Shown: in pieces, positions 1 through 64,000 of the stretch
Layout of the letters: each line of letters opens with the position of its first letter
Position numbering within the stretch: the first letter of the stretch is position 1
Source: Alphaproteobacteria bacterium
Lineage (GTDB): Bacteria; Pseudomonadota; Alphaproteobacteria; GCA-2746255
Length of the DNA: 64,000 nt
Assembly (NCBI GenBank): GCA_965249135.1
Contig: OZ252220.1
Location: 1,056,001-1,120,000 of the forward strand
Direction of reading: 5' to 3'
Made by a program: the position numbers and the translations under genes
The notes under the pieces: model-generated
Databases searched by the model: none
The model's input: the letters and a program-made list of their open reading frames with translations, nothing else
Told to the model about the DNA's origin: nothing

Positions 1-5
1 CCATC

Positions 6-230
6 ATGCTTCAGTTCGAGCGCATCCGGCAGATATATGGCGGGTTCGATTTCCGCGTCGCCAACCAGGGCATGGAGTTCATCTACGGCGTCCTGCAGGT
101 GGCCGGGAAGGACCGATGGGAGGATCTGATGGGCGCGGCCATCCGCGTCGATTGCGATCCGGAACGGATTTATCGGATCGGCCACATCACCGAGGACGTC
201 TGGTTCGAGATGAAGGGGGAGGGGGAATGA
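6..230 (+). CDS. phage hypothetical protein (probably begins before the window)
   Basis: ORF with ATGA overlap to the next gene; part of a tightly packed run of small ORFs upstream of the integrase. Confidence 0.5.
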   Translation: MLQFERIRQIYGGFDFRVANQGMEFIYGVLQVAGKDRWEDLMGAAIRVDCDPERIYRIGHITEDVWFEMKGEGE

Positions 231-406
231 CCGTCATCCTCACCGAAGAAGAACTGAAAGGAATCGAGGCGAGGCACGAAAAAGCTGGCTGGGAAGCTGG
301 TGCGTATGTTGGCATGGCGAAGAAGGACATCGCGGCACTGGTCGCCAGCTGCCGGGAACTGCGGGAACTGGTTTTAAGGATGATGGACGGAAGAGGGCCG
401 AGATGA
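227..406 (+). CDS. phage hypothetical protein
   Basis: ATG at 227 after GGAGGGGG; MTVILTEEELKGIEAR; ATGA overlaps at both ends. Confidence 0.55.
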   Translation: MTVILTEEELKGIEARHEKAGWEAGAYVGMAKKDIAALVASCRELRELVLRMMDGRGPR

Positions 407-642
407 ACTGCCTTTGGTGCGAAACCCCGTTCGAAGCGAAGACCCAGGGCGGCAGGGAGAAGCGGTTCTGCTCTGACCAGTGCCGCTATGCCTTCCGCGC
501 CTCCTCCCTCCAGTTCACGATTAAGCTGATTGATCGCGCGCTAGTCTCTGCTAAGGACGTTCGCACCCAGAATACCTCTAATCTAACGGTCCGTTACCGT
601 GGAGGTCCCAAATCGGCCTCCCAGACAGATGAGGCAGCCTGA
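403..642 (+). CDS. small Cys-rich (zinc-finger-like) phage protein
   Basis: CxxC...FCSxxC pattern; coupled to neighbouring ORFs. Confidence 0.55.
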   Translation: MNCLWCETPFEAKTQGGREKRFCSDQCRYAFRASSLQFTIKLIDRALVSAKDVRTQNTSNLTVRYRGGPKSASQTDEAA

Positions 643-1061
643 TGGGAGAAGCCGCCCAGAACGCCCCAGAATTGCTGACACCGATTGAGGTGGCGGATCG
701 GCTGCGCCTTGATCTTAGGGGTGAGCCAGATGAAAGGGAGCGGAAGATCAAGGACTTGATACGAGGGTTGACGGCTCGCAACCCTGGCGTCGTATTCTAT
801 AGGAAAATTGGCAAAGAATGGCGGTTCACTGAGGAAGACTATAACCGAATAGTGGAGGCTTCGGCATGGCACTCAAACTGTTCCAAAGACGGTCCAGCAG
901 AAACTGGCAAATCCGGGGAACTATCCGTGGGCAATATGTCTGTCAAAGTACGGGGACGCCAGACAAGAGGAAGGCCGAAGAAGTCCGCGTCCTCGCAGAA
1001 TCAAAGCTCTGGAACCGTAGTATCTATGGGGAAAGAGCGGTCGCAACCTTCCGACAAATAG
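642..1061 (+). CDS. excisionase-like HTH protein
   Basis: LLTPIEVADRL...IGKEWRFTEED MerR/Xis-type HTH directly upstream of and overlapping the integrase. Confidence 0.65.
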   Translation: MGEAAQNAPELLTPIEVADRLRLDLRGEPDERERKIKDLIRGLTARNPGVVFYRKIGKEWRFTEEDYNRIVEASAWHSNCSKDGPAETGKSGELSVGNMSVKVRGRQTRGRPKKSASSQNQSSGTVVSMGKERSQPSDK

Positions 1062-1855
1062 CCACCGAATACATCGACAGCCACCCACGCGAAGCCAATA
1101 TCGTTAATCGCCTCATCGGCCATTTTAATGCTGAGGAAATTGGCAAGATTGGGCAAAGCCAAATCGACAAAGCCGCCAAAGCCCTCTGCCCAAAGCACAG
1201 CAACGAAACCGTCAACCGCCATATCTATACGCCGATGGCAGCTATCCTCCATCGCGCGGCCGAGGCTGGGTTTTGCGACTGTATCCGGGTGCGTCGGCCA
1301 AAGCTGAAAACGCCAAAAAACAGGGCACTATCTTCCGCCGACATGGAGACCGTCATCAGTGCCTTCAAAGGGGAGCAGCGGGCATTTCTGATTTTTCTCT
1401 ACTACACACGAGCCCGGGTCACGGAGGCACTTAACCTGAAATGGGAATCGGTGGATCTGAAGCGGAAGCATCTCGTTCTATATCAAGGAAAGACGGACAA
1501 CTATCGTGGGGTTCATCTTCACGAAAGGCTCTTCTTGGAACTAGCCAATCTTGAAAAGAACGAGGGGGATTTTGTGTTCCCCTGGCGCACTCGATCTGGT
1601 GTCTATAAATGGCTTCGACCAGTGATCAAGGAGTTAGGGATCGACTTCACGCCCCATGTCGCCTGCCATTCCTTTGCTACGCGTTTGCGCGAACAGGGGC
1701 ATGATCTAAGAAAGATCCAAGAAGCTGGCGGCTGGAAGAGCTATCAAAGCGTGTTGCGCTATGCGTCGGTAAGTTCGAGCGAGATCAAAGACGCGATCGA
1801 TGGCCTTCCTTCTGGTTCAAAAAATCGGCAAGCCAACAAAATCCTCAAAAACTGA
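866..1855 (+). CDS. phage tyrosine integrase, probably inactive
   Basis: Box I YTRARVTEAL, box II PHVACHSFAT (HxxR changed to HxxC), GGW, RYA catalytic Tyr; N-terminal arm-binding-like region. Confidence 0.9.
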   Translation: MALKLFQRRSSRNWQIRGTIRGQYVCQSTGTPDKRKAEEVRVLAESKLWNRSIYGERAVATFRQIATEYIDSHPREANIVNRLIGHFNAEEIGKIGQSQIDKAAKALCPKHSNETVNRHIYTPMAAILHRAAEAGFCDCIRVRRPKLKTPKNRALSSADMETVISAFKGEQRAFLIFLYYTRARVTEALNLKWESVDLKRKHLVLYQGKTDNYRGVHLHERLFLELANLEKNEGDFVFPWRTRSGVYKWLRPVIKELGIDFTPHVACHSFATRLREQGHDLRKIQEAGGWKSYQSVLRYASVSSSEIKDAIDGLPSGSKNRQANKILKN

Positions 1856-2049
1856 AAAAAGCTTTTTCTCAACTTTTTTTTGCCAACGAATTCAACAATT
1901 AATTTTTTGGCTTAAGGAAACATCAATGACTTAGGCCGTATCCTAAAAGCGCGCATGGTAAAATAGTGTTTGGTGCAGCGCCATTATATTCAACGGCGCT
2001 TGTGAGTCACGCACTGGCTCTCTGTTAACCTCTAGGTCGCTTTGTTACC

Positions 2050-2192
2050 GCTTCGACCAGCCAGGGCAAGTGCCCTATGGACGGCCCGGATCTGCGCCCG
2101 GCTCAAGGTCCAGGCCCGATGTGTTGCCCGGTGGACCCCTTGGTGTGCCAGCTCCCTCAGCGGCGATCACCTAGAGATCGCAAGGCAGCGTA
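2050..2192. repeat. 143-bp dispersed repeat, copy 1 (copy 2 at 10128-10270)
   Basis: Direct comparison by eye: 2 mismatches. Confidence 0.9.
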
Positions 2193-2225
2193 CGGCAATA
2201 GCAAAAAAGCACTGCCGTAAAGAAA

Positions 2226-2534
2226 GGGGATTATATACGATTTTAGCCAAATACTGTCTAACTAATTGATATAACGAGATATTATGTCTCTTGACATTAC
2301 GCCGTCGTAACCCTATATTTCTAGCCATGGGGAGACAGAACATGGCGAAGCGCAACAAACCCGAGATCATGAGCACCTGGGACTTCATGGCGCGGTTCCC
2401 GACGGACAAGGATGCGCCCCACCTGCGGCAGCGGCGCCGCGATGGATATAGCCATCGATGAGAAGGCGGGCAGCACCTGTCGCCGTCGTGATGCAACTCA
2501 CCATCTGACCTGTGACATCCCGTATATAAGTCCC
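2226..2534 (+). mobile_element. internally deleted IS1595-family element (MITE-like)
   Basis: Ends GGGGATTATATACG / CGTATATAAGTCCC; ATG at 2342 gives MAKRNKPEIMSTWDFMARFPTDKDA, resembling an IS1595 transposase N-terminus, then truncated. Confidence 0.75.
2291..2319 (+). promoter_or_regulatory. sigma70-type promoter
   Basis: TTGACA-N17-TATATT upstream of GGGGAG and ATG at 2342. Confidence 0.6.
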
Positions 2535-2654
2535 GAAAATTGCGGTTGCATAACCACTGGCCCGCTCAAGGAAACTTGGGCGGGCTACTCTTTGGCACAA
2601 AATCAACACATAAAAACAAAAAGGCCAATTGAAACAACGCCAGACTTGGTGCGA

Positions 2655-2705
2655 ACGTCCTTGGTAAGGGTGAGGTCGAGTGTTCGATCCACTCCGGCGG
2701 CACCA
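2655..2705 (+). pseudogene. 3' half of tRNA-Thr(GGT); att-site core
   Basis: CCTTGGTAAGGGTGAGGTCGAGTGTTCGATCCACTCCGGCGGCACCA: anticodon arm, T arm and CCA present, no D arm or 5' acceptor strand. Confidence 0.8.
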
Positions 2706-2828
2706 CGAAACCCCTTGAAAATAAAGACTTGTAAAAATGTAGCGTCAAAACTAGTTACAGTTATTGACGGAACTTTACGAGAACTAACGTGCAATTACGA
2801 TAAAATACGTGCAAAATCCGCGCACGCC

Positions 2829-2843
2829 GTTCTTGATGTGTTC
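2829..2843 (+). promoter_or_regulatory. alphaproteobacterial LexA (SOS) box
   Basis: GTTC-TTGATGT-GTTC (GTTC-N7-GTTC) upstream of GGGAGG and ATG at 2859. Confidence 0.6.
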
Positions 2844-2985
2844 CCTAGGGAGGTTTCTTATGACAGCGAAAGACACATCATATCTGGAATTGCTGGAAGG
2901 GTTGGATCCACCGCACTAAGCGCGGCCTACTCAATGCCTGGTATCATCATCAAGAACGGCAAGCCAATTCTGGCTTAAGGGAGTC

Positions 2986-3000
2986 AAGTATATAATTCCC
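2986..3000 (-). mobile_element. isolated IS1595-type terminal inverted repeat
   Basis: AAGTATATAATTCCC, identical to the ends at 5890, 49486, 49841 and 50196. Confidence 0.7.
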
Positions 3001-3041
3001 CAAGCAAACACCAGTGGCCGTCATCGCCACATTTTATCCAT

Positions 3042-3401
3042 TTAACTGTCAGCATCATTCGATTCCTTCATTCCCGTAGTTGACGGCTGCCCCTTCTCGC
3101 CGTCCCGATAGACAAGCTCAAAGCTGTTTTCCAGAATACCGAGCCAGAGCTCGCGTTCGGACTTCGGCCATGTGTCGCCGGACTTGGGGAGCCGATTAAT
3201 AATCCCCCGAATAATGAGGTCTAAACTGAGCTCATTGCCATCCCTGTCGCTCGCATCCGCACCATTGCTAACGTAGCTGGGCACATAGGAGTCGTACCCA
3301 GGTATAGTCAGTTGGCGACCTGAAGTTGTGTCACCACTTTGGATGCCCTTCGGGAATGTTTCAAGCTCTTCCACAGACGCGCCGGTTTTCCGAGCAGCCA
3401 T
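3042..3401 (-). CDS. hypothetical protein, probably a fusion of fragments
   Basis: GGAGGG RBS; C-terminus LIIRGIINRLPKSGDTWP...WL looks protein-like, N-terminal part heterogeneous. Confidence 0.45.
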   Translation of the reverse strand: MAARKTGASVEELETFPKGIQSGDTTSGRQLTIPGYDSYVPSYVSNGADASDRDGNELSLDLIIRGIINRLPKSGDTWPKSERELWLGILENSFELVYRDGEKGQPSTTGMKESNDADS

Positions 3402-3502
3402 TGGTCCCTCCCTAGCTTCCGTTTCTCGTTTTCGGCGAGTGTTCCATATAACAAGACTTTCCTGTTAACTTTTCGTTAATTAGGGGTATGGGTAGTGCCC
3501 CC

Positions 3503-3661
3503 TGCATCTGCAACAGAAAAGGTGTCATTTAAGTCACGATTTCGCCACATCTCTGGCAGTTTAGCGGTGGCTCTTTCCCGGCGCTTTCTTGCTCATGATC
3601 CGTCCTCTTGTAATGTGACTCTGCTGTAAAGGAACGGCCCAGTAATGCCAACGCCAAAATG
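3503..3661 (-). pseudogene. IS1595 transposase 5' remnant (MSKKAPGKSHR)
   Basis: 3503-3613 nearly identical to the interior of the 347-bp units; minus strand encodes MSKKAPGKSHR then stop; 3644-3661 matches the subterminal sequence at 48048-48065. Confidence 0.6.
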
Positions 3662-3729
3662 CGGTATTAGGTAGCAAACGCACCTAAAATCCCCTCAAAT
3701 CTTCTCGTGGGATTTCATATGCTTAGGGC

Positions 3730-4164
3730 ATGGCCGAGCCGCACGTTGCCACCGCCCTGATCCGCAAGCGCGGGGAGATCGCCGGGCAAATCGAACACGC
3801 TCAAACGGTCCTCCGGCAACTCATCATCGACTTGGACAACCTAGACGCCACGTTGCGCCTATTCGTCCCTGACATCGAATTGGAGGACATCAAGCCAAGG
3901 CCCTTCCCGCCTCGTCACGCGGCCTTCAAGGGTGAGGTAACGCGGATCGTGTTTGAAACCCTCAGGCAGGCCAATGAGCCGATGATGGCCCAGCAAATCG
4001 CTCAACGGGTCATGGCCGAGAGGGGGCTGAATGCTGCCGATAAACGGCTGGTTAGGCTGATTGGGAAGCGGGCCGGGGCCTGTCTAAGGCATTGGCGTAA
4101 TAAGGGACTGCTCAAGTCGAATGCGGGCATCGGACGGCGTATCGTTTGGGAGATTGCGGGTTAG
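3730..4164 (+). CDS. hypothetical coiled-coil/wHTH protein of the type often found next to IS1595 transposases
   Basis: MAEPHVATALIRKRGEIAGQI...LDATLRLF; intact 144-aa ORF; association recalled, not searched. Confidence 0.7.
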   Translation: MAEPHVATALIRKRGEIAGQIEHAQTVLRQLIIDLDNLDATLRLFVPDIELEDIKPRPFPPRHAAFKGEVTRIVFETLRQANEPMMAQQIAQRVMAERGLNAADKRLVRLIGKRAGACLRHWRNKGLLKSNAGIGRRIVWEIAG

Positions 4165-4293
4165 TCGCTTTCCTTTTTCACCACTGACAGATTTGCCTTG
4201 TTGTCCTCTATGCGCTTCTTTCGGGCTGCCTCGTATCGCTTGCGAACCTCCGGTTCGTCATCAAGACATCTGGCGATGTATTCTTCAACCGCC

Positions 4294-4806
4294 TCACGGA
4301 TTTGTATTTATGGCCTCTTTCCAATGATCATCCAACTGGAATTGAGTCGCTGTCATTGCGGATTCATCAACCAGGTCAAGCTCTTCAAGGGTTTCAAGTA
4401 TTAGGTCGCGCAGTAACTCTAACTCTTCGTCTGTTGCAAGACATGCAAAGAAAATAATTCGCAGAAGCTTTTCCGCATCACCGGGAATTTCGCACTGGCC
4501 TTTTTCCCAACGCGCAATTGATTGCGGATTGTTACCTAGACGTTCGGCCAATGCGCTTTGTGTAAGGTCTAAAGTATTCCGCAGAAATTTGACATCCTTA
4601 CCTGTTAAACCTTTTCGCTTTGAAACAATGTGACGTCCAATCGCCATATGGAGTTCATCTACATTGCGGACAAAGACGTGGCGTTCCCCTTCATGCTTCT
4701 TAACATCATACCCATTCAGCAAATAGATGCCGTCCAGACCACACGCTTTGTAATGGTATGGCTCACTGCGGACTTCTTCCCCTATTCTGAAAAAATGATC
4801 GCTCAT
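4294..4806 (-). CDS. XRE-family HTH protein (MqsA/HigA-like antitoxin)
   Basis: YHYKACGLDGIYLLNGY N-terminus; LTQSALAERLG...SIARWEKG HTH; ATG at 4806 overlaps the stop of a truncated upstream gene. Confidence 0.75.
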   Translation of the reverse strand: MSDHFFRIGEEVRSEPYHYKACGLDGIYLLNGYDVKKHEGERHVFVRNVDELHMAIGRHIVSKRKGLTGKDVKFLRNTLDLTQSALAERLGNNPQSIARWEKGQCEIPGDAEKLLRIIFFACLATDEELELLRDLILETLEELDLVDESAMTATQFQLDDHWKEAINTNP

Positions 4807-4836
4807 GAGTCTTCCCATTCCACTGTCTTAATATAA

Positions 4837-5106
4837 GGGGATTATATACGAAAGTCACATTTTACCGGTAAAGAGGATGGCCGGTGCATCTGCAACAGAA
4901 AAGGTGTCATTTAAGTCACGATTTCGCCACATCTCTGGCAGTTCAGCGGTGGCTCTTTCCCGGTGCTTTCTTGCTCATGATCCCGGGGGATTTGTGCTTG
5001 CTCATGGATAGAAATATGGGGATATGACACGCCAATGTTAATCCATAAAATAGTAAGCAATATCAGCTATATAATACTGATACGGCTAGGATTGTATATA
5101 AGTCCC
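4837..5106. mobile_element. 270-bp IS1595-derived MITE
   Basis: GGGGATTATATACGAAAGTCACATTTT ... GTATATAAGTCCC; first ~147 bp shared with the units at 49140-50196. Confidence 0.8.
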
Positions 5107-5122
5107 AAAAATTGAGGCCATG

Positions 5123-5150
5123 AAAAAAGGCCGGGGTTACAGCCCCGGCC
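5123..5150 (-). terminator. intrinsic terminator
   Basis: GGCCGGGG-N6-CCCCGGCC hairpin with adjacent A6 (U-tract on minus strand). Confidence 0.55.
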
Positions 5151-5266
5151 CATGGTCCCCGCTTCAACTAGAAGGCCGCTGCGGGGCAAAGTGAATTTTC
5201 AAGGTGGAGTATTTCCCCCCTGAATCACGAAGTCAAGCGGCCTTCGATTAAACGACGGAGGCCATA

Positions 5267-5593
5267 ATGGCTGACACACCTACAATCGACTGGGCCGGAA
5301 AATCTGGCAAAACATATCGGCATTGGATTTTCCCGCTTCCTCCGAATTTCAAGGCGGAGGAAGGTAACTACGTTTTTGCCAAAGAAACCGCGCCGAATAA
5401 CGGAAAGTGGTTGCCAATCTACATTGGGCAGACGGAAAACCTTAACGAGCGCTTCGACGACCATCATGCAATGCCTTGCATAAAACGAAACGGGGCTACG
5501 CATATTCACGCACACGCGAATAAATCAAAACAGACGCGTCTCGATGAAGAGGCCGGCCTGATAGCCGAATGGAACCCGCCATGTAACGGTTAA
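5267..5593 (+). CDS. GIY-YIG-like nuclease domain protein
   Basis: GNYVF...PIYIGQTENLNERF..H, distal E; GGAGG RBS. Confidence 0.7.
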   Translation: MADTPTIDWAGKSGKTYRHWIFPLPPNFKAEEGNYVFAKETAPNNGKWLPIYIGQTENLNERFDDHHAMPCIKRNGATHIHAHANKSKQTRLDEEAGLIAEWNPPCNG

Positions 5594-5781
5594 CGGGTTT
5601 TAGGCCGTTGGGGGTTTTCCGAATCTGAAAAATCGTTTTGGGAAACCCCCATCTGGTCCCTCACGCTCGCTGTCTTATGTAGTTTCGGCGGCGTATTCAG
5701 CATCCGCTTGGCGAGCGCATCCCGGCGTTTCGCCGTCTCTTTTTCGGTCAATTCGTCTTGATTTTTTGAGGACTTAGCCAT
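5590..5781 (-). CDS. small basic protein of the kind found downstream of IS1595 transposases
   Basis: ETAKRRDALAKRMLNTPPKLH; lies 110 bp inside the end at 5890 where a transposase would be expected. Confidence 0.5.
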   Translation of the reverse strand: MAKSSKNQDELTEKETAKRRDALAKRMLNTPPKLHKTASVRDQMGVSQNDFSDSENPQRPKTR

Positions 5782-5798
5782 GTCTGATTACCAGTTCA

Positions 5799-5890
5799 TT
5801 TGCTTCGCCATAATCGCATCATGGTGCTGATGTACATCAATGTACATTGATGCGCTTGCTGCCTAATGGGGAGTTAAGTATATAATTCCC
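5799..5890 (-). mobile_element. IS1595-type end segment with 18-bp palindrome
   Basis: Nearly identical to the last ~92 bp of the 347-bp units; ends in AAGTATATAATTCCC. Confidence 0.75.
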
Positions 5891-6168
5891 AAATCAAAGA
5901 CACCCATGTTGTCAGACGCCAAAATGCGAAGACGCACTTGCGGACGGACCGCGATGGCAGGAAAAGCAACAACCTCGATTACATGGCTGGCGGCGGCTAA
6001 AGCCAGTAGGTGAAGCGCGGCTTCATAACGCGTTCATTCCTGTAATCGTCGAGATTCCGGTACAGGTTGGCCGTTATGGAGCCGTCTTCATCGTCCCGGA
6101 ATATTTCGCTCGCGATATAAATTTTATCGTCCAAGACGACGAGATAATCATAGTTTCTCAGCATCATC
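5891..6168. repeat. 278-bp dispersed repeat, copy 1 (copy 2 at 50534-50811); 3' fragment of an unknown gene
   Basis: One mismatch seen; both copies encode MMLRNYDYLVVLDD...PRFTYWL on the minus strand. Confidence 0.9.
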
Positions 6169-6186
6169 GCGGTGCTTCGTTTGCGC

Positions 6187-6708
6187 TTAGGCTTTTTTTG
6201 CGGCTTCGGTGAGGGCATCGGTTTTTTGCTTCGAGCCGGCCGAAGATCCGAAATAGTAGCCGACCACGTCCTTGACCATCCAGCCAAGCGCGCCAAGCAA
6301 GACCAAGAACGGCTTCTCTACTCCGGCAGGCAGCGGAATGAATACCAAAGTGAACATGATCCCGAAGAAGCCGGCGATGATCATCGTCCCCATGGCGGCC
6401 GGCGTCCGGTCCTTGACTTTTATTTCACGCCTGCGGGCGCTGTCGCGGTCCTTCATGGCAATCTCTTCGAGCTTGACGCCGGCGTTCTTCATCTCGATGG
6501 CAAACTTGTGATCGGCCTCTCGGATCTTGAGCGCGATCTCCGGGCCGCCGCTCTGGATGGCTGCCGCAAGATCATCCTCGCTTGCGTTCTCATCGCCGAG
6601 GAGTTCCCTGGCCAAGGTCTTGACCGCCATACCAGCAAGCGGGCCTCCGAAGACTGTAGCGATACCTGGCGCGATTTCGCCAACAATCGACTTCCAATCG
6701 AAATCCAT
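6187..6708 (-). CDS. holin-like membrane protein
   Basis: APGIATVFGGPLAG, DRDSARRRE, two TM helices, YYFGSSAGS; next to lysozyme. Confidence 0.75.
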   Translation of the reverse strand: MDFDWKSIVGEIAPGIATVFGGPLAGMAVKTLARELLGDENASEDDLAAAIQSGGPEIALKIREADHKFAIEMKNAGVKLEEIAMKDRDSARRREIKVKDRTPAAMGTMIIAGFFGIMFTLVFIPLPAGVEKPFLVLLGALGWMVKDVVGYYFGSSAGSKQKTDALTEAAKKA

Positions 6709-6711
6709 TTC

Positions 6712-7122
6712 CTAACCCTCCAGGATTAGGCCGGCGGCGCGCGTGGCGCGTTCGCCGACCTGTACGGCCCAGCGGCTGTTAAGCGCCTCCGCCGCTGCGT
6801 CTTCGAAATCTCCCAGCTCCATGGCGCCAAGCATCTTCTTGAACTGAGACAAGCGGGGCCAGCCAAGGTTGAGGCACATGTTCCTGAGCGCCCGCTGCCG
6901 CGGTTCGCTCATTTTCGTCCACCAGGGGACGTTCCCGTTCAGGTTGCGCCGTACTTCTTCGAGATCGTTCCCGAGCAAGACCAGCGCTTCTGCTTCGGTG
7001 ATCCCCCTGTCGTCCAGGTTCCTGCCGATGCCGATGGTGAGCTTGCCGGCCGTGTCCCGGTAAGGATGCAGCCGAAGCCCTTCGTCACGGATGAGGTCTT
7101 TGACGATTTCTTCCATCGTCAA
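6712..7122 (-). CDS. phage lysozyme (GH24-like endolysin)
   Basis: DEGLRLHPYRDTAGKLTIGIGRNL; AAAEALNSRWAVQVGERA. Confidence 0.9.
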   Translation of the reverse strand: MTMEEIVKDLIRDEGLRLHPYRDTAGKLTIGIGRNLDDRGITEAEALVLLGNDLEEVRRNLNGNVPWWTKMSEPRQRALRNMCLNLGWPRLSQFKKMLGAMELGDFEDAAAEALNSRWAVQVGERATRAAGLILEG

Positions 7123-7406
7123 AACCCCTTAAGCATCGCTGCCATGACCGGGTGGAGGAGCGGGACAAGATGGGTAGTTCCCATATCCAGCATCAAGACC
7201 ACCAGGATCCCGTAGACGGCGGCTTTAAGTGATCTGTTGGATTTTGAGTTGTCCGCCAACGTGGCGAAGATCGAGCGCAGGATGAGAACCAAGGCGTTAT
7301 AGCGATCCGTGCAGCGGGACGCATGCAGCGCAGGGTCGTCTATCTCGCGCGGGTCGAACTTGAGCGCCTCAAAATAATCGGCCTCACTGTGGTCATGGGG
7401 CGCCAT
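7119..7406 (-). CDS. phage membrane protein upstream of the endolysin
   Basis: ATG at 7406 after GGAGGG; C-terminal hydrophobic helix. Confidence 0.55.
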   Translation of the reverse strand: MAPHDHSEADYFEALKFDPREIDDPALHASRCTDRYNALVLILRSIFATLADNSKSNRSLKAAVYGILVVLMLDMGTTHLVPLLHPVMAAMLKGF

Positions 7407-7582
7407 GGGTTCACGGCCCTCCTGGGGTGCGTTGAGACCAGCGTTCCTTAAGCCTTTGGCCATAATCACGTCTCATCCTTTTCTCAGCCATTGCGCGCCT
7501 CCTTGGGGTGTGTAGTGGTTAGGCCCTGGTCCTTGTTCACGCAGGGACCGGGGCTGCCGGCGTAATTGCTTCATGGAACATC

Positions 7583-8353
7583 TCAGGCAACGGCCCCCTT
7601 CAGTTGCGCCGGGCCGGGCGTGCCACTCGCCCATTCGAGGGTGCCGCCTTCTTTTTTGACTGCAATGCCGGCGTTCCCGCCTGACCCGCCGCCGCCATCA
7701 CCGGATTGACCGGAAGCTCCAGCCGCCCCAGGTGCCCCGCCAACGCCGCCATTTCCAGCGTTCCCTGGCCCAGACCCGCCAGCCCCGCCGGCCGTTTCCG
7801 TGCCTGCAGCGCCATTCGTGCCGCCTATGCTGGCGCCCGCCCCGCCGGCACCTGCATCTCGTCCAGCACCTCCGCCTGACCCGCCGCCGCCTTTCGTATC
7901 GTTGCCGCCACCGCCAGCACCAGCGGCGCCACCTCCGGCAAAGATCCCGCCAGATGAATTGACCTCGATGATCCAATAGTGGCCGCCAAGGCCGATGGCA
8001 TCGCCACCGTTGCCGCCTGAACTGCCAGGTAGCGCGCCGGTCCCGAATTTGCCGCCGCCGCCCGCCGCGCCCAGACCGCCCTTGCCACGAATGCCGCTCC
8101 CATCGCCGACATTGAGAGAAATGATCGTGCCGGGCGGCAGCGTCCCTGACTTGAGTGCTGCGGTCAGAACGTCCGCCGAATAGATGTCGGCGTTGCTGGA
8201 AAGCGTCAGCTCGAGCAGGGCCTTGGCGGTGCCGTCCCATGCCGTGTTCGTTTCGAACAGGCTCTCGATGGTCTGGTTCGCTGCGCCGGACGAGAGCGTG
8301 TAGGAATAGATGGGCAGCGTCTGCGAGATGATGGGAATGCGGGTGAGCAGCAT
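7583..8353 (-). CDS. glycine-rich tail-tip adhesin (gp38-like)
   Basis: IRGKGGLG..GGDAI..IFAGGG and long Gly-rich motifs; paralogue at 52650-53408. Confidence 0.7.
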   Translation of the reverse strand: MLLTRIPIISQTLPIYSYTLSSGAANQTIESLFETNTAWDGTAKALLELTLSSNADIYSADVLTAALKSGTLPPGTIISLNVGDGSGIRGKGGLGAAGGGGKFGTGALPGSSGGNGGDAIGLGGHYWIIEVNSSGGIFAGGGAAGAGGGGNDTKGGGGSGGGAGRDAGAGGAGASIGGTNGAAGTETAGGAGGSGPGNAGNGGVGGAPGAAGASGQSGDGGGGSGGNAGIAVKKEGGTLEWASGTPGPAQLKGAVA

Positions 8354-9213
8354 CAGGCGGACAGATCCCCGCCGAGCCACCACACATTCTGGGACCCTGC
8401 GGACTTTTTCACGACGCCGATTGCACTATGTTGGGCGGTAGTTTTTACACTCGACGACTTACTCTCGATCGTGTCCGATCCTTCGGTCACAACGGTGATC
8501 TGGCCGGTGCCGGCCTGGACGATGGTGCAGTTGAACCCAGCGTTAAGGGCCAGCGTCGAAGTCTCGGGGAGGGTGACGGTGACCGCCGAAGAAGACGTAA
8601 AGAAGATCATGGCGCCATTGTCGGCCGCCGCCAGCGGGCGCGCCGCCGCCGCGTCTGTAACGGCCAGCGCGTTGAACTGCGAAAGCTCATCGTCATCGCC
8701 GATGATAATGCCGCTGTCCTGAAGCGTCTTGCCGCCGGTGCCGTTGAAGCGGGCGATCCCATTGTCCGTCGAGCTTGCCGGCCCCGCCGCCGCATCCACC
8801 TGGTTCGCGTTGGCGCTGATGAGCTGCCACCAGTCGTTCACCGCATCGAAGATGAAGATGGCCTTCTGGCCGGCGGCGAGATCCCCTGCAGCAAGCGCCG
8901 AATTGAAGCCCTTGCGGATGTCCTTCGCGCCGATTGCACCGGCGTTCAGGGTCGCCGCGCCGGTGACGGTGGCATTCACTTCGGCGGCGACCATAAGCCC
9001 GTCATAGTAAGCGGGTATTGTCTGGTTCAACGCGACGGCCAGCGTGTTAGCTGCCCCGGTCGCAATCAGGCTGCCGTTGATGTCCTTGTGCCAGCGGGCG
9101 AGCAGCCCCTCGAGCGCCCGGGCGCCATTGTTCACGGTCGACGGGTTCTGATTCTCAGGGAAACGCGCCGTGTTGGACGCATCCGTTACGTCGAGATCGT
9201 TGATCTCTGCCAT
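8353..9213 (-). CDS. phage tail fibre protein
   Basis: DASNTARFPENQNPSTVNNGARAL N-terminus; SSTDNGIARFNGTGGK; W..GDL C-terminus. Confidence 0.75.
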   Translation of the reverse strand: MAEINDLDVTDASNTARFPENQNPSTVNNGARALEGLLARWHKDINGSLIATGAANTLAVALNQTIPAYYDGLMVAAEVNATVTGAATLNAGAIGAKDIRKGFNSALAAGDLAAGQKAIFIFDAVNDWWQLISANANQVDAAAGPASSTDNGIARFNGTGGKTLQDSGIIIGDDDELSQFNALAVTDAAAARPLAAADNGAMIFFTSSSAVTVTLPETSTLALNAGFNCTIVQAGTGQITVVTEGSDTIESKSSSVKTTAQHSAIGVVKKSAGSQNVWWLGGDLSA

Positions 9214-9283
9214 CGGTCACTCCTGATTTTTGGCAAGAAAAAACCCGCCGGAGCGGGGTCGTTTTAGAAAAGACTGTTAAGGC

Positions 9284-9438
9284 GGGGGCGGGCCATGGCC
9301 GCCCAAGGTCTGGCGTTCGCCTATCGCCGGTATTCCGATTTATACGTCGCTACCGAGGAATCCGCGGAAGCTGCCGGCGCCGGAGTCTGGTCCGAAGACG
9401 TGGCACCGCCTTGGGAATGGCGGAAGAAAAACCGCTAG
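9284..9438 (+). pseudogene. thermonuclease (SNase) C-terminal fragment
   Basis: Translates to AMAAQGLAFAYRRYSDLYVATEESAEAAGAGVWS...PPWEWRK*; 5' part absent. Confidence 0.7.
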
Positions 9439-9666
9439 GGCTCTGTGGTGATCGACCAAAGAATTGCCACCGCTCCTAGTTGCATCGCATCGGCCTCATC
9501 TTCGAACCAGACACATGGGTCTGAGACCTCGATTCGCATCCGTCCCATGAGCCCGGAATACCATCGGAACCCTGGGTCTTCGTCTTCTTCGTCTAGCCTG
9601 TCGTAGCCGAAGAGCCCTAGATGTTCGAGGTTTTCTGGCGGGATCCTGGCCCAAGGCATGGCTGGA

Positions 9667-10005
9667 TTAGGCGCACGCGGGCGCGGTGGCAACGCGTACA
9701 GTACCCCCAAATTTCGGCCGGAGGCCCCTAATTGACCTGAGCGCCTCAACGGGAATCGCCGGCGGGACCGTGATTAAATTAAGCGTCTCGAGTTCAAGGC
9801 TATAGAAACGCCTAGCGTAGGAGACGATCGTCTCCCGCACCACTTCCTCGATTTCTGGAATGCTGGCTCGCTCGAAGCAAAACCAAGGCTCCGATTTGGT
9901 GAAGGCAAGATACCGCTCGCTATCTTCGCCGCATTCGGCAAGATTGATTGCGAGCGCGCCTAGCTTACGCCCCAGCTCTTCCTTGCGTTGCTCTAGCGTG
10001 TCCAT
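9667..10005 (-). CDS. hypothetical moron protein
   Basis: GAGGAG RBS; 112-aa ORF; no confident family. Confidence 0.5.
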   Translation of the reverse strand: MDTLEQRKEELGRKLGALAINLAECGEDSERYLAFTKSEPWFCFERASIPEIEEVVRETIVSYARRFYSLELETLNLITVPPAIPVEALRSIRGLRPKFGGTVRVATAPACA

Positions 10006-10127
10006 CGCAGTTCTCCTCTGCTGAGCTCTGCAAATGGAAAGTAACGGTACAACCCCTTAAAATTCCTTAAGAAGCTGTTTCTTCGCCGTTCGCCTCCCCC
10101 CGCAGCGGCTCACCTCACAATATGACT

Positions 10128-10270
10128 GCTTCGACCAACCAGGACAAGTGCCCTATGGACGGCCCGGATCTGCGCCCGGCTCAAGGTCCAGGCCCGATGT
10201 GTTGCCCGGTGGACCCCTTGGTGTGCCAGCTCCCTCAGCGGCGATCACCTAGAGATCGCAAGGCAGCGTA
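10128..10270. repeat. 143-bp dispersed repeat, copy 2
   Basis: Matches 2050-2192. Confidence 0.9.
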
Positions 10271-10529
10271 TTTCCGCGCTTGGAGAATCTTTCTGAGACC
10301 GCACGCAGGTATGATAGGGGGAGAAATAAATCAATATTGCGGCGGTTCCGATGATTGCCGCAGCAAGAATGAGGGCAATTTTAATCGGATCGCCCATGTC
10401 TAAAAACTGCTTTTCTTTTAGATGCCAGATGAATTTTCTAAGCAGGAACAAAGCCCCTGCAATCAGGGCTAGAAACGAAACAAACAGGATAAAGTAGAAT
10501 CCAGCCTCAAATATACCCGCCATCGTCAA
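10245..10529 (-). CDS. small two-TM membrane protein
   Basis: Two hydrophobic helices; FSPYHTCVR...RC periplasmic tail; AT-rich. Confidence 0.55.
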   Translation of the reverse strand: MTMAGIFEAGFYFILFVSFLALIAGALFLLRKFIWHLKEKQFLDMGDPIKIALILAAAIIGTAAILIYFSPYHTCVRSQKDSPSAEIRCLAISR

Positions 10530-10738
10530 AGTCTCGGCTTACAAATTCCTTGACACGTCCTGTCGTGTCCGTCAGCCGTCGATTTTCCTGCCGATCCACA
10601 TCAGCGCGCGGCCATATCCAAAAAACACGGCTGCCAAGATCGGCACACCGATAAGAAAGAGCATGAACCCAACGGCCACGTCGGGATTGACCAGCGCGGC
10701 GATGAAGAAAACCGATAGGCCGACGGAATACTTTCTTC

Positions 10739-13700
10739 TTACCGTTTCCTTACCGAAACGCTGCTCTTCTTTGCGTATTCCTGACGCTCTTTTATCAACC
10801 TCTTGACCCATTCCCGATACTGCCCCGTCAGATCCCGCCGGTCTTCCGGCGAGAGGTTCTTGTTTCGAAGGACGGACCGCATGCGCTGATCCGCTTCCTT
10901 GATCTCGAAATCCATCCAGCGGAGGTTTCGCTGGCGCTGTTTGGCGGGCTCGACCGGGTAGACGTTAAGGCCGAAAAGCCGGCTTGTCGACTGCCCCTCC
11001 GTGAGCAGCGGATCGCCATATCGGTTCACATCGCCTTTGATGGTGCGGAGCATGTGGCCGGCAAATCCGCGATCCGTCAGCCAGGAAGGCGCTCCCAGTG
11101 TGTAGATGAAGTTCAGCGCCGCCTTCAGGCGAATGGAAGGCGGGTCCGATTCGTTCCAGATCTTGCGCTTCGTGAATGGGTCGATGCCGGTCGAGATCGC
11201 CATGATGATCTGGGGGATCGGGCCGCCAAAGAGGCCGGTGTTCGAGAATACGTCCTGAACGTCGCCGCGCTCGATAGCCGAATAAGTTTCCGAGAAAAGG
11301 CTCCACGGCATCATGTAGCCGAAGTTCAGATACTGCCAGCGGCCATGCTCGTCCTTCCACGGCAGGAGGTAGACGCTGCCCTGGTCGCGCAGCCATTCCG
11401 GAAGCGCAAGCTTCAACGCCTCCCAGTCCTTGTCGTCGATATCCCAGTCTTCCTGCACCGCCTCGGCGAGCGCATAGGGAAGCACGACGTAGGGCACATA
11501 CCGCCACGGCGCCGTCACCGCCGTCTCGATTATGCGGGGAGCGACCTTGTAGTAAAACGTTAAAAACGGAACCCCGACCGCCGAATTGCGCGCGTAGCGC
11601 ACCGCTGGCGGAATCAAGCTGTAATCGAAGACCGCTTCGTGGGCCTCGATGGCTGCCTGCTCCGCCGTCTTCCCGTTCGCCTCCATCTCGTATCTGATCT
11701 TGGCGGTTTTGTTCAGGCCTTCGCTCAACTGGTAGAGATCCCCCGCCTTCCCGGCGATGACGCCGGCCATGTGCCTCATCAGAGCCAAGGGGTGGCCGCC
11801 CTTTGCCTGGGCGCGGGTAAGCGCCGTATTCATTCGGACCAGCTCATTGGCCGAGAAGGAAGCCGCCGTCACACCGTACTGCTTGGCGATCTTCCAGTAT
11901 TTCCCGTTTTTCGCCATGTCGGCGCCGGCCTGCACCCAGAGGTCCGGAACCCGATGAAGGGGGACGCCGGAAATGTTCAGCAGAATTCCGTTCGAGATGA
12001 AGTTCCTGATCTGGGTCGGCGGGTTCAACGCCACCTTCGAAAGCTTCCACCATCGCGTGATCTTGGTGCCGACGCCGCCCTGGCCGAAGACGCTCTCGAA
12101 TACAGTCTCCGACTTCAAGGCCATGGCGCCGACCAGATCGTTGTAGATCTCCTTGCGGACATAGAGACCGCGCAACTCGCCGTACCGCTTCGAATCTGGG
12201 ATCTGCCTGTAGTCGTCCGGCACCCTGTTCATGGAAAGGAGTCTGGGCTCGACGATGGCGTCGATTTCCTTGGCTCGATTCTCGGCGACCACCTTTTGCT
12301 CCGGGTCCGAATAGTAGGGCAGCCGCGATTTGATCTCCGTAGCCTGGTCGTGCAGCCAGTGAATGGAAACCCGCTTTCCCTCCCATTCGACGACGTTCTC
12401 CGGGAAGACCCATTCCGGGTTCGAGGCGATCCCTTGCAGAAAATCGCTGATCGCCACGTCGCGCAACGGCTGGATAAAGCCGCGCGCCGCCAGATAGCCT
12501 GGGTCTTGGATCTCGCCAAGGATGGCGCGGTCTTCGGCCGAAATATTCTTCCGTTCCTTCAGATAGCCCTGCCGCGAAATTCTCTTATCGGACCCGGCCG
12601 AAGAAAGCGGCTCTTCAAGAATGTGCTTCAGATAAACCCGCGGCAGGTATTCGTCCTGGTATTTCTCGTAGGATTCCCTGGAAAGCAGGCCCTTGCTCAC
12701 CAGTATCTTGCCGACCCTGTCGATCATCCGCTTGGTGCCTACTGCGTGAGCGCGCACGTCGGGATCCTGGATGGCGGCCGGCTGCGCGCCTTTGGTCGTG
12801 AGGTACGCATAAGCTGCGCGCTTATCCCCTTCGCTGGCGTTATCGAAGACCATGGACATTTTCTTACCGATCTCTTCGACCTTCGTGATCCGGCCAAGGG
12901 TGCGGTAGCGCGGCCCAAGATAGGCCTTCTGCTCTGGCAGTCTGCCAAGCGCCCCGTACCAGCCGAAATAACGGTCTGCGATCTGGCCGTACTTCTGTTT
13001 GGCGGCTTCCGTAAAGGCCTGAAGCGGGCCTATGGCCCTTGCGATTTTAGGCCCTTCCCCGCCCCCTTCCTGGGGAGGCTTGAAACCAGCCTTGTCCGGC
13101 ACCGCCGGCACACTTATATTAGGGTTAGGCTCCGCTCCCTCGGCGGCCTGTATACCCAAGGGCTTCCGTGCGTAGGGTTGGCTAGGGTTAACCCCTTCCT
13201 TCCCACCGGGGCCACCTTCCACAATCTCATAGCCGGACAGCACCCAGGTCTCGCGGTCGCCGTGGCGGTAGAGCGAGAGAATGGCCTTGTTGCCTCGATA
13301 AACGATGTTGGCTCGACGGGCATTTGGCGGGCCGGAAAGCCGGGCCAGTTTTCCCCTGGCGAGCGTTTCCGGCAAAACCTCGCGCACGAATTGCTGCCCG
13401 TCGCCGCCTTCGAGATCGCGTCGGGCGATGATATGGGAAAGGCCCCATCCACCATCGAAGCTGCGTTCTGAATTCCCGGGCTCGCCATAGTCGATCGTGA
13501 TGCTGCCTAGGTCCGGCCGGCTCATTGCGTCTTGCACGGAAGTCTCGTCACGCAAAACCACATCCACGGCGGCGCGGCCCTTCGCGAATTCCGTGACGAA
13601 TGGGGCCTGCGGCTGCTCGCCTTTGGCCTCTCCCGTAACGTGTACGTTACCAGGAGTGGCCGTCTCCGCTTCGACGATGGGAACACTAGGACCAGACGAA

Positions 13701-14644
13701 GATGGGGCTTCTTCTGGCACTTGAGCAGGAGAAGTCCTTTCGCGCAGCCCTGCCACCGCGCCGCCAGTCCCGCTGATACCGCCACCAGAAAGGGCGCCTG
13801 CGATCGCGTTGTCGACAATCTGATCGAACCGCTCCCGTGTAGCGAACGCCCGGCCTGACATCTGGGATTGGGCGAACTGCGAGATCGTCTCCTGCAACCC
13901 TTCCGTGATGCCCTCCACCGTGAAGCCCCTAGCAGCCTCATTGGTGATCCGCTTGATGAGGGCCTCGCGAAGCCCTTTCTTTACGAAACTGCCGCCCACC
14001 TTTCCGAGACCGATCACATCCAGCGCCGCCATGGGGATTGCCGCGATGGTGGCGGCCAGCGCCACGTTCTTTCGTGAGATATTGCCGCTTGCGATCTCGG
14101 CTTGGAGTTCCTGTTTAAGGCCGGCGTGAACGTCGCCGAGATTCTGAATGTAGGAAGGGCCGGTAGCCCCCACCGCAAAGCCGATAATGGGATTCGCGGT
14201 GACAGCCGAAGTCGCCCCGCCAATAACGAGGCTTGGCGCCATCGAAGCGACGCCTTGGCCAAATTGAAAACCCGCATATCGGCCAACATCGCCGAGACTT
14301 TCGATGTCGCGGTAGGAAGGCACGTCGGCCTGGTATTTCTTGAGTTCGTCTTCGCCGAAGCCACGCACCCGCTCGCCGGCGTCGATCAACCACTGTTGGC
14401 CGGAAAGCACGCCAACCGCATCCAGCGCCTCGCCGGCCATGGTTGGGTTCGTGCCGATCATTCCACCGGTGAAACCCTTCATGAGTTCGCCGTCATCGTC
14501 CGGCGCGCGCCTTTTCTCCGGTCCTAGGATTTTAAGGCCGGCTTCCGGTGCCGGGCCTAAGATTCGAAGTTCCGGCTTTTTCTCCGGTCCTAGGATTTTA
14601 AGGCCGGCTTCCGGTGCCGGGCCTAAGATTCGAAGTTCCGGCAT
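10739..14644 (-). CDS. large DNA-injection / polyvalent phage protein (~1300 aa)
   Basis: Likely start at 14644 (TAATG overlap); TVEGITEGLQE, YLPRVY, LNPPTQIRNFISN, FDYS..P motifs; inserted GWGLSHII domain. Confidence 0.8.
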   Translation of the reverse strand: MPELRILGPAPEAGLKILGPEKKPELRILGPAPEAGLKILGPEKRRAPDDDGELMKGFTGGMIGTNPTMAGEALDAVGVLSGQQWLIDAGERVRGFGEDELKKYQADVPSYRDIESLGDVGRYAGFQFGQGVASMAPSLVIGGATSAVTANPIIGFAVGATGPSYIQNLGDVHAGLKQELQAEIASGNISRKNVALAATIAAIPMAALDVIGLGKVGGSFVKKGLREALIKRITNEAARGFTVEGITEGLQETISQFAQSQMSGRAFATRERFDQIVDNAIAGALSGGGISGTGGAVAGLRERTSPAQVPEEAPSSSGPSVPIVEAETATPGNVHVTGEAKGEQPQAPFVTEFAKGRAAVDVVLRDETSVQDAMSRPDLGSITIDYGEPGNSERSFDGGWGLSHIIARRDLEGGDGQQFVREVLPETLARGKLARLSGPPNARRANIVYRGNKAILSLYRHGDRETWVLSGYEIVEGGPGGKEGVNPSQPYARKPLGIQAAEGAEPNPNISVPAVPDKAGFKPPQEGGGEGPKIARAIGPLQAFTEAAKQKYGQIADRYFGWYGALGRLPEQKAYLGPRYRTLGRITKVEEIGKKMSMVFDNASEGDKRAAYAYLTTKGAQPAAIQDPDVRAHAVGTKRMIDRVGKILVSKGLLSRESYEKYQDEYLPRVYLKHILEEPLSSAGSDKRISRQGYLKERKNISAEDRAILGEIQDPGYLAARGFIQPLRDVAISDFLQGIASNPEWVFPENVVEWEGKRVSIHWLHDQATEIKSRLPYYSDPEQKVVAENRAKEIDAIVEPRLLSMNRVPDDYRQIPDSKRYGELRGLYVRKEIYNDLVGAMALKSETVFESVFGQGGVGTKITRWWKLSKVALNPPTQIRNFISNGILLNISGVPLHRVPDLWVQAGADMAKNGKYWKIAKQYGVTAASFSANELVRMNTALTRAQAKGGHPLALMRHMAGVIAGKAGDLYQLSEGLNKTAKIRYEMEANGKTAEQAAIEAHEAVFDYSLIPPAVRYARNSAVGVPFLTFYYKVAPRIIETAVTAPWRYVPYVVLPYALAEAVQEDWDIDDKDWEALKLALPEWLRDQGSVYLLPWKDEHGRWQYLNFGYMMPWSLFSETYSAIERGDVQDVFSNTGLFGGPIPQIIMAISTGIDPFTKRKIWNESDPPSIRLKAALNFIYTLGAPSWLTDRGFAGHMLRTIKGDVNRYGDPLLTEGQSTSRLFGLNVYPVEPAKQRQRNLRWMDFEIKEADQRMRSVLRNKNLSPEDRRDLTGQYREWVKRLIKERQEYAKKSSVSVRKR
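14512..14642. repeat. 66-bp in-frame tandem duplication
   Basis: PELRILGPAPEAGLKILGPEK encoded twice with identical DNA. Confidence 0.9.
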
Positions 14645-15704
14645 TACCTGCCGGCCCGGAAGGACTGACCGGTCTGCGGGTCGCGAACCGTGACCGTGCC
14701 GTCGGGATGCTCGGTGACCACCTCGTATGCTTTGCCCTGGATGGTGACCGTGTTTGCCTGGGAGGCTTTCGGCTGGTTGGGACCGCCACCGATTCCGAAG
14801 GGCTTGCGCATCGTCATGGCGTCGAGAAGCCCCCTCATTGAGAATTCCGGCTTGGCGGTCGTCTGGCCTGTGGCAGCCTCTCCCGTTGACCCCGCAATAC
14901 CCGGTTCCATAAGCCCCCCACCACCGCCGCCTTCCGGCGAAGTGGCCCTCATGCCGGGCAGCGTCCATGTCGGAAAAATATCCTGGGTCATCTGGAGCGC
15001 CGTCAGCTTCGCTTCCTCCTGTGGCGTGTACGCTTTAAGCAGGGTGTTCAGCGTATCCTGATACAAGCCGACGGGACCCTTGTGTGGCGACTGGTTCGCC
15101 TTGGCGAGCGCGGCTTCCCAAGAAAGGCCGAGATGCTTCTGGTAAGCAGCGGCCATCTTGAGCTTTGCTGGGTCCGCGCCTTCGGTGCCTGGCATCTTGG
15201 GCCCGCCAAGCGGCATATATTTCCCAGCGGCAGAATCCCATTGAACGTATTGCTCGCGGCCATCTTCTCCGTAAATTTTCTTCACTTCCGGTGCGCCCGC
15301 TGACGCGAAGAGCGAAAGGGCAGCACTTGGGTAAGCCTCAAGGGCGGCTCCCTGGATGCCCGGGTCCATGAGGCTGCCGCCGCCCTTCAGGTGGCCTGCA
15401 ACTTGAGCGCGGGCACCGCGCTTGGACCGGATGCCGCGAATCCGCTCGAGCGCGCTTTCCATCTTCATCTGGTTCGACATGCCCATCTCACGGGCCTGGA
15501 CGAAGTTCTGCAATCCCTCGCCGAACGCCTGACCGGTTGATCGTGGCGTAAGCGACGGACCGCTGTTCTTCAAAAGCCCGGCCGCCATCGCCAGAAGCGC
15601 CTGGGAGTTCACGTTCCGGCTGGTGTTCGGCCGGCTGGGATTCGGGTTGACGCCATCGCCATAAGGGTTCTGCTGGCCGCGTTCAAAGATGTCGAAGAAC
15701 CCAT
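14644..15704 (-). CDS. DNA-transfer (pilot) protein, apparently frameshifted at codon 2
   Basis: AGGAGG RBS and ATG at 15704 are out of frame with GFFDIFERG...; ALLAMAAGLL..SGPS motif; syntenic with 59862-60914. Confidence 0.65.
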
Positions 15705-15713
15705 CGCGCCCTC

Positions 15714-16544
15714 CTAAGTAAATGACCCAAGGAGCCCGCCGCCGCCGGCCATCGCCGCCAGCGTCCACGGATTCGAAAAGCCAAGCATGCCTGCGGCGCC
15801 CAAGCCACCCAGCGCGCCGCCCATGATGCCGGCGCCCCGGTTGCTGTAAAGGGGCTGCTGAGAAGTCGCCGTCGATCCCGGCAGGCCCTGGACGATATTG
15901 TGATAAAGCCCGAGGCGCTCCCAAGGTTCGGTCTGCGGGAACTGGAAGCGATTGATTTCTTCCTGAAGATTCCGCCCAGCCAGATCTTCATGGGCAGCGC
16001 CAACGCTGGAGAGCGCCCCGATGTCCGTGTAGTCCGTGGCGCCCAGCATGGGTGCCATCATGGAATATTTTCCCATGCGGTCGCGCTCGCTCTCATAGGC
16101 CCCGTAGGCATAAGGCGCCGCCGCTTCCGTGAAGCCCCGCGATAGGGCCTCCGTCTGGCCCGCTCCCCCGCCGAGGCGCCCGGCGCCGGCGAACTGGCCG
16201 GAGACCCTTGGATTCACCTGGCTCCAGATGCTGCCGGAAACCGCGCCGAGATGCGGGTTCCCGGCCGTCAGATATTCTCCGCCAAGAGTCCTCTCGGCCT
16301 CCGCCTTGGCCGCATCCTCGACCGGCGATCCTTCGATGGCGCGGCCTTCCATGAGGGCAAGCGCCTGCCTGGTCTGCGGCGCGAACGGGACGACGGTGCT
16401 GTCCGGGAAGTAGGAAAAGGGCTGCCCGCTCAGGGTGCCGGCTTGGCTCGCGATCGACTGCACATGAGGCTTCAGATACTCGGGTGGCTCGCTCTTGTTG
16501 ATGACTTCTCGCGTACCTGAAGATCCGCCGCTGCTGCCGCCCAT
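15714..16544 (-). CDS. DNA-transfer / internal virion protein
   Basis: MGGSSGG..EPPEYLKP, GNPHL, C-terminal Gly/Ala hydrophobic tail; paralogue at 60932-61843. Confidence 0.75.
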   Translation of the reverse strand: MGGSSGGSSGTREVINKSEPPEYLKPHVQSIASQAGTLSGQPFSYFPDSTVVPFAPQTRQALALMEGRAIEGSPVEDAAKAEAERTLGGEYLTAGNPHLGAVSGSIWSQVNPRVSGQFAGAGRLGGGAGQTEALSRGFTEAAAPYAYGAYESERDRMGKYSMMAPMLGATDYTDIGALSSVGAAHEDLAGRNLQEEINRFQFPQTEPWERLGLYHNIVQGLPGSTATSQQPLYSNRGAGIMGGALGGLGAAGMLGFSNPWTLAAMAGGGGLLGSFT

Positions 16545-16545
16545 A

Positions 16546-16977
16546 TCAGAGTTCCTTTTCCAAGATCACATGGGTCATCTCGTACCCTTTCGGCGCGAGT
16601 ATCCGCGCCCAGCCTTTTCGCGCTTCGTGCTTCATGCCCCTGCACCCGTTCGCCGCCGCCCACGCCTCAATCTCGTCCATAAAATGAAGCCATTCCTTCA
16701 TCCCGTTCCCGGTGCATCCGAAGATCTTGCAGACCGTCTTTCGCGGGTAGCGGACGATTTCGGTGATGGCGATGGCCAAAATGCCATCTCCTTCCGTCAC
16801 CCAGAGCTGCATGTCGCCGTTGACGATGAATTCGAAGATGCCGTCCGCCGTGATGCTGCCGCGCGACGCCGCCACGATCCCATCGACCAGTGGCAGAACC
16901 TGCCGCCAGACCTCGGCCACGGAGCTATCCGAGTACCGCGTCAGGGACAATTCGATGGGTTTTAGACATGACTCCAT
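16546..16977 (-). CDS. phage GNAT-like protein
   Basis: MQLWV..ITEIVRYP..EAWAAANGC..ARKGWARIL; paralogue at 61845-62339. Confidence 0.75.
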   Translation of the reverse strand: MESCLKPIELSLTRYSDSSVAEVWRQVLPLVDGIVAASRGSITADGIFEFIVNGDMQLWVTEGDGILAIAITEIVRYPRKTVCKIFGCTGNGMKEWLHFMDEIEAWAAANGCRGMKHEARKGWARILAPKGYEMTHVILEKEL

Positions 16978-17057
16978 GTTCGTCCCGTCAGCACTTCAGA
17001 AATTCTTGATTGGCCCACTCCGGCCGGTTGGCTTTGATTTAAAGATTCGCATCTTCA

Positions 17058-17426
17058 TTACCCAAGAATCGCATAGCCAAACGTCCGGTCGGCGTTGGCG
17101 TTGTTGGCGTGGGTGATGGTTGCTGATTGTCCTGTTCTTGCGCTGACATACATGCCTCCGGCGCCGATTTCGGCTGCTGCGTTGGCCGTCAAAGGGACGA
17201 ACGGGATCACCGAACTCGGCCCGATCCGGATGTCGGTAAGCGTCGACGCCGCCTGATTGGCCGTCAGCGTGACCTCGCCGGTGGCCATGATCTTGCCTTC
17301 CTGGAGCTGGCGGATGGCATTCGCGAGCAGCCAGAAATTCTCCTCCGGGCTCGATTTGCCGTCATAGAACAGGGGCACGAACATGCTGACGTCTTGGGCC
17401 GATTTGCGCGGGCTCGCCACCGCCAT
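17058..17426 (-). CDS. small tail-associated protein
   Basis: GEVTLTA...PLTANAAAE...ITHANNANADRTF; paralogue at 62296-62652. Confidence 0.75.
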   Translation of the reverse strand: MAVASPRKSAQDVSMFVPLFYDGKSSPEENFWLLANAIRQLQEGKIMATGEVTLTANQAASTLTDIRIGPSSVIPFVPLTANAAAEIGAGGMYVSARTGQSATITHANNANADRTFGYAILG

Positions 17427-18898
17427 CAGAAACTCCCCCGCAGCCTTGCTTCCGGGCCGATGCCGATGCCGTGGGTCCAGGTGGACCCGGCGGGGATCGT
17501 CATGCGGGCCGAATGATAGCGCGCCTTGTCCTCGTCGAATGGGCAGTAGCCGCCGGCCGTCATCGGCATCGGCGTCCCGAAACTGCGCGCCTCGGACTGC
17601 AGGTTCCGCCGGCCCAGCGCAATCTCAGGGGTGACGTCCGTCCCCTCGATCAGCGGCCAGGCACGTTTCACATAGGCCTTCTTGCCCGGGAAAATCTGGC
17701 CCTCGATGGTGTCCAGGGTCGCCTTCAGGTTGTTGCCGTCGAAGAAGGCGAGCTTATGGGACGAATCGAAGGTGCCGAGACGAACGGCGCCGCCGGTCCA
17801 CACACGGCTGTCCAGTGAAAAGGCAAGCGAATCGATGCCGCCGACGGCGTCCAGGCCCTCCAGGGTGTAGCCGGTGGTGAGCGCGCGTGCGAGAAGTTCG
17901 ACGTCGACCTCGGCATAGGCCCACCGGTTCGTCTGCCAGTTGAACATGATGATCGTGTCCGGCACCGGATTGGCCGAGGTAGGGAAGGCCCAGATGACGA
18001 GTTTGTTGATCGGATCGATGCCGGCGCAGACGCGGTTCGCGACCGAATCGTCGGCGTGGTCCCAGAACCAGCGGTCGACGCGCTCGCTGCCGATCGAATC
18101 GGACCTAACCCCGTTCTGGACGAAGAAGCCCTCTTCCGAGATGAAGAAGACGTTCCGGCCGTGGGCGATGACGGATTGCGGGAACGGCGTGCCGCGCCGC
18201 TTGTCGACGGGGTCGAAGCGGAAGATGGGTGGCGGCCCGACATAGGACATCCGGACGATCTGGCTCTCCAGGAAGACCAGGCCATAGTCGTAGCCGCCGA
18301 TGATCTTCTGGACCCAGCCGCCATCGGCCACGTCCTCGTAATCGCATTGCGTGGCCGCCGCCGGATCGAAGCCGGCCCCATCCCGGAAGGCGCTCCACCA
18401 CACCCGGTTCGGCACGTTGCCATCCGTCGCGTCGTTCGTGTTGCCGAGTACCAGGAAGGCGCGGATGGTGTCCATGTGCCGCGCCTTCGGCTTCAGGGCC
18501 GACGTGATGAGATCGGCGAAGTCGCCGCCGGCGCCCAGCGTCCGAAACTGAACCGGATCGGCCCAGTTCGTCGCCGCAATCAGATTGACGTAGCAGCAGA
18601 ATTCCCAGACCTCGTCGGCTGCCGTCGAATAACTGTCGGCCACCTTCGAGCGTTCCGTGAAGGTCTGGGCGGTGAGGTCATAGAGGTTCGTTGCCGTGCC
18701 GGCGATGACCTCTACATTGCCGGCCGAATCCCTGGCCGAAATCAAGCCGCGCGCCTGGGCGTCAAGGGCGTTGGTGAGCGAAACGAGATCCGGCAGCGGA
18801 CGATAGGTCTTGGCTGCAGGATAGACGTTCTTCATCTCCTGGGCGCCGCCCAACATGGCCGGCTGGTCCGGCATCCATTCTCCGAATTCGAGAATCAT
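17426..18898 (-). CDS. tail hub / packaged-DNA stabilisation protein (P22 gp10-like)
   Basis: FGEWMPDQP N-terminus, beta-propeller-like repeats, FSLDSRVW; paralogue at 62652-64000. Confidence 0.8.
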   Translation of the reverse strand: MILEFGEWMPDQPAMLGGAQEMKNVYPAAKTYRPLPDLVSLTNALDAQARGLISARDSAGNVEVIAGTATNLYDLTAQTFTERSKVADSYSTAADEVWEFCCYVNLIAATNWADPVQFRTLGAGGDFADLITSALKPKARHMDTIRAFLVLGNTNDATDGNVPNRVWWSAFRDGAGFDPAAATQCDYEDVADGGWVQKIIGGYDYGLVFLESQIVRMSYVGPPPIFRFDPVDKRRGTPFPQSVIAHGRNVFFISEEGFFVQNGVRSDSIGSERVDRWFWDHADDSVANRVCAGIDPINKLVIWAFPTSANPVPDTIIMFNWQTNRWAYAEVDVELLARALTTGYTLEGLDAVGGIDSLAFSLDSRVWTGGAVRLGTFDSSHKLAFFDGNNLKATLDTIEGQIFPGKKAYVKRAWPLIEGTDVTPEIALGRRNLQSEARSFGTPMPMTAGGYCPFDEDKARYHSARMTIPAGSTWTHGIGIGPEARLRGSF

Positions 18899-19524
18899 GC
18901 GGCCGGCACCGCCGGGCGGGACTGGATCGGCGCGCCTGAGAACCGGTCGAGTTCATCGGCGTCCTTCACGCGGGCCTTGAGGCCGGAGTAATAGGCCTGC
19001 CATACCGGAATCCGCTCGTCTTCCTGGATGTATGGTGCTGCATGGCGGCAGCCGCCGTAGAGGTAGAGCCCGCTGGCATTGCCGAAGATCCAGTTCGTGT
19101 CGGCGTCATCCAAAAGCGTGGCGAAGGCCTGCCAATAGAGGATCTTGCCGGTATAGGCCGTGTCCGGGATCGGCCCGAGGATGATCTCCTCGCCCTCGAT
19201 CGTGTAAGCCTTCGGCGGCCCGGTTTCCGTGGAGACGTACTTCGCCCAGAAGTCCATCGGTGCCAGGAGTTCCAGCGGCTTGTTCGGGCCGCCGGCGATG
19301 TAGATGCGGCGCATGCCCACGTAGCGCGAAGGCAGACCGATGTTGCGGTCCCCGGAAGCGATCGTGAGATCCGCCGTTTGCTCCATGGCGCGGATGCGGA
19401 GATCGAGGTTCACGTCGTCTTCGGCGAGCTTGATGAATTCCGGGATGCGGTTCGTAAGGTTGACCGCATCCTTCAGGATGTTCTCCATCGCCGTCTTCAA
19501 CTCGCCGTAATTTGTGAGCGCCAT
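18895..19524 (-). CDS. head-tail adaptor protein
   Basis: MALTNYGELK..IPEFIKLAE..LRIRAME..TNWI..LYLYG. Confidence 0.8.
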   Translation of the reverse strand: MALTNYGELKTAMENILKDAVNLTNRIPEFIKLAEDDVNLDLRIRAMEQTADLTIASGDRNIGLPSRYVGMRRIYIAGGPNKPLELLAPMDFWAKYVSTETGPPKAYTIEGEEIILGPIPDTAYTGKILYWQAFATLLDDADTNWIFGNASGLYLYGGCRHAAPYIQEDERIPVWQAYYSGLKARVKDADELDRFSGAPIQSRPAVPAA

Positions 19525-19527
19525 GGC

Positions 19528-19854
19528 TTAGACGTCCCCCGGTGAAGTTCGCAGGGCCAGATTTTCCCCGCTGTTCAGGAAGGCGCGGAAGCGGGCCTGG
19601 TCGAGGATCGCGCCGTCCGGCTTGAGGATCCCCTGCTTGGCGAGTTCCAGGATGACGGTCGTCGGGATCGAGGCAACGCTCTTCAAGGCCTTCGACTTGG
19701 AAACGCCATTCCCCCCGGTGCGAAGTTCGTGGTTCGCCTTAAGGATCGGCCCGGCGTCCTGGGCCGAGTGGAGGTAGAACTTGTCCTCGCTCCAATCGAA
19801 CTGGAACGTCGTGATGATCCCGCCATGCTGGTCGAAAAGATGCCGTGTCGTCAT
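19528..19854 (-). CDS. phage hypothetical protein
   Basis: ATG at 19854 after AAGGAGG; QDAGPILKAN..VASIP..FLNS. Confidence 0.65.
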   Translation of the reverse strand: MTTRHLFDQHGGIITTFQFDWSEDKFYLHSAQDAGPILKANHELRTGGNGVSKSKALKSVASIPTTVILELAKQGILKPDGAILDQARFRAFLNSGENLALRTSPGDV

Positions 19855-20274
19855 GGGCAGTCCAGGGCCTCCTTCACCGGTCTCAATCGAAATCGCCTGG
19901 CCGGCCGTCACGGTCGGCGTAGACGCCGCCGAAATGTTCTCGACGAGGACGTTGATGTAGCGTTCGTTGACGTTGATCTCATTGCCGGACGGGTCCTGCC
20001 AGGTCAATGGGTTAGGGTGTTTCTTGATTCGCAGAGGTGTTGACTATGTCAGCGCTGGGGCCTGCACGCGAAAATGGCGTCAAGAACAAGGCCGCCGCCG
20101 AGCTTGGCCGGCTGGGCGGTCAGGCGCGGGCGAAGAAACTGAGTTAAGAAACGGCGGGCGGAGATTGCCAGGAAAGCTGCAAAAAAAAGATGGAAAAAAG
20201 AGGAGTCTACTTGACACAAAACGAAGATTAGAGGAGTACACTTGTCACAGCTTGGGGCAAGCAGGATTCCAATA

Positions 20275-20943
20275 ATGATCGATTACTCAGCCCGCCTTTC
20301 AGCGGCATATCCGAAAACCACATATTCCGCGACGTTGCGCGGATTGAGGGAAGGCGCCGCCTTCGGCGACGAAGCAATTAAGGGCATACCAATGTTCGGC
20401 ACCCCTGTGGGCCGCGATCTTCGGGGGCTGGTACGCCGCGCGGGGGTACTGCATCGAATCCAGCAAATGTGTCGCGCAGGTGATCTACCTTTCCAATGTG
20501 AAATGATCCCTATGCCGCGAGGCAGTTGGCATTGGTTAGAACTATACAGCGCCAACATAATCTCGCATCCCGTTCGGACTGCCGATCATATTTCCTTCCC
20601 GGAAGACACTCCCAATCGCCAAGACCAGAGGACGCGGAATCAGGGGGGCTTATTTGAAGACGCCAATGTGGTTCCTGTCTCCAGTGAATCTACATTGTAC
20701 GCTTGGCTTTGCTATGGCGTAACTCGCAATGGTGCATTGACTCACGCGTGCTGGAACATGCCATCGGCGGCAAACGAAGAATGGCTCGCGCGCATTGACA
20801 TTTTGAACGCGGTTCGCGAGGAACAGTTATCTCAAGAGACGCCCTCAACGGAGAAAGTAGACCCAAGGGAAGCAATGAGCTTTAGGGACTCTATTGCCGC
20901 GACAATCGAGGGGCTAGACAAAGATAAAGATGAAAAAAAATGA
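20275..20943 (+). CDS. hypothetical protein, candidate RosmerTA-type toxin
   Basis: 222-aa ORF with ATGA coupling to an XRE-ImmA/IrrE gene; no known motif recognised. Confidence 0.65.
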   Translation: MIDYSARLSAAYPKTTYSATLRGLREGAAFGDEAIKGIPMFGTPVGRDLRGLVRRAGVLHRIQQMCRAGDLPFQCEMIPMPRGSWHWLELYSANIISHPVRTADHISFPEDTPNRQDQRTRNQGGLFEDANVVPVSSESTLYAWLCYGVTRNGALTHACWNMPSAANEEWLARIDILNAVREEQLSQETPSTEKVDPREAMSFRDSIAATIEGLDKDKDEKK

Positions 20944-22046
20944 GTGTCCCTTCGCGCATTCTACCCGAAAGAATTCGGGAGGCCCGAGAGTCGATTGGTC
21001 TTACCGATGAACAGTTTGCCGAGGAAATCGGCGTCACCCGTCAATCTGTGGGTCATTTTGAAACAGGTCAGTCTCGCCCAAGCGGAGAGACGTTCAGCAG
21101 AATAATTTCTGTCACCGGCCAACCGCCAAGTTTCTTCACGACAGCTCGCCATCGTGACAGGTTTCGCGTCCCGAACTGGCGAAGTCTTAAACGTATGCAG
21201 AGGCCGGATCGGCTCCGAATTGCCCGTAAGTTGGAGTGGGCTTACGACGTGGTCGAGTTCATAGAGCAGTTCATCAATCTGCCGCCCGTCAATATTTCGG
21301 AGAACGAATTTGACTATGAACGAGACGGTAACGAAAAGATCGAGTGTATTGCCGAGGAGTTGAGAGAAAGTTGGGGGCTAGGGGTCGGCCCCATCTCAGA
21401 CCTTCCGCCAACTTTAGAATATAACGGGATAATACTGATCCAATATCCTGTGGATTGTGAAGACATGGACGCCGTATCTCGCTGGCAAGGGGGGCGACCA
21501 TATATTTTGTACTCAAAGGACAACGAAAGTATACCGCGTTGCCTGTTCAACTTGGCGCACGAGCTTGGACACTTAGTGCTCCATAGCAGTGTCGAAGTTA
21601 ATAGCAAGAATCTCGACCGCATGGAGAGGCAAGCCAACAGATTTGCTGGCGCATTTCTATTACCTCGATCCTCATTCCCCACCGAAGTCGCCAGCACATC
21701 GATTGATTATTTTCTGTTTCTGAAAGAGCGGTGGAAGGTTTCTACGGCTGCAATGGTTTATCGTTGTAAAGAGCTAGGGATATTGAACATTAATCAAGTC
21801 AAATACTTGTGGAAACAAATGAACGCCCGACGTATTCGGAAGGTGGAACCGCTAGACCAAGCATTCCCGATTTCGGACCCAACAATATTAGAGTCTGCGG
21901 TCGAGATGCTGTTGGAGAATGGCGTTCAAAAGGCTTCTGAAATATCTGAGGCCCTCGCGCTCAATCCTAGAGATATTGAAACTTTGTGCGGATTACCAGC
22001 GGAGCGTCTAGAAACGAAAGTAGTACCCTTGCGACTTATAAACTAA
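20940..22046 (+). CDS. XRE HTH + ImmA/IrrE (M78) metallopeptidase, candidate RosmerTA-type antitoxin
   Basis: RIREARE..IGVTRQSVGHFETG HTH; FNLAHELGHLVLH; ERQANRFAGAFLLP. Confidence 0.9.
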   Translation: MSVPSRILPERIREARESIGLTDEQFAEEIGVTRQSVGHFETGQSRPSGETFSRIISVTGQPPSFFTTARHRDRFRVPNWRSLKRMQRPDRLRIARKLEWAYDVVEFIEQFINLPPVNISENEFDYERDGNEKIECIAEELRESWGLGVGPISDLPPTLEYNGIILIQYPVDCEDMDAVSRWQGGRPYILYSKDNESIPRCLFNLAHELGHLVLHSSVEVNSKNLDRMERQANRFAGAFLLPRSSFPTEVASTSIDYFLFLKERWKVSTAAMVYRCKELGILNINQVKYLWKQMNARRIRKVEPLDQAFPISDPTILESAVEMLLENGVQKASEISEALALNPRDIETLCGLPAERLETKVVPLRLIN

Positions 22047-22105
22047 ACTTTTTCTTGACGCCAAGCATGACTGGAGGTGGCAAGCTTTGCAACCGTTGCA
22101 GCGGG

Positions 22106-22381
22106 CTACAAAGCAGCGGCGGTTGTTGATCTGTATGAGTGATCTACATGGGGGTCAGCTTCTAGACGCTTACAATGATCGTAAATTATCTCGCCTAATA
22201 TCGTTAGGCTGACCCCCCATTTCCGCGCCAGCCATTCGAACGTCATCCCGCGTTCGTGAATCTCAAAACACAAGATTTCACCAAAACTATTCCCGCACCC
22301 TGTAGGCTGTGCCTCGTATTGCTCCTCTATCAAGCGGCGACAACGCTCAATATATGGTTCTTCGATGCCAAGTCTGATCAT
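22106..22381 (-). CDS. hypothetical protein
   Basis: ~91-aa ORF abutting the cassette end; may be truncated. Confidence 0.4.
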   Translation of the reverse strand: MIRLGIEEPYIERCRRLIEEQYEAQPTGCGNSFGEILCFEIHERGMTFEWLARKWGVSLTILGEIIYDHCKRLEADPHVDHSYRSTTAAAL

Positions 22382-22688
22382 TTTCAAACTGATGCACTAC
22401 CGAAAATTTTGCCCTCATCCGCCTTCTTCCGGATTCACAAAAACTTTTGTACCCAACAACGCTCTGGGCGCCATGGCCAAGGTGCCATAGAGGTTACAGC
22501 AGACTTCCGGAACGGCAACCCCCGCTCAGAACACGGCCTCCAGACGGCCAAGACGGTGAACAGCAGGAGGGCGGGCAAGCCCGCGAAGAGTTTTTTCATC
22601 GCTCCGTTTCTTAAGTGGAGAAAGGGAAGAAACGGCCCCACCCCCCAGGAAGGTAAGAGATGGGGCCGATCCTCAGCAGGGTTTCTGC

Positions 22689-23633
22689 TTACGAGGTTGT
22701 CAGATCCGCGACGATACCCGATGCCGCCTCATTGGAGGCCTGCAGCGTGTACTCGACGAGAAGCTGTTTGCGCTCGGTGTCGCCCGTCTTCGCAAGGTCC
22801 TTGATCTGGAAGGGCCGCAAGTAAGCGGTCTTCCACATGTCCTTCTGAAGAACAAGGGCAACGTCAGCAGGCTGGAAGCGGTTCGGAACCACATGCAGCA
22901 TTCCCCATTCCGATTCGTAGTAATCGATCGAGGAATGCAACGTGCGATGTTCCGCCTGCACTTCACGGATCGCGTTGCCGGTGAACGTCGAGATCTGGCC
23001 CTTGTTGAAAGAGCCGGTCATGACGCAATCCGGATCGCCACCCGCATCCCAGGCTGCCTGCAGAACCGTCTGAAGGAACGACTCCAAGAAGGCGCGGGCG
23101 GTGCCAGCTACCCTGGCATCCGTGCCATCCCCGGTCGGGGCCGTTCCACCGGAATCCTTGCTCTCGTTCGTTGCAATCCAGGAAACAATTCCAGCCAGCT
23201 CACGGGCGGTGGTGTCGTTACCGGCCACCTTGGCGTTGTTCGCAAGGAGCGAGGTTTCGATGTCGCGTTTGAGCTCCTTGGCTCGCTTCGCGGCCTGGTA
23301 GGACATTTCGTCGTCCCGGCCTGCCTTGAGAACCGCGTTTTGGGTGCCGGTCACACGCGGAACCTTGTCGGAGATCTGCGTGTGGTTTCCCCTTCGGACC
23401 GAAGCCGTGGCGGCATCCGTCGTGGCATCGTCGCCTTCGATCACCGCATTCGTACCGGATGCGGCAGCCAAGGTGTCGGTCTGCCATTCGTGATTGCTTG
23501 CCGTGGCTTCGCCCTTCGGGATGCCATTCAGGAACGGGGTATCCACCGGAGCGATGTTGTAGATGATGTCCGAGAGATCTTCCCGATTCCCGATGGCGTC
23601 GTAGGACGAAAACGTACTCGCCGGTTGGGCCAT
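22689..23633 (-). CDS. major capsid protein (DUF5309-like)
   Basis: GNREDLSDIIYNIAPVDTPF, HEWQTDTL, NHTQI, LAKTGD. Confidence 0.9.
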   Translation of the reverse strand: MAQPASTFSSYDAIGNREDLSDIIYNIAPVDTPFLNGIPKGEATASNHEWQTDTLAAASGTNAVIEGDDATTDAATASVRRGNHTQISDKVPRVTGTQNAVLKAGRDDEMSYQAAKRAKELKRDIETSLLANNAKVAGNDTTARELAGIVSWIATNESKDSGGTAPTGDGTDARVAGTARAFLESFLQTVLQAAWDAGGDPDCVMTGSFNKGQISTFTGNAIREVQAEHRTLHSSIDYYESEWGMLHVVPNRFQPADVALVLQKDMWKTAYLRPFQIKDLAKTGDTERKQLLVEYTLQASNEAASGIVADLTTS

Positions 23634-23685
23634 AGCCCTGTCCTTTCTTCATCGGGAAAGACCCAGGGCCGTTGGATGACTCGCT

Positions 23686-24834
23686 TTACGCGAAGCCCCC
23701 CTTTCTGAGGGCTGCGGCTGCGGAATCCGCCGTCTGGGTCTTTCGGTGATTGGAGATCGCAGCGCCGGCTTGATCGCGTTGGGCTTGGCCCTTCGGCTTC
23801 GGAGTTCCTGATTTCAGGTATTTCGGCTTGCCCGTGAGCTTCTTACGAGTGGCAGGAGCCTGGGCCTTGAGTTCCCGGTACGCGATGGCATCCTGCATCA
23901 CGGAGAACGCGCGGTGATCGCCGATTGCATCGAGATCGTTCCGCGTCAGTCCGTAATGAAGTTCCGCCTTGTCCTGGAACACCTGGCGGGTTTCCGCGCC
24001 CTTTACGGGGTCCACGAATTCCGGCCACACTTCGCCCAGCTTCACCAACTCCGCGTTCCGGTGCTCAAGTGCTTTGGCGGAGACGTGGGCGTTGTGCTGC
24101 TGGAAGTGAAGACCAAGTCCTTGCTTCTGTTCGTCGTATTGCTTTCGGGTTGCCTGAATCTTGTTCGAGACTTCCCGGTGATAGGCCGGGTCCATCTCGA
24201 AAAGCGTGTCCATGTCGATCGCTTCGACCTGGCCTTCAAACAGGGCCTCCGCAGCCTGGAGCTGACCCGTCACTTCGTTCAGCCATTGCTGCGTCGCGCC
24301 GGCGACTTGAGTCTGAACCGTTTCAAACTCCTGCTTCTCCTTAGAAAGCTGCGCCGTCTTTACGCGATAGTCTTTCTCCATCTGATGACCGTCTCGGAGT
24401 TCCGCTAAGGTGACTTCCGTCGTCTCGCCGTTCACCTTGATCGTCGTCTTCAGGGTGGAAAGGAGCGTTTTCTCGTCCATGCCCGGAATCTCTTCGGCCA
24501 AGGCGGCCAGCGTTTCTGGAAGTTCATAGGGCTCGTCTGGTTCTTCAGCTGGTTCCCCGTCCGGGGTTTCATCCTCGTCCGGGGTCTCGTCTGGCTCCTC
24601 TTCTTCCGCACCTTCGGGCGGGGTTTCCTCCGGGGTCCCGGCCGGCGGCGTTTCGCTCGCCGGCGTCTCCTCGGGGGTCTCCTCTGCCTTTGCAGGCGGC
24701 GTCTCGGGGTTGGCTTTCGGAGTTCGATCTTCGGAGGCGGGTGGCACTAAAGGCTCCGCCATGAATCCTGAGATCAGGCTTGCTGCGTTATCTAAAGAAG
24801 CGGCTCCCTCGGGGTTGGCCGGTTCGTTTGCCAT
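23686..24834 (-). CDS. capsid scaffolding protein
   Basis: Acidic Pro/Glu N-terminus, IKVNGETTEVTLAEL..DYRVKT; directly upstream of capsid gene. Confidence 0.8.
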   Translation of the reverse strand: MANEPANPEGAASLDNAASLISGFMAEPLVPPASEDRTPKANPETPPAKAEETPEETPASETPPAGTPEETPPEGAEEEEPDETPDEDETPDGEPAEEPDEPYELPETLAALAEEIPGMDEKTLLSTLKTTIKVNGETTEVTLAELRDGHQMEKDYRVKTAQLSKEKQEFETVQTQVAGATQQWLNEVTGQLQAAEALFEGQVEAIDMDTLFEMDPAYHREVSNKIQATRKQYDEQKQGLGLHFQQHNAHVSAKALEHRNAELVKLGEVWPEFVDPVKGAETRQVFQDKAELHYGLTRNDLDAIGDHRAFSVMQDAIAYRELKAQAPATRKKLTGKPKYLKSGTPKPKGQAQRDQAGAAISNHRKTQTADSAAAALRKGGFA

Positions 24835-24850
24835 CGGTCTTGCCTTTCTT

Positions 24851-25165
24851 CTAGCGGCTCCCGAACTTAGCGAGAAATTTCTGCAGGATCGGGTTGGCCA
24901 TGGGGGTAAGTCGCGGGTTCATCCCTGGTGGGCCATTCCCCCAGGGATCGATGTTCGTTGGGAAGGGTGGCGCCGGTGGCCTCTGTGGCGGCGGCGTCAT
25001 CATCGGGACGCCGTCCGGTCCTTGGTTCTGGCCTTGACCAAACAGGCCGGCGCCACTCATCAGCATTTGGGCGAAGGCGTTCGATCCGAAGATGCCGCCC
25101 ATTCCACCAGCGCCGCCAGAAGCGGCGGCCATGGCAACGGGTGGGATTGCTGGCAAAAATGGCAT
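24851..25165 (-). CDS. phage hypothetical protein (Gly/Pro-rich)
   Basis: TAATG coupling to the upstream gene; fills the operon gap. Confidence 0.55.
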   Translation of the reverse strand: MPFLPAIPPVAMAAASGGAGGMGGIFGSNAFAQMLMSGAGLFGQGQNQGPDGVPMMTPPPQRPPAPPFPTNIDPWGNGPPGMNPRLTPMANPILQKFLAKFGSR

Positions 25166-25512
25166 TAACTTGCCCTCCGGAAGCGGGATGGCTTGGTGGC
25201 ATCCCTGCCCTTTTTAAGGAACGGCTTGCGCGGCTCCTTCCCGGTTTTGAATGCGTTCAGTTGCCGGGCCGCCATGTCGCCGGTGTCCATGATGTCGATG
25301 AAGAACTCCTCGAACATCTTGAAGGCGAAGAGCGCCATGTAGAGACGTTCCCGCTCTTCCTGGTTGCGCGGCGCGGTCGCCTCCATCGCCTCATGGAGGC
25401 GCTTGCGGACCGCCTTGAAGCCTTCCTGCACCATCGGATGCGTGGCGAGCCTTTCGGCCTCGACGGCCCGGTTGACCTCTTGCTGGCGCTCAAACTGGTC
25501 GTTTTCGTTCAT
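25165..25512 (-). CDS. phage hypothetical protein (between portal and scaffold)
   Basis: MNENDQFERQQE..AERLATHP..EERERLY..TGDMA. Confidence 0.65.
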   Translation of the reverse strand: MNENDQFERQQEVNRAVEAERLATHPMVQEGFKAVRKRLHEAMEATAPRNQEERERLYMALFAFKMFEEFFIDIMDTGDMAARQLNAFKTGKEPRKPFLKKGRDATKPSRFRRAS

Positions 25513-25758
25513 GGCGTCAGGCCCGGCAGGTTTTGACGAATTTCGACGAAATTTGACGAGAGGACGCCGGCGGCCGCCCGCCGGCTTCCCATCAATAGGA
25601 CATCTTTTTCGAAGAGCGGCCCTTCTTGCCACTGTTCAGGGAGCGATCCTTGAGCTTGGACTCCGTGACGTTCGCGTTCGGCTTGAACCCTTGGTCAAGG
25701 TTGCCCTTGGATGCTCCCTTTGCCATCACGCGGCGCTTGCTTGCCATCGGTTTTCCTT

Positions 25759-27435
25759 TCAGGTCTGGGGGGAGGTGGAGCCGTTTCCGCCAGCCGGCTT
25801 CGGCGGCGGTGTCTCGTCGAACTCGACGGCCGTTTCTTCGAGCTTGGCGGCATCGAGCATGTTCTTGGCGGCCTTTATGTCGAACTCGCTCATGATCTTG
25901 GCCTGTTGCAGTTTGAAGTCGCCCTGCATCTTCGCCATCCCGCGCTGATGGACGAGCCTCATCTCGTCGCGTTTCCGCTTGTCCTTCATCTGCTCGACGA
26001 CGATTTTCGGGTCCGGCGCTTCCTGTTTCGGCTTCTGAGGCGGGGCCTTGCTCGGATCCTTGACGAACTTGTCCGGATGGCGGAAGCCGATCGCCCCGAC
26101 CATTTCCTTGACGGTCTCGTAGATTTCCTGCAGCCCGACCAGCGGACCGCCGGTGCCTTCCTGCATGAGGACGATCTTCTCCATCAGGCCCAGCATCAGC
26201 TGCAGGCCGGCCATGATTTCCGACTTGTCGCCATAGCCCAGGCCCACCGAAACCCGGGCATCCATGGAGGCGTTCCAGGCCCGGGGGTCAACCTCGGTCC
26301 ATTCGCCGCGCAACCGCACCGTGCGCGGGCGGTCCTGGTGGGAGACCATGATCTTCAGCATCTTCAGGAAGACGTCGCGGACGCCGGTCTCGGCCATGAT
26401 GCGCGCGATCAGCGCCAGCTTCTTGGCGCCCTGGCTGATCATGATCGACATGCCGCGCGCCGTCTTGGCGCCTTCGTTCAGGGAATCCGGGTCCAACCCC
26501 TGCTGGTAGCGCGACACGCCGGTGCGGCGTTCCCCGATCTCATCCAAGGCCTCGAGGATCGGCGCCACATAGCCGACCAGGGGCTGGGTGGTAAGCGGCT
26601 GGATGGCATCCGACGCCGGCCCTTCGCCATCGAAGCGGACCCCCTGGCCCACCCGGTTTGTCATGTAATCCTGGAGGTTCACGCCCTTCTTCAGGACGTG
26701 GCGGGCGTTGTTCACGTTGTACATGTTGTCGAGCCACTGGCGGAAGACCGTCGACTTGATCTCCTGCAGATCCATGGTGAGGTCCGCGATCGAGAGCCCG
26801 AAATAGCGGTGCGGGATCGGGATCGGGGTGACGCCGCAGAACGGGATGTCCTCGACTTCCTCGTTCGTGAGAATTCTGTAACTCGAAGAGCCGCCGACCA
26901 GGATCTTGCGAAGCTCGGTGATGCCGTCGCCGTCGAAATCGACCTGCATGTAGCATTCGTAGACCCAGATCTCGCGCATTGCTGCATCCATGGCCGTGGT
27001 GCCGATCGGCCACTGGTCTTCGGTGTTGAAGCGGGAGAGTTTTTCCTGGTTGTATTGCTGTTCGTCCGAGGACGGCAGGCTATCGATGACATCCTGGGAG
27101 ATGCCCATCTCGAGGAGGCCGGACGCCGTATATTCGACGCGCTGGGCGCAGAAGGGCGGGATCTCGACGGAAAGCGACTTCGCCCGCCTCGAGATCAGGA
27201 ACTCTTCCGGCGGGACGCTCTCGACCGCGACCCGCCCGCCAGGCCGCGTGATCTTGAATTTGAGGTCGTGTTCGAGCGGGATGCCGAGGGCGTGCAGCAG
27301 CTCCTCCGCCTGCTCCCATTTCGAGACCTCGCCGGTCTTGCTGACGCCGTAGAGCTTCTTCAACTCTTCGCCTTCCGGCAGCAGCCGCAGCTTCGCCATC
27401 AGCTCTTCGGAGATGCGCGCCGTGTGTTCAAGCAC
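25759..27435 (-). pseudogene. portal protein, 5'-truncated
   Basis: VESVPPEEFLI, YECYMQVDFDGDGITELR, PIPIPHRYFGLS, RTGVSRYQQGLD; sequence beyond ~27445 is host DUF427. Confidence 0.85.
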
Positions 27436-27442
27436 CTCCGAA

Positions 27443-27616
27443 TCGTACTCGGCCAGGATCGGGGGTAAGGACTATCCGGACATCGCCTGGGTCTACGCGG
27501 CGCCGGCCTTCGAATTCCCGGAGATCGCGGGGCGGCTTGCCTTCTTCAACGAGCGCGTCGATGGCATCTTCGTCGATGGGATGCGGATGGCAAAGCCGAA
27601 GACGCCGAGGACGTAA
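27443..27616 (+). pseudogene. DUF427 protein C-terminal fragment
   Basis: YSARIGGKDYPDIAWVY..P..EIAGRLAFFNERVD; no 5' part. Confidence 0.7.
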
Positions 27617-27633
27617 GGAGGCTTGAACGCCCT

Positions 27634-28635
27634 TTACGGCGATTGCAGATAGTGCAGGCTGAACAGCGCGCGCGCATCCTGCCAGCAGGCGCGCGCCCGC
27701 CAGCCGGCGGCTTCGGCCAAGGCCCGGAACGCGTCGGGGGCATATTTGTAGGAGCTTTCCGTGTGGATCGTCTCGCCTTTCGCGAACGCGAAGGCCACGC
27801 CTTCGACGTGGGCGGTCTGGGCACGCAGGCTCTTCAAATGCATCTCGATCCGGCCATCCTTTGCGTTGTAGGGCGCTTCGTGGACGAAGCCGTCCACATC
27901 GAAATCGCCCCTAAGCTCGCGATTGATGCGGACCAGCAGGTTTTGATTGAAGGCCGCCGTCACCCCTTTCGCGTCGTTGTAGGCGGCGGTCAGGATGCGC
28001 GCGTCCTTCTTAAGATCGACGCCGATCAGAAAGCCGCTGCCCTCACCCATCGCCTGCTTCAGGCCCCGAAGCAAGACTCGCGCATCGGCCGGTGCAAAAT
28101 TGCCGATGTTCGAGCCCGGAAAGAAACCGAGGCATTTGCGTCGAGGACGATGCCTGGGGCTTTCGAAGATGGTGCGCGGGAATTCGAGGGTTTGCGTGTA
28201 GTCCGCATGGATCGGGATGACGGAAAGTCCGTCGTAATCCGCAGACAGGCTTTGTGCCTCTTGGATCAGATGGTCCCTGGAAATATCGACCGGCACATAG
28301 GCCGCCGGGCGCGCGAGGGAGTCCAGCAGAATACGGATCTTGCGGGAAGAGCCGCTTCCAAACTCGATGACGTTCACATTCGGGCCTATGAACGCGGCAA
28401 TCTCTTTTGCATGTTGCCGAAGCAGCGCAAGCTCGGTGCGGGTCGGGTAGTATTCGTCGAGCTCGCAGATTTCCTCGAACAGCCTCGAGCCCCGGGCATC
28501 GTAAAGGTACTTGCAGGAAATCCATTTCGGGTTTTCGGCAAGCCCATGGAGGACGGCGGAGCGAAAATCGTCCTCGACGCAAATGCCTTCGTTGAAGCCT
28601 TCGCTTAAAACCAGATTGCTGCGCGGCGGCGTCAT
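27634..28635 (-). CDS. egtD: L-histidine N-alpha-methyltransferase
   Basis: KYLYDARGSRLFEEI, EYYPTRTE, EFGSGSSRK, AYNDAKGVTAAFN, IHTESSYKY. Confidence 0.95.
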   Translation of the reverse strand: MTPPRSNLVLSEGFNEGICVEDDFRSAVLHGLAENPKWISCKYLYDARGSRLFEEICELDEYYPTRTELALLRQHAKEIAAFIGPNVNVIEFGSGSSRKIRILLDSLARPAAYVPVDISRDHLIQEAQSLSADYDGLSVIPIHADYTQTLEFPRTIFESPRHRPRRKCLGFFPGSNIGNFAPADARVLLRGLKQAMGEGSGFLIGVDLKKDARILTAAYNDAKGVTAAFNQNLLVRINRELRGDFDVDGFVHEAPYNAKDGRIEMHLKSLRAQTAHVEGVAFAFAKGETIHTESSYKYAPDAFRALAEAAGWRARACWQDARALFSLHYLQSP

Positions 28636-29894
28636 TCGGCATCCTCCGCCAGCCGCAGGCCGCTGAACTGCCAACGCTGATGCGGATAGAAGAAGTTGCG
28701 GTAGCTGGCCCGCACATGCCCGTCGGGAGTCACGCAGGAGCCGCCCCGAAGCACCAGCTGGTTGCACATGAATTTGCCGTTGTATTCGCCCACCGCACCG
28801 ATCTGCAGCCGGTAGCCCGGATAGGCCCCATAGGCGCTTTGCGTCCATTCCCAGACGTCCCCGAAGAGTTGTCCGAGGCCGTCCGTCGCCATCGGGGCTG
28901 CGGGGCGGAAAAGACCGGAGCCAAGCGTGTTGCCGATGGGCGTCGTGCTGGTCGCGGCAGCCTCCCACTCGCTCTCCGTCGGCAGGCGCTTGCCCGCCCA
29001 GCGGGCGTAGGCGTCGGCCTCGTAGAAGCCGACATGGACGACCGGGCTCGTATCCTCGAGGGGCTGTGGGCCGGCCAGCGTCATCGACCACCACTCACCG
29101 TCCCGCGCCTCCCAATAAAGGGGGGCCTTGATCCCTTCCGAGCGGACCCATGCCCAGCCGTCCGAAAGCCAAAGCTCAGGTCGTTCATAGCCGCCGTCGG
29201 CGAGGAAGGCCTTCCATTCGCCGTTGGTGACGACGCACGAGGCGAGCCGATAGGGCCGCAGCAGGACTTCGTGACGGGGCCTTTCATTGTCGTACGCAAA
29301 GCCCTCTCCGCCGGCGCCGATCGGCATCACGCCACCGGGAAACGCGGCCCAGGAAAGTGCTTCCGCTTTTTGCACCGGTGCCGCCTGGTAGGGCGCGTAG
29401 GCCGGGCGAAGGGGGTTTTGAGAAAAAAGATGGAGGATGTCGGTAAGGATGAGTTCTTGATGCTGCTCTTCATGATTAAGACCGAGCTCGACCAGGGAAG
29501 CGCAAGCCTCCTCCCGCCGCGGGCCTTCCAGGAGATCCTCCATCGCTTGGTCGACATGGGCGCGGTAGGCAAGGACGTCGCCCAAATCGGGCCGGGTGAG
29601 CAGGCCCCGTGCGGGACGCGGGTGGCGTGCGCCTTCGGCCTCGTAATAGGAATTGAAGAGGTAGCCGTACTGCGGATGAAAGGCTTCGTAGCCTTCGAGA
29701 GAGGCGCGAAGCAGGAAAGTTTCGAAGAACCACGTCGTATGGGCGAGGTGCCATTTTGTGGGAGAAGCGTCCGGCATCGACTGGACGGTCTGGTCTTCCG
29801 ACGTCAAGCGCGCGGCGAGGGCAAGGCTTCGCGCACGCACGTTTCGATAACGCGTGTTCAAGTCCTCGCGTTGCAGGGCCGGCACTACCTTCAT
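28632..29894 (-). CDS. egtB: ergothioneine biosynthesis sulfoxide synthase
   Basis: QSMPDASPTKWHLAHTTWFFE, HEEQHQEL, EYNGKFM, YRNFF. Confidence 0.95.
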   Translation of the reverse strand: MKVVPALQREDLNTRYRNVRARSLALAARLTSEDQTVQSMPDASPTKWHLAHTTWFFETFLLRASLEGYEAFHPQYGYLFNSYYEAEGARHPRPARGLLTRPDLGDVLAYRAHVDQAMEDLLEGPRREEACASLVELGLNHEEQHQELILTDILHLFSQNPLRPAYAPYQAAPVQKAEALSWAAFPGGVMPIGAGGEGFAYDNERPRHEVLLRPYRLASCVVTNGEWKAFLADGGYERPELWLSDGWAWVRSEGIKAPLYWEARDGEWWSMTLAGPQPLEDTSPVVHVGFYEADAYARWAGKRLPTESEWEAAATSTTPIGNTLGSGLFRPAAPMATDGLGQLFGDVWEWTQSAYGAYPGYRLQIGAVGEYNGKFMCNQLVLRGGSCVTPDGHVRASYRNFFYPHQRWQFSGLRLAEDAE

Positions 29895-29917
29895 GGGGTT
29901 TTCACTCCATCCATGGG

Positions 29918-30544
29918 CTAAGGCATCGGTGGCACGGTTGCGGCGAAGGAGGAGCGTTGTTCCATGGCCGTGTACCAGCGCGAAACGGATGCCGAGTCGC
30001 TTACCAGCGGCTCCCCCTCGGGCGTCTTCCGAACCCAGAAAAGGATCGGCGCGAGGTAGAGATCGGCAAGGGTCAGGCTAGGCCCCGCAAGGTAGGCGTT
30101 CTCGGCAAAGGTTGCTTCGGTAACTTCGAGGAGGCCTTTTATCTTCGGCACGGCCTTGGCGATCACGCCTTCGTCCGCCTCGCCCCCACGGGAGGGCACG
30201 ACGAGCCTCGGAAAGACGAGCTCGCGGATCAGCGTCTGATAGAAGTAATCTTCGATGGCGCTCACCCACTGATCCATGCGCGCCGTCTCTTGCGTGTCTT
30301 CAGGCTGGAGCGGCGGGCCTTCGAAGGTCCGGTCCACGTAGCGCGCGATGGCGAGCGACTCGTACAAGCCGAAACCGTCGTGCTGAAAGGCGGGGATTCG
30401 TAAGAAGGGATGACGAGCGCGATGGGTCGGCGCGCCCCATTCGACGGGCTCCACGGTATAAGGAACGCCCTTTTCCTCGCACGTCATGCGGACCGTCCGC
30501 ACGAAGGTACTTTGCGGGAATCCAAAGATCGTGACTTTGGTCAC
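29918..30544 (-). CDS. glutathione S-transferase family protein
   Basis: GTG start at 30544; HPFLRIP, LYESLAIARY, LTLADL. Confidence 0.9.
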   Translation of the reverse strand: MTKVTIFGFPQSTFVRTVRMTCEEKGVPYTVEPVEWGAPTHRARHPFLRIPAFQHDGFGLYESLAIARYVDRTFEGPPLQPEDTQETARMDQWVSAIEDYFYQTLIRELVFPRLVVPSRGGEADEGVIAKAVPKIKGLLEVTEATFAENAYLAGPSLTLADLYLAPILFWVRKTPEGEPLVSDSASVSRWYTAMEQRSSFAATVPPMP

Positions 30545-30644
30545 GGATTCCTCCCCTTCTTTATTCCTTCGCGGAGCGACTCTAGCAGAGCGCCCATGAA
30601 AAAAAGAGGCCAAAGCCCCCTTTTTCTCAGAACCAATATGCCGA

Positions 30645-31241
30645 TCAGAAGTCGAGGAGCCCCTTTTCCTTGAGCCCGCTGTCACGCTCGAGCTTCAAAG
30701 CCGCGTCTATTTGTTCCTCCGTCATCTTCTGCTGGATGATTCCGCGCAGGCGCTTGCCTTCCTTGCTGCCGGCGACGACCGCCTTCGTATACCAGTAATG
30801 CGCCTGGATGAAGTCCTGCTCGACACCCATGCCGGCGACGAAGAGGAAACCAATGTTGTTGTAGGCGGCACGATGCCCCTGGTCGGCCGCCTTGCGGTAC
30901 CACGTCATCGCCGTATCGGCATTCCGGTCGACGCCATGACCACGCTGATAAAGGAACCCGAGATTCCGCTGGGCGACGGGATCGCCCGCTTCGGCTGCCA
31001 GTCGATACGCCTCGGCCGCCTCCACGAGTTTGCCACCATAATAGGCATCGTAGCCGGCCTTCAGGTGGTCGACCTTGCCGTCTTTCGTGACGGCTGCTTC
31101 CGGTTCGATGATCTCGGCAAGGGCGGTTTCCTGCGCCTCCTTCTTGCCGAGTTCGCGAACCACCCAAACCGTGCCGAGAAGGGCAACGAGGACCACAAGG
31201 GTGACTGCAGTGGTGATGAGCTTCTGCATCGGTCTCTCCAT
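30645..31241 (-). CDS. Sel1-repeat membrane-anchored protein
   Basis: N-terminal TM; AAEAGDPVAQRNLGFLY, WYRKAADQG. Confidence 0.85.
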   Translation of the reverse strand: MERPMQKLITTAVTLVVLVALLGTVWVVRELGKKEAQETALAEIIEPEAAVTKDGKVDHLKAGYDAYYGGKLVEAAEAYRLAAEAGDPVAQRNLGFLYQRGHGVDRNADTAMTWYRKAADQGHRAAYNNIGFLFVAGMGVEQDFIQAHYWYTKAVVAGSKEGKRLRGIIQQKMTEEQIDAALKLERDSGLKEKGLLDF

Positions 31242-31469
31242 ATTCCTTTGCGGCGCGCCGTTAGCCTTCCTTGGATGCCGTTCACCCGTGGTCGGTTACG
31301 TCTGGTCGGTTACGGCGGCGCCGCGAGGTTGGCCCCCTTACGTTTTTCAGCCTTCCTGACCGAATGGAAAGCGCGCCTTAGGCGAAGCTTCCTTGCGGTC
31401 CAACTTCCAGCCTCTCTGAATATAGTATGCTTTTGATTAACTTGCTAATCATTTGATATTATTGACATA

Positions 31470-32813
31470 TCAACCAGTTCCGACGGCGGTTTCCTCGAAA
31501 CGCACGAGCTCGCCGCCGGCGGAGCCCAGGATCTCGTCCTCGCGCATGACGGGGGTGCCGCGCAGGACCGTCATCTTCGGCCAGCCGGTCACCTCCATGC
31601 CATCGAACGGCGTCCAGCCGACCCGGCTTGCGATCCAGTCGTTCGTGATCCGCCGTTTGGCCGAAAGATCGACGACCGTAAAGTCCGCATCGAAGCCCAC
31701 CTCGATGGCGCCCTTGCCAAGGATGCGGTAGATCGCCGCGGCGCGGCTGCTGGTCAGCTCAACGAGGCGTTCCAGCGACAGCCTTCCTTGATGCAGGTGA
31801 TCGAGGAGGATCGGCACGAGCGTTTGCACGCCCGGCATGCCGGCCGGGCTTTGCGGGTAAGGCTTCGCCTTTTCCTCAAGGGTGTGGGGCGCATGGTCGG
31901 AGCCGACGACATCGACGATGCCGTCGGCGACCGCTTTCCACAGCGCTTGGCGATGAACGGTCTCGCGGATCGGCGGGTTCATCTGGGCCAGCGTGCCCAA
32001 GGCGTCGTAGCAGTCCGGCGCAACCAGGGTCAGGTGCTGGGGTGTCACCTCGACGCTGGCCAGCTCGCGGGCTTGGCTTAAAAGTTTCATCTCGCCCTGC
32101 GTCGTCACATGGAGCACATGGACCTTGCGGCCGGTCTTGCGGGCAAGCTTGAGCAGGCGGCGCGTAGCACAGAGCGCCGTTTCCTCGTCCCGCCAGACGG
32201 GATGGAAATGCGGCGTGCCGCCTTCGACGGCAAGGCGATAGCGCGCTTCAAGCCGCGCCTCGTCCTCGCAGTGGGCGGCAAGCCGCCTTGAGGTGGAACG
32301 GAGCACGCGTTCGATCGCCGCGTCCTCGGCGACCAGGAGCGTGCCGGTCGAGCTGCCCATGAAAAGCTTGACGCCGGCGACGCCTGGAAGCCGTTCGAGT
32401 TCGCCGAGATGCCCGGCGTTCTCCGGGGTTGCGCCGATGAAGAAGGCGATGTCGGTCCAGGCGCGGCCGCGCGCACGCGCCACCTTGCCGGTGAGTTCCG
32501 CTTCGCCGGTTGTCGGCGGTTGCGTATTTGGCATGTCGAAGACGGTCGTCACCCCGCCCTTCACGGCGGCCAGCGTCCCGGTGGCGATGTCTTCCTTGTG
32601 TTCCATCCCCGGTTCACGGAAATGAACCTGGGCGTCAATCACGCCAGGAAGCACGTAAAGATGGGAGACGTCGATCGAGCGGGCCGGCGCTTCCGGACCC
32701 AGCTCGCCGATGGCGGCGATTTTTCCCTCTTTCACACCGATGTCGGCAACCGCCGTGCCCTTCGACGTGACGCAGGTGCCACCGCGCAGCACAAGATCGA
32801 AACCGTCTGCCAT
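31470..32813 (-). CDS. pyrC: dihydroorotase
   Basis: PGVIDAQVHFREPG, DMPNT, KLFMGSSTG, GSDHAPH. Confidence 0.85.
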   Translation of the reverse strand: MADGFDLVLRGGTCVTSKGTAVADIGVKEGKIAAIGELGPEAPARSIDVSHLYVLPGVIDAQVHFREPGMEHKEDIATGTLAAVKGGVTTVFDMPNTQPPTTGEAELTGKVARARGRAWTDIAFFIGATPENAGHLGELERLPGVAGVKLFMGSSTGTLLVAEDAAIERVLRSTSRRLAAHCEDEARLEARYRLAVEGGTPHFHPVWRDEETALCATRRLLKLARKTGRKVHVLHVTTQGEMKLLSQARELASVEVTPQHLTLVAPDCYDALGTLAQMNPPIRETVHRQALWKAVADGIVDVVGSDHAPHTLEEKAKPYPQSPAGMPGVQTLVPILLDHLHQGRLSLERLVELTSSRAAAIYRILGKGAIEVGFDADFTVVDLSAKRRITNDWIASRVGWTPFDGMEVTGWPKMTVLRGTPVMREDEILGSAGGELVRFEETAVGTG

Positions 32814-32909
32814 GATGGACGAAATTCTAGGCCGTCAAGGCGGCACCGCAAGCGCTTTCCATTCGCCACCAAGCTTCAAGGGAAAAGGCTTTGCTAAGTC
32901 GCTCGCCGC

Positions 32910-34544
32910 CTAGATGGCCTCTCTGGCTTCGCCGGTCATCGGAAAATCGGAGGTGGTGAAGCGAACGGTGACGCGCGTGCCTTTTCCCGGCTCGCTTTCG
33001 ACCGTCATCTGGCCGGAAAGAAGCTCGACCAGCCGCTGAGTCAGCGACAGCCCCAATCCGGTTCCCTGGTAACGCCTGGAGAGCGAGGATTCGATCTGCT
33101 CAAAGGGACGAAAGACCTGCCCCAGTTCCTGCTGGGTCATCCCGATCCCGGTATCGGTAACCGTCAGCAGGACGTCGCCGGTGGCGTCGAGGCGGGTGGA
33201 CGCCGTGACCCGCCCGTCTTCCCGCGTGAACTTGATCGCGTTGGAAAGCAGGTTCAGCAGGATCTGCCGCAAGCGGCGCGTGTTGCTCCAGATGTGAGGC
33301 AGATCCTCTTCGACTTCGCTGACAAGCTCGATGCTCTGCCGTCGCGCCGTATCCGACATGAAGCGGACGCTTTCTTCCAACACCTTGGCCGTGTTTACGG
33401 ATTGCCATTCGACTTCGAGCCGTCCGGCTTCCGCCTTGCTGAGATCCAGAATGTCGTTGATCAATGCAAGCAGGTGACGGCCGCATTCATGGAGATCTTC
33501 GAGGTAGTCCCGGATTTTCGGATTTTTGATCGTGCCGATCGTCCCGTCGAGGATAACCTCCGAAAAACCGATGATGGCGTTCAACGGCGTGCGCAATTCG
33601 TGACTCATGTTGGCTAAGAACTGCGACTTCGCCTTGTTCGCCTCTTCGGCTTCGTGCTTGCTGGATCGCAGCGCCTCTTCGTAATTCAGGCGTTCCGTGA
33701 TGTCTTCGCAGGTGTGGACGAACCCGCCGTTCTCGATCGGCTTGTAGAGGACGTGGATGGTCCGGCCGTTATGAAAGGGCAGCGTGAAATCCTGGACGGT
33801 GCCGCCGCCAGTCCCTTTCAGCATGTCGATCAGGTCCGCCTCCGTCATGCCGGGCGGGCGGACACAGCGATCCGCAACTTGCGTCAGAACCTCCCGGATC
33901 GTCGTTCCCGGGTAAATCTCTTCTTCCGAAAGGCCGAACAGTTCCAGGATCTGGTGATTGCAGAAGGCGACGTTCCCGTTCGGGTCGTACATGATGACGC
34001 CGCGCTCCATGTTCTCCAGAACGAGGTCGAGTTGATGGTTGCGTTGTTCAACCGCTGCGGTCTGCACGGCAACCTTCACCTGCAGGTCTAATGTCAGCCC
34101 GTTCAAGGCGCTGCGCATTTTCTCGATGCCGCGGTTCAGCTCGACGATTTCCTTCGGCCCATCGATGTCCAGCACCGGGTCCGCCAGATTGCCTCCATGA
34201 ATGCGCGCCACCGTCTGGCTAAGCTCGCGCAAGGGCCGCACGAGGAAGTAATAGGCGGGGACCTGCAGCAGCAACAAGACGAGGAAAGGAAGCAAACCGA
34301 ACAGAGCGATGTAGTCGAGCGCCACCTCCAAATCCCCTTGCCAATCGCCAAAGGGGCCCGGCGAGGACAGGGTGGCTATGAGCCGGTGGTCCCCTACGGC
34401 AATGAAGTATTCGTATCCAAGGTGAAGGCCGAAGATGCCGAGCAGCGTTACGGCGACGATCAGGTTCACGAGAACCATGACCCTGAGCGACGGCAAGGCG
34501 AGTAACCAGCGAAGGGTGAAGGAACAGCGCATCCTTATCCTCAC
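32910..34544 (-). CDS. HAMP-PAS sensor histidine kinase
   Basis: Two TM helices, HAMP, PAS, FLANMSHELRTPLN, NLLSNAIKFT, DTGIG, GTGLGL. Confidence 0.92.
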   Translation of the reverse strand: MRIRMRCSFTLRWLLALPSLRVMVLVNLIVAVTLLGIFGLHLGYEYFIAVGDHRLIATLSSPGPFGDWQGDLEVALDYIALFGLLPFLVLLLLQVPAYYFLVRPLRELSQTVARIHGGNLADPVLDIDGPKEIVELNRGIEKMRSALNGLTLDLQVKVAVQTAAVEQRNHQLDLVLENMERGVIMYDPNGNVAFCNHQILELFGLSEEEIYPGTTIREVLTQVADRCVRPPGMTEADLIDMLKGTGGGTVQDFTLPFHNGRTIHVLYKPIENGGFVHTCEDITERLNYEEALRSSKHEAEEANKAKSQFLANMSHELRTPLNAIIGFSEVILDGTIGTIKNPKIRDYLEDLHECGRHLLALINDILDLSKAEAGRLEVEWQSVNTAKVLEESVRFMSDTARRQSIELVSEVEEDLPHIWSNTRRLRQILLNLLSNAIKFTREDGRVTASTRLDATGDVLLTVTDTGIGMTQQELGQVFRPFEQIESSLSRRYQGTGLGLSLTQRLVELLSGQMTVESEPGKGTRVTVRFTTSDFPMTGEAREAI

Positions 34545-34708
34545 GGTTCCCCCCGGCCGAGAAGAGCCTCTTAAAGGGGCGGATGCGACGCGAGACGGTC
34601 ACGCACGGCCACGCAATGTCCCTATCTCACGTCCAGCCCCATCCCGGCGCAGGAGCAAGCGCCCATTCTTAAGCGAAGAAACTTAATTTTCCCTGAAGCG
34701 GGAAGGGC

Positions 34709-36466
34709 TTAAAGGCCAAGCGTTTCAAAGACATCGCCGCCGGGCGGGCGCCCTTCGATGTGGCGCACGTGCCAAAGCGCATAGAAGAGAAGGCGCCAGG
34801 CGGCAAAGCCCGCATGCTTGCCGGGCTTGCGGAAAAGCGCCTCGACGGCGCCGGGCACGCAGATCTCCTTTACCGCCGGCTGGCGCGCGACGAGGGGACC
34901 GAGCGCCGCCCCCTTCCTGGAAATCCACTCCTGGACGGGAACCGTGAAGCCGCGCTTCTTGGAAAACGGTTTCGACGCCGGCAGTTTCCCGGAAAGCCAT
35001 TTCCGAAGCGCCCATTTGCCCAAACCGCCCCGAACCTTCAACCGATCCGGCAGACGAAAGGCGATGCGCGCCACCTCGCGATCGAGGAAGGGCGTGCGTC
35101 CCTCGACGCCATAGGCCATCAGGCAGCGATCGAGCTTGGTGAGCAAATCGTGGGGCAGCCAGTCCGCACAATCTGTGGCCTGGGCGATCTGCAGCCGCGT
35201 GCGGTCCGGCCTGGCGCTTGCCGCCTCGGCGGCCACGATGCCCTCTCGCCAGCCGACAGGCGGCGTTCGAAGAACGCCCAAACGATCGAAGATGCCGCGC
35301 GTTCGCAGCCTTCTGCCGCCAAGCCAAGGGGGACGCATGGCGCTCCGGTAGCGGCCATAGCCGCCGAAGATCTCATCGCCGCCCTCGCCCGAGAGCACCA
35401 CCTTCAGGCCGCGGCTTGCCTCGCGGGCGAGCTTCCAGGTCGGCAGGATCGCGTAGTCCGCCACCGGGTCGTCCATGGCGCCCACGATTTCCGGAAGGTG
35501 TCGCCAGAAATCGTCTTCCGTGAATTCGACCTCGACATGCTCGGCGCCGACCGTCTCGGCCAGCATCTTCGCATGGGCGCGCTCGTCCCGGGCAGCGGTA
35601 CCGGGGAAGCCGGCCGTAAACGCGGCGACGGGCCGCACATTCTGCTCCGCCATGAGGGCGAGGAGCGCAGACGAATCGATGCCGCCGGAGAAGAAGAGCC
35701 CGTAGGGAACGTCGGAACGCTGGTGGACGCGCACGCTGTCGGCGAGCGCGGCGTCGAGCCGGGCGAAGGTTTCCGTATCGTCGAACCCATCCGGCGCGCC
35801 TTCCGGCAGGGCGGCCAAGCGCTCGCGGTGGGTGATGCGTCCTTGCTCTACGACGAGGACTTCCCCCGGCAGCGCGCGGAAGATGCCTTCGAAGATGGTC
35901 GCCCGCCCGGTCGTGAACTGAAGCTGGAGAAGCTCGTTCCGACTTTGGGTGCGCAAGCAGGCCTCGACGAGGCCCGCCTTGATCAGGGCCTGGGGTTCCG
36001 ACGCGAAGACGAAACCGGCCCCGGTTTCCGCATAGTAGAGGGGCTTGATCCCGAAGGGGTCCCGGGCGAGCACGAGGCGCATCGCCTTCGGATCGTAAAG
36101 CGCCAGCCCATACATGCCGCGCAGGCGTTCGGTGAACTTGAGCCCGGCTTGCCCATAGAGGTGAAGGGGTAGCTCGCAATCGGAGCGCGTGCGGAAGGGG
36201 TGATCGGCAAGGGAGGTGCGAAGTTCGACGTAGTTGTAAATCTCGCCATTGGCGACGAGCACGGTGCCGTCGGGAGCGTTAAGCGGCTGGTCCCCGGTCT
36301 CGAGGTCGATGATGGCAAGGCGCGTATGGATAAGCCCGGTCGCGCCTTTCACGTAAGTCCCCCGGCCATCCGGCCCGCGATGGCCGAGCGCACGGCTAAG
36401 CGCTTCCAGTTGCGAGGCCGATGGTGGCCCGCCCGCGACGGTCATGATGCCGGCGATGCCGCACAT
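34709..36466 (-). CDS. asnB: asparagine synthase (glutamine-hydrolysing) family
   Basis: MCGIAG, HRGPD, NGEIYNY, SGGIDSS, SGEGGDE. Confidence 0.93.
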   Translation of the reverse strand: MCGIAGIMTVAGGPPSASQLEALSRALGHRGPDGRGTYVKGATGLIHTRLAIIDLETGDQPLNAPDGTVLVANGEIYNYVELRTSLADHPFRTRSDCELPLHLYGQAGLKFTERLRGMYGLALYDPKAMRLVLARDPFGIKPLYYAETGAGFVFASEPQALIKAGLVEACLRTQSRNELLQLQFTTGRATIFEGIFRALPGEVLVVEQGRITHRERLAALPEGAPDGFDDTETFARLDAALADSVRVHQRSDVPYGLFFSGGIDSSALLALMAEQNVRPVAAFTAGFPGTAARDERAHAKMLAETVGAEHVEVEFTEDDFWRHLPEIVGAMDDPVADYAILPTWKLAREASRGLKVVLSGEGGDEIFGGYGRYRSAMRPPWLGGRRLRTRGIFDRLGVLRTPPVGWREGIVAAEAASARPDRTRLQIAQATDCADWLPHDLLTKLDRCLMAYGVEGRTPFLDREVARIAFRLPDRLKVRGGLGKWALRKWLSGKLPASKPFSKKRGFTVPVQEWISRKGAALGPLVARQPAVKEICVPGAVEALFRKPGKHAGFAAWRLLFYALWHVRHIEGRPPGGDVFETLGL

Positions 36467-37491
36467 CAGCCCTTGATCCGTTCGAAGAAGTCGAGGTAGC
36501 GGCGAACGACGGCTTTTTCAGTGAAATTCCCATCGAAGGTCGCGCTTCCATTGGCGACCAGGGCGGCGGCGAGGCTCGGATCGCCGAGCACCCGGTTGAT
36601 GGCGCGTGCCAGCGCATCCGCATCCTCGATGGGGACGAGCAGCGCGTCTTTTCCGTCCGCAATCACGCCGGCCGGCCCGGCGCTGGCCGCCGCCACCAGC
36701 GGCGTCCCGTAGGCCCATGCCTCCAGCGTCACCGTGCCGAAGGGCTCATAGCGCGACGGGAAGATGGCGACGTCGGCGGCGGCGAAAAGCGCCGCCTTGT
36801 CCTCGCGCCAGCCCAGGAACCGGACCCGGGACGCGACACCCAAGCTTTCGGCGAGCGCCTCAAGCTCGGCCCTGGAAGGCCCCTCGCCGGCGAGCCACAG
36901 ATAGGCGCCGGGGATTTGTGCAAGCGCCTTAAGCAAAACGTCGAAGCCCTTCGCCGGATGCAGGCGGCCTAAGGAAAAGAGCAGCGGCGCGTGTTTGGGC
37001 GTCGAAAGGGAGCCCCGCGGCACCGGCGGGGCGGCTTCGGCGTTCGCGAAGTTCGGCAAATAGATCGCGCGTTCGCGCGGCCAGCCGCCTTTGACCATGT
37101 GCTCGACGATGTCCGGCGTGATGCCGATCAGCCAGTCGCAGGTCTTATAGTATTTGAGGTCGTAGTAGCCGCCCAGGCGACCCGCACGAATGTAAGCACC
37201 CTTCGAACAGCGGATGGAGGCGCGGTTCATCCAGCTGAGCACGATGTCGGCCTTGAAGTCCTCGGCCGCGCGCTTCAGCGCCCGGCCGGTGCGAAGATCG
37301 AAGCGGCCGCCGAAGGGAAGCTCGAGGGGCGCGATGCCGCCTTTCTCGAGACGGGCGCGACGAAGGGCGTTGGGGCGCATGACGACAAGCTGTTCGAGAC
37401 CCGCATCATGAAGGGCCAGCACGAGGGAGACGAAGAAGGTCTCGGCGCCGCCATGTTCGGCACCGGCGATGCACTGGAGGACGCGGGTCAT
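36466..37491 (-). CDS. GT4 glycosyltransferase
   Basis: ATG at 37491; GGAETFF, GRLHPAKGFD, EPFGTVTLEA. Confidence 0.9.
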   Translation of the reverse strand: MTRVLQCIAGAEHGGAETFFVSLVLALHDAGLEQLVVMRPNALRRARLEKGGIAPLELPFGGRFDLRTGRALKRAAEDFKADIVLSWMNRASIRCSKGAYIRAGRLGGYYDLKYYKTCDWLIGITPDIVEHMVKGGWPRERAIYLPNFANAEAAPPVPRGSLSTPKHAPLLFSLGRLHPAKGFDVLLKALAQIPGAYLWLAGEGPSRAELEALAESLGVASRVRFLGWREDKAALFAAADVAIFPSRYEPFGTVTLEAWAYGTPLVAAASAGPAGVIADGKDALLVPIEDADALARAINRVLGDPSLAAALVANGSATFDGNFTEKAVVRRYLDFFERIKG

Positions 37492-37585
37492 TGGGAATTT
37501 ATAGGCAGCCCCCCACCCCTTGCCAAGCGATCCCACTTGAAGGCAGGTTAGGCGCGTGACCTTAAAGCTTGGAGATCCGCCGACG

Positions 37586-38461
37586 ATGCCCCCTTCCCTC
37601 GCTCTGCTCGAAGACCGCGGCGTGCTCGAGATCAAGGGCGAAGACAGCCGCGACTTCCTGCAAAACCTGATCTCGGCGGACGTCGACAAGGCAGGCGCCA
37701 AGCGGGCCCTTTACGGCGCGCTGCTGACGCCCCAGGGCAAATATTTGTTTGATTTCTTCGTGCTGCGCTTGGGCGATGCGTTTTATCTGGAGAGCGAGAA
37801 GGCGCGGTTGAGCCAACTTGCGAAGCGGCTTTTGCTTTACAAGCTGCGCGCAAAAATCTCGATCGCGGACGTGACGGAGGCCTTTCGCGTCTTCGCCTTG
37901 TTCGGGGAAGGCGTATTTAAGAAGTGCAAGCTCGAAGAAACGGAAGGCGCGGCGCGCGAATTCGATGGCGGCCTTCTTTATGTCGACCCGAGAACGCGTG
38001 CTGCCGGCGTGCGCGCCTTCCTGCCTCTTGACGCCACGCTCGACGTCGCCGGTTTCGCGGAGGCGGGGACGGAAGATTACGATCGCTTCCGCATGCGCCT
38101 TGGCCTTCCCGATGGCAGCCGGGACTTGACGCCGGAGAAGTCCGTGCTTCTCGACTATGGCTTCGACGAGCTTAACGGCATCGACTGGGAGAAGGGCTGC
38201 TATGTCGGCCAGGAAGTGACGGCCCGCATGAAGCACCGGGGCTTGAGCCGGAAACGCCTGTTTCCGGTGACGCTTAAAGGCGCGCCGCCCGCGCCTGGCA
38301 CGTTGGTGCGGATGGGCGAACGCGAGGTCGGCACGCTTACCTCGGTCATAGGGGAAATCGGGCTGGCGCTTCTTAATCTTGACGCGGTTGCGGCCGGGGA
38401 AGGTTTAAAGGCAGGCGAGGCAAGCCTCACCCCATTCCGGCCGGAATGGATGGTACCTTAA
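37586..38461 (+). CDS. ygfZ: folate-binding Fe-S/tRNA-modification protein YgfZ
   Basis: LLTPQGK and KGCYVGQE signature. Confidence 0.9.
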   Translation: MPPSLALLEDRGVLEIKGEDSRDFLQNLISADVDKAGAKRALYGALLTPQGKYLFDFFVLRLGDAFYLESEKARLSQLAKRLLLYKLRAKISIADVTEAFRVFALFGEGVFKKCKLEETEGAAREFDGGLLYVDPRTRAAGVRAFLPLDATLDVAGFAEAGTEDYDRFRMRLGLPDGSRDLTPEKSVLLDYGFDELNGIDWEKGCYVGQEVTARMKHRGLSRKRLFPVTLKGAPPAPGTLVRMGEREVGTLTSVIGEIGLALLNLDAVAAGEGLKAGEASLTPFRPEWMVP

Positions 38462-41139
38462 GATTCTTTGAGGGCGGCGTGGGCGGCAGCCAGCCTTGCG
38501 ATCGGCACCCGGTAGGGCGAGCAGGAAACGTAGTCGAGGCCGATCGCCTCGCAAAACGCGATCGAGGCCGGGTCGCCCCCATGTTCGCCGCAGATGCCTA
38601 AGTGAAGATCGCCGCGCGCGGCCCGGCCCCGCTCGGCGGCCATGCGCATCAACTCGCCGACGCCGTCGATATCGAGGGTTGCGAACGGATCCTTGGCGAA
38701 GAGTTCCTTCTCCAGATAGGTCTTCAGAAACCCGCCGACGTCGTCGCGTGAGATGCCGAAGGTCGTCTGGGTGAGGTCGTTCGTGCCGAAGCTGAAGAAT
38801 TCGGCCGACTTTGCGATCTCGCCGGCCCTTAAAGCCGCCCGCGGCAGCTCGATCATCGTGCCAACCCGATAGGCGGGCTTCTCCCCCTTCGTCACGGCGA
38901 TCTCGTGCGCGATGCGGTCGACGGTTTCCTTCAGGAAGTCGAACTCTTCGCGGGAGGCTACCAGCGGGATCATGATTTCCGGCACGACGGTTTCGCCGGT
39001 TTCCTCGGCGAGCACGATCACCGCCTCGAAGATCGCCCGGGCCTGCATCTCGTAGATCTCCGGGTAGGCGATGCCCAACCGGCAGCCGCGATGGCCGAGC
39101 ATCGGGTTTATTTCATGAAGTTGTTCGGCCCTAGCCCGGACGTCGTCGCCGTCCACGCCCAGATGTTGAGCCAGCTCACTCATCTCGGCGTCGGTCTTGG
39201 GGAGGAACTCGTGAAGCGGCGGGTCGAGAAGACGAATGGTTACCGGGAAGCCCGCCATGACCCGGAAAATCTCGACGAAGTCGTTCCGCTGCATGGGCAG
39301 GATCTTCGCCAGTGCTGCGCGGCGCGCCGTGCTCGTCTCGGCAAGGATCATCTCGCGCATGGCGAGAATGCGCGTGCCATCGAAGAACATGTGCTCGGTC
39401 CGGCAAAGGCCGATCCCTTCCGCGCCGAACCGGCGGGCGACGATGGCGTCGGCCGGCGTGTCCGCGTTGGCGCGCACGCCGAGCCGGCGTACCCGGTCCG
39501 CCCAATCCATGACGATGGCGAAATCGCCGGAAAGTTCGGGTTGCAGCATGGGGATCGCGCCTGCCAGCACGTGTCCCTTCGCCCCATCGATGGTGAGGAT
39601 ATCGCCGCGCTTAAAGACGCGATCGCCAATCCGCATTTCGCCGGCCTCCTCGATGATGCGGATGTCGCCGGCGCCGGAAACGCAAGGCCGTCCCATGCCG
39701 CGGGCGACGACGGCGGCATGGCTGGTGAGCCCGCCGCGGGTCGTCAGAATGCCGGCGGCGACGTGCATGCCGTGGATGTCCTCCGGGCTGGTCTCGGTGC
39801 GCACCAGGATGACCGACTTGTCGCGGGCCGCTTCAAACTCGGCCTCGGCGGCCGTGAAGGCGATCTGGCCGACCGCAGCACCCGGCGAGGCAGGCAGGCC
39901 GGTGGCCACCACCACCTGTTCGGCGTTCGGGTCCAGCGTCGGATGCAAAAGCTGATCGAGAGCGGCCGGATCGACCCTTCGGATCGCCTCTTGGTGGGTG
40001 ATCAGCCCCTCCTCCGTCATGTCGACGGCGATCTTCAACGCGGCCGGCATCGTCCGCTTGCCGGTGCGGGTCTGCAGCATCCAGAGCTTCCTCTTCTGCA
40101 CCGTGAATTCGATGTCCTGCATGTCGCGGAAGTGGGATTCAAGCCGGGTGCGGATGGTGCAGAGTTCCGCATAAACGTCGGGAAGCGTTGTCTCCAGCGA
40201 CGGCAACGTGGCGCCGGTCTGCGAGGCTGCGCGTTCCGTAAGCGGTTGCGGCGTGCGGATGCCGGCCACGACGTCCTCGCCCTGGGCGTTCAAGAGAAAC
40301 TCGCCGTAAAAGTCCTTCGCACCGGTCGCCGGATTGCGGGTAAAGGCGACCCCGGTCGCACAATCCTCGCCCATGTTGCCGAACACCATCGCTTGGACGT
40401 TGATCGCCGTGCCGGAGCCTTCCGGAATGTCGTGAATGTGGCGGTAGGTGATGGCGCGCTTGTTCATCCAACTGTCGAAGACGGCGCCGATGGCCCCCCA
40501 AAGCTGGGCCTTGGGGTCTTGGGGAAAGGGAGCGCCGTGTTCGGTGACGATGCGTTCCTTGAAGCTGCGGGCGACGGTCTCCCAATCCTCAGGCCCAAGC
40601 TCCGTATCGAGGGTGAGCTCGCGCTCTTCCTTATAGAGTTCGAGAATTTCCTCGAACCGATAATGGGGCACGCCCAGCACGACATCCCCATACATCTGGA
40701 GGAAACGCCGGTAGCTGTCCCAGGCGAAGCGGCGATCGCCGCTAAGGCGTGCCAGCCGCTCGACGGTTTCGTCATTGAGTCCGATGTTCAGAACCGTGTC
40801 CATCATGCCGGGCATTGAGGCGCTGGCACCGGAGCGGACGGAAAGAAGCAGCGGTTTTTTCCGGTTGCCGAATTTCGCGCGAGCGATCTTCTCGACACGG
40901 GTGAGCGCCTTTTCCACTTCCTTGGCAAGCGTTTCGGGATAGGCGTGCTCGTTCGCGTAGTAGTGGACGCAAACCTCCGTCGAGATCGTGAAGCCGGGCG
41001 GAACGGGAAGGCCCAGATTGCTCATCTCGGCGAGGTTCGCCCCCTTGCCGCCGAGCAGATCCTTGAGGTCGGCATTCCCGTCGGCACGCCCGCCGCCGAA
41101 GCCGTAGACCCATCGCGCCTTCGATTGCCTTAGCCTCAT
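38458..41139 (-). CDS. ppdK: pyruvate, phosphate dikinase
   Basis: [38 protein letters not shown]. Confidence 0.97.
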
Positions 41140-43217
41140 CCCTCGATCTTCGAAAAGTCGGCGACGGTTTCCAGCGTGCGCCGGATGTCGGCAAGCAGGT
41201 GAAGGCGGTTTAAGCGCAAATCCTTGTCCTCGGTGTTGACGGTCACGTGATCGAAGAAGGCGTCGACCGGCACCCGGAGGCGGGCGAGCGCCGACATGGC
41301 CACCGTGAATTCCTCGTTTTTGAGCGCCGCATCGGCAAGCGTTCGCACCTCCTTGAGGCGCGTCTGAAGCGCCTGCTCCTCCGCCTCGCGCAGGGCTGCT
41401 TCCGTCACGGCGCCGTCATAGGTGGTGGCGTCGTTCTTCTCTTCGATACGAACGATGTTGCGGGCGCGCCGGTAGGCGACGAGCAGGTTCGCACCGTCCT
41501 CGCTTTCCAGAAAGTCGCGCAATGCTTCGACCCGTTCCAGCAGGCGCACGAGGTCGTCGTCTGCCGTCAACGCAAAGACGGCGCCGATGTGATCGTGCCG
41601 CACCCCTTTCTCGCGCAGGTGCACCTTCAGACGATCGGCGAAGAAGTCGAGAAGTTCGTTTGCGATCCGCTCGTCCGCGCGCTCGCCGAGCCCGCCCTTC
41701 ACGTCTTCCGGCTGCAGCCGGGCGGCCGTGCGGAAGATGGAACGCAAGGGAAGGCGCAACCCATTTTCCAGGATCAGGCGAATGACGCCGAGCGCGGCGC
41801 GGCGAAGCGCGAAGGGATCCTTCGAGCCGGTCGGCCTTTCTTCGATGGCGAAGAAACCGACGAGCTGGTCGATCTTGTCGGCCAGCGCCAGCGCCACGCT
41901 CACCGGCCCAGTCGGGCAGACGTCGTTTGGACCCTGGGGCGCGTAGTGCTCGGCGATCGCGTCCGCCACTTCCGGCGGCTCACCGCCGGCCAGCGCATAG
42001 TAGCGACCCATCACACCCTGCAGTTCGGGAAACTCGTGCACCATGTCGGAAAGGAGATCGCATTTCGCCAATTGGCCGGCGCGACGGGCAAGCCCCGCCG
42101 AAGCCCCTATTTGCAGGGCCAAGTGATCCGCCAGCTCCTGCAGACGAAAGGCGCGATCCGCCAGCGAGCCGAGACCCGCATGGAAGATCATCGCGTGAAG
42201 ACCGGGGAACCAGTCGACGAGCTTCGCCCGGCGGTCCTGATCCCAGAAGAACTTCGCATCCGCGAGACGGGCGCGAAGGACGCGTTCGTTCCCGGCGATG
42301 ATTTCCTTGCCCCCATCCGACGTCTGCATGTTCGAAACCACGATGAAGCGCGGCGCGAGCTTGCCGTCCCTGTCGATCAGGGAGAAGTATTTCTGATGCG
42401 TCCGCATCGCCGTCGTCAGCACCTCAGGTGGCAGCTCCATGAATTTCGGATCGATGTCGCCGAGCAGGACGACCGGCCATTCGACGAGGCCGGCGACTTC
42501 CTCGAGTAGGCCGCCGGCCTCGCTTAAGCGAAGGCCTTCGTTCTTGGCAATGAGCGTCGCATCGGCGGCAATCGCCTCGCGGCGCTCTTCCCTGTCCAGC
42601 ATGACGTAGGCGCCGCGCAGGCGCTCGCGGTAGTCGCCAAAGCCCTTCACCTTGAAGGGCTTGGGGGCCAGGAAGCGATGGCCCGCCGTCCGGTCGGAAG
42701 CCTGGACCGCGCCGAACGCGACCGGCACGACCTTGCCGTCGAACAGGCAGAGGATACTGTGCAGGGGGCGTACCCAGCGCAGTTTGCCCGCACCCCAGCG
42801 CATTGATTTGGGCCACGGAAACTGGGGGAAGACCTCGGGCAAAAGGGATGCCAGCAGCTTGGCCGTCGGCTGGCCCTTCCGTTCGACCTTCGCAAAATAG
42901 AATTCGCCCTTTTCCGTCTCGCGACGCTCGCAGGCATCAAGGGAAAGGCTGAGATCCGCCAGGAATCCCTCGATCGCGGTCTGGGGTGCGTCCACCCGGG
43001 GGCCTTTGCGTTCTTCAACGACGTCCGCCTGGGTCTTTGGCAAACCTTCGACGACGAGCGCAAGGCGCCTCGGCGTCGCGTAGGCTTGGAGATGGTCGAA
43101 GGGAAGCTGGGCCGCCTTCAGTTTCTCGAACACGATGCGTTCAAGATCACCCATCGCGCGCGCCTGCATGCGGGCCGGGATTTCTTCCGATAAGAGCTCG
43201 AGCAGGAGTTCCGCCAT
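41136..43217 (-). CDS. glyS: glycine-tRNA ligase beta subunit
   Basis: [34 protein letters not shown]. Confidence 0.96.
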
Positions 43218-43219
43218 CG

Positions 43220-44098
43220 TCAGCCGCCGCCCGTCTCGCTTGCCAGCCACGCCTCGCAGCACCCCTTGGCAAGCGCACGCACGCGGGCGATATAGGCGGC
43301 GCGCTCCGTCACGCTGACGACGCCGCGCGCATCCAGCAGGTTGAAGAGGTGGCTTGCCTTGATGCACTGGTCATAGGCCGGAAGCGCGAGATGCTTCTTC
43401 AACAGGTCCTCGCATTCGGCTTCGACATCGGCGAACTGCCGCAACAGGCGTTCCGTATTCGCATGCTCGAAGTTGTAAGCCGAATATTCGCGTTCGCTCG
43501 TAAGAAAGACGTCGCCATAGGTGACGCCTTCCTCGCCGGACTTTCCGTTCCAGTCGAGGTCGAAGACGTTCTCGACTTCTTGTACGTACATGGCGAGCCG
43601 CTCGATGCCATAGGTGAGTTCCGCCGACACCGGATCGCATTCGATGCCGCCCAGCTGCTGGAAATAGGTGAACTGGGTTATCTCCATGCCGTCGCACCAC
43701 ACCTCCCAGCCGAGCCCCCAGGCGCCGAGCGTCGGGCTTTCCCAGTCGTCCTCCACGAAGCGAATGTCGTGGAGCATCGGGTCGATGCCCAGATGCTTGA
43801 GGCTACGCAGGTAGACGTCCTGTACGTCGTCGGGCGAGGGTTTTAGGATGACCTGGAACTGGTAGTAGTGCTGCAGGCGATTCGGGTTCTCGCCATAGCG
43901 CCCGTCCTTGGGCCGGCGGGAGGGCTGGACGTAAGCGGCGCGCCATGGCTTCGGCCCAAGCGCGCGCAGCGTCGTCGCCGGGTGAAAGGTGCCCGCGCCG
44001 ACCTCCATGTCGTAGGGCTGGAGCAGCACGCAGCCCTCGTCGGCCCAGAAGGTCTGGAGCCTTAGGATAAGGTCCTGAAAGGAGGGAGGGTTCACCAT
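43220..44098 (-). CDS. glyQ: glycine-tRNA ligase alpha subunit
   Basis: [37 protein letters not shown]. Confidence 0.97.
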
Positions 44099-44101
44099 CG
44101 C

Positions 44102-44311
44102 TTACCTATAGGGGCAGTCTTCACGCTCGCAGGCCTTGTCGGGGACTGTGCGATAGACGCCGCAGACCGGGCATTCCTTCATATCCAGCGCGTCCGGGCC
44201 CGACTTCGAGTCTCCCCTGCCGAAGAATCCGGTGATCCATTTGTAGCCGTACCAAAGGACCGCGAGGATGACGGCGGCGACGAAAAGCTTAACGAGATTA
44301 AGCGCAAACAT
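44102..44311 (-). CDS. small membrane protein with C-terminal CxxC
   Basis: TM helix then CPVCG..C..DC. Confidence 0.65.
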   Translation of the reverse strand: MFALNLVKLFVAAVILAVLWYGYKWITGFFGRGDSKSGPDALDMKECPVCGVYRTVPDKACEREDCPYR

Positions 44312-44407
44312 GCCGCGTCACGTCTTTCTGTTGCCAAGCCCCTGGCCGTTTCCGAGCCCCTGGTCGCAAACCATACGGGGAGGAAGGCGGGTTGCCAACC
44401 AGCGCGG

Positions 44408-45187
44408 TCACGGCCGGCCGAGGGCAAGTGCGGCGCCCTTGCGAAGCACCGCTTCGAGCTCACGCGTATAGGCCCCCTCGTCATCCTGGAGCAGCAGCGC
44501 GTTGGCGTGGGTCGGCTCGCCTTGCGCCCCTTTGCGGCCCTGAACGAGGACGCGCTTGGCCGGCTTGCCGGCGTTCGCGCGGAGCGGCAAGACCCGGATG
44601 GCGCCCAACTCCCCGGCCAAGAGACCGAGCAGTTCGTCCAGCCGGTCGAAGCGGTGGAGGAAGGTGAGCGTGCCTTCCGGCTTTACCATGCAAACGGCGA
44701 AACGGACCCAGTCGGAAAGCCGCGCCACGTCTTCCACATGGGCCAAGCGCCTTCCTGGATGGGCAGGCCGGCTTCCCTTTGCCGCATCAAAATGGGGCGG
44801 GTTCGCCATCACATGATCGTAAGCGCACTCGCGAAAGCTCAAAGGCGGGTCGAGCAGGTCGCCAAGCCGGATGCGAAGGCGTAGCTCAAATCCGTTTTGG
44901 CGAACGTTCCGCTGGGCAAGCGCGAGCAAGGACGCCTGCAGCTCGATGCCGTCGATGCGCACGTGAGGAAGCCGGCTTGCCAGGCAAAGCGCCGCCGCCC
45001 CGCTGCCGGCACCGACGTCGAGCACGCGCTCGCCCGCTTTCGCGGGCACCGCGGCGGCAAGCAGCACCGGATCGATCGCCACCCGATAGCCGCATTCGGG
45101 TTGCGTCAACTTCACACGCCCGTCGAGCAGCGTGTCTTCTGTCAATGCGGGCGTCAACGCAGGCGTCAACGGATTTTTGTTTTCCAT
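44408..45187 (-). CDS. tRNA1(Val) A37 N6-methyltransferase family
   Basis: GYRVAIDPVLLAA, VLDVGAGSG, NPPH. Confidence 0.85.
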   Translation of the reverse strand: MENKNPLTPALTPALTEDTLLDGRVKLTQPECGYRVAIDPVLLAAAVPAKAGERVLDVGAGSGAAALCLASRLPHVRIDGIELQASLLALAQRNVRQNGFELRLRIRLGDLLDPPLSFRECAYDHVMANPPHFDAAKGSRPAHPGRRLAHVEDVARLSDWVRFAVCMVKPEGTLTFLHRFDRLDELLGLLAGELGAIRVLPLRANAGKPAKRVLVQGRKGAQGEPTHANALLLQDDEGAYTRELEAVLRKGAALALGRP

Positions 45188-45188
45188 C

Positions 45189-45395
45189 TCAAGCCCGCTC
45201 CGCTTCTTCCAGAATGCCTTGCGCACGGGGAAAGTCGTCGTCGGCCACCATCACCCGACGCGGGATCGCGTTTGCGCTGCCTTCCAGAATGCTCATATGT
45301 GAATCGAACACGACCGCCTCGATGGCCGCGTCCTTGAACCGTGCCATCAACCACGAAAGCAGCACCGGATCGTTCGTACGCAACAATTCCTTCAT
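45189..45395 (-). CDS. DUF2007 family protein
   Basis: MKELLRTNDPV..D.HMSILEGS..IPRRVMV. Confidence 0.8.
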   Translation of the reverse strand: MKELLRTNDPVLLSWLMARFKDAAIEAVVFDSHMSILEGSANAIPRRVMVADDDFPRAQGILEEAERA

Positions 45396-45479
45396 GACGA
45401 GAAGCGGCTTGACCGGTGTGGAAGGGGACTTCTATGCTCCCCGAAACGGCTAGATGTCAAGCAACGCTAGGGTGTCAGG

Positions 45480-46499
45480 GTGGGAGTCGTTGTAAATCTG
45501 GAAAGCGCCGATCGAAAGACGCGCGCCGCCTTCGATCGGGTCAGCGCCTTGGTCCGAGAGGACCTCGAGGCCGTCAACCGGGTCATCCTCGACAATTTGC
45601 AAAGCCGCGCACCGCTGATCCCGCAGCTTGCCAATCATCTCATCGCGTCGGGCGGCAAGCGCCTGCGCCCGATGCTGACTCTCGCCTCGGCCCGGCTGTG
45701 CGGCTATGCGGGCACGCGCCATGTCGGCCTTGCGGCGAGCGTCGAATTCATCCACACGGCGACGTTGCTCCATGACGACGTCGTCGACGCAAGCGATCTC
45801 AGGCGCGGCGAGGCTTCGGCGAATGCGCTTTGGGGAAATGAATCGAGCGTGCTGGTCGGTGACTTCCTGTTTGCGCGCGCCTTCCGGCTCATGGTGGCGG
45901 ACGGATCCTTGAAGGTGCTCACCATCCTTTCGGACGCAGCCAGCACGATCGCGGAAGGCGAGGTGCTGCAGCTTTCGACGTCGAACGATCCGGAGACCAG
46001 CGAGGCGAGCTATCTGGAGGTCGTGCAGGCGAAGACCGCCGCCCTGTTCGCGGCCGCCTGCGAGGTCGGCGCCGTGCTGGCGGACCGCCCGCAAATCGAG
46101 GAGGAGGCGCTTCGGAGCTATGGCCTCAACTTAGGGACCGCGTTCCAGCTGGTCGACGACGTGCTCGACTATTCCGCCCACGAAAAGACGCTGGGCAAGA
46201 CGATCGGCGACGATTTCCGGGAAGGAAAGATCACGCTGCCCGTCGTGCTGGCCTTCCGCCGCGGGGATGAAGAGGAGCGCCGCTTCTGGTGCCGGACCGT
46301 CGAGGAGCTGAACCAGAGGGAAGGCGACCTTGCACGCGCCATCGAGACGATGGCGGGCCGCGATGCGCTCACCGATACGATCGCGCGCGCGCGCCACTAT
46401 GGATCGGTGGCCCGCGATGCGCTCGGCATCTTCCCGGACGGACCGGAGAAGGAGGCGTTGGCCGACCTCGTCGATTTTTGCATCGAGCGGACCTATTAG
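45480..46499 (+). CDS. ispB: polyprenyl diphosphate synthase
   Basis: GGKRLRP, LLHDDVVD..RRG, FQLVDDVLD. Confidence 0.9.
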   Translation: MGVVVNLESADRKTRAAFDRVSALVREDLEAVNRVILDNLQSRAPLIPQLANHLIASGGKRLRPMLTLASARLCGYAGTRHVGLAASVEFIHTATLLHDDVVDASDLRRGEASANALWGNESSVLVGDFLFARAFRLMVADGSLKVLTILSDAASTIAEGEVLQLSTSNDPETSEASYLEVVQAKTAALFAAACEVGAVLADRPQIEEEALRSYGLNLGTAFQLVDDVLDYSAHEKTLGKTIGDDFREGKITLPVVLAFRRGDEEERRFWCRTVEELNQREGDLARAIETMAGRDALTDTIARARHYGSVARDALGIFPDGPEKEALADLVDFCIERTY

Positions 46500-46547
46500 C
46501 GCGTAAGGTGCGTGCTTTATGCGCCGAGATTGTTTAGGAGGTGTGAA

Positions 46548-47147
46548 ATGCCATTACCCCCCCTGGCTGTTCTGGCTCTGCTAGCAAGAAGGCTCCGCAC
46601 CCTGCGCCGATTGTTCATCCTCCTGATCGGCGGACCCCTTTTCGCCATCGGAGTCATTGCCGCACTCCTGATCTTCCTCGACCAGTTGACGGCGCGGCGG
46701 GCGGAGGCGATCGTCGCCGGCTTGGGTGGCCCCACCCAGCAAGCCACCGTTATCAATGTCGCGACATGGGTGGCGACGGAGTTCGATCAACACCTAGATG
46801 ACGCGCCCTGGTACCGGAAATACGACTTCTTATTGTCGCACCGGATCATGCCGGGGTTTTTGAGGTTGAAGCGCGGCTCTCTCGCATTGCTGTACATGGA
46901 TGGTGCATGCAACAACATGAGCTGGGTTCTGGAACGCCTCTATACCGAGCTTGGGATAGAAGCCATCCAGCACAACTGGATCGGGGCAAGCTCCGCGCAC
47001 TCCGCACTTTCTGTGCGGCTGAATGGCGCTTGGGCCTGGGTCGATCCCTTCTACGGCGTCGCTTTCGCCGAAAGAGGAAAACTCATCTCTTTGTCCCGCT
47101 TACAAGAACTGGTATCCGCGGGCGCCGAGCCTAAGGAGAATACATGA
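46548..47147 (+). CDS. membrane-anchored transglutaminase-like protein
   Basis: AGGAGG RBS; TM helix; GAC...HSAL...WVDP putative C-H-D triad. Confidence 0.6.
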   Translation: MPLPPLAVLALLARRLRTLRRLFILLIGGPLFAIGVIAALLIFLDQLTARRAEAIVAGLGGPTQQATVINVATWVATEFDQHLDDAPWYRKYDFLLSHRIMPGFLRLKRGSLALLYMDGACNNMSWVLERLYTELGIEAIQHNWIGASSAHSALSVRLNGAWAWVDPFYGVAFAERGKLISLSRLQELVSAGAEPKENT

Positions 47148-47635
47148 TCGCCTTGAGCGAGAAACCCGTGTTGCGGGCCTACGATGGAATCGATAGTGTT
47201 TCCCATGGGCGCGACGGTGATCCGGTCCATGCAACCATACTTTTGCCGCTTGAAGGAGGCGCCATAACGGTCGGAAGACTTGACGGTCAATGGACCGACG
47301 TCTTCAAACAGGGGCTGCAAAGGGAACTGACCAGCCATCTACATTATGTCGGCCCGCGGCACAGTCGCTATTTCTTCTTCCGCTTCGCTGTCTTACCTTC
47401 CGCCGCACCACGTGGATTCCGGATTGTCTATCACTTGTTGGACGCGATTGATCCCGACAACCTTCCCGTAAGCAACGTCGAGCCCCGGCTGGATGCGAAC
47501 CGGCTGATTTACGAAACGACCGACCCGAGCCAGGGGATCCGCTTATCCTATAAGGACATGCGATGGACTTTGACCAATCTGTTCCGACGCCGCTCCTGGT
47601 ACAACGTCGACATGGTTGAGTTCGTGCCACTGTGA
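47144..47635 (+). CDS. hypothetical protein (possibly the frameshifted C-terminus of the previous gene)
   Basis: ATGA overlap; 163 aa. Confidence 0.5.
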   Translation: MIALSEKPVLRAYDGIDSVSHGRDGDPVHATILLPLEGGAITVGRLDGQWTDVFKQGLQRELTSHLHYVGPRHSRYFFFRFAVLPSAAPRGFRIVYHLLDAIDPDNLPVSNVEPRLDANRLIYETTDPSQGIRLSYKDMRWTLTNLFRRRSWYNVDMVEFVPL

Positions 47636-47776
47636 TGACGGTTCGGGAGTGGCCGCCGCTTCCATTTCACGGACCCCGATGGGTACGAGCTCGCAGTGTG
47701 GACGAAAGCCTAGAAGCGGGCCGCCTTCGCCGCTTGTCGGACGTCCGACTTTAAGGGTATAAGGCGGCCCTTGGTT

Positions 47777-47853
47777 CGGAGTGTAGCTCAGCCTGGTAGA
47801 GCACCGTCTTCGGGAGGCGGGGGTCGGTGGTTCAAGTCCACTCACTCCGACCA
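47777..47853 (+). tRNA. tRNA-Pro(CGG)
   Basis: CGGAGTG acceptor stem, D arm, CCGTC-TTCGGGA-GGCGG anticodon arm, TTCAAG loop, CCA end. Confidence 0.97.
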
Positions 47854-47936
47854 GTGTTTTCAATGACTTAAATTAAAAAAAACAGTGCGCTGTTGGTTCA
47901 AATGAACCATAGGAGAGAAAAATGGTCCCAATTAAA

Positions 47937-48086
47937 GGGGATTATATACGAAAGTCACATTTTACCGGTAAAGAGGATGGCCGGTGCATCTGCAACAGAA
48001 AAGGTGTCATTTAAGTCACGATTTCGCCACATCTCTGGCAGTTCAGCAATGCCAGCGCCAAAATGTGACTTTCGTATATAATCCCC
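47937..48086. mobile_element. 150-bp IS1595-derived MITE with perfect 27-bp TIRs
   Basis: GGGGATTATATACGAAAGTCACATTTT / AAAATGTGACTTTCGTATATAATCCCC. Confidence 0.9.
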
Positions 48087-48206
48087 AAAAATATAGGGAG
48101 GTTTCATATTGACGAAGGCCTAGATGTGCACAGAATTATGGGGGCACTTGAGAAGGCCGGTGGATGACCCTGAAATTATCTTCGGGGAAGATGTTCGAGT
48201 GCTGTT

Positions 48207-48896
48207 CTATTTAGCAGCGGCCGTTAACGCTACGATAATTCCAATAATCGCTATGCCAGCGCTGACGACGACCGGAACAATCCATCTTATGCTATCTACC
48301 GAGGTAGTGAGCCTAGTAACGTCAGTGGCTAATTCCGCCACGTTACTACTTAAGGAGCGGAGCGTCGTCATCATTTCCGATAATGCCATACCTTCGCTTT
48401 CGGTGATGAACTCGATTTCTTCTGCGCCAAGTTCATCCCTGTCCTGGTAGGGGCCGTTATATGGCTCGCTCGCGGCTTCCTCAAGGCGGTGGAACTCGAC
48501 AGAAATCAGATCATCTTTGTGCGGCAGAGAAACAGGCTTTGGCGTCAAGTTTGTGAGTCCGATTATCAACCGCCCCCGATAGCCGGGGTCGATTTGGGGG
48601 CCAGTGGTCGCGATTAGACCCTTCCGGGCATATTTCGAACGAAGGCCAAATCGAGCGGCGTATTGAGCGCCGAGCTCTATTTTCTCAAAAACCACTACTA
48701 CCGCAAAGTCGCCGGGCGCAAGTTGAACAAACCCATCTTTCTTAATATCAACCCTGCGTTTGGTGCTTGTAGTGGCCCCCTGATCTCCAACCCTTAGATC
48801 GTAAGTTGCAGCCTGGACTTGCCGATCGTCAAACGGCTCAATCTTGATGTCACCATTCTCCACAGCTTCTCTAATCTGACGATCAGTAAGAATCAT
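48207..48896 (-). CDS. dCTP deaminase/dUTPase-fold protein with C-terminal coiled coil and TM helix
   Basis: MILTDRQI, YDLRVG, RSKYARKG, IDPGYRG, YNGPYQ; tail WIVPVVVSAGIAIIGIIVAL; AGGAG RBS. Confidence 0.88.
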   Translation of the reverse strand: MILTDRQIREAVENGDIKIEPFDDRQVQAATYDLRVGDQGATTSTKRRVDIKKDGFVQLAPGDFAVVVVFEKIELGAQYAARFGLRSKYARKGLIATTGPQIDPGYRGRLIIGLTNLTPKPVSLPHKDDLISVEFHRLEEAASEPYNGPYQDRDELGAEEIEFITESEGMALSEMMTTLRSLSSNVAELATDVTRLTTSVDSIRWIVPVVVSAGIAIIGIIVALTAAAK

Positions 48897-48921
48897 TGGC
48901 TTATTCTCCTAGTGCACTATA

Positions 48922-48936
48922 GAACAAAATAAGAAC
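48922..48936 (-). promoter_or_regulatory. alphaproteobacterial LexA (SOS) box
   Basis: GAAC-AAAATAA-GAAC, adjacent to a minus-strand TATAGT (-10-like), 26-40 bp upstream of the Dcd-like start. Confidence 0.7.
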
Positions 48937-49139
48937 AAATACAACCACCCTGAATGCTCTTACTTGTCCTAATTTGAAAGCCGGGCGTCCTATTTAGGAC
49001 AGCACCCTAAGCATCGGCACCTGGATATCGGATACGTAGTATCACGGTGGACGCAGGCCAAGCCAGAGCAGTGTTGGAAAAGCTGAAGCGCGGGGAAAAA
49101 CGCGGGGAAAACCCGCTAAGAGGTTGAAGCGTAAAAAAG

Positions 49140-50196
49140 GGGGATTATATACGAAAGTCACATTTTACCGGTAAAGAGGATGGCCGGTGCATCTGCAACA
49201 GAAAAGGTGTCATTTAAGTCACGATTTCGCCACATCTCTGGCAGTTCAGCGGTGGCTCTTTCCCGGCGCTTTCTTGCTCATGATCCGTCCTCTTGTAACG
49301 CGTTATTTGCGCACCCTTGTAGCCTTCGCTTAGGTCCGCTAGATCATTGTCGGGGCCCTGCCTAATTCATAACGCGCAGGCGCATCGCTGTTCTTTTGCT
49401 TCGCCATAATCGCATCATAGTGCTGATGTACATCAATGTACATTGATGCGCTTGCTGCCTAATGGGGAGTTAAGTATATAATTCCCCAATTAAAGGGGAT
49501 TATATACGAAAGTCACATTTTACCGGTAAAGAGGATGGCCGGTGCATCTGCAACAGAAAAGGTGTCATTTAAGTCACGATTTCGCCACATCTCTGGCAGT
49601 TCAGCGGTGGCTCTTTCCCGGCGCTTTCTTGCTCATGATCCGTCCTCTTGTAACGCGTTATTTGCGCACCCTTGTAGCCTTCGCTTAGGTCCGCTAGATC
49701 ATTGTCGGGGCCCTGCCTAATTCATAACGCGCAGGCGCATCGCTGTTCTTTTGCTTCGCCATAATCGCATCATAGTGCTGATGTACATCAATGTACATTG
49801 ATGCGCTTGCTGCCTAATGGGGAGTTAAGTATATAATTCCCCAATTAAAGGGGATTATATACGAAAGTCACATTTTACCGGTAAAGAGGATGGCCGGTGC
49901 ATCTGCAACAGAAAAGGTGTCATTTAAGTCACGATTTCGCCACATCTCTGGCAGTTCAGCGGTGGCTCTTTCCCGGCGCTTTCTTGCTCATGATCCGTCC
50001 TCTTGTAACGCGTTATTTGCGCACCCTTGTAGCCTTCGCTTAGGTCCGCTAGATCATTGTCGGGGCCCTGCCTAATTCATAACGCGCAGGCGCATCGCTG
50101 TTCTTTTGCTTCGCCATAATCGCATCATAGTGCTGATGTACATCAATGTACATTGATGCGCTTGCTGCCTAATGGGGAGTTAAGTATATAATTCCC
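49140..50196. repeat. three identical 347-bp TIR-bounded units (49140-49486, 49495-49841, 49850-50196) separated by CAATTAAA
   Basis: Period 355 bp; each unit starts GGGGATTATATACG and ends AAGTATATAATTCCC. Confidence 0.95.
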
Positions 50197-50331
50197 CAAA
50201 AAAAAGATGGAAAAAAGAGGAGTCTACTTGACACAAAACGAAGATTAGAGGAGTACACTTGTCACAGCTTGGGGCAAGCAGGATTCCAATAATGATCGAT
50301 TACTCAGCCCGCCTTTCAGCGGCATATCCGA
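50197..50331. repeat. 135-bp copy of 20180-20314
   Basis: Identical by eye; starts at the first base after the TIR. Confidence 0.9.
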
Positions 50332-50533
50332 TGGGAACACCTGCGCACTCTCTGACCCACTACCCGCCGATGACGCCGGTGAAGCTGAGAACGGCAAGCA
50401 CAACGATGATGAAGGCAAAAATAATCAACCCCCATTTGATGTTCGGATTGTCCTGGAAAAAACGCATGGTCTTGTTCTCCTAACAGCTCAAGCATAAAAA
50501 ACCCGCCCGGACTTCAACTGGCCGATCGCGGGG

Positions 50534-50811
50534 AAATCAAAGACACCCATGTTGTCAGACGCCAAAATGCGAAGACGCACTTGCGGACGGACCGCGATGG
50601 CAGGAAAAGCAACAACCTCGATTACATGGCTGGCGGCGGCTAAAGCCAGTAGGTGAAGCGCGGCTTCATAACGCGTTCATTCCTGTAATCGTCGAGATTC
50701 CGATACAGGTTGGCCGTTATGGAGCCGTCTTCATCGTCCCGGAATATTTCGCTCGCGATATAAATTTTATCGTCCAAGACGACGAGATAATCATAGTTTC
50801 TCAGCATCATC
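50534..50811. repeat. 278-bp dispersed repeat, copy 2
   Basis: Matches 5891-6168. Confidence 0.9.
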
Positions 50812-50989
50812 ACCTGCTTTTCTTCGTCATCAAAGGGACGGTACGTGAACAGCATGATCATTTCCAGTTTGCAATTGACTTTGTGACAGAGCTACTGACC
50901 CACTACCCGTCCTAGGGTGTTGTTGACCGCGTGCCGGGTTGGCACCAGATTAAGCGCCAACACCCCTTGCGGTTTCATCCGCAGGGCGC

Positions 50990-51018
50990 GGGGCCTCTTC
51001 GGAGGCCCTTGCTTTTTT
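50990..51018 (+). terminator. intrinsic terminator
   Basis: GGGCCTC-TTCG-GAGGCCC hairpin followed by a T-rich tract. Confidence 0.6.
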
Positions 51019-51285
51019 GGACAACCGATGCGCACCACCATCTATCCCCTAGCAAGCGGGTACGCCTTCCGATGGCGGGGAATGTGGTAGACCATGACTT
51101 CATTGAGCGTGAGATGAACCGGATGCCCGGGTTCGTACAGCTCACGGAGATGCTAAATGACGGACACTAAACGCAAATCCAAGCCCAAGCCCATAACGTG
51201 TGGAAAACCCGATCCTGATTCGCAGGCCCCCGCCCAAATGAACCCCAACGCGATTACGACAGCCGCGAAGGTTTGGGCCAATTCT

Positions 51286-51861
51286 CTAAGGCTTTTTAGG
51301 AGCTTCTGCATCTCTGCCTCCTAACAGTTTCCCTAGGGCCTGGAGAGGGCCCGCGCCTTTGATTCCCATTTTTTCGCTCGACCGCTTGTAGACATAGATG
51401 CCGAGGACCGAGAGCCCGATGCCCCAAAGTGCGGTGAGCTCGGCGATTGAACTCACAACGCGCCCGGTACGTTCTGGATGCCAGGCAATCACGTAGGCAA
51501 CGGCGAGCATCTGTGCGAGCCAAGTAAACGCCATGATGTAGCCGAAGGTCGGACGCATCCGGGCGACGTACTTGTCCTTGCTGGTGCTTTCCACCCGCAT
51601 CGTTTTGTTGATGGTCTCAAGGCGGCGGGTTTCCTGCTCATACATGCCAAGCTCGAAGGCTTGCGCCGCCTTCTGAAATTCCAGTTGTTTCGTCGGGTCC
51701 GCTTTGAGGGCGTCGAGTGCCGCCTGACCGTCGTCCTGGCCGGTGATGATCTTCGCCATGCCGACAATTTCATTCGCCGCCTCTTCCGCCTTCTCGCCGC
51801 CAAGCCAGCGGGCCAAATACGGGGCAGCCACTTCAGCGATGCCGAGCGCGAGTGAGATCAT
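51286..51861 (-). CDS. holin-like protein (3TM-holin type)
   Basis: INKTMRVE..S.D.YVARMRPTFGY, TM helices, LGIYVYKRSSEK. Confidence 0.78.
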   Translation of the reverse strand: MISLALGIAEVAAPYLARWLGGEKAEEAANEIVGMAKIITGQDDGQAALDALKADPTKQLEFQKAAQAFELGMYEQETRRLETINKTMRVESTSKDKYVARMRPTFGYIMAFTWLAQMLAVAYVIAWHPERTGRVVSSIAELTALWGIGLSVLGIYVYKRSSEKMGIKGAGPLQALGKLLGGRDAEAPKKP

Positions 51862-52322
51862 GTTGCACCTTCATAAAGCTGGACAAATTTTTCGACGCGG
51901 CCCGCGCCGAGGGGCGTATTGTAGTGCTGCTTCCAGTAGGCGGCGAGATCGAAGACGTCCTCGGCCGCCGGCAGGGGCTCAGGCCTTCGCAAGTAGTGGA
52001 CGCGCACCATCGCCGTCGCATAGGCAAGATTCGTTACGAGCTGAGCGTGGCGGTCGGGTTCCTTCGCGAGAAAGGCATCGACTTGAAGCGGTAAAGCGTC
52101 ATTTCGGAAATCGAGGAAATTCTTCCAAATGTCGTCATGGGTGGCGGGCTCCATCTGATAGAGGCCAAGCGCCGGCCCCTCGCCATGTTGCCGGAGATAG
52201 GTAAGGCGGCTTTCGGCAAGCGCCGTTCCCAAAAGCAGATTCTCGGCCGCCTCCGACCACAGACCGATCTTCTGAAGGATCGGTCGAATGACGTGTTTCC
52301 GAAAATGAATCGGCGCGATCAT
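51858..52322 (-). CDS. putative endolysin (lysozyme/transglycosylase-like)
   Basis: LLLGTALAES..YLRQ..GPALGLYQMEPAT..YWKQHYNT; position in lysis module. Confidence 0.75.
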   Translation of the reverse strand: MIAPIHFRKHVIRPILQKIGLWSEAAENLLLGTALAESRLTYLRQHGEGPALGLYQMEPATHDDIWKNFLDFRNDALPLQVDAFLAKEPDRHAQLVTNLAYATAMVRVHYLRRPEPLPAAEDVFDLAAYWKQHYNTPLGAGRVEKFVQLYEGAT

Positions 52323-52326
52323 TGCT

Positions 52327-52650
52327 TCAAAACAAATCGTAGCGTTCGATAATGAAAAGAATGGTCGGGATTGAGACCGCTATAACCGCAAGCCACCACC
52401 GTCTTCGCCCGAGGGCTTGGGCCACTTTCTTCTCTTTTCTTTCAAGCCGCTCTGCCTCGGCCCTGTCCCGCTCACCGCTAAGCGTGATTCCTTCCTTAAC
52501 GAGGTCGCGCAAACTGTGTACGCATTTGGAGAGCCTGTCGTTAATTCCATCCTGCCGCTCAATGTATTCGCCAAACTTATCGGCAAGGGCATTAACGCCC
52601 GTCTCAAGCGATGCCATGCGCTCGTTTATGTTTTTATGGACGGCGGGCAT
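52327..52650 (-). CDS. coiled-coil protein with C-terminal TM helix
   Basis: ATG at 52650 coupled to the upstream stop; position equivalent to 7119-7406. Confidence 0.6.
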   Translation of the reverse strand: MPAVHKNINERMASLETGVNALADKFGEYIERQDGINDRLSKCVHSLRDLVKEGITLSGERDRAEAERLERKEKKVAQALGRRRWWLAVIAVSIPTILFIIERYDLF

Positions 52651-53408
52651 CAGCTCACCGCCCCTTTCAGTTGTGAGGCTGGAGGCGTCCCGCCGGTCCA
52701 TGTAACCGACCCGCCGCCGAGGGCGATCGCCAAAGCAGCAGAGCCGCCCGGGCCGGGGCTGCCCTGTCCCGTTCCGCCACTATTACCCGCAGCGCCAGGC
52801 GCTCCGCCAGACTCACCGTTACCACCAAACCCTTGAGGTCCTTTTTGACCACCACCACCACCGGCCGTTTCCGTCCCCGCACTACCAGCAGTAGCTCCAA
52901 GTCCACCGCCGTTGCCGCCAGCACCAACATTGCGCCCGGCTCCACCACCACCGCCACCACCGCCATCCGCTGCACCACCGGCTCCTCCCCCCCCTCCTCC
53001 ACCGCCGCCGAAGATAAGGCCGGTCGAAAAGAGGTTGATGATGGTGCGGAAACCGCCAAGCGCGAGCGCGTCTCCACCAGTAAGGCCCGGCTGACCAGTA
53101 CCACCAAGCGCCCCTCCACCAGCGCCTCCAACGCCACCCATCCCTCGAATCCCGGAGCCGTCCTGAACGTCGATGTAGAGCAGGCTTCGCGCAATGATCG
53201 TCGCGTCGATGGTCCCCAACGAGAGCGCCGCCGTCGCCGTCGACGTTGCGTAGAGATCCATGCTGTTCGTGACGAGCAGGCGCAGGATCGCCGCCGTGGT
53301 GCCGTTCCACCCGACGCTCTCGAAGAGTGTCTCAATGGTCTGATCCGCAGCGTCCGCGCTGAGGGTCTTCGTGAAAACCTGCATACCTGGAGGCGCGGCA
53401 TTCCACAT
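52650..53408 (-). CDS. glycine-rich tail-tip adhesin (gp38-like)
   Basis: IRGMGGVG..GGDAL..IFGGGGGGGGG; paralogue of 7583-8353. Confidence 0.7.
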   Translation of the reverse strand: MWNAAPPGMQVFTKTLSADAADQTIETLFESVGWNGTTAAILRLLVTNSMDLYATSTATAALSLGTIDATIIARSLLYIDVQDGSGIRGMGGVGGAGGGALGGTGQPGLTGGDALALGGFRTIINLFSTGLIFGGGGGGGGGAGGAADGGGGGGGGAGRNVGAGGNGGGLGATAGSAGTETAGGGGGQKGPQGFGGNGESGGAPGAAGNSGGTGQGSPGPGGSAALAIALGGGSVTWTGGTPPASQLKGAVS

Positions 53409-54281
53409 TTACGAGAAGTCCTGCTGGAAGCTGCAATAGAGATTCGTCCCGTCGCTCACCGCGTAGATGATGTCGACGGCGGCCGCTGTGGTCGTGAGCG
53501 TCAGCGCGACCCCGGCCGGGAATTTATAGACCGCGTTGTAGGCGAGCGTCCGGGATCCGATCCCGTCCTGGGTGATGATAAAAACATAGTTGCCTGCCAC
53601 GAGGTTCGTCGGTGCTCCGAGGGTGCGGTTGCCGCCGAGCGTCACCGTGAAGAGATTGGCAAGCGAGGCGTCGACGGCGATCGTTGCCGCATCGGTTAGC
53701 GCGGAAGCCGCCCCGCCTTGCCGCTTCGTGAAAAGATGGGCGACGCCGGTCTTAACGATTGTGGCATCGAAGGCCTCGACGTCCGTTCCGATCACGAGGC
53801 CGAGATTCACCCGGCCCGTCGCTGCGCTCGCCAGGTCGGAGAGGTTCTGCGCGCCTTTGAGGAAAGAGCCGAGGGGCGTCGCGTCGTTCGTCGACAGGAT
53901 CGAGAGATAGCCGGTCAGCGTCTCGTTTGACATCGAGCCCGAATCCCAGGACACCGTGACCGTCGTGTCCGGGGCGGAGTAGGAGCTCACCGTGATCGTC
54001 CCGTAGATCGTGCCGGCCGCGGAGCCCGTGACCTTGATCCGGCGGTTGACCAAGTAGCGCGCCGTGACGTCGGTCGCCACCGTGAACTGCGTGCCGGAGA
54101 GGTAGGTGAGCGTGTCGCCCCAGTTGAACCACTCGGCATCTTCCATCTGCGTGCGGATCGCCGCCATCACCTCGCGGGAGCTATCGTTCACCCCGGAAGC
54201 GGCCATGCCTTCCTTAAAGCCGTCCGGGGAGGTGGCGTTGTTGCTGGCAGCCGTTTTCGACCATGCGGAGATCGCACTCAT
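53409..54281 (-). CDS. phage tail fibre protein
   Basis: WSKTAASN..EGMAASGVNDSSREVMA; VTLGGNRTLGAPTN..QDGIGSRTL. Confidence 0.75.
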   Translation of the reverse strand: MSAISAWSKTAASNNATSPDGFKEGMAASGVNDSSREVMAAIRTQMEDAEWFNWGDTLTYLSGTQFTVATDVTARYLVNRRIKVTGSAAGTIYGTITVSSYSAPDTTVTVSWDSGSMSNETLTGYLSILSTNDATPLGSFLKGAQNLSDLASAATGRVNLGLVIGTDVEAFDATIVKTGVAHLFTKRQGGAASALTDAATIAVDASLANLFTVTLGGNRTLGAPTNLVAGNYVFIITQDGIGSRTLAYNAVYKFPAGVALTLTTTAAAVDIIYAVSDGTNLYCSFQQDFS

Positions 54282-57200
54282 TTCGCTGGCTCCTTCTGCT
54301 TCTCAATGTCTTCGATGACGTCCTTCGCATAGCGGTGCTGCTCCACGATCAGATCGTCACGCAAGGCGCGCTTCAGTTTACTCATGTCGTACCAAGCCCC
54401 GGATCTGCGGAGCCGGTCCTCATAGCCTCGCTTCGTGGATATCTTGGCGCGTTCGCGCGCGAGCTCCTGCAAGGGTTCGATGTCGCGAGCGTAGAGAACG
54501 CGAGCCATGTCCTGATTGATTGCTCGGAGCTGCTTCTCTGCCCGCGACAGTTGACCGTATAAGAGGTTTTCCCGTTTGTTCTCGATGTCGTCGGCGATGT
54601 CCGGCCGGTAGGTCTTGTCCATGTGACGGAGCGTGCGCCGCGCTTTCGTGGCTTCACCGATCAGTTCGTAGACCTTGGTTACATACTTCGAGTGCCCGCC
54701 CGGGTGCTGGCGGTAGAAGCGCCGGATCAGCGGGTACTGGTCGAGGCGCATCTCTGGCATGTCGTCGAACAGCGCCACGTCGAGAAGCGTAAGGCCGTAC
54801 ATGCCCCAGGTGTGGAAGTAGCCACGGATGAGCGATTCGAACTGCGCCGGAGAGAGTTGGGCCGCCCCCGGCCAGTCGCGCATCGTCTCGCCCAAGCGCC
54901 GCAGCATCTCGCTGCCATAGGGGCCGGAGCGCGCCCACGGCTCGAGGTCCTTCATGGCCTCGCTTTCGATCGGCCGATCGGAGAAGCGATTTTCATTGAT
55001 CGCCAGCTCGTAAAGAGGCGCGAAGGCGGCCGGGATGTATTCCATCCGGAACACCTCGGCGATGACGCGCGCCATGTGCTTCGCCGCCTCAACCGGCTCG
55101 GCGTCGAGGATCCCCTCGAGAGCCCGCTCCGCCGCCGAGGCCACCGCGCCGATCTCCCAGATCTTCGGATATTGGAAATGTTCGTATCGCTCATCGAGCG
55201 GCGGGAGGTCCTGCCCCGTCGCCCAGGCGGTGATCGCCTCTTCCGTCGGAATGAAGAAGTGCCAGTAGAGATCCTTCCGCCAATCCTCGAGGTCGTCGTA
55301 GAGTGGGTTCCCCCTGTTGATCGCGTAGAGGCCCATGCTAAGGAGCGCCAGCATCCCGGTCCGGAAGGCGATCTGCCGACGATTCGGGTCCTTGAAGAGA
55401 CCGCGATAACCCCGGTCTATGCCGTTGACGGCCGCCTTCAGGAAGATGATCGTGTCGTAGAAGAAGCCGATCGCCAGGCTGTCGCCGCGCATCCCGAAGT
55501 CCGTCGAGACCTCGCGCGCTGCATAGGCCGCCTCCTTCGGGTGTGCGCCTGCCGCACGCGCCCGGCCATACTCGCCGAGCCGGGTCGCCATCTCGAAGGC
55601 ATTGGCGAACCGCTCAAGCGCCAGGAAAAGACGATCAGGGGTGTCGAGGACCATCTTCCAGTCGATCCCCTTCTTGCCGTAGAACTCACGGGTCATGCGG
55701 TTGAGCTCGCGCCTAGCCGAATCCTCATCGACTAGGTAGGACGAGAAGCCGACGCCGTTGGCGATCGCCTCCTTGTAGAGGGGATCTTCAAGCACCCGAC
55801 TTTTCAGGCCCTTCCAGGAATCAAGAGCGAAGCGGAAACCGAACTTCGAGAAGATCGTCCCCATCAGCGTGTCGCGGGCGATGTTTGCGGCCATGAAATC
55901 AATGGTCAGCGTGATCGTGGCTTGACCAATTCGCTTTGGGACAGCAAGCCACTTCACGATCCAATGCTTCGCTGGCCGGTTGAGGGCGTGGAAGGAGCGC
56001 AGCACAAGGTCGTCGTAGACCTCGAAGAAGGTGGTCTCGCCGTTGAACATGACGGCGACGACGTTCTCGCCAGAAGGCTTCTGATTGTGGGCCCAAAACT
56101 CGACCAGCGGGCCTTGCCGCTCGAGGGCGTCGAGCAGCTCCTCGATGCCTTCCGGCAGGCCTGCGAGCCTCACCCCGCCCTTCGCCCGCATGAGCCGGGC
56201 CGCCGTCGGCGGGATGCCGAGTGTGTCCATGATGGTTTGCTCGATCGACTGCGTGGTGACACTCAGCTTGCGGCTGTCCTTCGGGATCCGCGCCATGAAG
56301 CGCGCGCCGCCTTTCTTCTGCAATACCTCGGCCGCCTTCTGACGCGCCTCGTTAGTGAGCGCCGCGTCGATCAGCATGGAGACGTTCTGCACCATGTTAC
56401 CGAGCACATCGCGCAGGTTGCCGGTGCCGCCGGTCAGCATCTTGATCCCGGTCCAATCGCCGGGTGTTCCCTTCGCCTTGCCGGTCGGCGCGGTCTTGCT
56501 GACCCGGTTGAAGGGGATGTAGACGTCGGTCTCCCATTCCTTGCGCTTGGCCGGGTTGATGACGCCACGCGCCTGGGCGAAGTCGAGGATCCCCTTGTTG
56601 AAGGCCTGGTAGTCCTTGAGCACGCCATCGAAGAGCTCCCGCTGTTCCCGGGTGACGTCCTGCATGGCTTTGATCTCGCCCGGCGTGAACAGCCGCTCCC
56701 GGCCTTGGCCTCGCAGATAATCCGCGCGCTTCGCCACCGCGTAGGCCAGATAGTCGTCGAGCTGCTCGCCGACCGGCTCTAGCAATTCCATGAGGCCTTT
56801 GCCCTCGAAGCGGATGGAGCCGTCCTCTTGGGTGACGGGGATGCCGTATTTGATGGCCCCTTCGACGACAGTGTGCTTGCCCCGGGTGAGCCGCGCCGTC
56901 TTATACATGCCATCCCAGGAGGTCGAGCCCGTGAGGGCAGTTTCCATCTTGAGCCAGCCGTCGAGGTCGTCCGTCACGCCCTGGCGGAATCGCTCCCAAA
57001 TCGAATCGAGCGCCGCGTTCATCTCACCGCCATCGCCGATCTTCGACTTGCCCCGGGTGGCGAGGTCCTGGGCGAACCAGTCGTGCATGTCGGCTTGGGA
57101 TTCACGGAGCGCCGGGCCGTATTCGCTCTTGCCGATGAAGTCCTCAAACCAGGCGTAGAAGTTTGGCGCGGCGGCGCGGGCCTTGTCGCGCTGCGTCGAC

Positions 57201-59857
57201 CACAAGCGCACGAACTCGGCAAAGCCCTCGTAGGTTTTCTTCACGTCGTAGGAGACGCTTTGCAGCTCCTTGCGGAACAGTTTCGCGCGTGCCGATTTTC
57301 CCTTCCATTGCTGCGAGATCTCCGGGATCCGGCTATCGAGCAGATGGGCGAACTCGTGGGCCGCGACCTCTATGTCGTTCATGTTCTTGAGGCGCACCTC
57401 TTCGACGTTGTGGCGGAAGAAGCCAAGACGTTTGCCGCCCTTGACCCGACCCTGGTAGAGGGGCACGCCGAGCGCCTTGGTGAGTTTGCGGAGGATCGCC
57501 TCGCGCCGCAGCGGTTCCTTCTTCTGCGGACCATTGGCGATCTCGCGGATCTTCGCCGCCAGGCCTGCAAGCGCGGCGTCGCCGGCCGGACTCTGGATGA
57601 CCTCGCCCGGCATATCTCCAACCATGCCGACGTATCGCGTGCCCGCCTCCATCCCACTCGTCCCGGTTCGGCTCGCTGCCGTGTCAGTCAGCGTGTCCCC
57701 GCCTTCCGACACGCCAAGGTCGATCTCCAGATTCATAATCTTCTCGATCTCCCGGTTGGTAAGAGTCTCCATGTCGATGCCGGAGCGGAAAAGCGCCTCG
57801 TCGAGATCCCGCATCATCGCGTGGCGCTGGACAAGCATCTCATCCTTCGGGTGGGTGAGCTGCGCTTGGCCGGTGAAGTCGCCCCGCAGCGCCTCCAGGA
57901 ACTCGCGCGCGCTCGGCGGTCCTTCCTGGTGCATGGGAAAGAACCCCTCTTCCCAGGCTCGCTCGGCCGCTTCCTCGAAGGTGCGCCCCTTCTTGCTGAC
58001 CAAGCCTGGCCGGGTCGTGGATGAGACGCCCATCGTTGCCAACTCGCCGGATTCCTCACGAATCCCGCCTTCCTTGACAAGGAACCGCGTGAGCGTCTGC
58101 GGTTGCTTCGGCATCGCGCCCTTGCCGCGCATCAGATTTAGGGCTTCTTCAAGATGGGGGTTGCCAGCCGGTTCCTGGATGACGGGTGTCTTGGGTTCTG
58201 CGCCTGCTTCTTCTTCCGTCGTCTCTTTGGGCACCGCAACTGGCTCAAGTTTTTGTGCATTTTCTAGGTTGAGGCGGCGCACAACCTCTTCTGCATTGAC
58301 CGGCGCGTGCGCAAAAGGCTCGACGATATGCGAAGGATCGTTCTTATCGCGTCCAGTGGTAGTCGTGAAATTACCGGCTTTATCGACCTTTCCGACTGTG
58401 GTGAAGGATCCATCTTCAGCGATGAAAGTGTCGCCAACAGAAATGTCTGAGGCGGAGAAATTGCCGACTTTTCCAGAGCGATTTAATCTAGCTGCTTCCC
58501 CGCCTCTCCAAAATTCCCCTTCTGCGGCCTCTGGCTGAGCGGTCGTTTGCGTGGTTTCGCCTTCCTGTGGTTCCGGACCGCCGCCGTCGGCAGGCGTTTC
58601 ACCACCTGGCTCATCATGTCCGGTGCGAACCGGGCCGCGCACCTTGAAGCCGAGCATTGCGGCGAAAACGCTGAACATGAAGCCAATCGTCACCCCGATG
58701 CCGGTGCTTTCGGCCGCCGGTTTGAGCAGCTCACGCTCCGGGTCGTAGAGCTTCTGTGCAATCGCCCAATCCATGACCGACTGGAAGAGCTCCTGGGCTC
58801 CTTCCTCAGCCCCGCCCTTAAGGCCCTCCTTGATGACCTTCCGAAGCGTTCCGCCGGTCGCCTTGTCGTAGCGATCAAGAAGCCGTGCGATCGGCGCACC
58901 TTCGGAAAGACCGACCACCGCTCCGAGCTTCGAGGCCTCGTAGGCGGTTTCCAGATCCGCGCCGCTGTGAACCGCATCCTCGAACTGTGAGGTCGCCTGG
59001 GCCGACGCGCCGAGCGTGGCCGCCGAAGCACCTGCGACCATCATGCCGGGCCCGGCCAGGATACGGCCGACGATACCGGCGGCGGCGAAGCCAGCGGTTG
59101 ATCCAACGCCGCGCATGAGCTTGTGGCTGATCGTCTCTTCGGCTTCCGGGTCCGTCGGGATCGCTTCCCGGGTCGCCTCCTGCATCTGCTCGCCGAATTG
59201 GTAGAGGAAATTGTCCTCCGGGCGGCGCGGATCTCCGAGGCCTTCGCGGATCTTCACCCGCGCTTCCGGCGTGGCTTGCTGGTAGCGGTGGACCGTCGCG
59301 GAATTCACCATCGGCAAACCGAAGGGGCTCACCTGCTCGCCTGCGTCGATCTTGTCGAGGGCCCCGAGGATCCGCGTGTCGCCCGCCTCGATAGCGATTG
59401 CGATGGACTTCGGCACACTGGCGACGACATCGACGGCCGACTGCGCGGCGGCGGCCAGCGCGCTCGGGATGTTGGGGCGGACTTGGTTGATCTCGAGCTC
59501 GGCCTGCTCCTTCGTTACCCCCTCGTAATCCGGGTTCTTGCCGGTGAGGGCGATGTAGCGAGCCTTCCATTGCCGCTCGGCGGCTCCATCCTCATCGTGC
59601 ACGACACCGCTAAAGGCGTTCTCGCCCTCGACGTAAGATTGGAACTCTGCGCCCGGACGATGCCACTCCAGCGGCTTTAATTCTGTTTTCGGTGTGAACA
59701 CGTCCTCGGTTGGGATGGGAGCCGCCTCGGGAGCGGCCACCGGAGCAGGCGACATGGTCGCCTCGCCCTCAAAAACCTCGTCCATCGAGAGCAGCTCCTC
59801 ATCCGGCTGAGTGGCCGGGGAGCCGAAAACCTCCTCCATGCTGAGAAGATCCGCCAT
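54278..59857 (-). CDS. large polyvalent DNA-injection protein (1859 aa, LPD38-like C-terminus)
   Basis: EEGAQE, AAHEFAHLLD, FEMATRLGEY, DFGMRG, YPKIWEIG. Confidence 0.82.
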   Translation of the reverse strand: MADLLSMEEVFGSPATQPDEELLSMDEVFEGEATMSPAPVAAPEAAPIPTEDVFTPKTELKPLEWHRPGAEFQSYVEGENAFSGVVHDEDGAAERQWKARYIALTGKNPDYEGVTKEQAELEINQVRPNIPSALAAAAQSAVDVVASVPKSIAIAIEAGDTRILGALDKIDAGEQVSPFGLPMVNSATVHRYQQATPEARVKIREGLGDPRRPEDNFLYQFGEQMQEATREAIPTDPEAEETISHKLMRGVGSTAGFAAAGIVGRILAGPGMMVAGASAATLGASAQATSQFEDAVHSGADLETAYEASKLGAVVGLSEGAPIARLLDRYDKATGGTLRKVIKEGLKGGAEEGAQELFQSVMDWAIAQKLYDPERELLKPAAESTGIGVTIGFMFSVFAAMLGFKVRGPVRTGHDEPGGETPADGGGPEPQEGETTQTTAQPEAAEGEFWRGGEAARLNRSGKVGNFSASDISVGDTFIAEDGSFTTVGKVDKAGNFTTTTGRDKNDPSHIVEPFAHAPVNAEEVVRRLNLENAQKLEPVAVPKETTEEEAGAEPKTPVIQEPAGNPHLEEALNLMRGKGAMPKQPQTLTRFLVKEGGIREESGELATMGVSSTTRPGLVSKKGRTFEEAAERAWEEGFFPMHQEGPPSAREFLEALRGDFTGQAQLTHPKDEMLVQRHAMMRDLDEALFRSGIDMETLTNREIEKIMNLEIDLGVSEGGDTLTDTAASRTGTSGMEAGTRYVGMVGDMPGEVIQSPAGDAALAGLAAKIREIANGPQKKEPLRREAILRKLTKALGVPLYQGRVKGGKRLGFFRHNVEEVRLKNMNDIEVAAHEFAHLLDSRIPEISQQWKGKSARAKLFRKELQSVSYDVKKTYEGFAEFVRLWSTQRDKARAAAPNFYAWFEDFIGKSEYGPALRESQADMHDWFAQDLATRGKSKIGDGGEMNAALDSIWERFRQGVTDDLDGWLKMETALTGSTSWDGMYKTARLTRGKHTVVEGAIKYGIPVTQEDGSIRFEGKGLMELLEPVGEQLDDYLAYAVAKRADYLRGQGRERLFTPGEIKAMQDVTREQRELFDGVLKDYQAFNKGILDFAQARGVINPAKRKEWETDVYIPFNRVSKTAPTGKAKGTPGDWTGIKMLTGGTGNLRDVLGNMVQNVSMLIDAALTNEARQKAAEVLQKKGGARFMARIPKDSRKLSVTTQSIEQTIMDTLGIPPTAARLMRAKGGVRLAGLPEGIEELLDALERQGPLVEFWAHNQKPSGENVVAVMFNGETTFFEVYDDLVLRSFHALNRPAKHWIVKWLAVPKRIGQATITLTIDFMAANIARDTLMGTIFSKFGFRFALDSWKGLKSRVLEDPLYKEAIANGVGFSSYLVDEDSARRELNRMTREFYGKKGIDWKMVLDTPDRLFLALERFANAFEMATRLGEYGRARAAGAHPKEAAYAAREVSTDFGMRGDSLAIGFFYDTIIFLKAAVNGIDRGYRGLFKDPNRRQIAFRTGMLALLSMGLYAINRGNPLYDDLEDWRKDLYWHFFIPTEEAITAWATGQDLPPLDERYEHFQYPKIWEIGAVASAAERALEGILDAEPVEAAKHMARVIAEVFRMEYIPAAFAPLYELAINENRFSDRPIESEAMKDLEPWARSGPYGSEMLRRLGETMRDWPGAAQLSPAQFESLIRGYFHTWGMYGLTLLDVALFDDMPEMRLDQYPLIRRFYRQHPGGHSKYVTKVYELIGEATKARRTLRHMDKTYRPDIADDIENKRENLLYGQLSRAEKQLRAINQDMARVLYARDIEPLQELARERAKISTKRGYEDRLRRSGAWYDMSKLKRALRDDLIVEQHRYAKDVIEDIEKQKEPAK

Positions 59858-59861
59858 CAGC

Positions 59862-60914
59862 TCACGGCCTCCGCCAGGCCTTTCCGGTCCAGATCAGCAC
59901 GCCCTTCGGCGTCGAGTAGGCCGCGCCCTTCTTCAGCTTCGCCGTGTCCGGCCTGCCTTCCTTGGTGGTCGGCACCTGATCGACGCGGTTCGTCCCGTAG
60001 ACTTGGCCCGCGAATTTCGAGTAACCGTCGTCCGATCCCACTTTGCGGTTGAGAGCGGACGTCACCGCCTTTTGCAGGAGCGGATCGTAGTCCTGGTTGT
60101 CGCGCCCGGTCGCCGTGGCGGCGCTGGTGCGCCGCGTGATCTCGTCCTTCAAGGTCTCGTCGTCATCGAGGCCTGCGGCCACCCGGTTCACGTATTCCCG
60201 CGCCGCGTCGATCTCGGCGTTGTTCGCCTCCTGGGCCGGGGTCAGCCCGCCGCCTTCCTTAGGATTCCAGCGGGGGCCACGGCTCTGCTCGATCCACCGG
60301 CCGGTGCCGGGGTCGTACTGCTTCTTGACTTCTTCGGTGCCCTCGTAGAAGGACTCGAGCTGCGGCTTTTTCGCTGCGGATCCGCGCAGCATCGACTCCG
60401 CGCCGCGCTCCGGGAAAGCCTCGAAGAGAAGCCCCGCAAGCTCCGGGGGCATGTCGGCGAGTGGTCCGCGAACCCCTGCTCCGGGGCCCCCGCCGGTCGC
60501 ACCCCGGAGTGCATAGGGATCCGCACCGGAATCCAAAGGCCCAACCGGGCCGCCACGGCCTTCCCCCAACCGATCCGCGATCGCCTTCCTGGCCGCCGCC
60601 GCTTTGGCTTTGGCCTCCATCGCCTGCATCCAGGCCAGTTGCCGCATCCGGGCAGAGCCGCCCGCTGCGCGCGTGTAGTCGCGTCGGGCCCCCGCGCTCA
60701 TAAGATCCGAGGCCTTCTCGGCACCCTTGCCTACGACGCCGAGAAAATCGCCTGCGGCCGGGTCGAAGGAAGGCGCGCCCGCCGACATCATGCCGAGGCC
60801 CTGCGAGAGCAGCCAGTCGTTGATGCTCGGCTGTTGATCGAAGAGCGGGCCGGTCTGCGGCCAGTTGATGTCCGTGCCGTCCCAGGGGCTCCGCCTTTTT
60901 GCGATTGTCGTCAT
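59862..60914 (-). CDS. DNA-transfer (pilot) protein
   Basis: GGAGG RBS; GLGMMSAGAPS; syntenic with 14644-15704. Confidence 0.7.
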   Translation of the reverse strand: MTTIAKRRSPWDGTDINWPQTGPLFDQQPSINDWLLSQGLGMMSAGAPSFDPAAGDFLGVVGKGAEKASDLMSAGARRDYTRAAGGSARMRQLAWMQAMEAKAKAAAARKAIADRLGEGRGGPVGPLDSGADPYALRGATGGGPGAGVRGPLADMPPELAGLLFEAFPERGAESMLRGSAAKKPQLESFYEGTEEVKKQYDPGTGRWIEQSRGPRWNPKEGGGLTPAQEANNAEIDAAREYVNRVAAGLDDDETLKDEITRRTSAATATGRDNQDYDPLLQKAVTSALNRKVGSDDGYSKFAGQVYGTNRVDQVPTTKEGRPDTAKLKKGAAYSTPKGVLIWTGKAWRRP

Positions 60915-60931
60915 CCTGCCCTCCTAAAAAA

Positions 60932-61843
60932 TCATCTGAAGATGTTGCCGAAGCGAAGCCCGCCGAGCGCGCTAAGGCCCAAGCCAAGCAGTTGCGAGCC
61001 GCTGTTCGAGTAGATTGGGCGGCTCGTCGTCGTCTCCTGGGTGCCGCCGTAATTGCCTTGGATGAGGCCCATGTATTGCGCGATCTTCGCGGCCGGGCTG
61101 GTCTGCTCGAAATTGTGCCGGGCCAGCGCCTCGTCGATCTCCTCGCCGGACTTGGCCTCCTTCGCCATGCCGACGCTCGCCAGCTTTGAGAGCTCGCCGT
61201 AATCCGTCTCCGCCAGGCTCGGCGCGAAGAGGGCGGATTTCAGCATGTTCTCCCGCTCATCGGCGTAGTTGCGGTAGGAGAGCTCGCCCGCCTTCTCGGT
61301 CAGGTTCTCGCCCAGGCGATCAAGGGCGAGGTCGCGCTGGTTCTTGTGCAGCCCGGATCCGTAGCGCCCGGCTTTCGAGAATCCGCTGTCGATACCTGGC
61401 ATGATCTCTTCGTTGAAGCTGCGGATGACCGGATTCGCTGCCCGCTCATAAGCCGCCTGGATGTGCGGGTTGCCCGCGTCGAGATAGGCCCCGCTGGTGC
61501 TGTCGAAGAGCAGGCCCTTCGCCGCCTCGTTGAGCGGGGATCCCGCTCTGGCGCGCGCCGCCGTTCCGGCCAAGGCCTCCTCCGATTCGGCGGAATAGGG
61601 AACCGTGAGCGCGCCGCTGAAGAACTCGGGCCGCGAGGAATCATACTCGGAGCGGGCCTGCTCGAACCCGTATTTCAGGAAAGGCTTTTGTTCCGCCCAC
61701 GGCTCGGCCTTCGTCGTTTGCGTGACGTCGTTGCTGCCAGACGGCCCGCCTTTCGCCTGGGTGACTGGGCCGTCGTATTCGTACCACTCGCCCTCGATCA
61801 GGTTGCCGTCGATGTCGTGCACGGTCTTGGTCCAGACGCGCAT
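60932..61843 (-). CDS. DNA-transfer / internal virion protein
   Basis: EPWAEQKPFL, GNPH, AGRYGSG; paralogue of 15714-16544. Confidence 0.75.
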   Translation of the reverse strand: MRVWTKTVHDIDGNLIEGEWYEYDGPVTQAKGGPSGSNDVTQTTKAEPWAEQKPFLKYGFEQARSEYDSSRPEFFSGALTVPYSAESEEALAGTAARARAGSPLNEAAKGLLFDSTSGAYLDAGNPHIQAAYERAANPVIRSFNEEIMPGIDSGFSKAGRYGSGLHKNQRDLALDRLGENLTEKAGELSYRNYADERENMLKSALFAPSLAETDYGELSKLASVGMAKEAKSGEEIDEALARHNFEQTSPAAKIAQYMGLIQGNYGGTQETTTSRPIYSNSGSQLLGLGLSALGGLRFGNIFR

Positions 61844-61844
61844 G

Positions 61845-62339
61845 TCAGAGCTCCTTTCTTACGAGCGTCGAGGTCACTTTCCACTGCTCGCCCATCACCT
61901 TCAGCCAGCCCTTGCGGGCGTAGCTCTCCAGAATCGTGCAGCCTTGGGCCTTCGCCCACTCGCCGAGATAGTCCTCGAAGTGCAGCCACTTCTTCCGGTC
62001 CTTGCCGTTGACCATGAAGATCAGGCAGGCTTTCGTTTGCGGGTAGGCGATGATCTGCGTGATGACGAAGCCCACATAGTCGCCGCCCTGGTGCAGCACC
62101 CAAAGCTGCAGCGTCTTGTCGAGCACCGCCTTCAGCACGTCCCGGTTCGTCCATGTGCCGTCCATCTGCGCGCATACCTCGATCACGCCAGCCTCGACGA
62201 AGCGCCATACGCGCGGCACATCCACCCGCGAGATGCCGGAGATCTGGAGCTCGTCCTCCGGTGGGGAGGCCCCCTGCTCGGGTGCTTCCTCGGCCTCAGC
62301 CGATGACGCAGATGCTAAAGGTTCGGTCTGCTTGTGCAT
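61845..62339 (-). CDS. phage GNAT-like protein
   Basis: LQLWV..ITQIIAYP..WAKAQGC..ARKGWLK; start uncertain. Confidence 0.7.
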   Translation of the reverse strand: MHKQTEPLASASSAEAEEAPEQGASPPEDELQISGISRVDVPRVWRFVEAGVIEVCAQMDGTWTNRDVLKAVLDKTLQLWVLHQGGDYVGFVITQIIAYPQTKACLIFMVNGKDRKKWLHFEDYLGEWAKAQGCTILESYARKGWLKVMGEQWKVTSTLVRKEL

Positions 62340-62652
62340 TGTTCGCGTGCGTGATGGTGAAAGTTTGCTTGCCTCGAGAGCTGATATACATGCCGCCCGC
62401 CGCCAGCTCCGCAGCGGCGTTGGCGGTGAGCGGCGTGAAGGTGATCGTGCTGTTCGGCCCGGCGCAAAGATCCGCGACGACGGTTGTCGCCTGGCTCGCG
62501 GTGAGCGTAATCTCATCGCAGACGTTGAGACCGCCGCGTATGATCCGGTTGATGGCCTCGGCGAGCTGGCGGCGGTGCAGCCTTCCGCTCGGTCCATAGA
62601 GCGGAGCCTCGGGGAAGCCGCGTTCGCTGGCGCGTGGGGAGACGACGGCCAT
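62296..62652 (-). CDS. small tail-associated protein
   Basis: MAVVSPR..PLTANAAAEL..ITHANNAQADRTF. Confidence 0.75.
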   Translation of the reverse strand: MAVVSPRASERGFPEAPLYGPSGRLHRRQLAEAINRIIRGGLNVCDEITLTASQATTVVADLCAGPNSTITFTPLTANAAAELAAGGMYISSRGKQTFTITHANNAQADRTFSICVIG

Positions 62653-64000
62653 CAGAACTCTCCCGACTGTTCGGCATCCACCTCGACGCCTAGCGCATCG
62701 TCGAAGCCGCCCGTGACGTTGAGCCGGAAGCGGTGATAGCGGTCTTCGCTGATCACCGGGAAATCGCCGTTCGCCTCCATCGCCACGGCGCCCTCCCAGA
62801 TCACATCCTCGTTCAGCGTCTTGCGGTGCCCGACCTGGGCGGTGATCGTGGCGTTGCTGCCTTCCACCAGGCTGCGGATCTTGTTCACGATCGCGCAATA
62901 GCCAGGGAAGAACTGAGTCTCCTTCGTCTCCAGCGTCGCGCCCAGCGCCGTTCCCGTGAAGTAGCTGAGTTTCTTGTCCGTGCCGAAACCGGAAAGTAGC
63001 CGTGCGCCACCGGCCCACACCCGGCTATCCAGCGAGAAAGGGATGGCGTCGAGGCTGCTATAGAGCGAATCCAGCGAATCGAGATCCGTGCTCTTCGTGA
63101 AGTCGGCGAAGATGTATTCGATTTCGAGCGCCACCGGCCCCCACCTTCGCGTCGACCAGTTGTAGAGCAGAAGCTTATTCGGCGTGCCGTTCGTGTTGCC
63201 GACACCGGGATAGGCGATGATGACCAGCTTGTTCGAGGGGTCGATCGATATGACGACGCGATGCAGGAAATTCTGATCGAGGTCGTTGTAGAAGGTCTTG
63301 TCGACTTTGTTTGCGCCGATCGGATGGGTCTCGATGCCGTCAAACAGGTAGAAGCCGTCGTCGGCCAGGAAGAAAATGAAGCGGTCGAACCAGGCGACGC
63401 CGCCCTGGCAGGCCGCGCCCCGATTCGTGACGATTTCATCGAACTGGAAGATGAAGGGCGCGCCGACATAGGAAGCCCGCTGGATCGAGTGCTCTTGGAA
63501 GATGATCCCGTATTCGCCGCCGACGATCCGCTGGATCGCGCCGCCATTGCCCTCGAGATCCTGGAAGTCGCTTTGCGTAGCGGCCGAGGGGTCGAAGTCG
63601 GTCTCGTCGTTGATGCCGCACCACCATGCCCGGTTCGTTTGCAGGCCATCCGTCGCGTCGTTCGTATGGCCGAGCATGACGAAGTCCTTGATGACGGCGA
63701 TGCATTTCGCCTTCGGCTTCAGCGTCGAGGTAATCATGTCGGCGAAGTTGGCCCCGCCGAACGTGATGATCTGCACGGCATCGCCGAGCTGCGTGGCGAT
63801 CAGCTTCTCGCCCCATTTCGTGAAGTCCCAAAAGACATCGCTCGTGACCGTGTAGTTGCCGACCTTCGAGACGTCCGAGAAGGTGGCGCTGGTGAGTCCG
63901 TAGAGCTTCGTTGCATCGCCCGCGTAGGTGTAGATGACGCCGTTCTTGTCCTTGACCGAGATCGCGCCCTGGTTCCGCGCCGTGAGCGCGTTCGAGTAGA
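62652..64000 (-). CDS. tail hub / packaged-DNA stabilisation protein (5' end outside window)
   Basis: Frame stays open to the window edge; LKPKA, TNDATDG, FSLDSRVW shared with 17426-18898. Confidence 0.8.
   Translation of the reverse strand, partial: YSNALTARNQGAISVKDKNGVIYTYAGDATKLYGLTSATFSDVSKVGNYTVTSDVFWDFTKWGEKLIATQLGDAVQIITFGGANFADMITSTLKPKAKCIAVIKDFVMLGHTNDATDGLQTNRAWWCGINDETDFDPSAATQSDFQDLEGNGGAIQRIVGGEYGIIFQEHSIQRASYVGAPFIFQFDEIVTNRGAACQGGVAWFDRFIFFLADDGFYLFDGIETHPIGANKVDKTFYNDLDQNFLHRVVISIDPSNKLVIIAYPGVGNTNGTPNKLLLYNWSTRRWGPVALEIEYIFADFTKSTDLDSLDSLYSSLDAIPFSLDSRVWAGGARLLSGFGTDKKLSYFTGTALGATLETKETQFFPGYCAIVNKIRSLVEGSNATITAQVGHRKTLNEDVIWEGAVAMEANGDFPVISEDRYHRFRLNVTGGFDDALGVEVDAEQSGEF

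Follow-up and report, generated by a model that had tools for sequence, protein, structure and literature searches.

Transposase-less derivatives of IS1595-family insertion sequences near the attachment sites of neighbouring prophages

Transposon-type ends and their prophage surroundings

The 64,000-bp stretch analysed here (hereafter the window) belongs to a genome that consists of a single 2.1-Mb contig (C1). A search allowing up to one mismatch found 14 exact matches to the terminus motif GGGRMTTATATAC in the window, whereas 0.03 matches are expected by chance (maximum 1 in 100 shuffles). All of them lie at the positions and on the strands reported in a preliminary description of this DNA, and the whole genome contains 27 such ends. 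The terminus consensus is GGG(G/A)(A/C)TTATATAC, and the flanking 8-mers are A/T-rich, as had been described. At 3000, 5890 and 49486 the outer right end is the GGGAATTATATACTT variant, again in agreement with that description, as are the ends at 49841 and 50196.

The ends cluster in two islands, which had been placed beside a tRNA or tRNA fragment and lysis genes, and these landmarks are present. At 2659-2705 (+), 47 bp from the 3' end of tRNA-Thr(ggt), matched by BLAST to C1:1011912-1011973, form the att repeat that ends prophage 1 (C1:1011958-1058705) and starts the next prophage; aragorn placed the tRNA-Thr itself at C1:1011884-1011958. In the other island, prophage 3 is attached at tRNA-Pro(cgg) (47777-47853, +), of which the 3' 44 bp are repeated at C1:1142387-1142430. 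The lysis genes are an endolysin gene (6712-7122) and a holin-like gene (51286-51861). Apart from the prophage tyrosine integrase at 866-1855 (PF00589), which is paired with the tRNA-Thr att repeat, no recombinase lies close by. An integron-like or recombinase-driven cassette system was considered and rejected, since the repeats are inverted termini of transposon type, accompanied by 8-bp duplications. Of all 8-mers in the genome, 1.0% contain at least 7 A/T, and among 5-kb bins the islands fall within the top 1-3% for such A/T-rich 8-mers, a count to which the elements themselves contribute.

Intact elements elsewhere and transposase-less copies in the window

As the preliminary description had noted, transposase survives in the window as stubs only: 33 codons at 2342-2437, and an 11-codon start (MSKKAPGKSHR) in the miniature elements (minis). 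A genome search for the end motif and for an intact IS1595 transposase with matching ends found four intact elements, all outside the window. Three of these, ISA (2515 bp), ISC (2511 bp) and an element at C1:887984-890711 (2728 bp; the 888-kb element), have exact 8-bp target-site duplications (TAAAAAAG, AATCGAAA and TTCGTAAA, respectively), and the flanks of ISB (3666 bp) agree at 7/8 positions. Each carries, within terminal inverted repeats, an intact transposase gene and a Type II restriction-modification (R-M) module: an N6_N4 methylase and a REase_II (PADLOC, 7e-41) in ISA, Dcm, HNH and Vsr in ISB, MTase_II (9e-117) in ISC, and a methylase with a BglII-like enzyme in the 888-kb element. 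The transposases of ISA and ISB have an N-terminal zinc ribbon and an IS1595-type DDE domain (PF12760 in both; PF12762 at 5.7e-44 and 4.7e-42; NF033547 at 190.6 and 181.5 bits, respectively, cut-off 75), so that the earlier assignment of the ends to the IS1595 family is borne out by cognate transposases in the same genome. The named best matches to the transposases are described only as 'IS1595 family transposase', with less than 40% identity. The sequence GGGGATTAT fits 'ggnnatTAT', the form of the ends in the ISNwi1 subgroup, some of whose members bear passengers. A tRNA-Gln gene lies 33 bp from ISA.

The window copies trace to three of these elements. An ISA-derived stub of 309 bp lies at 2226-2534 (-). 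Its part 2226-2417 is the transposase-proximal 192 bp of ISA (99.5% identity to C1:1283342-1283533), which takes in the end, the promoter region and transposase codons 1-33, and the rest (2418-2534) is unrelated sequence that terminates in a GGGAC-type end and matches nothing else in the genome. The stub is without a duplication because its flanks differ (TAAAGAAA versus GAAAATTG). ISC is represented by a solo end at 2920-3000 (-), the last 81 bp of the element (100% identity to C1:33972-34052), which holds the end and the 3' end of the restriction-enzyme-like gene with the common C-terminus ..AYSMPGIIIKNGKPILA, and which recurs at the paralogous place C1:1012173-1012253. Most window copies trace to a single deletion derivative of ISB, in which position 119 is joined to 3557, a junction common to forms of 228, 270, 347, 348 and 358 bp. 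An end-less fragment of this lineage at 3503-3661 (-) has ISB 22-119 joined to 3557-3618, both termini being gone, and a 270-bp mini at 4837-5106 (-) consists of ISB 3557-3666, ISB 82-119 and 123 bp of another transposase-upstream region terminating in GGGACTTATATAC. The ISB-derived minis retain the 27-bp ISB ends at 98-100% identity, while their transposase-upstream side is a mosaic with at least four variants. Being short, without transposase and present in several copies, with the ends of the parent and an internal deletion, they have the features of miniature inverted-repeat elements (MITEs).

Exact 8-bp repeats flank three non-autonomous units in the genome, bearing out the proposal of duplications around transposase-less units: a 228-bp mini outside the window (AAAAACTG), a transposase-less hicAB unit at C1:1978040-1979190 (TAATTTAG on both sides), whose outer end is ISB-type and not GGGAA, and the unit at 47937-49486 (CAATTAAA). 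No own duplication was found at 2226-2534, 4837-5106 or 47937-48086, nor at any single 347- or 348-bp copy. A tRNA-Lys gene lies 263 bp from the hicAB unit.

Units with other DNA between their ends

The 1550-bp unit at 47937-49486 is the sole one in the window with flanking direct repeats, CAATTAAA being at 47929-47936 and 49487-49494. On the left it has a 150-bp mini (47937-48086, -), which is the 228-bp mini with a further internal deletion and whose 27-bp terminal inverted repeats are perfect and the same as in ISB; on the right it has a 347-bp mini (copy a, 49140-49486, -) made of ISB 3557-3666, ISB 70-119 and 187 bp ending in GGGAATTATATACTTAACTCCCC. The DNA between them (48087-49139, -) is single-copy in the genome and includes a gene (48207-48896, -) for a 229-aa dCTP-deaminase-like (Dcd-like) protein with an additional hydrophobic C-terminal tail (PF22769, 1e-24; TIGR02274, 106.8 bits, cut-off 92.8), for which PADLOC gave no hit. 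The two minis bracket the dCTP-deaminase-like gene in the manner of a small compound transposon.

Copy a is followed head-to-tail by copies b (49495-49841, -) and c (49850-50196, -), both 100% identical to it, with CAATTAAA between neighbours (at 49842-49849 after copy b), and the identity of the three points to recent events. Since CAATTAAA also separates the tandem minis, the repeat around 47937-49486 may have been inherited from the array and not made by a composite insertion. On its right the array is flanked by CAAAAAAA, which is unlike the left 8-mer; this counts against the explanation that we favour below. The two ends of the 347-bp mini also differ, one being ISB-type and the other ISC-like, and are identical over the first ~13 bp only; one transposase might or might not be able to use them jointly.

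The element at 4837-5890 (1054 bp) starts with the 270-bp mini and continues with cargo at 5107-5793, where 5267-5593 (+) is a 108-aa, weakly GIY-YIG-like ORF (E 0.0027, below the Pfam cut-off) and 5590-5781 (-) a 63-aa ORF. It terminates in a 97-bp GGGAA-type end module (5794-5890, -), which contains an 18-bp perfect palindrome (5835-5852) and is 97.9% identical to part of the 347-bp minis. Its outer flanks, TAATATAA and AAATCAAA, differ, so that it is without a duplication. The window at 2659-7558 equals C1:1011912-1016105 at 99.8% identity except in one place, where 104 bp stand instead of the 810 bp at 4984-5793, and the sister prophage has a plain 348-bp mini at the site of 4837-5890. This difference appears to be an internal cargo swap, and cargo variation of the kind anticipated in the preliminary description was therefore seen, between two paralogous sites of one genome. 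The other variation anticipated among relatives, empty sites, did not appear: the five same-genus genomes, being too divergent, offered no usable one for the window units. Contigs of public runs held paralogue junctions only, with no second location or empty site, plasmids gave no match to the window units, metagenome contigs gave no exact end matches, and the cargo DNA of the units is unique in the genome.

The order of left, inner right and outer right ends had been read as a cassette design occurring three times, at 2226-3000, 4837-5890 and 47937-49486. The order does recur three times, but the design is not supported. As one cassette, 2226-3000 was rejected because it spans the att junction (attR) between two prophages, an accidental adjacency, and the other two reflect common ancestry, their outer ends not being independent because they are the same 97-bp module. 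Neither 2226-3000 nor 4837-5890 has a duplication around the whole unit; cargo between two usable ends together with such a duplication was found at 47937-49486 and C1:1978040-1979190.

Origin of the copies and relation to known systems

We consider it likely that the ends come from related insertion sequences (IS) of the IS1595 family, present as a swarm, the window holding their non-autonomous derivatives, namely a stub of ISA, a solo end of ISC and an ISB-derived mini lineage with a single junction, in low-GC regions adjoining the attachment sites of three prophages that are related and lie almost side by side. Their placement probably results from concentrated AT-rich 8-mers, tolerated insertions, and modules common by descent or recombination. 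An ISB-type transposase acting in trans would move any DNA between two suitable ends, and to such movement we would attribute the 228-bp mini as well as the hicAB unit and, probably, the Dcd-like unit at 47937-49486. Homologous recombination through common end modules (147 bp and 97 bp) would have swapped the interior of 4837-5890 with that of a plain mini. The tandem minis could have arisen when a unit entered the same 8-bp site once more, next to an end already there, or by an initial insertion and then unequal crossing-over.

The preliminary description had instead proposed a dedicated, trans-mobilised capture and shuffling system with a three-end design, preferring stress or defence genes near prophage attachment sites, which we regard as unlikely. 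8-bp repeats do flank two units that combine cargo with an inner and an outer end (47937-49486 and C1:1978040-1979190), cargo was swapped at one paralogous site, and several elements lie near tRNA genes (ISA near tRNA-Gln, the hicAB unit near tRNA-Lys). Every cargo seen is also defence- or addiction-like (R-M on the four intact elements, hicAB, the Dcd-like gene and the weak GIY-YIG-like gene), and to this extent the claim of stress or defence cargo holds. However, 2226-3000, lying across attR, does not constitute a unit, the GGGAA ends at 5890 and 49486 are one 97-bp module, pointing to ancestry rather than design, the hicAB unit has an ISB-type outer end, and 4837-5890 is without a duplication. 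Loading of prophage ends in particular is also not supported: the intact elements and 2/3 of the duplication-flanked non-autonomous units lie outside the prophages that we delimited, the AT-rich 8-mers that are the evident target are concentrated in the islands, and their availability explains the clustering. In 208 kb of sequence surrounding the same lysis gene, taken from 21 related viral contigs, the end motif gave one, chance-like match and no convincing ends, and the three other genomes with ISB-like ends show only full elements or solo ends. The clustering fits a preference for AT-rich 8-mer targets together with inheritance among related prophages, which suggests that the elements are MITEs along with mobile insertion cassettes (MICs) and MITE-bounded composites, not a dedicated capture system. 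Overall, the preliminary interpretation is partly supported.

Another view, that the window copies are inert debris of old independent insertions, decayed and affected by phage recombination, no longer mobilisable and with leftover repeats, also seems improbable to us. It would account for the end-less fragment 3503-3661, the solo end 2920-3000 and the hybrid ends, for the lack of a duplication at 2226-2534, 4837-5890 and any single 347-bp copy, and for the failure to find a second or empty site in the genomes and contigs searched. The copies, however, match one another, and also the intact ISB ends, at 98-100% identity (27/27 terminal bases), exact 8-bp repeats flank three non-autonomous units, the genome has an intact cognate transposase gene, and the fully identical tandem copies look recent. 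It is hardly credible that the triple at 49140-50196 results from misassembly, through collapse or expansion of a repeat, and stands for a single 347-bp copy. The 355-bp period, the apparently metagenomic origin of the genome and a copy number beyond the reach of short-read contigs would allow such an error, but the genome is a single contig, and run X4 yielded a 63-bp contig (49815-49877) that bridges two ends with CAATTAAA between them, so that at least one abutted junction exists in reads, if possibly in those from which the assembly itself was made.

IS1595-family IS with passenger genes have been called 'transporter IS' (Siguier, Gagnevin & Chandler 2009, cited in PMC3129680 and PMC2853133). 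The intact elements described here match the family in their Zn-ribbon and DDE_Tnp_IS1595 transposase, terminal inverted repeats, 8-bp duplications and passenger genes within the ends, whereas the window copies are without transposase. MITEs and MICs, derivatives that have no transposase, can be activated by a cognate IS (PMC3129680; PMC10969869); the main text of the latter review does not use the word IS1595. The window minis resemble them in being short, non-coding or cargo-only, with parental inverted repeats, an internal deletion and several copies, but differ in the mosaic transposase-upstream side with its four or more variants and in the unlike ends of the 347-bp form; an exact 8-bp duplication of its own is present at one of the minis in this genome, the 228-bp copy. 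Composites bounded by two miniature elements include TIMEs and TIME-COMPs of the Tn3 family (PMC4133298, PMC13367494) and a MITE-flanked blaPER-1 (PMC3934969). Like these, 47937-49486 has two minis in direct orientation around foreign DNA, a direct repeat of target length around the unit, AT-rich targets and a mosaic interior. Unlike them, the composites here carry a Dcd-like gene or hicAB instead of resistance genes or replication modules, and the window unit lies in a prophage; the parent family is also IS1595 and not Tn3 as in the TIME-COMPs. R-M units within inverted repeats and an 8-bp duplication were described by Furuta, Abe & Kobayashi (2010, PMC2853133), who suggested possible non-autonomous movement by a trans-acting transposase. 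R-M genes are enclosed in the same way here, but the R-M-bearing copies encode their own transposase, and the transposase-less copies carry other cargo.

The locus offers a clean case, dated by identity, of an R-M-carrying IS family decaying into miniature elements that are still able to bracket other genes, and perhaps to move them, in this case within prophages. The 810 bp with the GIY-YIG-like gene versus 104 bp would be a concrete cargo exchange between phage genomes via common transposon ends. Current concepts are unchanged; the main effect is a corrected annotation, and the idea of a purpose-built system is tempered. A wider reading, about which we are rather doubtful, is that this clade within the IS1595 family has specialised, across many phyla, in carrying R-M and other defence or addiction genes and that the minis here move and exchange cargo. 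If the minis do move composites and exchange cargo via conserved end modules, prophage accessory regions would be swap sites, and the head-to-tail minis would record insertion directed beside a resident end or, alternatively, a dimer-type junction that bears on the transposition mechanism of the family, which is not known to have been characterised by experiment. The clade would be a common R-M carrier if the proportion among its duplication-flanked relatives (about half of 35, from many phyla) holds beyond our sample. Among the best 80 of 573 transposase relatives, these 35 had inverted ends and an exact 8-bp AT-rich duplication (element lengths, 1386-4971 bp); 97 ORFs were called in them, 62 non-transposase ORFs were searched against Pfam, and R-M-type domains were found in 17/35 elements, or 18 with one just below the cut-off.

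End motif and intact IS1595-family elements

The end motif GGGRMTTATATAC, searched with up to one mismatch allowed, has 14 matches in the window, all of them exact, against an expectation of 0.03 and a maximum of 1 in 100 shuffles. These are the 14 ends of the preliminary description, each of them exact in position and strand, and direct reading of both regions bore out the A/T-rich 8-mers it had noted beside them; its underlying observation is sound. The source genome, one contig (C1, used below as the prefix of whole-genome coordinates) of 2,118,282 bp with a G+C content of 60.3%, contains 27 such ends, including the 14 in the window. Their assignment to the IS1595 family was right: a genome search for a cognate transposase found intact elements with matching ends outside the window, with 8-bp duplications and passenger genes, and the transposases of two of them, ISA and ISB, score well above the cut-offs of the IS1595 models in Pfam and NCBIfam. 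Plasmid relatives of the transposase, at less than 40% identity, are annotated 'IS1595 family transposase'. Eight IS1595-type transposase loci were detected in the genome by tblastn, plus a 33-codon stub in the window.

ISA (C1:1281019-1283533, 2515 bp, TAAAAAAG at both flanks) lies 33 bp from a tRNA-Gln gene. Besides its 328-aa transposase ORF it has genes for an N6_N4 methylase and for a 224-aa protein, the latter matching a Type II restriction enzyme model of PADLOC (7e-41). ISB (C1:1511352-1515017, 3666 bp, flanks GTTATTTA and ATTATTTA) combines a 321-aa transposase with a C5 methylase, an HNH enzyme and Vsr, and has a further ORF of 156 aa. In ISC (C1:33972-36482, 2511 bp, flanked by AATCGAAA) the transposase is accompanied by a Type II methylase (9e-117) and an ORF of 219 aa. 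A fourth element (C1:887984-890711, between copies of TTCGTAAA) has genes for a methylase and a BglII-like enzyme. At least four complete Type II restriction-modification (R-M) modules in this 2.1-Mb genome are passengers of intact IS1595-family elements; a fifth element (C1:671449-674928) has a 745-aa ATPase-like gene.

For the ISB transposase, 573 relatives were confirmed in the species-level genome collection; the 80 best of them are 57-69% identical and come from many phyla. At 35 of these 80 loci a script found inverted ends GGG(G/A)(A/C)TTATA.. together with an exact 8-bp A/T-rich direct repeat, bounding elements of 1386-4971 bp, and in one of them all 27 terminal bases are the same as in ISB. 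When the 62 non-transposase ORFs among the 97 called in the 35 elements were searched against Pfam, R-M-type domains were found in 17 elements (18 if one match just under cut-off is counted), while a Peptidase_M78, a KilA-N/P63C protein, RhuM, CsgG or a nested IS was found in others. The inverted ends, duplications and cargo of the relatives therefore agree with the family, target duplication and passenger genes first supposed. The 8-bp target duplication and passenger genes of the IS1595 family are already described (Siguier et al. 2009, as cited in PMC3129680 and PMC2853133), as are R-M units that lie between inverted repeats and have 8-bp duplications (Furuta et al. 2010, PMC2853133). The elements analyzed here belong to known kinds, namely IS1595 elements with R-M passengers, MITEs, mobile insertion cassettes and composites bounded by transposase-less derivatives (minis).

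Anatomy of the miniature and composite copies

The idea of non-autonomous, cargo-bearing derivatives proved right. When the full elements were compared with the genome by BLAST and the copies were read directly, every ISB-derived mini proved to have the same junction, ISB 119/3557. The simplest form is a 228-bp mini (C1:938705-938932, duplication AAAAACTG); in the others the 110-bp far end is retained along with 38-50 bp surrounding the start of the transposase, and the upstream part varies. This part consists of 187 different bases with the terminus GGGAATTATATACTTAACTCCCC, resembling the ISC end, in the 347-bp form and of 123 different bases with the terminus GGGACTTATATAC at 4837-5106, and in the 358-bp form (C1:1978040) the ISB terminus is joined with a 347-type interior. 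The copy at 47937-48086 is deleted further, down to 150 bp, and that at 3503-3661 has lost both termini. Of the other parents, the transposase-proximal 192 bp of ISA (99.5%) occupy 2226-2417, beyond which comes unrelated sequence that has a GGGAC end, and the final 81 bp of ISC occupy 2920-3000.

The island beside tRNA-Pro(cgg) (47777-47853, the only Rfam match) contains three 347-bp copies (49140-49486, 49495-49841 and 49850-50196) that are 100% identical, head to tail and separated by CAATTAAA, the same 8-mer that lies directly left of 47937. The preliminary description had the ends of this array right and described only in half the identical head-to-tail copies and their spacers. In the stretch 47937-49486, which has CAATTAAA left and right, the 150-bp mini and a complete 347-bp mini are oriented alike and enclose 1053 bp of unique low-GC DNA. 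Neither bounding mini has a duplication of its own, so that these are not separate insertions around a resident gene; the structure is that of a composite bounded by miniature elements, a type known from Tn3-derived TIMEs (PMC4133298) and from MITE-flanked resistance regions (PMC3934969). Its unique DNA encodes a 229-aa dCTP-deaminase-like (Dcd-like) protein (TIGR02274, 106.8 bits against a cut-off of 92.8); there was no PADLOC match to known anti-phage dCTP deaminase systems, and its gene is therefore not counted here among the known defence genes.

Two histories of the array are allowed. A resident mini with CAATTAAA at its left may have been joined by later units, the composite last, each inserted into the same 8-mer, and this order of events accounts for what is seen, the unlike right flank CAAAAAAA included. 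Equally allowed is a single insertion of this kind followed by unequal crossing-over, in which case the cargo may have come in by recombination within the 111 bp that are identical in the two kinds of mini.

A second example of a mini-bounded composite is found outside the window (C1:1978040-1979190), where hicAB lies between the 358-bp mini and a lone 27-30-bp end, the whole being enclosed by the duplication TAATTTAG, 263 bp from a tRNA-Lys gene. Just inside the lone terminal repeat (composite positions 1065-1128; C1:1977500-1979800 region) is a stretch resembling part of a tRNA-Val gene, about 90% identical to C1:85775-85836, which suggests that the hicAB cargo was acquired next to a tRNA gene.

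The 1054-bp element at 4837-5890 lies between TAATATAA and AAATCAAA, and between the same flanks at the paralogous site there is a plain 348-bp mini; neither has a target duplication. The two have arms of 147 and 97 bp in common and differ in the middle only, 810 bp versus 104 bp, the longer stretch comprising a GGGAC end, a 108-aa weakly GIY-YIG-like ORF and a 63-aa ORF. This interior was probably exchanged by homologous recombination via the common end modules. The GGGAA end at 5890 adjoins the base equivalent to 50534 of prophage 3, which has 337 extra bases between its last mini and that base; such a correspondence would be the trace expected of an end-adjacent deletion. The GIY-YIG label is a weak one, with a Pfam E of 0.0027, below cut-off, and GIY-YIG on 12% of the members of the nearest Atlas cluster.

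Directly left of the 4837 end is a 174-aa HTH protein (4294-4818, minus strand) that matches phrog_5119 and has an MqsA-like antitoxin signature (TIGR03830, 46.4 bits, below cut-off). An 18-bp perfect palindrome, CATCAATGTACATTGATG, lies within the 97-bp GGGAA end module at 5835-5852, at 49431-49448 and in the remaining 347-bp copies; it adjoins promoter-like hexamers, in 4837-5890 upstream of the 63-aa ORF, and looks like an operator. Inspection by eye of the abutted ends for a newly created promoter gave no convincing -35/-10 pair.

Prophage setting and clustering

Three related prophages lie nearly back to back (1-2705; 2706 to beyond 24000; 47854-64000, on to C1:1142430), 1 and 2 in tandem at tRNA-Thr(ggt) and 3 at tRNA-Pro(cgg), and their att-proximal and lysis modules are common to all three at 99.6-99.8% identity. 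Prophage 1, whose integrase is at 866-1855, is bounded by the 3'-terminal 47 bp of tRNA-Thr(ggt) (C1:1011884-1011958) and their repeat at 2659-2705. Since 2659-7558 matches C1:1011912-1016105 at 99.8% identity, the related prophage 2 begins directly after this att copy; its structural genes extend beyond 24 kb, and a search for its distal att copy found none. Prophage 3 is bounded by the 3' 44 bp of tRNA-Pro, repeated 38.6 kb downstream. Endolysin and holin-like genes come after each island.

The recurring design of mini, cargo and extra end that had been proposed for three cassettes is not supported. In 2226-3000 the left part belongs to prophage 1 and the right end to prophage 2, so that it is an adjacency across two prophages and not a unit, and the paralogous attL side has the 3000-type end but lacks the ISA stub.

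Nor did we find support for a system that loads cargo at prophage ends. The intact elements are all outside the prophages as delimited here, and the duplications are A/T-rich both here and among the 35 relatives. Of the genome's 8-mers, only 1.0% have at least seven A/T; by their number the 5-kb bins with the window islands are among the top 1-3%, a count to which the elements themselves add. In 21 viral contigs (208 kb) encoding a relative of the 51858-52322 protein the end motif matched once, a chance-like number. AT-rich targets, tolerance of insertions in accessory DNA and common prophage ancestry suffice to explain the clustering.

Other genomes and public data

The 347-bp mini was not found in the 40 other genomes searched, one of which contains just one 27-bp end (96% identity). 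In five genomes of the same genus conservation is limited to the tRNA and about 55 bp beyond, which is too divergent for empty-site calls. One of these five has an unrelated low-GC islet of about 860 bp at tRNA-Pro, and 34 bp of the tRNA 3' end are repeated at its boundary; tRNA-Pro is thus a recurrent integration site in the genus. There was no DNA match to 47937-50196 or 4837-5890 in the plasmid collection, and no exact match to the 29-base GGGAA-end stretch or the 27-base ISB end in metagenome contigs. Contigs from four public runs of one sample were compared with 47600-50600, only the covered parts being informative; no excision or circle was seen in those parts, and the joints 49286>49390, 49996>50100 and 50196>50534 reproduce paralogous copies. 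Trans-mobilisation of the window units is what we infer, movement being seen in none of these data.

Four candidate SOS boxes, GAAC-N7-GAAC direct repeats of the form that LexA boxes take in alphaproteobacteria, are confined to the two low-GC islands (2770-2784, 2829-2843, 48193-48207 and 48922-48936), one of them 26 bp upstream of the Dcd-like gene start; four in the window against 2.2 expected, a number reached in 18 of 100 shuffles, is not significant alone. The ORFs at 20242-20943, in a low-GC insert among phage structural genes and beside a 368-aa HTH protein, and at 50259-50483, just right of the mini array, have the same first 24 residues (MSQLGASRIPIMIDYSARLSAAYP).

Follow-up and report, generated by a model that had tools for sequence, protein, structure and literature searches.

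A Dcd-like gene between two miniature elements with IS1595-type ends beside tRNA-Pro, and its probable arrival as one block

Introduction

A Dcd-like gene of an alphaproteobacterium, located in the 64,000-nucleotide stretch of contig OZ252220.1 that was analyzed in the present study (hereafter, the window), lies between two miniature elements, M and E1, the outer ends of which abut the same 8-mer, CAATTAAA. A preliminary description regarded this arrangement as one mobilised unit that had duplicated its target and had used the ends of two different parental elements. The question raised by this locus is whether the gene and the two elements arrived as one block, and whether the repeated 8-mer is the mark of that arrival.

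Members of the IS1595 family have terminal inverted repeats beginning with GG and a transposase with a DDE_Tnp_IS1595 domain, to which most groups add an N-terminal zinc ribbon. An 8-bp target duplication is given as the norm of the IS1595 family in the excerpted text of PMC8101967. The criteria for MITEs, as excerpted from PMC10969869, are a short length (<500 bp), TIRs, the lack of a transposase, and direct repeats flanking young copies, while two directly oriented copies of one IS lineage around cargo are called pseudo-compound in the excerpt of PMC12561309.

Results

Anatomy of the locus

The features are listed in Table 1. On rechecking, the coordinates given in the preliminary description for tRNA-Pro, the 8-mers, the 150-bp MITE, the Dcd ORF, the 347-bp unit, and the 1,550-bp segment were all correct, and the exact occurrence of CAATTAAA at copies 1 and 2, the former 76 nt after tRNA-Pro, was borne out. 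The third copy of the 8-mer was overlooked in that description; CAATTAAA is not a unique bracket of the 1,550-bp unit (M-dcd-E1, 47937-49486) because it also brackets E2 alone and the interval from M to the end of E2 (M..E2). The insertion site is the edge of a degraded prophage. Promoter/terminator and Rfam scans of the region returned nothing exceeding background other than the tRNA.

Table 1. Features of the locus and of a related element in the window
Feature	Position	Strand	Remarks
tRNA-Pro (anticodon CGG)	47777..47853	+	ARAGORN; Rfam tRNA 59.8 bits; landmark upstream of the insertion site
CAATTAAA copy 1	47929..47936	+	abuts left end of M; begins 76 nt past tRNA-Pro
M, 150-bp MITE	47937..48086	+	perfect 27-nt TIRs; right flank AAAAATAT
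Inner cargo segment, 1,053 bp	48087..49139	no strand	between M and E1
Dcd-like gene, 229 aa	48207..48896	-	DCD domain at residues 2-137 and C-terminal hydrophobic anchor
GAAC-N7-GAAC, candidate LexA box	48922..48936	+	GTTC-N7-GTTC on the dcd strand
E1, 347-bp miniature element	49140..49486	+	left flank TAAAAAAG, right flank CAATTAAA
CAATTAAA copy 2	49487..49494	+	right flank of E1 and of the composite; also spacer to E2
E2	49495..49841	+	100% identical to E1
CAATTAAA copy 3	49842..49849	+	E2/E3 spacer
E3	49850..50196	+	right flank CAAAAAAA instead of CAATTAAA
Prophage-derived DNA	50197..50331	+	100% identical to uninterrupted site 20180-20314; sets the exact right boundary of E3
1,054-bp transposase-less element	4837..5890	+	flanks TAATATAA / AAATCAAA; same two end types as E
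GIY-YIG-like passenger, 108 aa	5267-5593		inside the 1,054-bp element

M (150 bp) and E (347 bp) both show MITE traits, namely, TIRs, no transposase, and a length below 500 bp; direct repeats around a single element are present for E2 and absent for M, E1, and E3. Over its left 111 bp, M agrees with the left of E at 100% identity, and M and E1, which share this stretch, are oriented alike, so that two directly oriented copies of one lineage enclose the cargo in the pseudo-compound manner. The two ends of E1 match each other at 16 of 20 positions. E1, E2, and E3 form a perfect head-to-tail array of 3.0 copies, 100% identical, with a period of 355 and CAATTAAA as the spacer, and M-dcd stands at the left edge of this array, which is the position required if the composite was its founder.

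Independent backing for the right boundary of these elements (...AATTCCC/C) comes from two uninterrupted sites. The sequence to the right of E3, starting at 50197 (CAAAAAAAAG...), agrees with the one at 20180 at 100% identity over 135 bp, and the sequence to the right of the 1,054-bp element, starting at 5891, matches the one at 50534. A simple deletion within the 1,054-bp element does not account for E, since only E 1-147 and approximately 251-347 match that element and the middle is unique.

Family of the ends and their relatives

The ends of M and E begin with GGGGATTATATAC, and scanning genome contigs with the 20-nt end motif yielded 45 loci from other genomes. IS1595 transposases are encoded by full-length relatives with the same 20-27-nt end: of the 30 submitted ORFs, 8 matched both PF12762 and PF12760, and NF033547 was matched at 1e-56. 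In loci L007, L009, L013, and L023, the transposase-proximal end of the element agrees with the 27-nt end at every position. The ends also fit ggnnatTAT, which we take to be the ISfinder consensus of the ISNwi1 subgroup of IS1595. Near-identical ends of this lineage were found in several bacterial phyla. Judged by their ends, M and E would belong to IS1595, and M, E, and the 1,054-bp element are non-autonomous; a tblastn search of the window with the 315-aa L009 transposase detected no transposase (best E 4.2).

Perfect 8-bp duplications abutting GGGG were found in 13 of 21 end pairs of the relatives, including units of 6.5 and 9.9 kb, and duplications matching at 7 of 8 positions in 2 further pairs. 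Across the 13 duplications, the targets are 79% A+T, and the family prefers A/T at positions 2, 3, 6, and 7 (at least 76%); all six junction flanks at the present locus are at least 87% A+T, against a window of 60% GC. Divergent right ends of the E type, with duplications, were not found in the loci as partners of single ends.

The outer end pair of the 1,550-bp unit, GGGGATTATATACGAAAGTC / GGGAATTATATACTTAACTC, recurs in every E copy and in the 1,054-bp element. A special hybrid use of ends is, therefore, unnecessary, and the proposed origin of the ends from two different parents is weak.

The repeated 8-mer as a target duplication

The preliminary description had allowed for CAATTAAA being a fixed part of the element end elsewhere. 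None of the 68 ends elsewhere (0/68) carries it, and the other copies in the window are flanked differently; CAATTAAA is, therefore, target DNA and not a part of the element end. All three of its occurrences in the window sit at element ends, and the site after tRNA-Pro would have read ...GGTCCCAATTAAA... before the insertion. The flanks of M alone (CAATTAAA / AAAAATAT) and of E1 alone (TAAAAAAG / CAATTAAA) differ, whereas those of the M..E1 pair match. Matching 8-mers in the window are confined to E2, M..E1, and M..E2, each time CAATTAAA, and the flanks of the 1,054-bp element, a copy at 2226-3000, and E3 do not match. Recombination between copies has clearly reshuffled flanks in the window; flank reshuffling by recombination is also evident in loci L023 and L040.

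From flank composition, two independent flanks of this family are expected to be identical by chance with a probability of approximately 1e-4, and one independent coincidence was observed among the 2,278 pairs of the 68 ends, giving a range of approximately 1e-4 to 4e-4, so that chance is an unlikely source of the matching 8-mers. This range bears directly on the view that no block was mobilised, namely, that the array with its spacers arose in assembly, or that M and E came to flank a resident dcd gene by two separate insertions and their 8-mers coincide. Assemblers can mis-size three 100% identical 355-bp repeats, the threefold array is known from the assembly, and a target preference makes similar flanks likelier, as the E-type right ends in the window, all of which read (C/A)AANNAAA, illustrate. 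However, a wrong copy number would leave the match between 47929 and 49487 intact, separate insertions in situ would have put AAAAATAT and TAAAAAAG also at the outer ends of M and E1, where they are absent, and the inner DNA is compositionally foreign. We consider this view very unlikely.

The 1,550-bp unit is flanked on both sides by CAATTAAA, yet the same 8-mer is the spacer of the adjoining E array, and because it surrounds E2 and M..E2 also, the duplication may stem from an insertion of M..E1 or from that of a single E.

The cargo

The inner segment has a GC content of 49.8% against 60% for the window and is, in this respect, compositionally foreign; neither the remainder of the window nor the 45 loci yielded a homolog of it. 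The Dcd-like ORF matches Pfam PF22769 at 1e-24 (87.8 bits against a cut-off of 27) and TIGR02274 at 106.8 bits (curated cut-off, 92.8). The gene carries its own ribosome-binding site, AGGAG 9 nt upstream of the ATG, and its own upstream region. A relationship between this upstream region and the diverged prophage DNA beside the poly-A site at 20180 was considered and rejected, the local alignment score of 11 being equal to that of shuffled sequences (11.3 +/- 2.0).

An SOS box had been proposed for this gene. GAAC-N7-GAAC lies 25-40 nt ahead of the dcd ATG, and we call it a candidate box since GTTC-N7-GTTC is the alphaproteobacterial LexA (SOS) operator; the motif is, however, not enriched: the window has 4 occurrences where 2.2 are expected, and 4 are reached in 18 of 100 shuffles.

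The Glu of the ...TLE(L/F)xN motif is the catalytic residue of dCTP deaminase. In alignments, the Dcd-like protein shows Gly in place of the Glu of 2qxx and 4xjc, the best 120 homologs have Gly (119) or Ala (1) at this position, and the closest solved chains, 9ln0 and 8y1w, have Met. As far as these residues indicate, the cargo is unlikely to be a true deaminase. One search found 794 Dcd-like/TM relatives. Relatives at 63-80% identity are widely distributed, and identity to the nearest Dcd homolog reaches only 80%; this pattern fits horizontal acquisition. A tblastn search of plasmids and phages with the Dcd protein returned only distant Dcd/Dut genes (no more than 36% identity).

No PADLOC family matched the protein at E <= 0.01. 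Passenger genes of the full-length relatives lie together with the transposase inside one end pair that has 8-bp duplications; PADLOC defence models are matched by 7 of 30 ORFs (REase_II, cytosine MTase, and BstA), and Pfam adds SIR2 and BglII. By analogy with what the lineage carries elsewhere, the present cargo may be a defence-type gene. Literature searches, at the level of listings, returned no paper on a Dcd+TM defence system or on IS1595 elements with defence cargo, which does not prove the absence of such work.

Discussion

In the present study, M, the Dcd-like gene, and E1 were found to have probably arrived as one block. This reading is favored because the lineage duplicates 8 bp on insertion, CAATTAAA is not a part of the element end, the outer pair is the only one of M, E1, and M..E1 with matching flanks, and the inner DNA is foreign and has no homolog in the window. 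The claim of one mobilised unit with its target duplication, accordingly, stands in part: the 8-bp-duplicating IS1595 lineage, the matching outer flanks, the unmatched inner flanks, and the foreign inner DNA speak for it, while the same 8-mer around E2 and M..E2 leaves room for E alone having duplicated the target. Searches of the 45 loci, plasmids, and phages revealed no further copy of the 1,550-bp unit, the interior of M, the interior of E, or dcd, and the mobility of the segment as a unit is, therefore, putative. A blastn search of plasmids and phages with 47700-50600 matched the tRNA only (query positions 59-169), and the flank of tRNA-Pro gave nothing in the 45 loci but one tRNA match.

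We tentatively prefer, with a confidence that falls somewhat short of even, to regard the 1,550-bp segment as a non-autonomous, directly oriented (pseudo-compound) transposon, in which M and E1 are transposase-less derivatives of one IS1595 lineage, with a history of three steps, the order of which we infer. M and E would first have inserted separately beside dcd at a donor site, leaving their AT-rich targets, AAAAATAT and TAAAAAAG, as the inner flanks. A transposase supplied in trans may then have used the two outermost ends, on the left of M and on the right of E1, to carry the whole block into CAATTAAA, 76 nt past tRNA-Pro at the edge of the degraded prophage, duplicating the 8-mer. In the third step, E together with the right-hand 8-mer would have been amplified to three head-to-tail copies, possibly through recombination of a circle-like junction of right end, 8 bp, and left end into E1, followed by unequal exchange, and later recombination with another E copy of the prophage may have swapped the outermost flank for CAAAAAAA. 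It speaks against this history that a composite founder could give an amplification of E alone only through a circle or dimer step, which is hypothetical for the lineage, and that the right flank of E3, not being CAATTAAA, requires at least one extra event.

The array itself suggests another order, which is possible but which we regard as doubtful, in which a single E inserted at CAATTAAA and duplicated its target, and M-dcd entered later by homologous recombination without composite transposition. An exchange across the repeats on either side of this E (10 identical bp, CCCAATTAAA), followed by exchanges among E copies, would have generated three units of 8-mer plus E, and later a 1,203-bp piece consisting of M and the inner segment, either a circle excised from a donor M-dcd-E or incoming linear DNA, would have entered the first E by recombination within the 111 bp common to M and E. 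The array is indeed regular from 47929, with the 8-mer and the left of E occurring three times (47927-48047, 121 nt, is 100% identical to 49485-49605 and 49840-49960), and the distance from the left end of M to that of E1, 1,203 bp, is exactly M plus the inner segment, as expected of a single crossover with a circle of these two parts. Repeats around a single E also offer a simple route to tandem duplication and to excision, the reshuffling of flanks by recombination elsewhere in the window and in L023/L040 speaks for this order, and translocatable units of directly oriented IS pairs are described in the excerpt of PMC12561309. Nevertheless, this order still requires a donor M-dcd-E arrangement, which was not found in the 45 loci, a small non-replicating circle must locate its target, and hitting the first of three existing copies is a one-in-three outcome. 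The structure of the window is the same under composite transposition and under recombination into an E already flanked by CAATTAAA; therefore, it is not decisive for the latter.

The composite may also have entered an occupied hot spot, with the E array present at CAATTAAA first and M-dcd-E1 transposing into the left copy of the 8-mer and re-duplicating it. The target preference of the family at positions 2, 3, 6, and 7 is compatible with this course of events, as are the near variants of CAATTAAA used as targets elsewhere (CAATCAAA, CAATAAAA, and CAAATAAA) and the ends of different elements that lie only 9 bp (L044) and 24 bp (L027) apart. It demands, however, the exact reuse of the same 8 bp, which is absent among the loci examined, and makes one assumption more than either of the two histories above, so that we see little prospect of its being correct.

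Returning to the pseudo-compound transposon that we prefer, if the block moves, a single accessory gene can be shuttled by two transposase-less IS1595 relics, in a lineage whose relatives often carry defence genes. The block would also point to a widespread Dcd-like/TM family, in which the conserved Gly in place of the deaminase Glu suggests a function other than that annotated. A wider view, which we consider unlikely, is that the GGGGATTATATAC-ended IS1595 lineage is a cross-phylum shuttle of small anti-phage systems (restriction enzymes, R-M pairs, BstA, and SIR2 elsewhere). The window would then hold its minimal form, two transposase-less ends moving an undescribed, possibly SOS-controlled, membrane-anchored Dcd-like effector without the deaminase Glu, and the E-8bp-E-8bp-E array would be the fossil of a right-end/8-bp/left-end junction and, thus, evidence for a circular or tandem-dimer intermediate in IS1595 transposition. 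As it stands, the locus is an ordinary kind of mobile-element mosaic, and its array with spacers of duplication length represents a concrete structure for testing IS1595 transposition.

We know of no established transposition mechanism for IS1595. Head-to-tail IS dimers and circle junctions occur in the copy-out/paste-in families IS30, IS21, and IS911, and, as in these dimers, right and left ends abut here across a spacer of target-duplication length, whereas in the window a transposase-less element forms a stable chromosomal array of three copies. The full-length IS1595 relatives carry their cargo inside one element; in the window, the cargo lies between two miniature elements and no transposase is present. 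The MITE-flanked class 1 integrons of Acinetobacter, as excerpted from PMC10969869, are similar in that miniature elements flank the cargo and mobilisation by a transposase supplied in trans was inferred. They differ in family, host, and cargo, and in that their MITEs are identical, whereas M and E are distinct derivatives with 111 bp in common, and the present unit has a tandem array next to it.

The most instructive parallel is Tn7560 of Actinobacillus pleuropneumoniae, a pseudo-compound transposon with two directly oriented copies of ISApl4 (IS1595 family, IS1016 group), for which 8-bp AT-rich repeats and an inverse-PCR product, read as a circle joined through one 8-bp repeat, are reported in the excerpt of PMC12561309. 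Tn7560 and the present unit have in common the IS1595 family, 8-bp A/T-rich direct repeats, two directly oriented copies around cargo, and a right-end/8-bp/left-end junction, seen by inverse PCR in Tn7560 and as the chromosomal E-8-E spacer here. In contrast, both bounding copies are transposase-less in the present unit (150 and 347 bp, with differing right ends), its cargo is one Dcd-like gene instead of resistance genes, and a matching 8-mer flanks it, while the ISApl4 copies of Tn7560 are, in the same excerpt, without such repeats. The IS1016 group, to which ISApl4 belongs, is described in the excerpt of PMC8101967 as being without the zinc-ribbon transposase, whereas the lineage at the present locus has the zinc ribbon.

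Probable entry of the Dcd-like gene as one block

We conclude from the flanking sequences that M (a MITE), the inner segment with the Dcd-like gene and E1 (the first of three identical miniature elements, E1-E3) appear to have entered a position flanked by the 8-mer CAATTAAA as one block, because among M, E1 and the M-E1 pair only the pair has matching flanks (M alone, CAATTAAA and AAAAATAT; E1 alone, TAAAAAAG and CAATTAAA), the inner 8-mers do not recur outside, the GC content of the inner segment is foreign (49.8%, against 60% in the window and 62% in the chromosomal DNA on the left), and no homolog of this segment occurs elsewhere in the 64-kb window. The inner flanks are 88-100% A+T, similar to ordinary targets of the IS1595 lineage. 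The separate insertion of M and E around a resident gene is improbable, as the inner 8-mers would then recur on the outer sides, where they are absent.

The coordinates in the preliminary description were all correct when the window sequence was rechecked, and the 8-mer is present on both sides of the 1,550-bp unit (47937-49486); however, its role as the spacer of the E array (period 355, 3.0 copies, 100% matches in Tandem Repeats Finder) had been omitted. The proposal of one mobilised unit with its target duplication thus stands as regards arrival as a block, but the 8-mer also brackets E2 and M to E2. Its three occurrences in 64 kb are all at these sites (0.82 expected; three reached in 3 of 100 shuffles).

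Positions of features in the window and of passengers in other genomes
Feature	Position	Remark
tRNA-Pro(cgg)	47777-47853	landmark 5' of block
CAATTAAA copy 1	47929-47936	starts 76 nt past tRNA-Pro
M, 150-bp MITE	47937-48086	perfect 27-nt TIRs
Inner segment, 1,053 bp	48087-49139	between M and E1
Dcd-like ORF, 229 aa	48207-48896	minus strand; inside inner segment
E1, 347 bp	49140-49486	
CAATTAAA copy 2	49487-49494	E1/E2 spacer
E2	49495-49841	
CAATTAAA copy 3	49842-49849	E2/E3 spacer
E3	49850-50196	right neighbour starts CAAAAAAAAG
Palindrome CATCAATGTACATTGATG	49431-49448, 49786-49803, 50141-50158, 5835-5852	
Passenger examples	L001 11389-12495; L007 10312-11528; L028 10202-11684; L042 7789-8994; L020 6526-7290; L026 123-10020	

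Element ends and the IS1595 lineage

Six copies of the left end GGGGATTATATACGAAAGTC are present in the window: two at the ends of M, one at each of E1-E3 and one at 4837, where a 1,054-bp transposase-less element begins (4837-5890). The right-end type GGGAATTATATACTTAACTC was found at E1-E3 and 5871-5891 and, with one mismatch, at 2981-3001. The right boundary of E-type elements, after ...AATTCCC, is set by two uninterrupted counterpart sites within the window: the 135 bp to the right of E3 (from 50197) recur with 100% identity at 20180 (GCTG/CAAAAAAAAGATGG), and the site at 50534 shares 99.6% identity over 278 bp with the DNA to the right of the 1,054-bp element (from 5891). With the boundary fixed in this way, the spacer has a length of 8 bp and the flanking sequence belongs to the target. 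No transposase is encoded in the 64-kb window, which makes M, E and the 1,054-bp element non-autonomous.

Every E copy and the 1,054-bp element carry a perfect 18-nt palindrome, which could be a putative binding site or terminator, approximately 40 nt inside the right end. A further lineage scrap of approximately 775 bp (2226-3001) has a third left-end variant, GGGGATTATATACGATTTTAGCC, an E-type right end and non-matching flanks, and a relic at 3503-3680 has sequence from the interior of E and, after it, a stretch similar to the right-hand part of M.

A search of genome contigs with the 20-nt end yielded 45 loci (the L-numbered loci of this text), all MAG records, the titles of which name Alphaproteobacteria, Thalassobaculaceae, Rhodothermales, Acidobacteriota, Terriglobia and Gammaproteobacteria; MAGs with the identical end span at least five different higher taxa by title. 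Elements bounded by paired ends measured 1.6 to 9.9 kb, and eight of the 30 ORFs tested from them had DDE_Tnp_IS1595 together with the IS1595 zinc ribbon; the L009 protein was a match (1e-56) to the NCBIfam 'IS1595 family transposase'. Perfect 8-bp duplications directly next to GGGG were present in 13 of 21 non-redundant end pairs (79% A+T), with 7 of 8 positions matching in two pairs and at most five in six. An A/T content of at least 76% was seen at flank positions 2, 3, 6 and 7 in the set of 68 distinct ends. According to PMC8101967, 8-bp duplications are usual in the family, as is a transposase that combines a zinc finger with DDE. None of the 68 ends in other genomes carried CAATTAAA, which is thus not a fixed part of the element end, and its earlier reading as target DNA holds; the one-mismatch variants CAATCAAA, CAATAAAA and CAAATAAA were found among them.

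Chance is an unlikely cause of the matching 8-mers: the probability of two identical independent flanks was 1.1e-4 to 1.5e-4 from flank composition, and identity was seen in 2 of 2,278 pairs of ends, one of which (L023/L040) is not an independent coincidence because at least 60 bp of flanking DNA is shared, leaving one. These two copies (L023 9941-10000, L040 7399-7458) lie on one Thalassobaculaceae MAG chromosome with a common left flank of at least 60 bp (one mismatch) and different right flanks, a pattern that indicates segmental duplication or exchange between copies.

Ends of two different lineage elements also lie head-to-tail, 9 bp apart with the spacer CAATAAAAG, at L044 9991-10001 (= L020 7456-7466), and with 24 bp between them at L027 10020-10045; neither element has matching flanks in either case, and insertions of the lineage may cluster next to existing ends. 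Four loci (L016 4392, L031 10001, L036 2122, L038 10020) have the 20-nt end within GC-rich surroundings that resemble one another, such as GCAAGCGG(T/C)C ahead of the end and GAACGG soon behind, in contrast to the AT-rich flanks elsewhere, so that the end may sit within another repeated unit.

Possible routes of entry

Three parses have matching 8-mers: M to E1, M to E2, and E2 alone. We tentatively rank first the composite transposition of M-dcd-E1 that was originally proposed, in which a transposase would use M's left end together with E1's right end, duplicating CAATTAAA, and 'E plus 8-mer' would later be amplified. For ISApl4 of the IS1595 family, PMC12561309 reports an inverse-PCR product that was taken to be a circle closed by a single 8-bp repeat; if a similar circle junction recombined into E1, the outcome would be exactly E-CAATTAAA-E. 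Composite transposition would also explain M-dcd at the left edge of the array.

Somewhat less likely, the duplication would stem from the insertion of one E, which exchange between the flanking repeats then amplified, with M-dcd recombining in later, as a 1,203-bp piece (M plus inner segment), into the first E via a shared 111 bp; this stretch is 100% identical between M and E, and translocatable units for directly oriented IS pairs appear in the introduction of PMC12561309. Transposition of the composite into an already occupied hot spot is quite improbable. All three routes alike require one more recombination for the non-matching right flank of E3, which is plausible because other copies in the window also have one-sided junctions.

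Origin of E

The suggestion that the block uses ends from two different parental elements is weak, as the outer ends of the block are the same pair that E itself and the 1,054-bp element have. The two ends of E agree at only 16 of 20 positions, unlike M and most relatives, which have near-perfect TIRs. E itself may be chimeric in origin, and this chimerism would be older than the block. Derivation of E from the 1,054-bp element by deletion was rejected; the match covers only E 1-147 (99.3%) and about 251-347 (96%). The 1,054-bp element contains a 108-aa ORF (5267-5593) with a weak GIY-YIG match (0.0027) and 42% identity (1e-20) to an ORF carried as a passenger by a full-length element of another genome (L009 10899-11324), so that the same passenger travels with the IS1595 lineage.

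Prophage setting

The window contains a pair of related prophage-like regions that encode holin, endolysin, virion structural and ejection proteins, and the block sits in the stretch from tRNA-Pro to the lysis end of the second region. Its surroundings are a patchwork of short fragments (50197-50331 = 20180-20314; 50534-50811 = 5891-6168); in the matching zone of the first region, to the right of the integrase gene (866-1855), the 1,054-bp element is accompanied by element scraps. Element junctions at 5890/5891 and 50196/50197 have uninterrupted counterparts in the other region (50533/50534 and 20179/20180), and the partner junction is absent for both, which points to probable deletions or exchanges between element copies. 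No integrase was found between tRNA-Pro and the lysis genes of the second region. The 11-mer TCAATGACTTA occurs exactly twice in the window (0 expected), 68 nt past the integrase gene (1923-1933) and 7 nt past tRNA-Pro (47860-47870), with dissimilar neighbouring bases, and may be an attachment-site core.

The Dcd-like cargo

The Dcd-like protein matched PF22769 DCD (1e-24, residues 2-137) and the PHROG 'dCTP deaminase' family (5e-30) and scored above the TIGR02274 cut-off; no PADLOC model matched it. Alignments place a glycine where solved deaminases have the glutamate of ...TLELxN, which we take to be catalytic in dCTP deaminases, and the 'dCTP deaminase' label is consequently doubtful for this Dcd-like/TM clade. 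Among 794 homologs at E ≤ 0.001, the best 120 (63-84% identity, a family of about 225 aa) had Gly at this position in 119 and Ala in one, and a C-terminal hydrophobic stretch in 107. Regarding the SOS box reported upstream of dcd, GTTC-N7-GTTC, presumably a candidate LexA box, is present, but it shows no enrichment in the window.

Comparison with known elements

Passengers of full-length IS1595 relatives with the window's end often resemble anti-phage defence genes: type II restriction enzymes (5.6e-83, 1.2e-24, 3.7e-9), a cytosine methylase (2e-99), BstA (4.4e-108) and SIR2 (Pfam 1e-43), with RelE and HSDR_N inside a 9.9-kb unit with a perfect duplication. Seven of the 30 cargo ORFs gave PADLOC matches at ≤1e-5. 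IS of this family that carry passengers were reportedly described by Siguier et al. in 2009. IS1595-family pseudo-compound transposons and the MITE-flanked mobilisation of integrons are also known, from PMC12561309 and the review PMC10969869, respectively. M-dcd-E1 belongs with these already described pseudo-compound, MITE-flanked and passenger-carrying elements; in contrast to the known pseudo-compound and MITE-flanked units, it uses two unlike miniatures and adjoins a tandem array.

What the first reader, a model, noticed from the sequence alone, without database searches (positions are those of the whole stretch)
48207..48936. LexA-box-preceded dCTP-deaminase-fold protein lacking the catalytic Glu, fused to a coiled coil and TM helix
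Seen: S87/R91 (RSKYARKG) and D103 (IDPG) are retained. The position ten residues after that Asp is Gly113 (GRLIIGLTN instead of GxITLELxN). A ~75-aa extension ends in a hydrophobic helix, and GAAC-N7-GAAC sits at 48922-48936. Known: E. coli Dcd is a soluble trimer using S111/R115/E138; GTTC-N7-GTTC is the alphaproteobacterial LexA site; many anti-phage systems couple nucleotide sensing to membrane effectors. Inference: a DNA-damage-induced pyrimidine dNTP sensor with a membrane effector, a candidate single-gene defence or abortive-infection system.
Basis: partly seen in the sequence, partly recalled or inferred. Interest (0 to 1): 0.8.

Follow-up and report, generated by a model that had tools for sequence, protein, structure and literature searches.

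The report
SOS-controlled membrane-anchored dUTPase-like protein
This prophage-borne gene encodes a membrane-tethered relative of dUTP-hydrolysing enzymes that appears to be switched on by DNA damage, and its relatives in several bacterial phyla carry the same kind of damage-responsive switch.

Summary
A 229-aa ORF (48207-48896, minus strand) has a Dcd/dUTPase-fold domain with Ser87, Arg91 and Asp103, and Gly113 where dCTP deaminases have the catalytic Glu. It also has a 74-aa helical extension ending in a C-terminal TM helix, and a perfect GTTC-N7-GTTC lies 26 nt upstream.

- LexA control is well supported. The host's own lexA and a PA0069-type radical-SAM gene carry the same box. Homologues carry lineage-appropriate LexA operators in Actinomycetota/Chloroflexota (6 of 7), Acidobacteriota (9 of 17) and Alphaproteobacteria (7 of 14, one mismatch allowed).
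- Loss of Glu does not imply a non-catalytic sensor. The closest solved relatives are active archaeal dUTPases that also lack it. All hydrolysis and lid motifs are conserved. In three Planctomycetota loci the gene sits inside an nrdD-nrdG operon.
- A defence role is not supported. There are no PADLOC hits, no conserved partner gene, and the neighbours are heterogeneous.

My best reading is an SOS-induced, homotrimeric, tail-anchored pyrimidine dNTP pyrophosphatase (dUTPase-like), mobile and accessory. The reason for the membrane tether is unknown. It is a new variant of a known kind, and I found no description of it in the literature searches I ran.

The parts
48207..48896 (-). CDS, 229 aa: Glu-less Dcd/dUTPase-fold domain + coiled-coil stalk + C-terminal TM anchor
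   Evidence: Pfam DCD 1e-24; TIGR02274 106.8 bits against a cut-off of 92.8
48432..48896 (-). Catalytic-type domain, residues 1-155 (S87, R91, Q101, D103, G113, N116, lid motif PYNGPYQ 145-151)
   Evidence: alignment to dUTPases 9ln0/8y1w, E 3e-22; Foldseek TM-score (target) 0.93-0.94, rmsd 1.2 A; invariant columns
48558..48560 (-). Codon GGA = Gly113, at the position of the deaminase catalytic Glu
   Evidence: invariant Gly in 18 of 18 close relatives; Glu in only 2 of 151 rows (query plus 150 representatives)
48285..48425 (-). Helical stalk, residues 158-204, predicted three-stranded coiled coil; highly conserved ESEGMALSE..LRSLS.NV segment
   Evidence: AF2 helices; heptad-spaced inter-chain contacts 159-226 in the trimer model; conservation
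48216..48284 (-). C-terminal transmembrane helix, residues ~205-227 (tail anchor)
   Evidence: hydropathy script; AF2 helix to residue 228; conserved W205, P208, G214
48922..48936 (-). LexA-type operator GTTCTTATTTTGTTC (GTTC-N7-GTTC)
   Evidence: The same motif lies 33 nt upstream of the host lexA and 25 nt upstream of a PA0069-family radical-SAM gene
48916..48921 (-). -10-like hexamer TATAGT directly abutting the operator. With TTGTAT (48939-48944) as a weak -35, the operator fills the 17-nt spacer
   Evidence: read directly. The consensus scan did not call it because the -35 matches only 3 of 6. This is inference
48905..48910 (-). Ribosome-binding site AGGAGA
   Evidence: read directly
47937..48086 (.). 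150-bp MITE-like element with perfect 27-nt terminal inverted repeats, downstream flank of the gene
   Evidence: I1
49140..50199 (.). Three perfect tandem copies of a 355-bp MITE-like element with the same termini, upstream flank of the gene
47777..47853 (+). tRNA-Pro(CGG), left boundary of the ~38.5-kb prophage/island that carries the gene
   Evidence: A 25-nt partial repeat lies at window coordinate 86386 and an integrase at genome 1141745-1142212

Best explanation
The gene encodes an SOS-regulated, horizontally acquired, tail-anchored homotrimer of the Dcd/dUTPase superfamily. Its cytoplasmic domain is of the 'Dcd-like dUTPase' type found in archaea. It lacks the deaminase Glu but keeps the phosphate-binding Ser/Arg, the catalytic Asp of the (I/V)DPG motif and the C-terminal lid PYxGxYQ. 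Proposed mechanism: LexA sits on a GTTC-N7-GTTC operator that fills the promoter spacer. DNA damage (RecA*) removes LexA and the protein is made. It inserts by its C-terminal helix and trimerises through the catalytic domain and a three-helix stalk. At the inner face of the membrane it hydrolyses dUTP, or a related pyrimidine dNTP, to dNMP + PPi. This trims the dUTP pool while repair and translesion synthesis (or prophage replication) run. Shown here: the architecture, the family conservation, operator conservation across phyla, and the accessory/prophage location. Inferred: the enzyme activity, the trimer and topology (predictions only), and the physiological role. The purpose of the membrane tether is not explained.
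For: Fold and sequence: the best PDB matches are dUTPase P45 (9ln0/9ln3) and Thermococcus pacificus dUTPase with dUMP (8y1w), at E 3e-22 to 7e-22, TM-score (target) 0.93-0.94, rmsd 1.2-1.5 A and 32-34% identity. Both have Met, not Glu, at the G113 position. S87, R91, Q101, D103, N116, Y146 and Q151 are invariant in 18 of 18 close relatives. In the 151 rows (query plus 150 best 50%-identity representatives), D103 is Asp in 137, S87 is Ser or Thr in 130, and the Glu position is G64/S23/T21/A12/N9, with Glu in only 2. AF2 gives mean pLDDT 91.6. Trimer model: score 0.82 against a best control of 0.14, partner pLDDT at least 82, runs agreeing in at least 89% of contacts; in calibration the mark was reached by 20 of 30 proteins solved as pairs of one chain and 1 of 23 solved as single chains. 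Because Dcd/dUTPase trimers are solved, the catalytic-domain part may be recalled likeness. The heptad contacts 159-226 are the new part. LexA: the host lexA has GTTCTACTTTGGTTC 33 nt upstream, and a PA0069-family radical-SAM gene has GTTCTTGCTTTGTTC 25 nt upstream. Homologues: perfect GAAC-N4-GTTC at -29 to -32 in 6 of 7 Actinomycetota/Chloroflexota loci (background 0.0086 per 100 nt), plus Nitrospirota L035. GTTC-N7-GTTC with at most 1 mismatch occurs in 7 of 14 evaluated alphaproteobacterial loci, all on the coding strand (background 0.076 per 100 nt). TTCGC-N5-[AG]TTC occurs in 9 of 17 Acidobacteriota loci (background 0.005 per 100 nt; 14 hits in all the flanks), and the same motif, (A/G)TTCGCTTTTTATTC, sits before the -10 of lexA in 5 of 5 of those genomes examined. 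Four further loci have an adjacent Peptidase_S24 protein; HTH_3 was also matched in L008, the only one of two checked that showed it. Metabolic link: in 3 Planctomycetota loci the gene lies on the same strand between nrdD (ATP-cone + NRDD, E 1e-125) and a radical-SAM NrdG-like gene.
Against: No enzymology exists for any member. The genome already has a canonical dut (175 bits) and a canonical dcd with the Glu, so a third pyrimidine enzyme is not obviously needed. A membrane tether has no known role for a dUTPase. The stalk segment is more conserved than a passive linker would need to be. Rare relatives replace the tail with an Mrr_cat nuclease (P0267) or other domains, and one (P0149) has lost D103 and S87; both fit a sensor/effector logic. 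No LexA-type box was found in 18 gammaproteobacterial-type loci beyond chance (2 with 1 mismatch), nor in 8 Verrucomicrobiota/Planctomycetota loci. The box in this window is not significant as a bare pattern. The Acidobacteriota pattern was partly defined after seeing these upstream regions.
Confidence: 0.55

Rival explanations
1. One reading: a DNA-damage-induced pyrimidine-dNTP sensor coupled to a membrane effector. In this model the dUTPase-like domain binds a nucleotide, lid closure is transmitted through the directly attached three-helix stalk to the TM bundle, and the membrane is perturbed. That would make it a single-gene abortive-infection, defence or prophage-encoded suicide/exclusion module.
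For: The lid motif (145-151) runs straight into the stalk and TM helix. The stalk is highly conserved. The C-terminal module is swapped for Mrr_cat in P0267, there are tandem-duplicated forms with 2 TM helices, and one relative has a degenerate active site. Here the gene is cargo at the end of a tRNA-Pro prophage next to the lysis genes, at 48-49% GC against 60% for the genome, and is flanked by MITEs. Distribution is patchy: 310 relatives confirmed in a scan of 185,579 species genomes, many phyla among the 80 loci kept, with 0 of 5 same-genus and 1 of 35 same-class genomes. A few neighbours are defence-like (MADS, SoFic, AbiEi, AAA_21) or IS transposases.
Against: The protein matches 0 PADLOC families. 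There is no conserved partner. The 297 scanned neighbours are mostly heterogeneous, including tRNA synthetases, purD, nrdD and smc. The catalytic residues are as conserved as in real enzymes. The C-terminal module was found only with the DCD domain: 109 of 109 hits either carry PF22769 or are short pieces of 126-138 aa with no Pfam domain on record. No close member occurs in 50,697 phage or 72,556 plasmid records.
Confidence: 0.2
2. An SOS checkpoint protein. This would be a functional analogue of the small LexA-controlled membrane proteins that halt division or replication after damage, with the nucleotide domain lowering a local dNTP pool or serving as a scaffold.
For: LexA control plus a single TM helix is the hallmark of that class (recalled: SidA, YneA, ChiZ). 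The operator is conserved in several phyla. One passage of a review (PMC6590174) notes that dcd and ndk defects that alter dNTP pools shut down SOS, so feedback between pyrimidine dNTPs and SOS is plausible.
Against: There is no homology to any known division inhibitor. The gene is accessory, with 0 of 5 congeners carrying it, whereas checkpoints are usually core genes. The nrdDG operon context in Planctomycetota points to metabolism instead.
Confidence: 0.1
3. A genuine dCTP deaminase, as automatic annotation says.
For: TIGR02274 (equivalog 'dCTP deaminase') scores 106.8 bits, above its cut-off of 92.8. Sources name relatives 'dCTP deaminase'.
Against: The catalytic Glu is replaced by Gly113 and is absent across the family. 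The genome has a separate Dcd with ...HVTLEFSN. The closest solved proteins are dUTPases.
Confidence: 0.03

Closest known systems
Archaeal Dcd-like trimeric dUTPases (Pyrococcus 'P45' dUTPase, PDB 9ln0/9ln3; Thermococcus pacificus dUTPase, 8y1w)
   Same: Same fold (TM-score 0.93-0.94, rmsd 1.2-1.5 A, 32-34% identity). Same RS..AR.G, (I/V)DPG and PY.G.YQ motifs. Both lack the deaminase Glu.
   Different: Those are soluble proteins of ~155 aa. This one adds a conserved 74-aa coiled-coil stalk and a C-terminal TM anchor, is bacterial and prophage-borne, and is under a LexA operator.
Bacterial dCTP deaminase / bifunctional Dcd-Dut (E. coli 1xs1, M. tuberculosis 2qxx, M. jannaschii 1ogh)
   Same: Same superfamily and trimer type. 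Passes the TIGR02274 cut-off.
   Different: The catalytic Glu is Gly. The match is weaker (E 1e-8 to 6e-10, 22-25% identity). The host has its own Dcd.
LexA-regulated accessory genes of Alphaproteobacteria, Acidobacteria and Actinobacteria (for example the PA0069-type radical-SAM gene)
   Same: Same operator type and the same position relative to the start codon as the host's lexA and radical-SAM genes.
   Different: I found no description of a Dcd/dUTPase-family SOS gene in searches for dCTP deaminase or dUTPase combined with LexA, LexA box or SOS regulon. Those searches cover only the open-access library.
Nucleotide-depleting anti-phage enzymes (defence dCTP deaminase, dGTPase)
   Same: A pyrimidine-dNTP-directed enzyme on a mobile element; it could in principle deplete a dNTP.
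   Different: No PADLOC model matches. As recalled and not tested here, the defence dCTP deaminase is a zinc cytidine-deaminase-fold protein, not a dUTPase-fold one. There is no defence-island signal.

Membership tests
dCTP deaminase (Dcd, TIGR02274) | Profile score above the curated cut-off | tested here: met
   106.8 bits against a cut-off of 92.8
dCTP deaminase (Dcd, TIGR02274) | Catalytic Glu (E138 in E. coli numbering) in the ..TLE..N motif | tested here: not met
   Gly113 aligns with the Glu of 2qxx. Invariant Gly in 18 of 18. Glu in 2 of 151 rows
dCTP deaminase (Dcd, TIGR02274) | Ser/Arg of the RS..AR.G motif | tested here: met
   S87 and R91 invariant
Dcd-like (archaeal-type) trimeric dUTPase | Fold match to solved dUTPases of this subtype | tested here: met
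   9ln0, 8y1w, 9ln3: E 2e-17 to 3e-16, TM-score (target) 0.93-0.94
Dcd-like (archaeal-type) trimeric dUTPase | Asp of the (I/V)DPG motif and C-terminal lid PYxGxYQ present; no deaminase Glu | tested here: met
   Residue-by-residue alignment; conservation
Dcd-like (archaeal-type) trimeric dUTPase | Homotrimer | tested here: inconclusive
   Prediction only: score 0.82 against a best control of 0.14. Calibration: 20 of 30 pairs and 1 of 23 single chains reached the mark. Likeness to solved trimers may explain the pass
Dcd-like (archaeal-type) trimeric dUTPase | dUTP -> dUMP + PPi activity | not testable with these tools
   Needs an enzyme assay
LexA (SOS) regulon | Operator of the host's LexA type within the promoter | tested here: met
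   Perfect GTTC-N7-GTTC 26 nt upstream. The same motif occurs at the host's lexA and radical-SAM gene
LexA (SOS) regulon | Operator conserved upstream of orthologues, in each lineage's own LexA dialect | tested here: met
   6 of 7 Actinomycetota/Chloroflexota, 9 of 17 Acidobacteriota, 7 of 14 Alphaproteobacteria. Not seen in gamma-type, Verrucomicrobiota or Planctomycetota loci
LexA (SOS) regulon | LexA binding and damage induction | not testable with these tools
   Needs EMSA or an expression assay
Known anti-phage defence systems (PADLOC-DB v2) | Match to a defence-system protein model | tested here: not met
   0 families at E <= 1
Known anti-phage defence systems (PADLOC-DB v2) | Recurrent placement in defence islands | tested here: inconclusive
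   Among 150 first and 147 second neighbours, no family occurs in more than 5 members. A few are defence-like and many are housekeeping
Tail-anchored membrane protein | Single TM helix at the extreme C-terminus, no N-terminal signal | tested here: met
   Hydropathy window at residues 200-218+ and an AF2 helix to residue 228. Most of the representatives (my reading of the per-protein list; not tallied) show a C-terminal TM window. Prediction only

The most novel reading that the evidence does not exclude
The family is a cross-phylum, LexA-controlled, nucleotide-gated membrane effector. The dUTPase-type lid is welded to a three-helix coiled coil and a three-TM bundle, so binding or hydrolysis of a pyrimidine dNTP (for example dUTP, or a phage-modified dCTP that accumulates after DNA damage or prophage induction) would be transduced to the membrane. 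The outcome would be growth arrest, depolarisation or lysis timing. That would be a one-gene SOS suicide/abortive module carried by prophages and IS-rich islands, with Mrr-nuclease and other C-terminal variants as alternative effectors.
Probability: 0.17. Interest if true: 0.85.

Novelty: new variant of a known kind. Interest (0 to 1): 0.6.

Why it matters
If this holds, the SOS regulons of at least three or four phyla share a previously unnoticed accessory member: a dUTPase-superfamily enzyme fixed to the membrane by a conserved trimeric stalk. That would link the DNA-damage response directly to pyrimidine dNTP pool control, and it raises the question of why a nucleotide hydrolase needs to sit at the membrane. 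It also corrects a widespread automatic annotation ('dCTP deaminase') for hundreds of proteins that cannot deaminate by the known mechanism. The family also offers a simple experimental system, since it is one gene with one operator. It could test whether dUTPase-fold lids can signal to attached modules, as the rare nuclease-fused relatives suggest.

Tried and rejected
- **Conserved neighbours.** All-against-all BLAST of 3036 ORFs within 5 kb in 80 loci found no partner. The largest non-self cluster was an IS1595-type transposase in 9 loci.
- **Own LexA against the loci.** tblastn of the host's LexA against the loci gave no hit and the script stopped on the empty output. phmmer and jackhmmer then found the four S24 neighbours.
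- **PADLOC.** Nothing for the protein itself.
- **Phage and plasmid collections.** These gave only catalytic-domain matches below 60% identity, and none was a full-length family member. One phage place covers at least 80% of the query (MW450817.2, residues 1-203, 22.9% identity, spanning three annotated features) and no plasmid place does.
- **C-terminal module alone (residues 152-229).** This hit only DCD-domain proteins or short pieces, so there is no evidence that the tail is a promiscuous effector.
- **Gamma-type and Verrucomicrobia-type LexA motifs.** CTGT-N8-ACAG gave 2 of 18 loci with 1 mismatch. GTTC-N4-GAAC gave 0 of 8.
- **Promoter scan.** The sigma-70 consensus scan did not call a promoter for the gene. 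The -10/-35 reading is mine.
- **Expression.** No RNA holder was listed for the stretch, and read laying was not used.
- **Earlier findings of this scan.** Nothing was found for this sequence.
- **ESM Atlas.** This returned only 'dCTP deaminase family' clusters.
- **Literature.** Eight searches found no paper on a TM-anchored or LexA-regulated Dcd/dUTPase-like protein, and no paper for PDB 8y1w. I saw only the search listings, except for one passage of PMC6590174. Supplementary files were not consulted.
- **Own SOS-box genes L090 and L091.** Neither matched any family, so they could not be used to extend the host's LexA regulon.

Full report
**1. The observation**

The ORF at 48207-48896 on the minus strand is real. 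It is 229 aa with an ATG start preceded by AGGAGA.

In the HMMER alignment to M. tuberculosis Dcd-Dut (2qxx), G113 lies opposite the Glu of ..HITLELSN. PDB titles identify that Glu (E138 in E. coli) as the residue mutated in Dcd studies.

Residues 156-229 form the extension. AlphaFold2, run on a 46-sequence alignment (mean pLDDT 91.6, pTM 0.74), predicts helices 158-170 and 172-228. My hydropathy script finds one TM window at the C-terminus.

GTTCTTATTTTGTTC lies at 48922-48936, 26 nt upstream of the ATG. As a bare pattern it is not significant: 4 matches in the window against 2.23 expected, and 19 of 100 shuffles reach 4. The 2.1-Mb genome holds 66 perfect matches. The case for function therefore has to come from elsewhere.

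**2. What the protein is**

- Pfam gives DCD (PF22769, 1e-24), and NCBIfam TIGR02274 'dCTP deaminase' scores 106.8 bits against a cut-off of 92.8. This explains the 'dCTP deaminase' names that sources give to relatives.
- The closest solved proteins are not deaminases. dUTPase P45 (9ln0/9ln3) and Thermococcus pacificus dUTPase with dUMP (8y1w) match at E 3e-22 and 7e-22 by sequence. By fold they give TM-score (target) 0.93-0.94, rmsd 1.2-1.5 A and 32-34% identity. Bacterial Dcd and Dcd-Dut follow at 22-25% identity.
- Those dUTPases have ..NLTLMLYN, with Met at the G113 position. Absence of the Glu is therefore a normal feature of this dUTPase subtype.
- The motifs shared with them are conserved. 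RS..AR.G, (I/V)DPG and the lid PY.G.YQ are invariant in 18 of 18 close relatives.
- Across the 151 rows (query plus the 150 best representatives at 50% clustering), position 103 is Asp in 137 and position 87 is Ser or Thr in 130. The Glu position is G64, S23, T21, A12 or N9, with Glu in only 2.
- The genome separately encodes a canonical Dcd (161.6 bits..GHVTLEFSN, with the Glu) and a canonical Dut (175.3 bits). This gene is a third, accessory paralogue.

**3. The family**

- The word-index search found 794 proteins at E <= 0.001. The 120 listed are almost all 218-229 aa, cover 90-98% of the query and are 63-80% identical.
- The exhaustive search found 75 representatives at E <= 1e-30 and 871 at E <= 1e-10.
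- The stalk segment (..EEIEFITESEGMALSEV..LRSLS.NV..) and the TM helix (W205, P208, G214) are conserved.
- Searching with residues 152-229 alone returned 109 proteins. All either carry the DCD domain or are short pieces.
- A trimer prediction passed: score 0.82 against a best control of 0.14, partner pLDDT at least 82, runs agreeing in at least 89% of contacts. In calibration, 20 of 30 pairs and 1 of 23 single chains reached the mark. Dcd and dUTPase trimers are solved, so the catalytic-domain interface may be recalled likeness. The informative part is the heptad-spaced contact series from residue 159 to 226, which indicates a parallel three-helix stalk continuing into a three-TM bundle.
- Variants exist among the representatives:
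  - tandem-duplicated DCD domains with two TM helices (P0191, P0204, P0216, P0248);
  - a C-terminal Mrr_cat nuclease (P0267, 6e-22);
  - other non-TM C-terminal domains, mostly without a Pfam match (30 scanned: Mrr_cat 1, PaREP1 1, weak winged-helix hits 2);
  - one member (P0149) with D103 and S87 replaced.

**4. Regulation**

The host uses GTTC-N7-GTTC. Its lexA (168 bits) has GTTCTACTTTGGTTC 33 nt upstream. A PA0069-family radical-SAM gene (499.8 bits) has GTTCTTGCTTTGTTC 25 nt upstream. recA has a box 136 nt upstream. The box before our gene differs from the radical-SAM box only in the spacer. It is followed directly by TATAGT, and with TTGTAT as a weak -35 it fills a 17-nt spacer. That is my reading; the consensus scan did not call it.

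The decisive evidence is comparative. The genome scan kept 80 loci of the 310 confirmed, and 77 had a usable upstream region.

| Lineage | Motif | Loci with motif in -100..+3 | Background per 100 nt |
|---|---|---|---|
| Actinomycetota/Chloroflexota | perfect GAAC-N4-GTTC, at -29 to -32 | 6 of 7 | 0.0086 |
| Nitrospirota (L035) | same motif, between a TTGACA and a TATAAT | 1 locus | n/a |
| Alphaproteobacteria | GTTC-N7-GTTC, at most 1 mismatch, all on the coding strand at -29 to -53 | 7 of 14 (2 perfect) | 0.076 |
| Acidobacteriota | TTCGC-N5-[AG]TTC | 9 of 17 | 0.005 (14 hits in all flanks) |

- For the Acidobacteriota motif I fetched lexA from five of those genomes. All five have (A/G)TTCGCTTTTTATTC immediately before GCTATAAT. 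The element upstream of the family gene is therefore the local LexA operator.
- This pattern was partly defined after seeing the data, but the lexA promoters are independent.
- No box was found beyond chance in 18 gamma-type loci or in 8 Verrucomicrobiota/Planctomycetota loci.
- Four loci (two pairs of related genomes) instead have an adjacent Peptidase_S24 protein; HTH_3 was also matched in L008, but not in L050, the other one checked.

**5. Genomic context**

- The gene sits in a low-GC patch (48-49% against 60% for the genome) at the end of a ~38.5-kb element.
- That element is bounded by tRNA-Pro (47777-47853) and a 25-nt partial repeat of it at window coordinate 86386. An integrase lies just inside that far end. 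A holin-family protein and a weak tail-fibre match lie at 51-53 kb, next to a 1859-aa ORF at 54278-59857.
- The gene is flanked by MITE-like elements.
- It was not found in 5 of 5 same-genus genomes (88-99% complete). It was found in 1 of 35 same-class genomes, at 32% identity.
- Across the 80 loci there is no conserved neighbour.
- The 150 nearest and 147 second-nearest ORFs are heterogeneous. They include IS1595 (5), IS1 (4), S24 (4), AAA_21 (4) and nrdD (3), along with tRNA synthetases, purD and smc. PADLOC models hit only scattered neighbours: MADS, SoFic and PDC-S04 in 2 each, with AbiEi and Type I methyltransferase in 1 each.
- In three Planctomycetota loci the gene lies on the same strand between nrdD and a radical-SAM activase-like gene. 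As recalled, class III reductases act on ribonucleoside triphosphates and so make dUTP directly. A dUTPase in that operon makes metabolic sense.
- No close member occurs in the phage or plasmid collections.

**6. Interpretation**

The best-supported reading is an SOS-induced, tail-anchored, trimeric dUTPase-like pyrophosphatase. Regulation and architecture are well supported. The activity is inferred from relatives, motif conservation and the nrdDG context. The role of the tether is open.

In its favour, the lid is continuous with a conserved stalk, rare relatives swap the tail for a nuclease, and the gene is prophage cargo. No positive defence signal was found.

**7. Novelty**

I found no description of a membrane-anchored or LexA-regulated Dcd/dUTPase-family protein in eight full-text searches. 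Those searches cover only the open-access library, and supplements were not seen. I rate this a new variant of a known kind. It has a known fold and probably known chemistry, combined with a new architecture and new regulon membership conserved across phyla.

Noticed in passing
window 47937-48086 and 49140-50199: A MITE-like family brackets the gene. One copy is a 150-bp element with perfect 27-nt terminal inverted repeats. The other is three 100%-identical tandem copies of a 355-bp element with the same termini. The 20-nt terminus occurs 14 times in the genome. Perfect tandem triplication of a MITE is unusual.
   Followed up: partly
window 48193-48207 (+): A second perfect GTTC-N7-GTTC (GTTCGAGTGCTGTTC) overlaps the stop codon of the gene, so the ORF is bracketed by two such motifs. 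It may be chance.
   Followed up: no
window 2770-2784 (-), 2829-2843 (+); integrase-like ORF 866-1855: Two GTTC-N7-GTTC boxes lie 59 nt apart. The second is ~20 nt upstream of an ATG at 2861, next to a tyrosine-integrase match. The segment is duplicated 46.7 kb upstream in the genome at 99.8% identity over 2.3 kb and 1.8 kb. This may be a second LexA-controlled mobile-element gene.
   Followed up: partly
window 47777-47853 to beyond the window (about 86.4 kb in window coordinates): A ~38.5-kb prophage-like island sits at tRNA-Pro(CGG). It has a holin-family protein (51286-51861), a phrog_3108 protein (51858-52322), a glycine-rich protein with a weak tail-fibre match (52650-53408) and a 1859-aa ORF (54278-59857). 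The integrase lies at the far end, next to a 25-nt partial tRNA repeat.
   Followed up: partly
L100-L104 (lexA promoters of five Acidobacteriaceae genomes): All five lexA genes are preceded by (A/G)TTCGCTTTTTATTC directly before GCTATAAT. This gives a clean definition of the local LexA operator as GTTCGC-N5-ATTC, a variant of the alphaproteobacterial direct repeat.
   Followed up: yes
L036, L043, L069 (Planctomycetota): The family gene is embedded in an nrdD - small ORF - gene - radical-SAM (NrdG-like) operon, all on one strand.
   Followed up: partly
P0191, P0204, P0216, P0248; P0267; P0159/P0179; P0149: Relatives show other architectures: tandem-duplicated Glu-less DCD domains with two C-terminal TM helices; an Mrr_cat nuclease fusion; a ~110-aa soluble C-terminal domain with no Pfam match; and a zinc-ribbon-led member with a degenerate active site.
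   Followed up: partly
genome G000:C1:1043365-1043619 (outside the window, about 12.6 kb upstream of it): There is a second, partial LexA-like match (N-terminal DNA-binding part only, 55.7 bits) with an in-frame TGA. A third match to the C-terminal part of the lexA model (positions 75-198) lies at 1928786-1929178.
   Followed up: no
window 49102-49116 (-): A terminator-like hairpin (GCGGGTTTTCCCCGC followed by a T-run) lies between the MITE array and the gene's promoter. It would insulate the LexA-controlled promoter from read-through.
   Followed up: no
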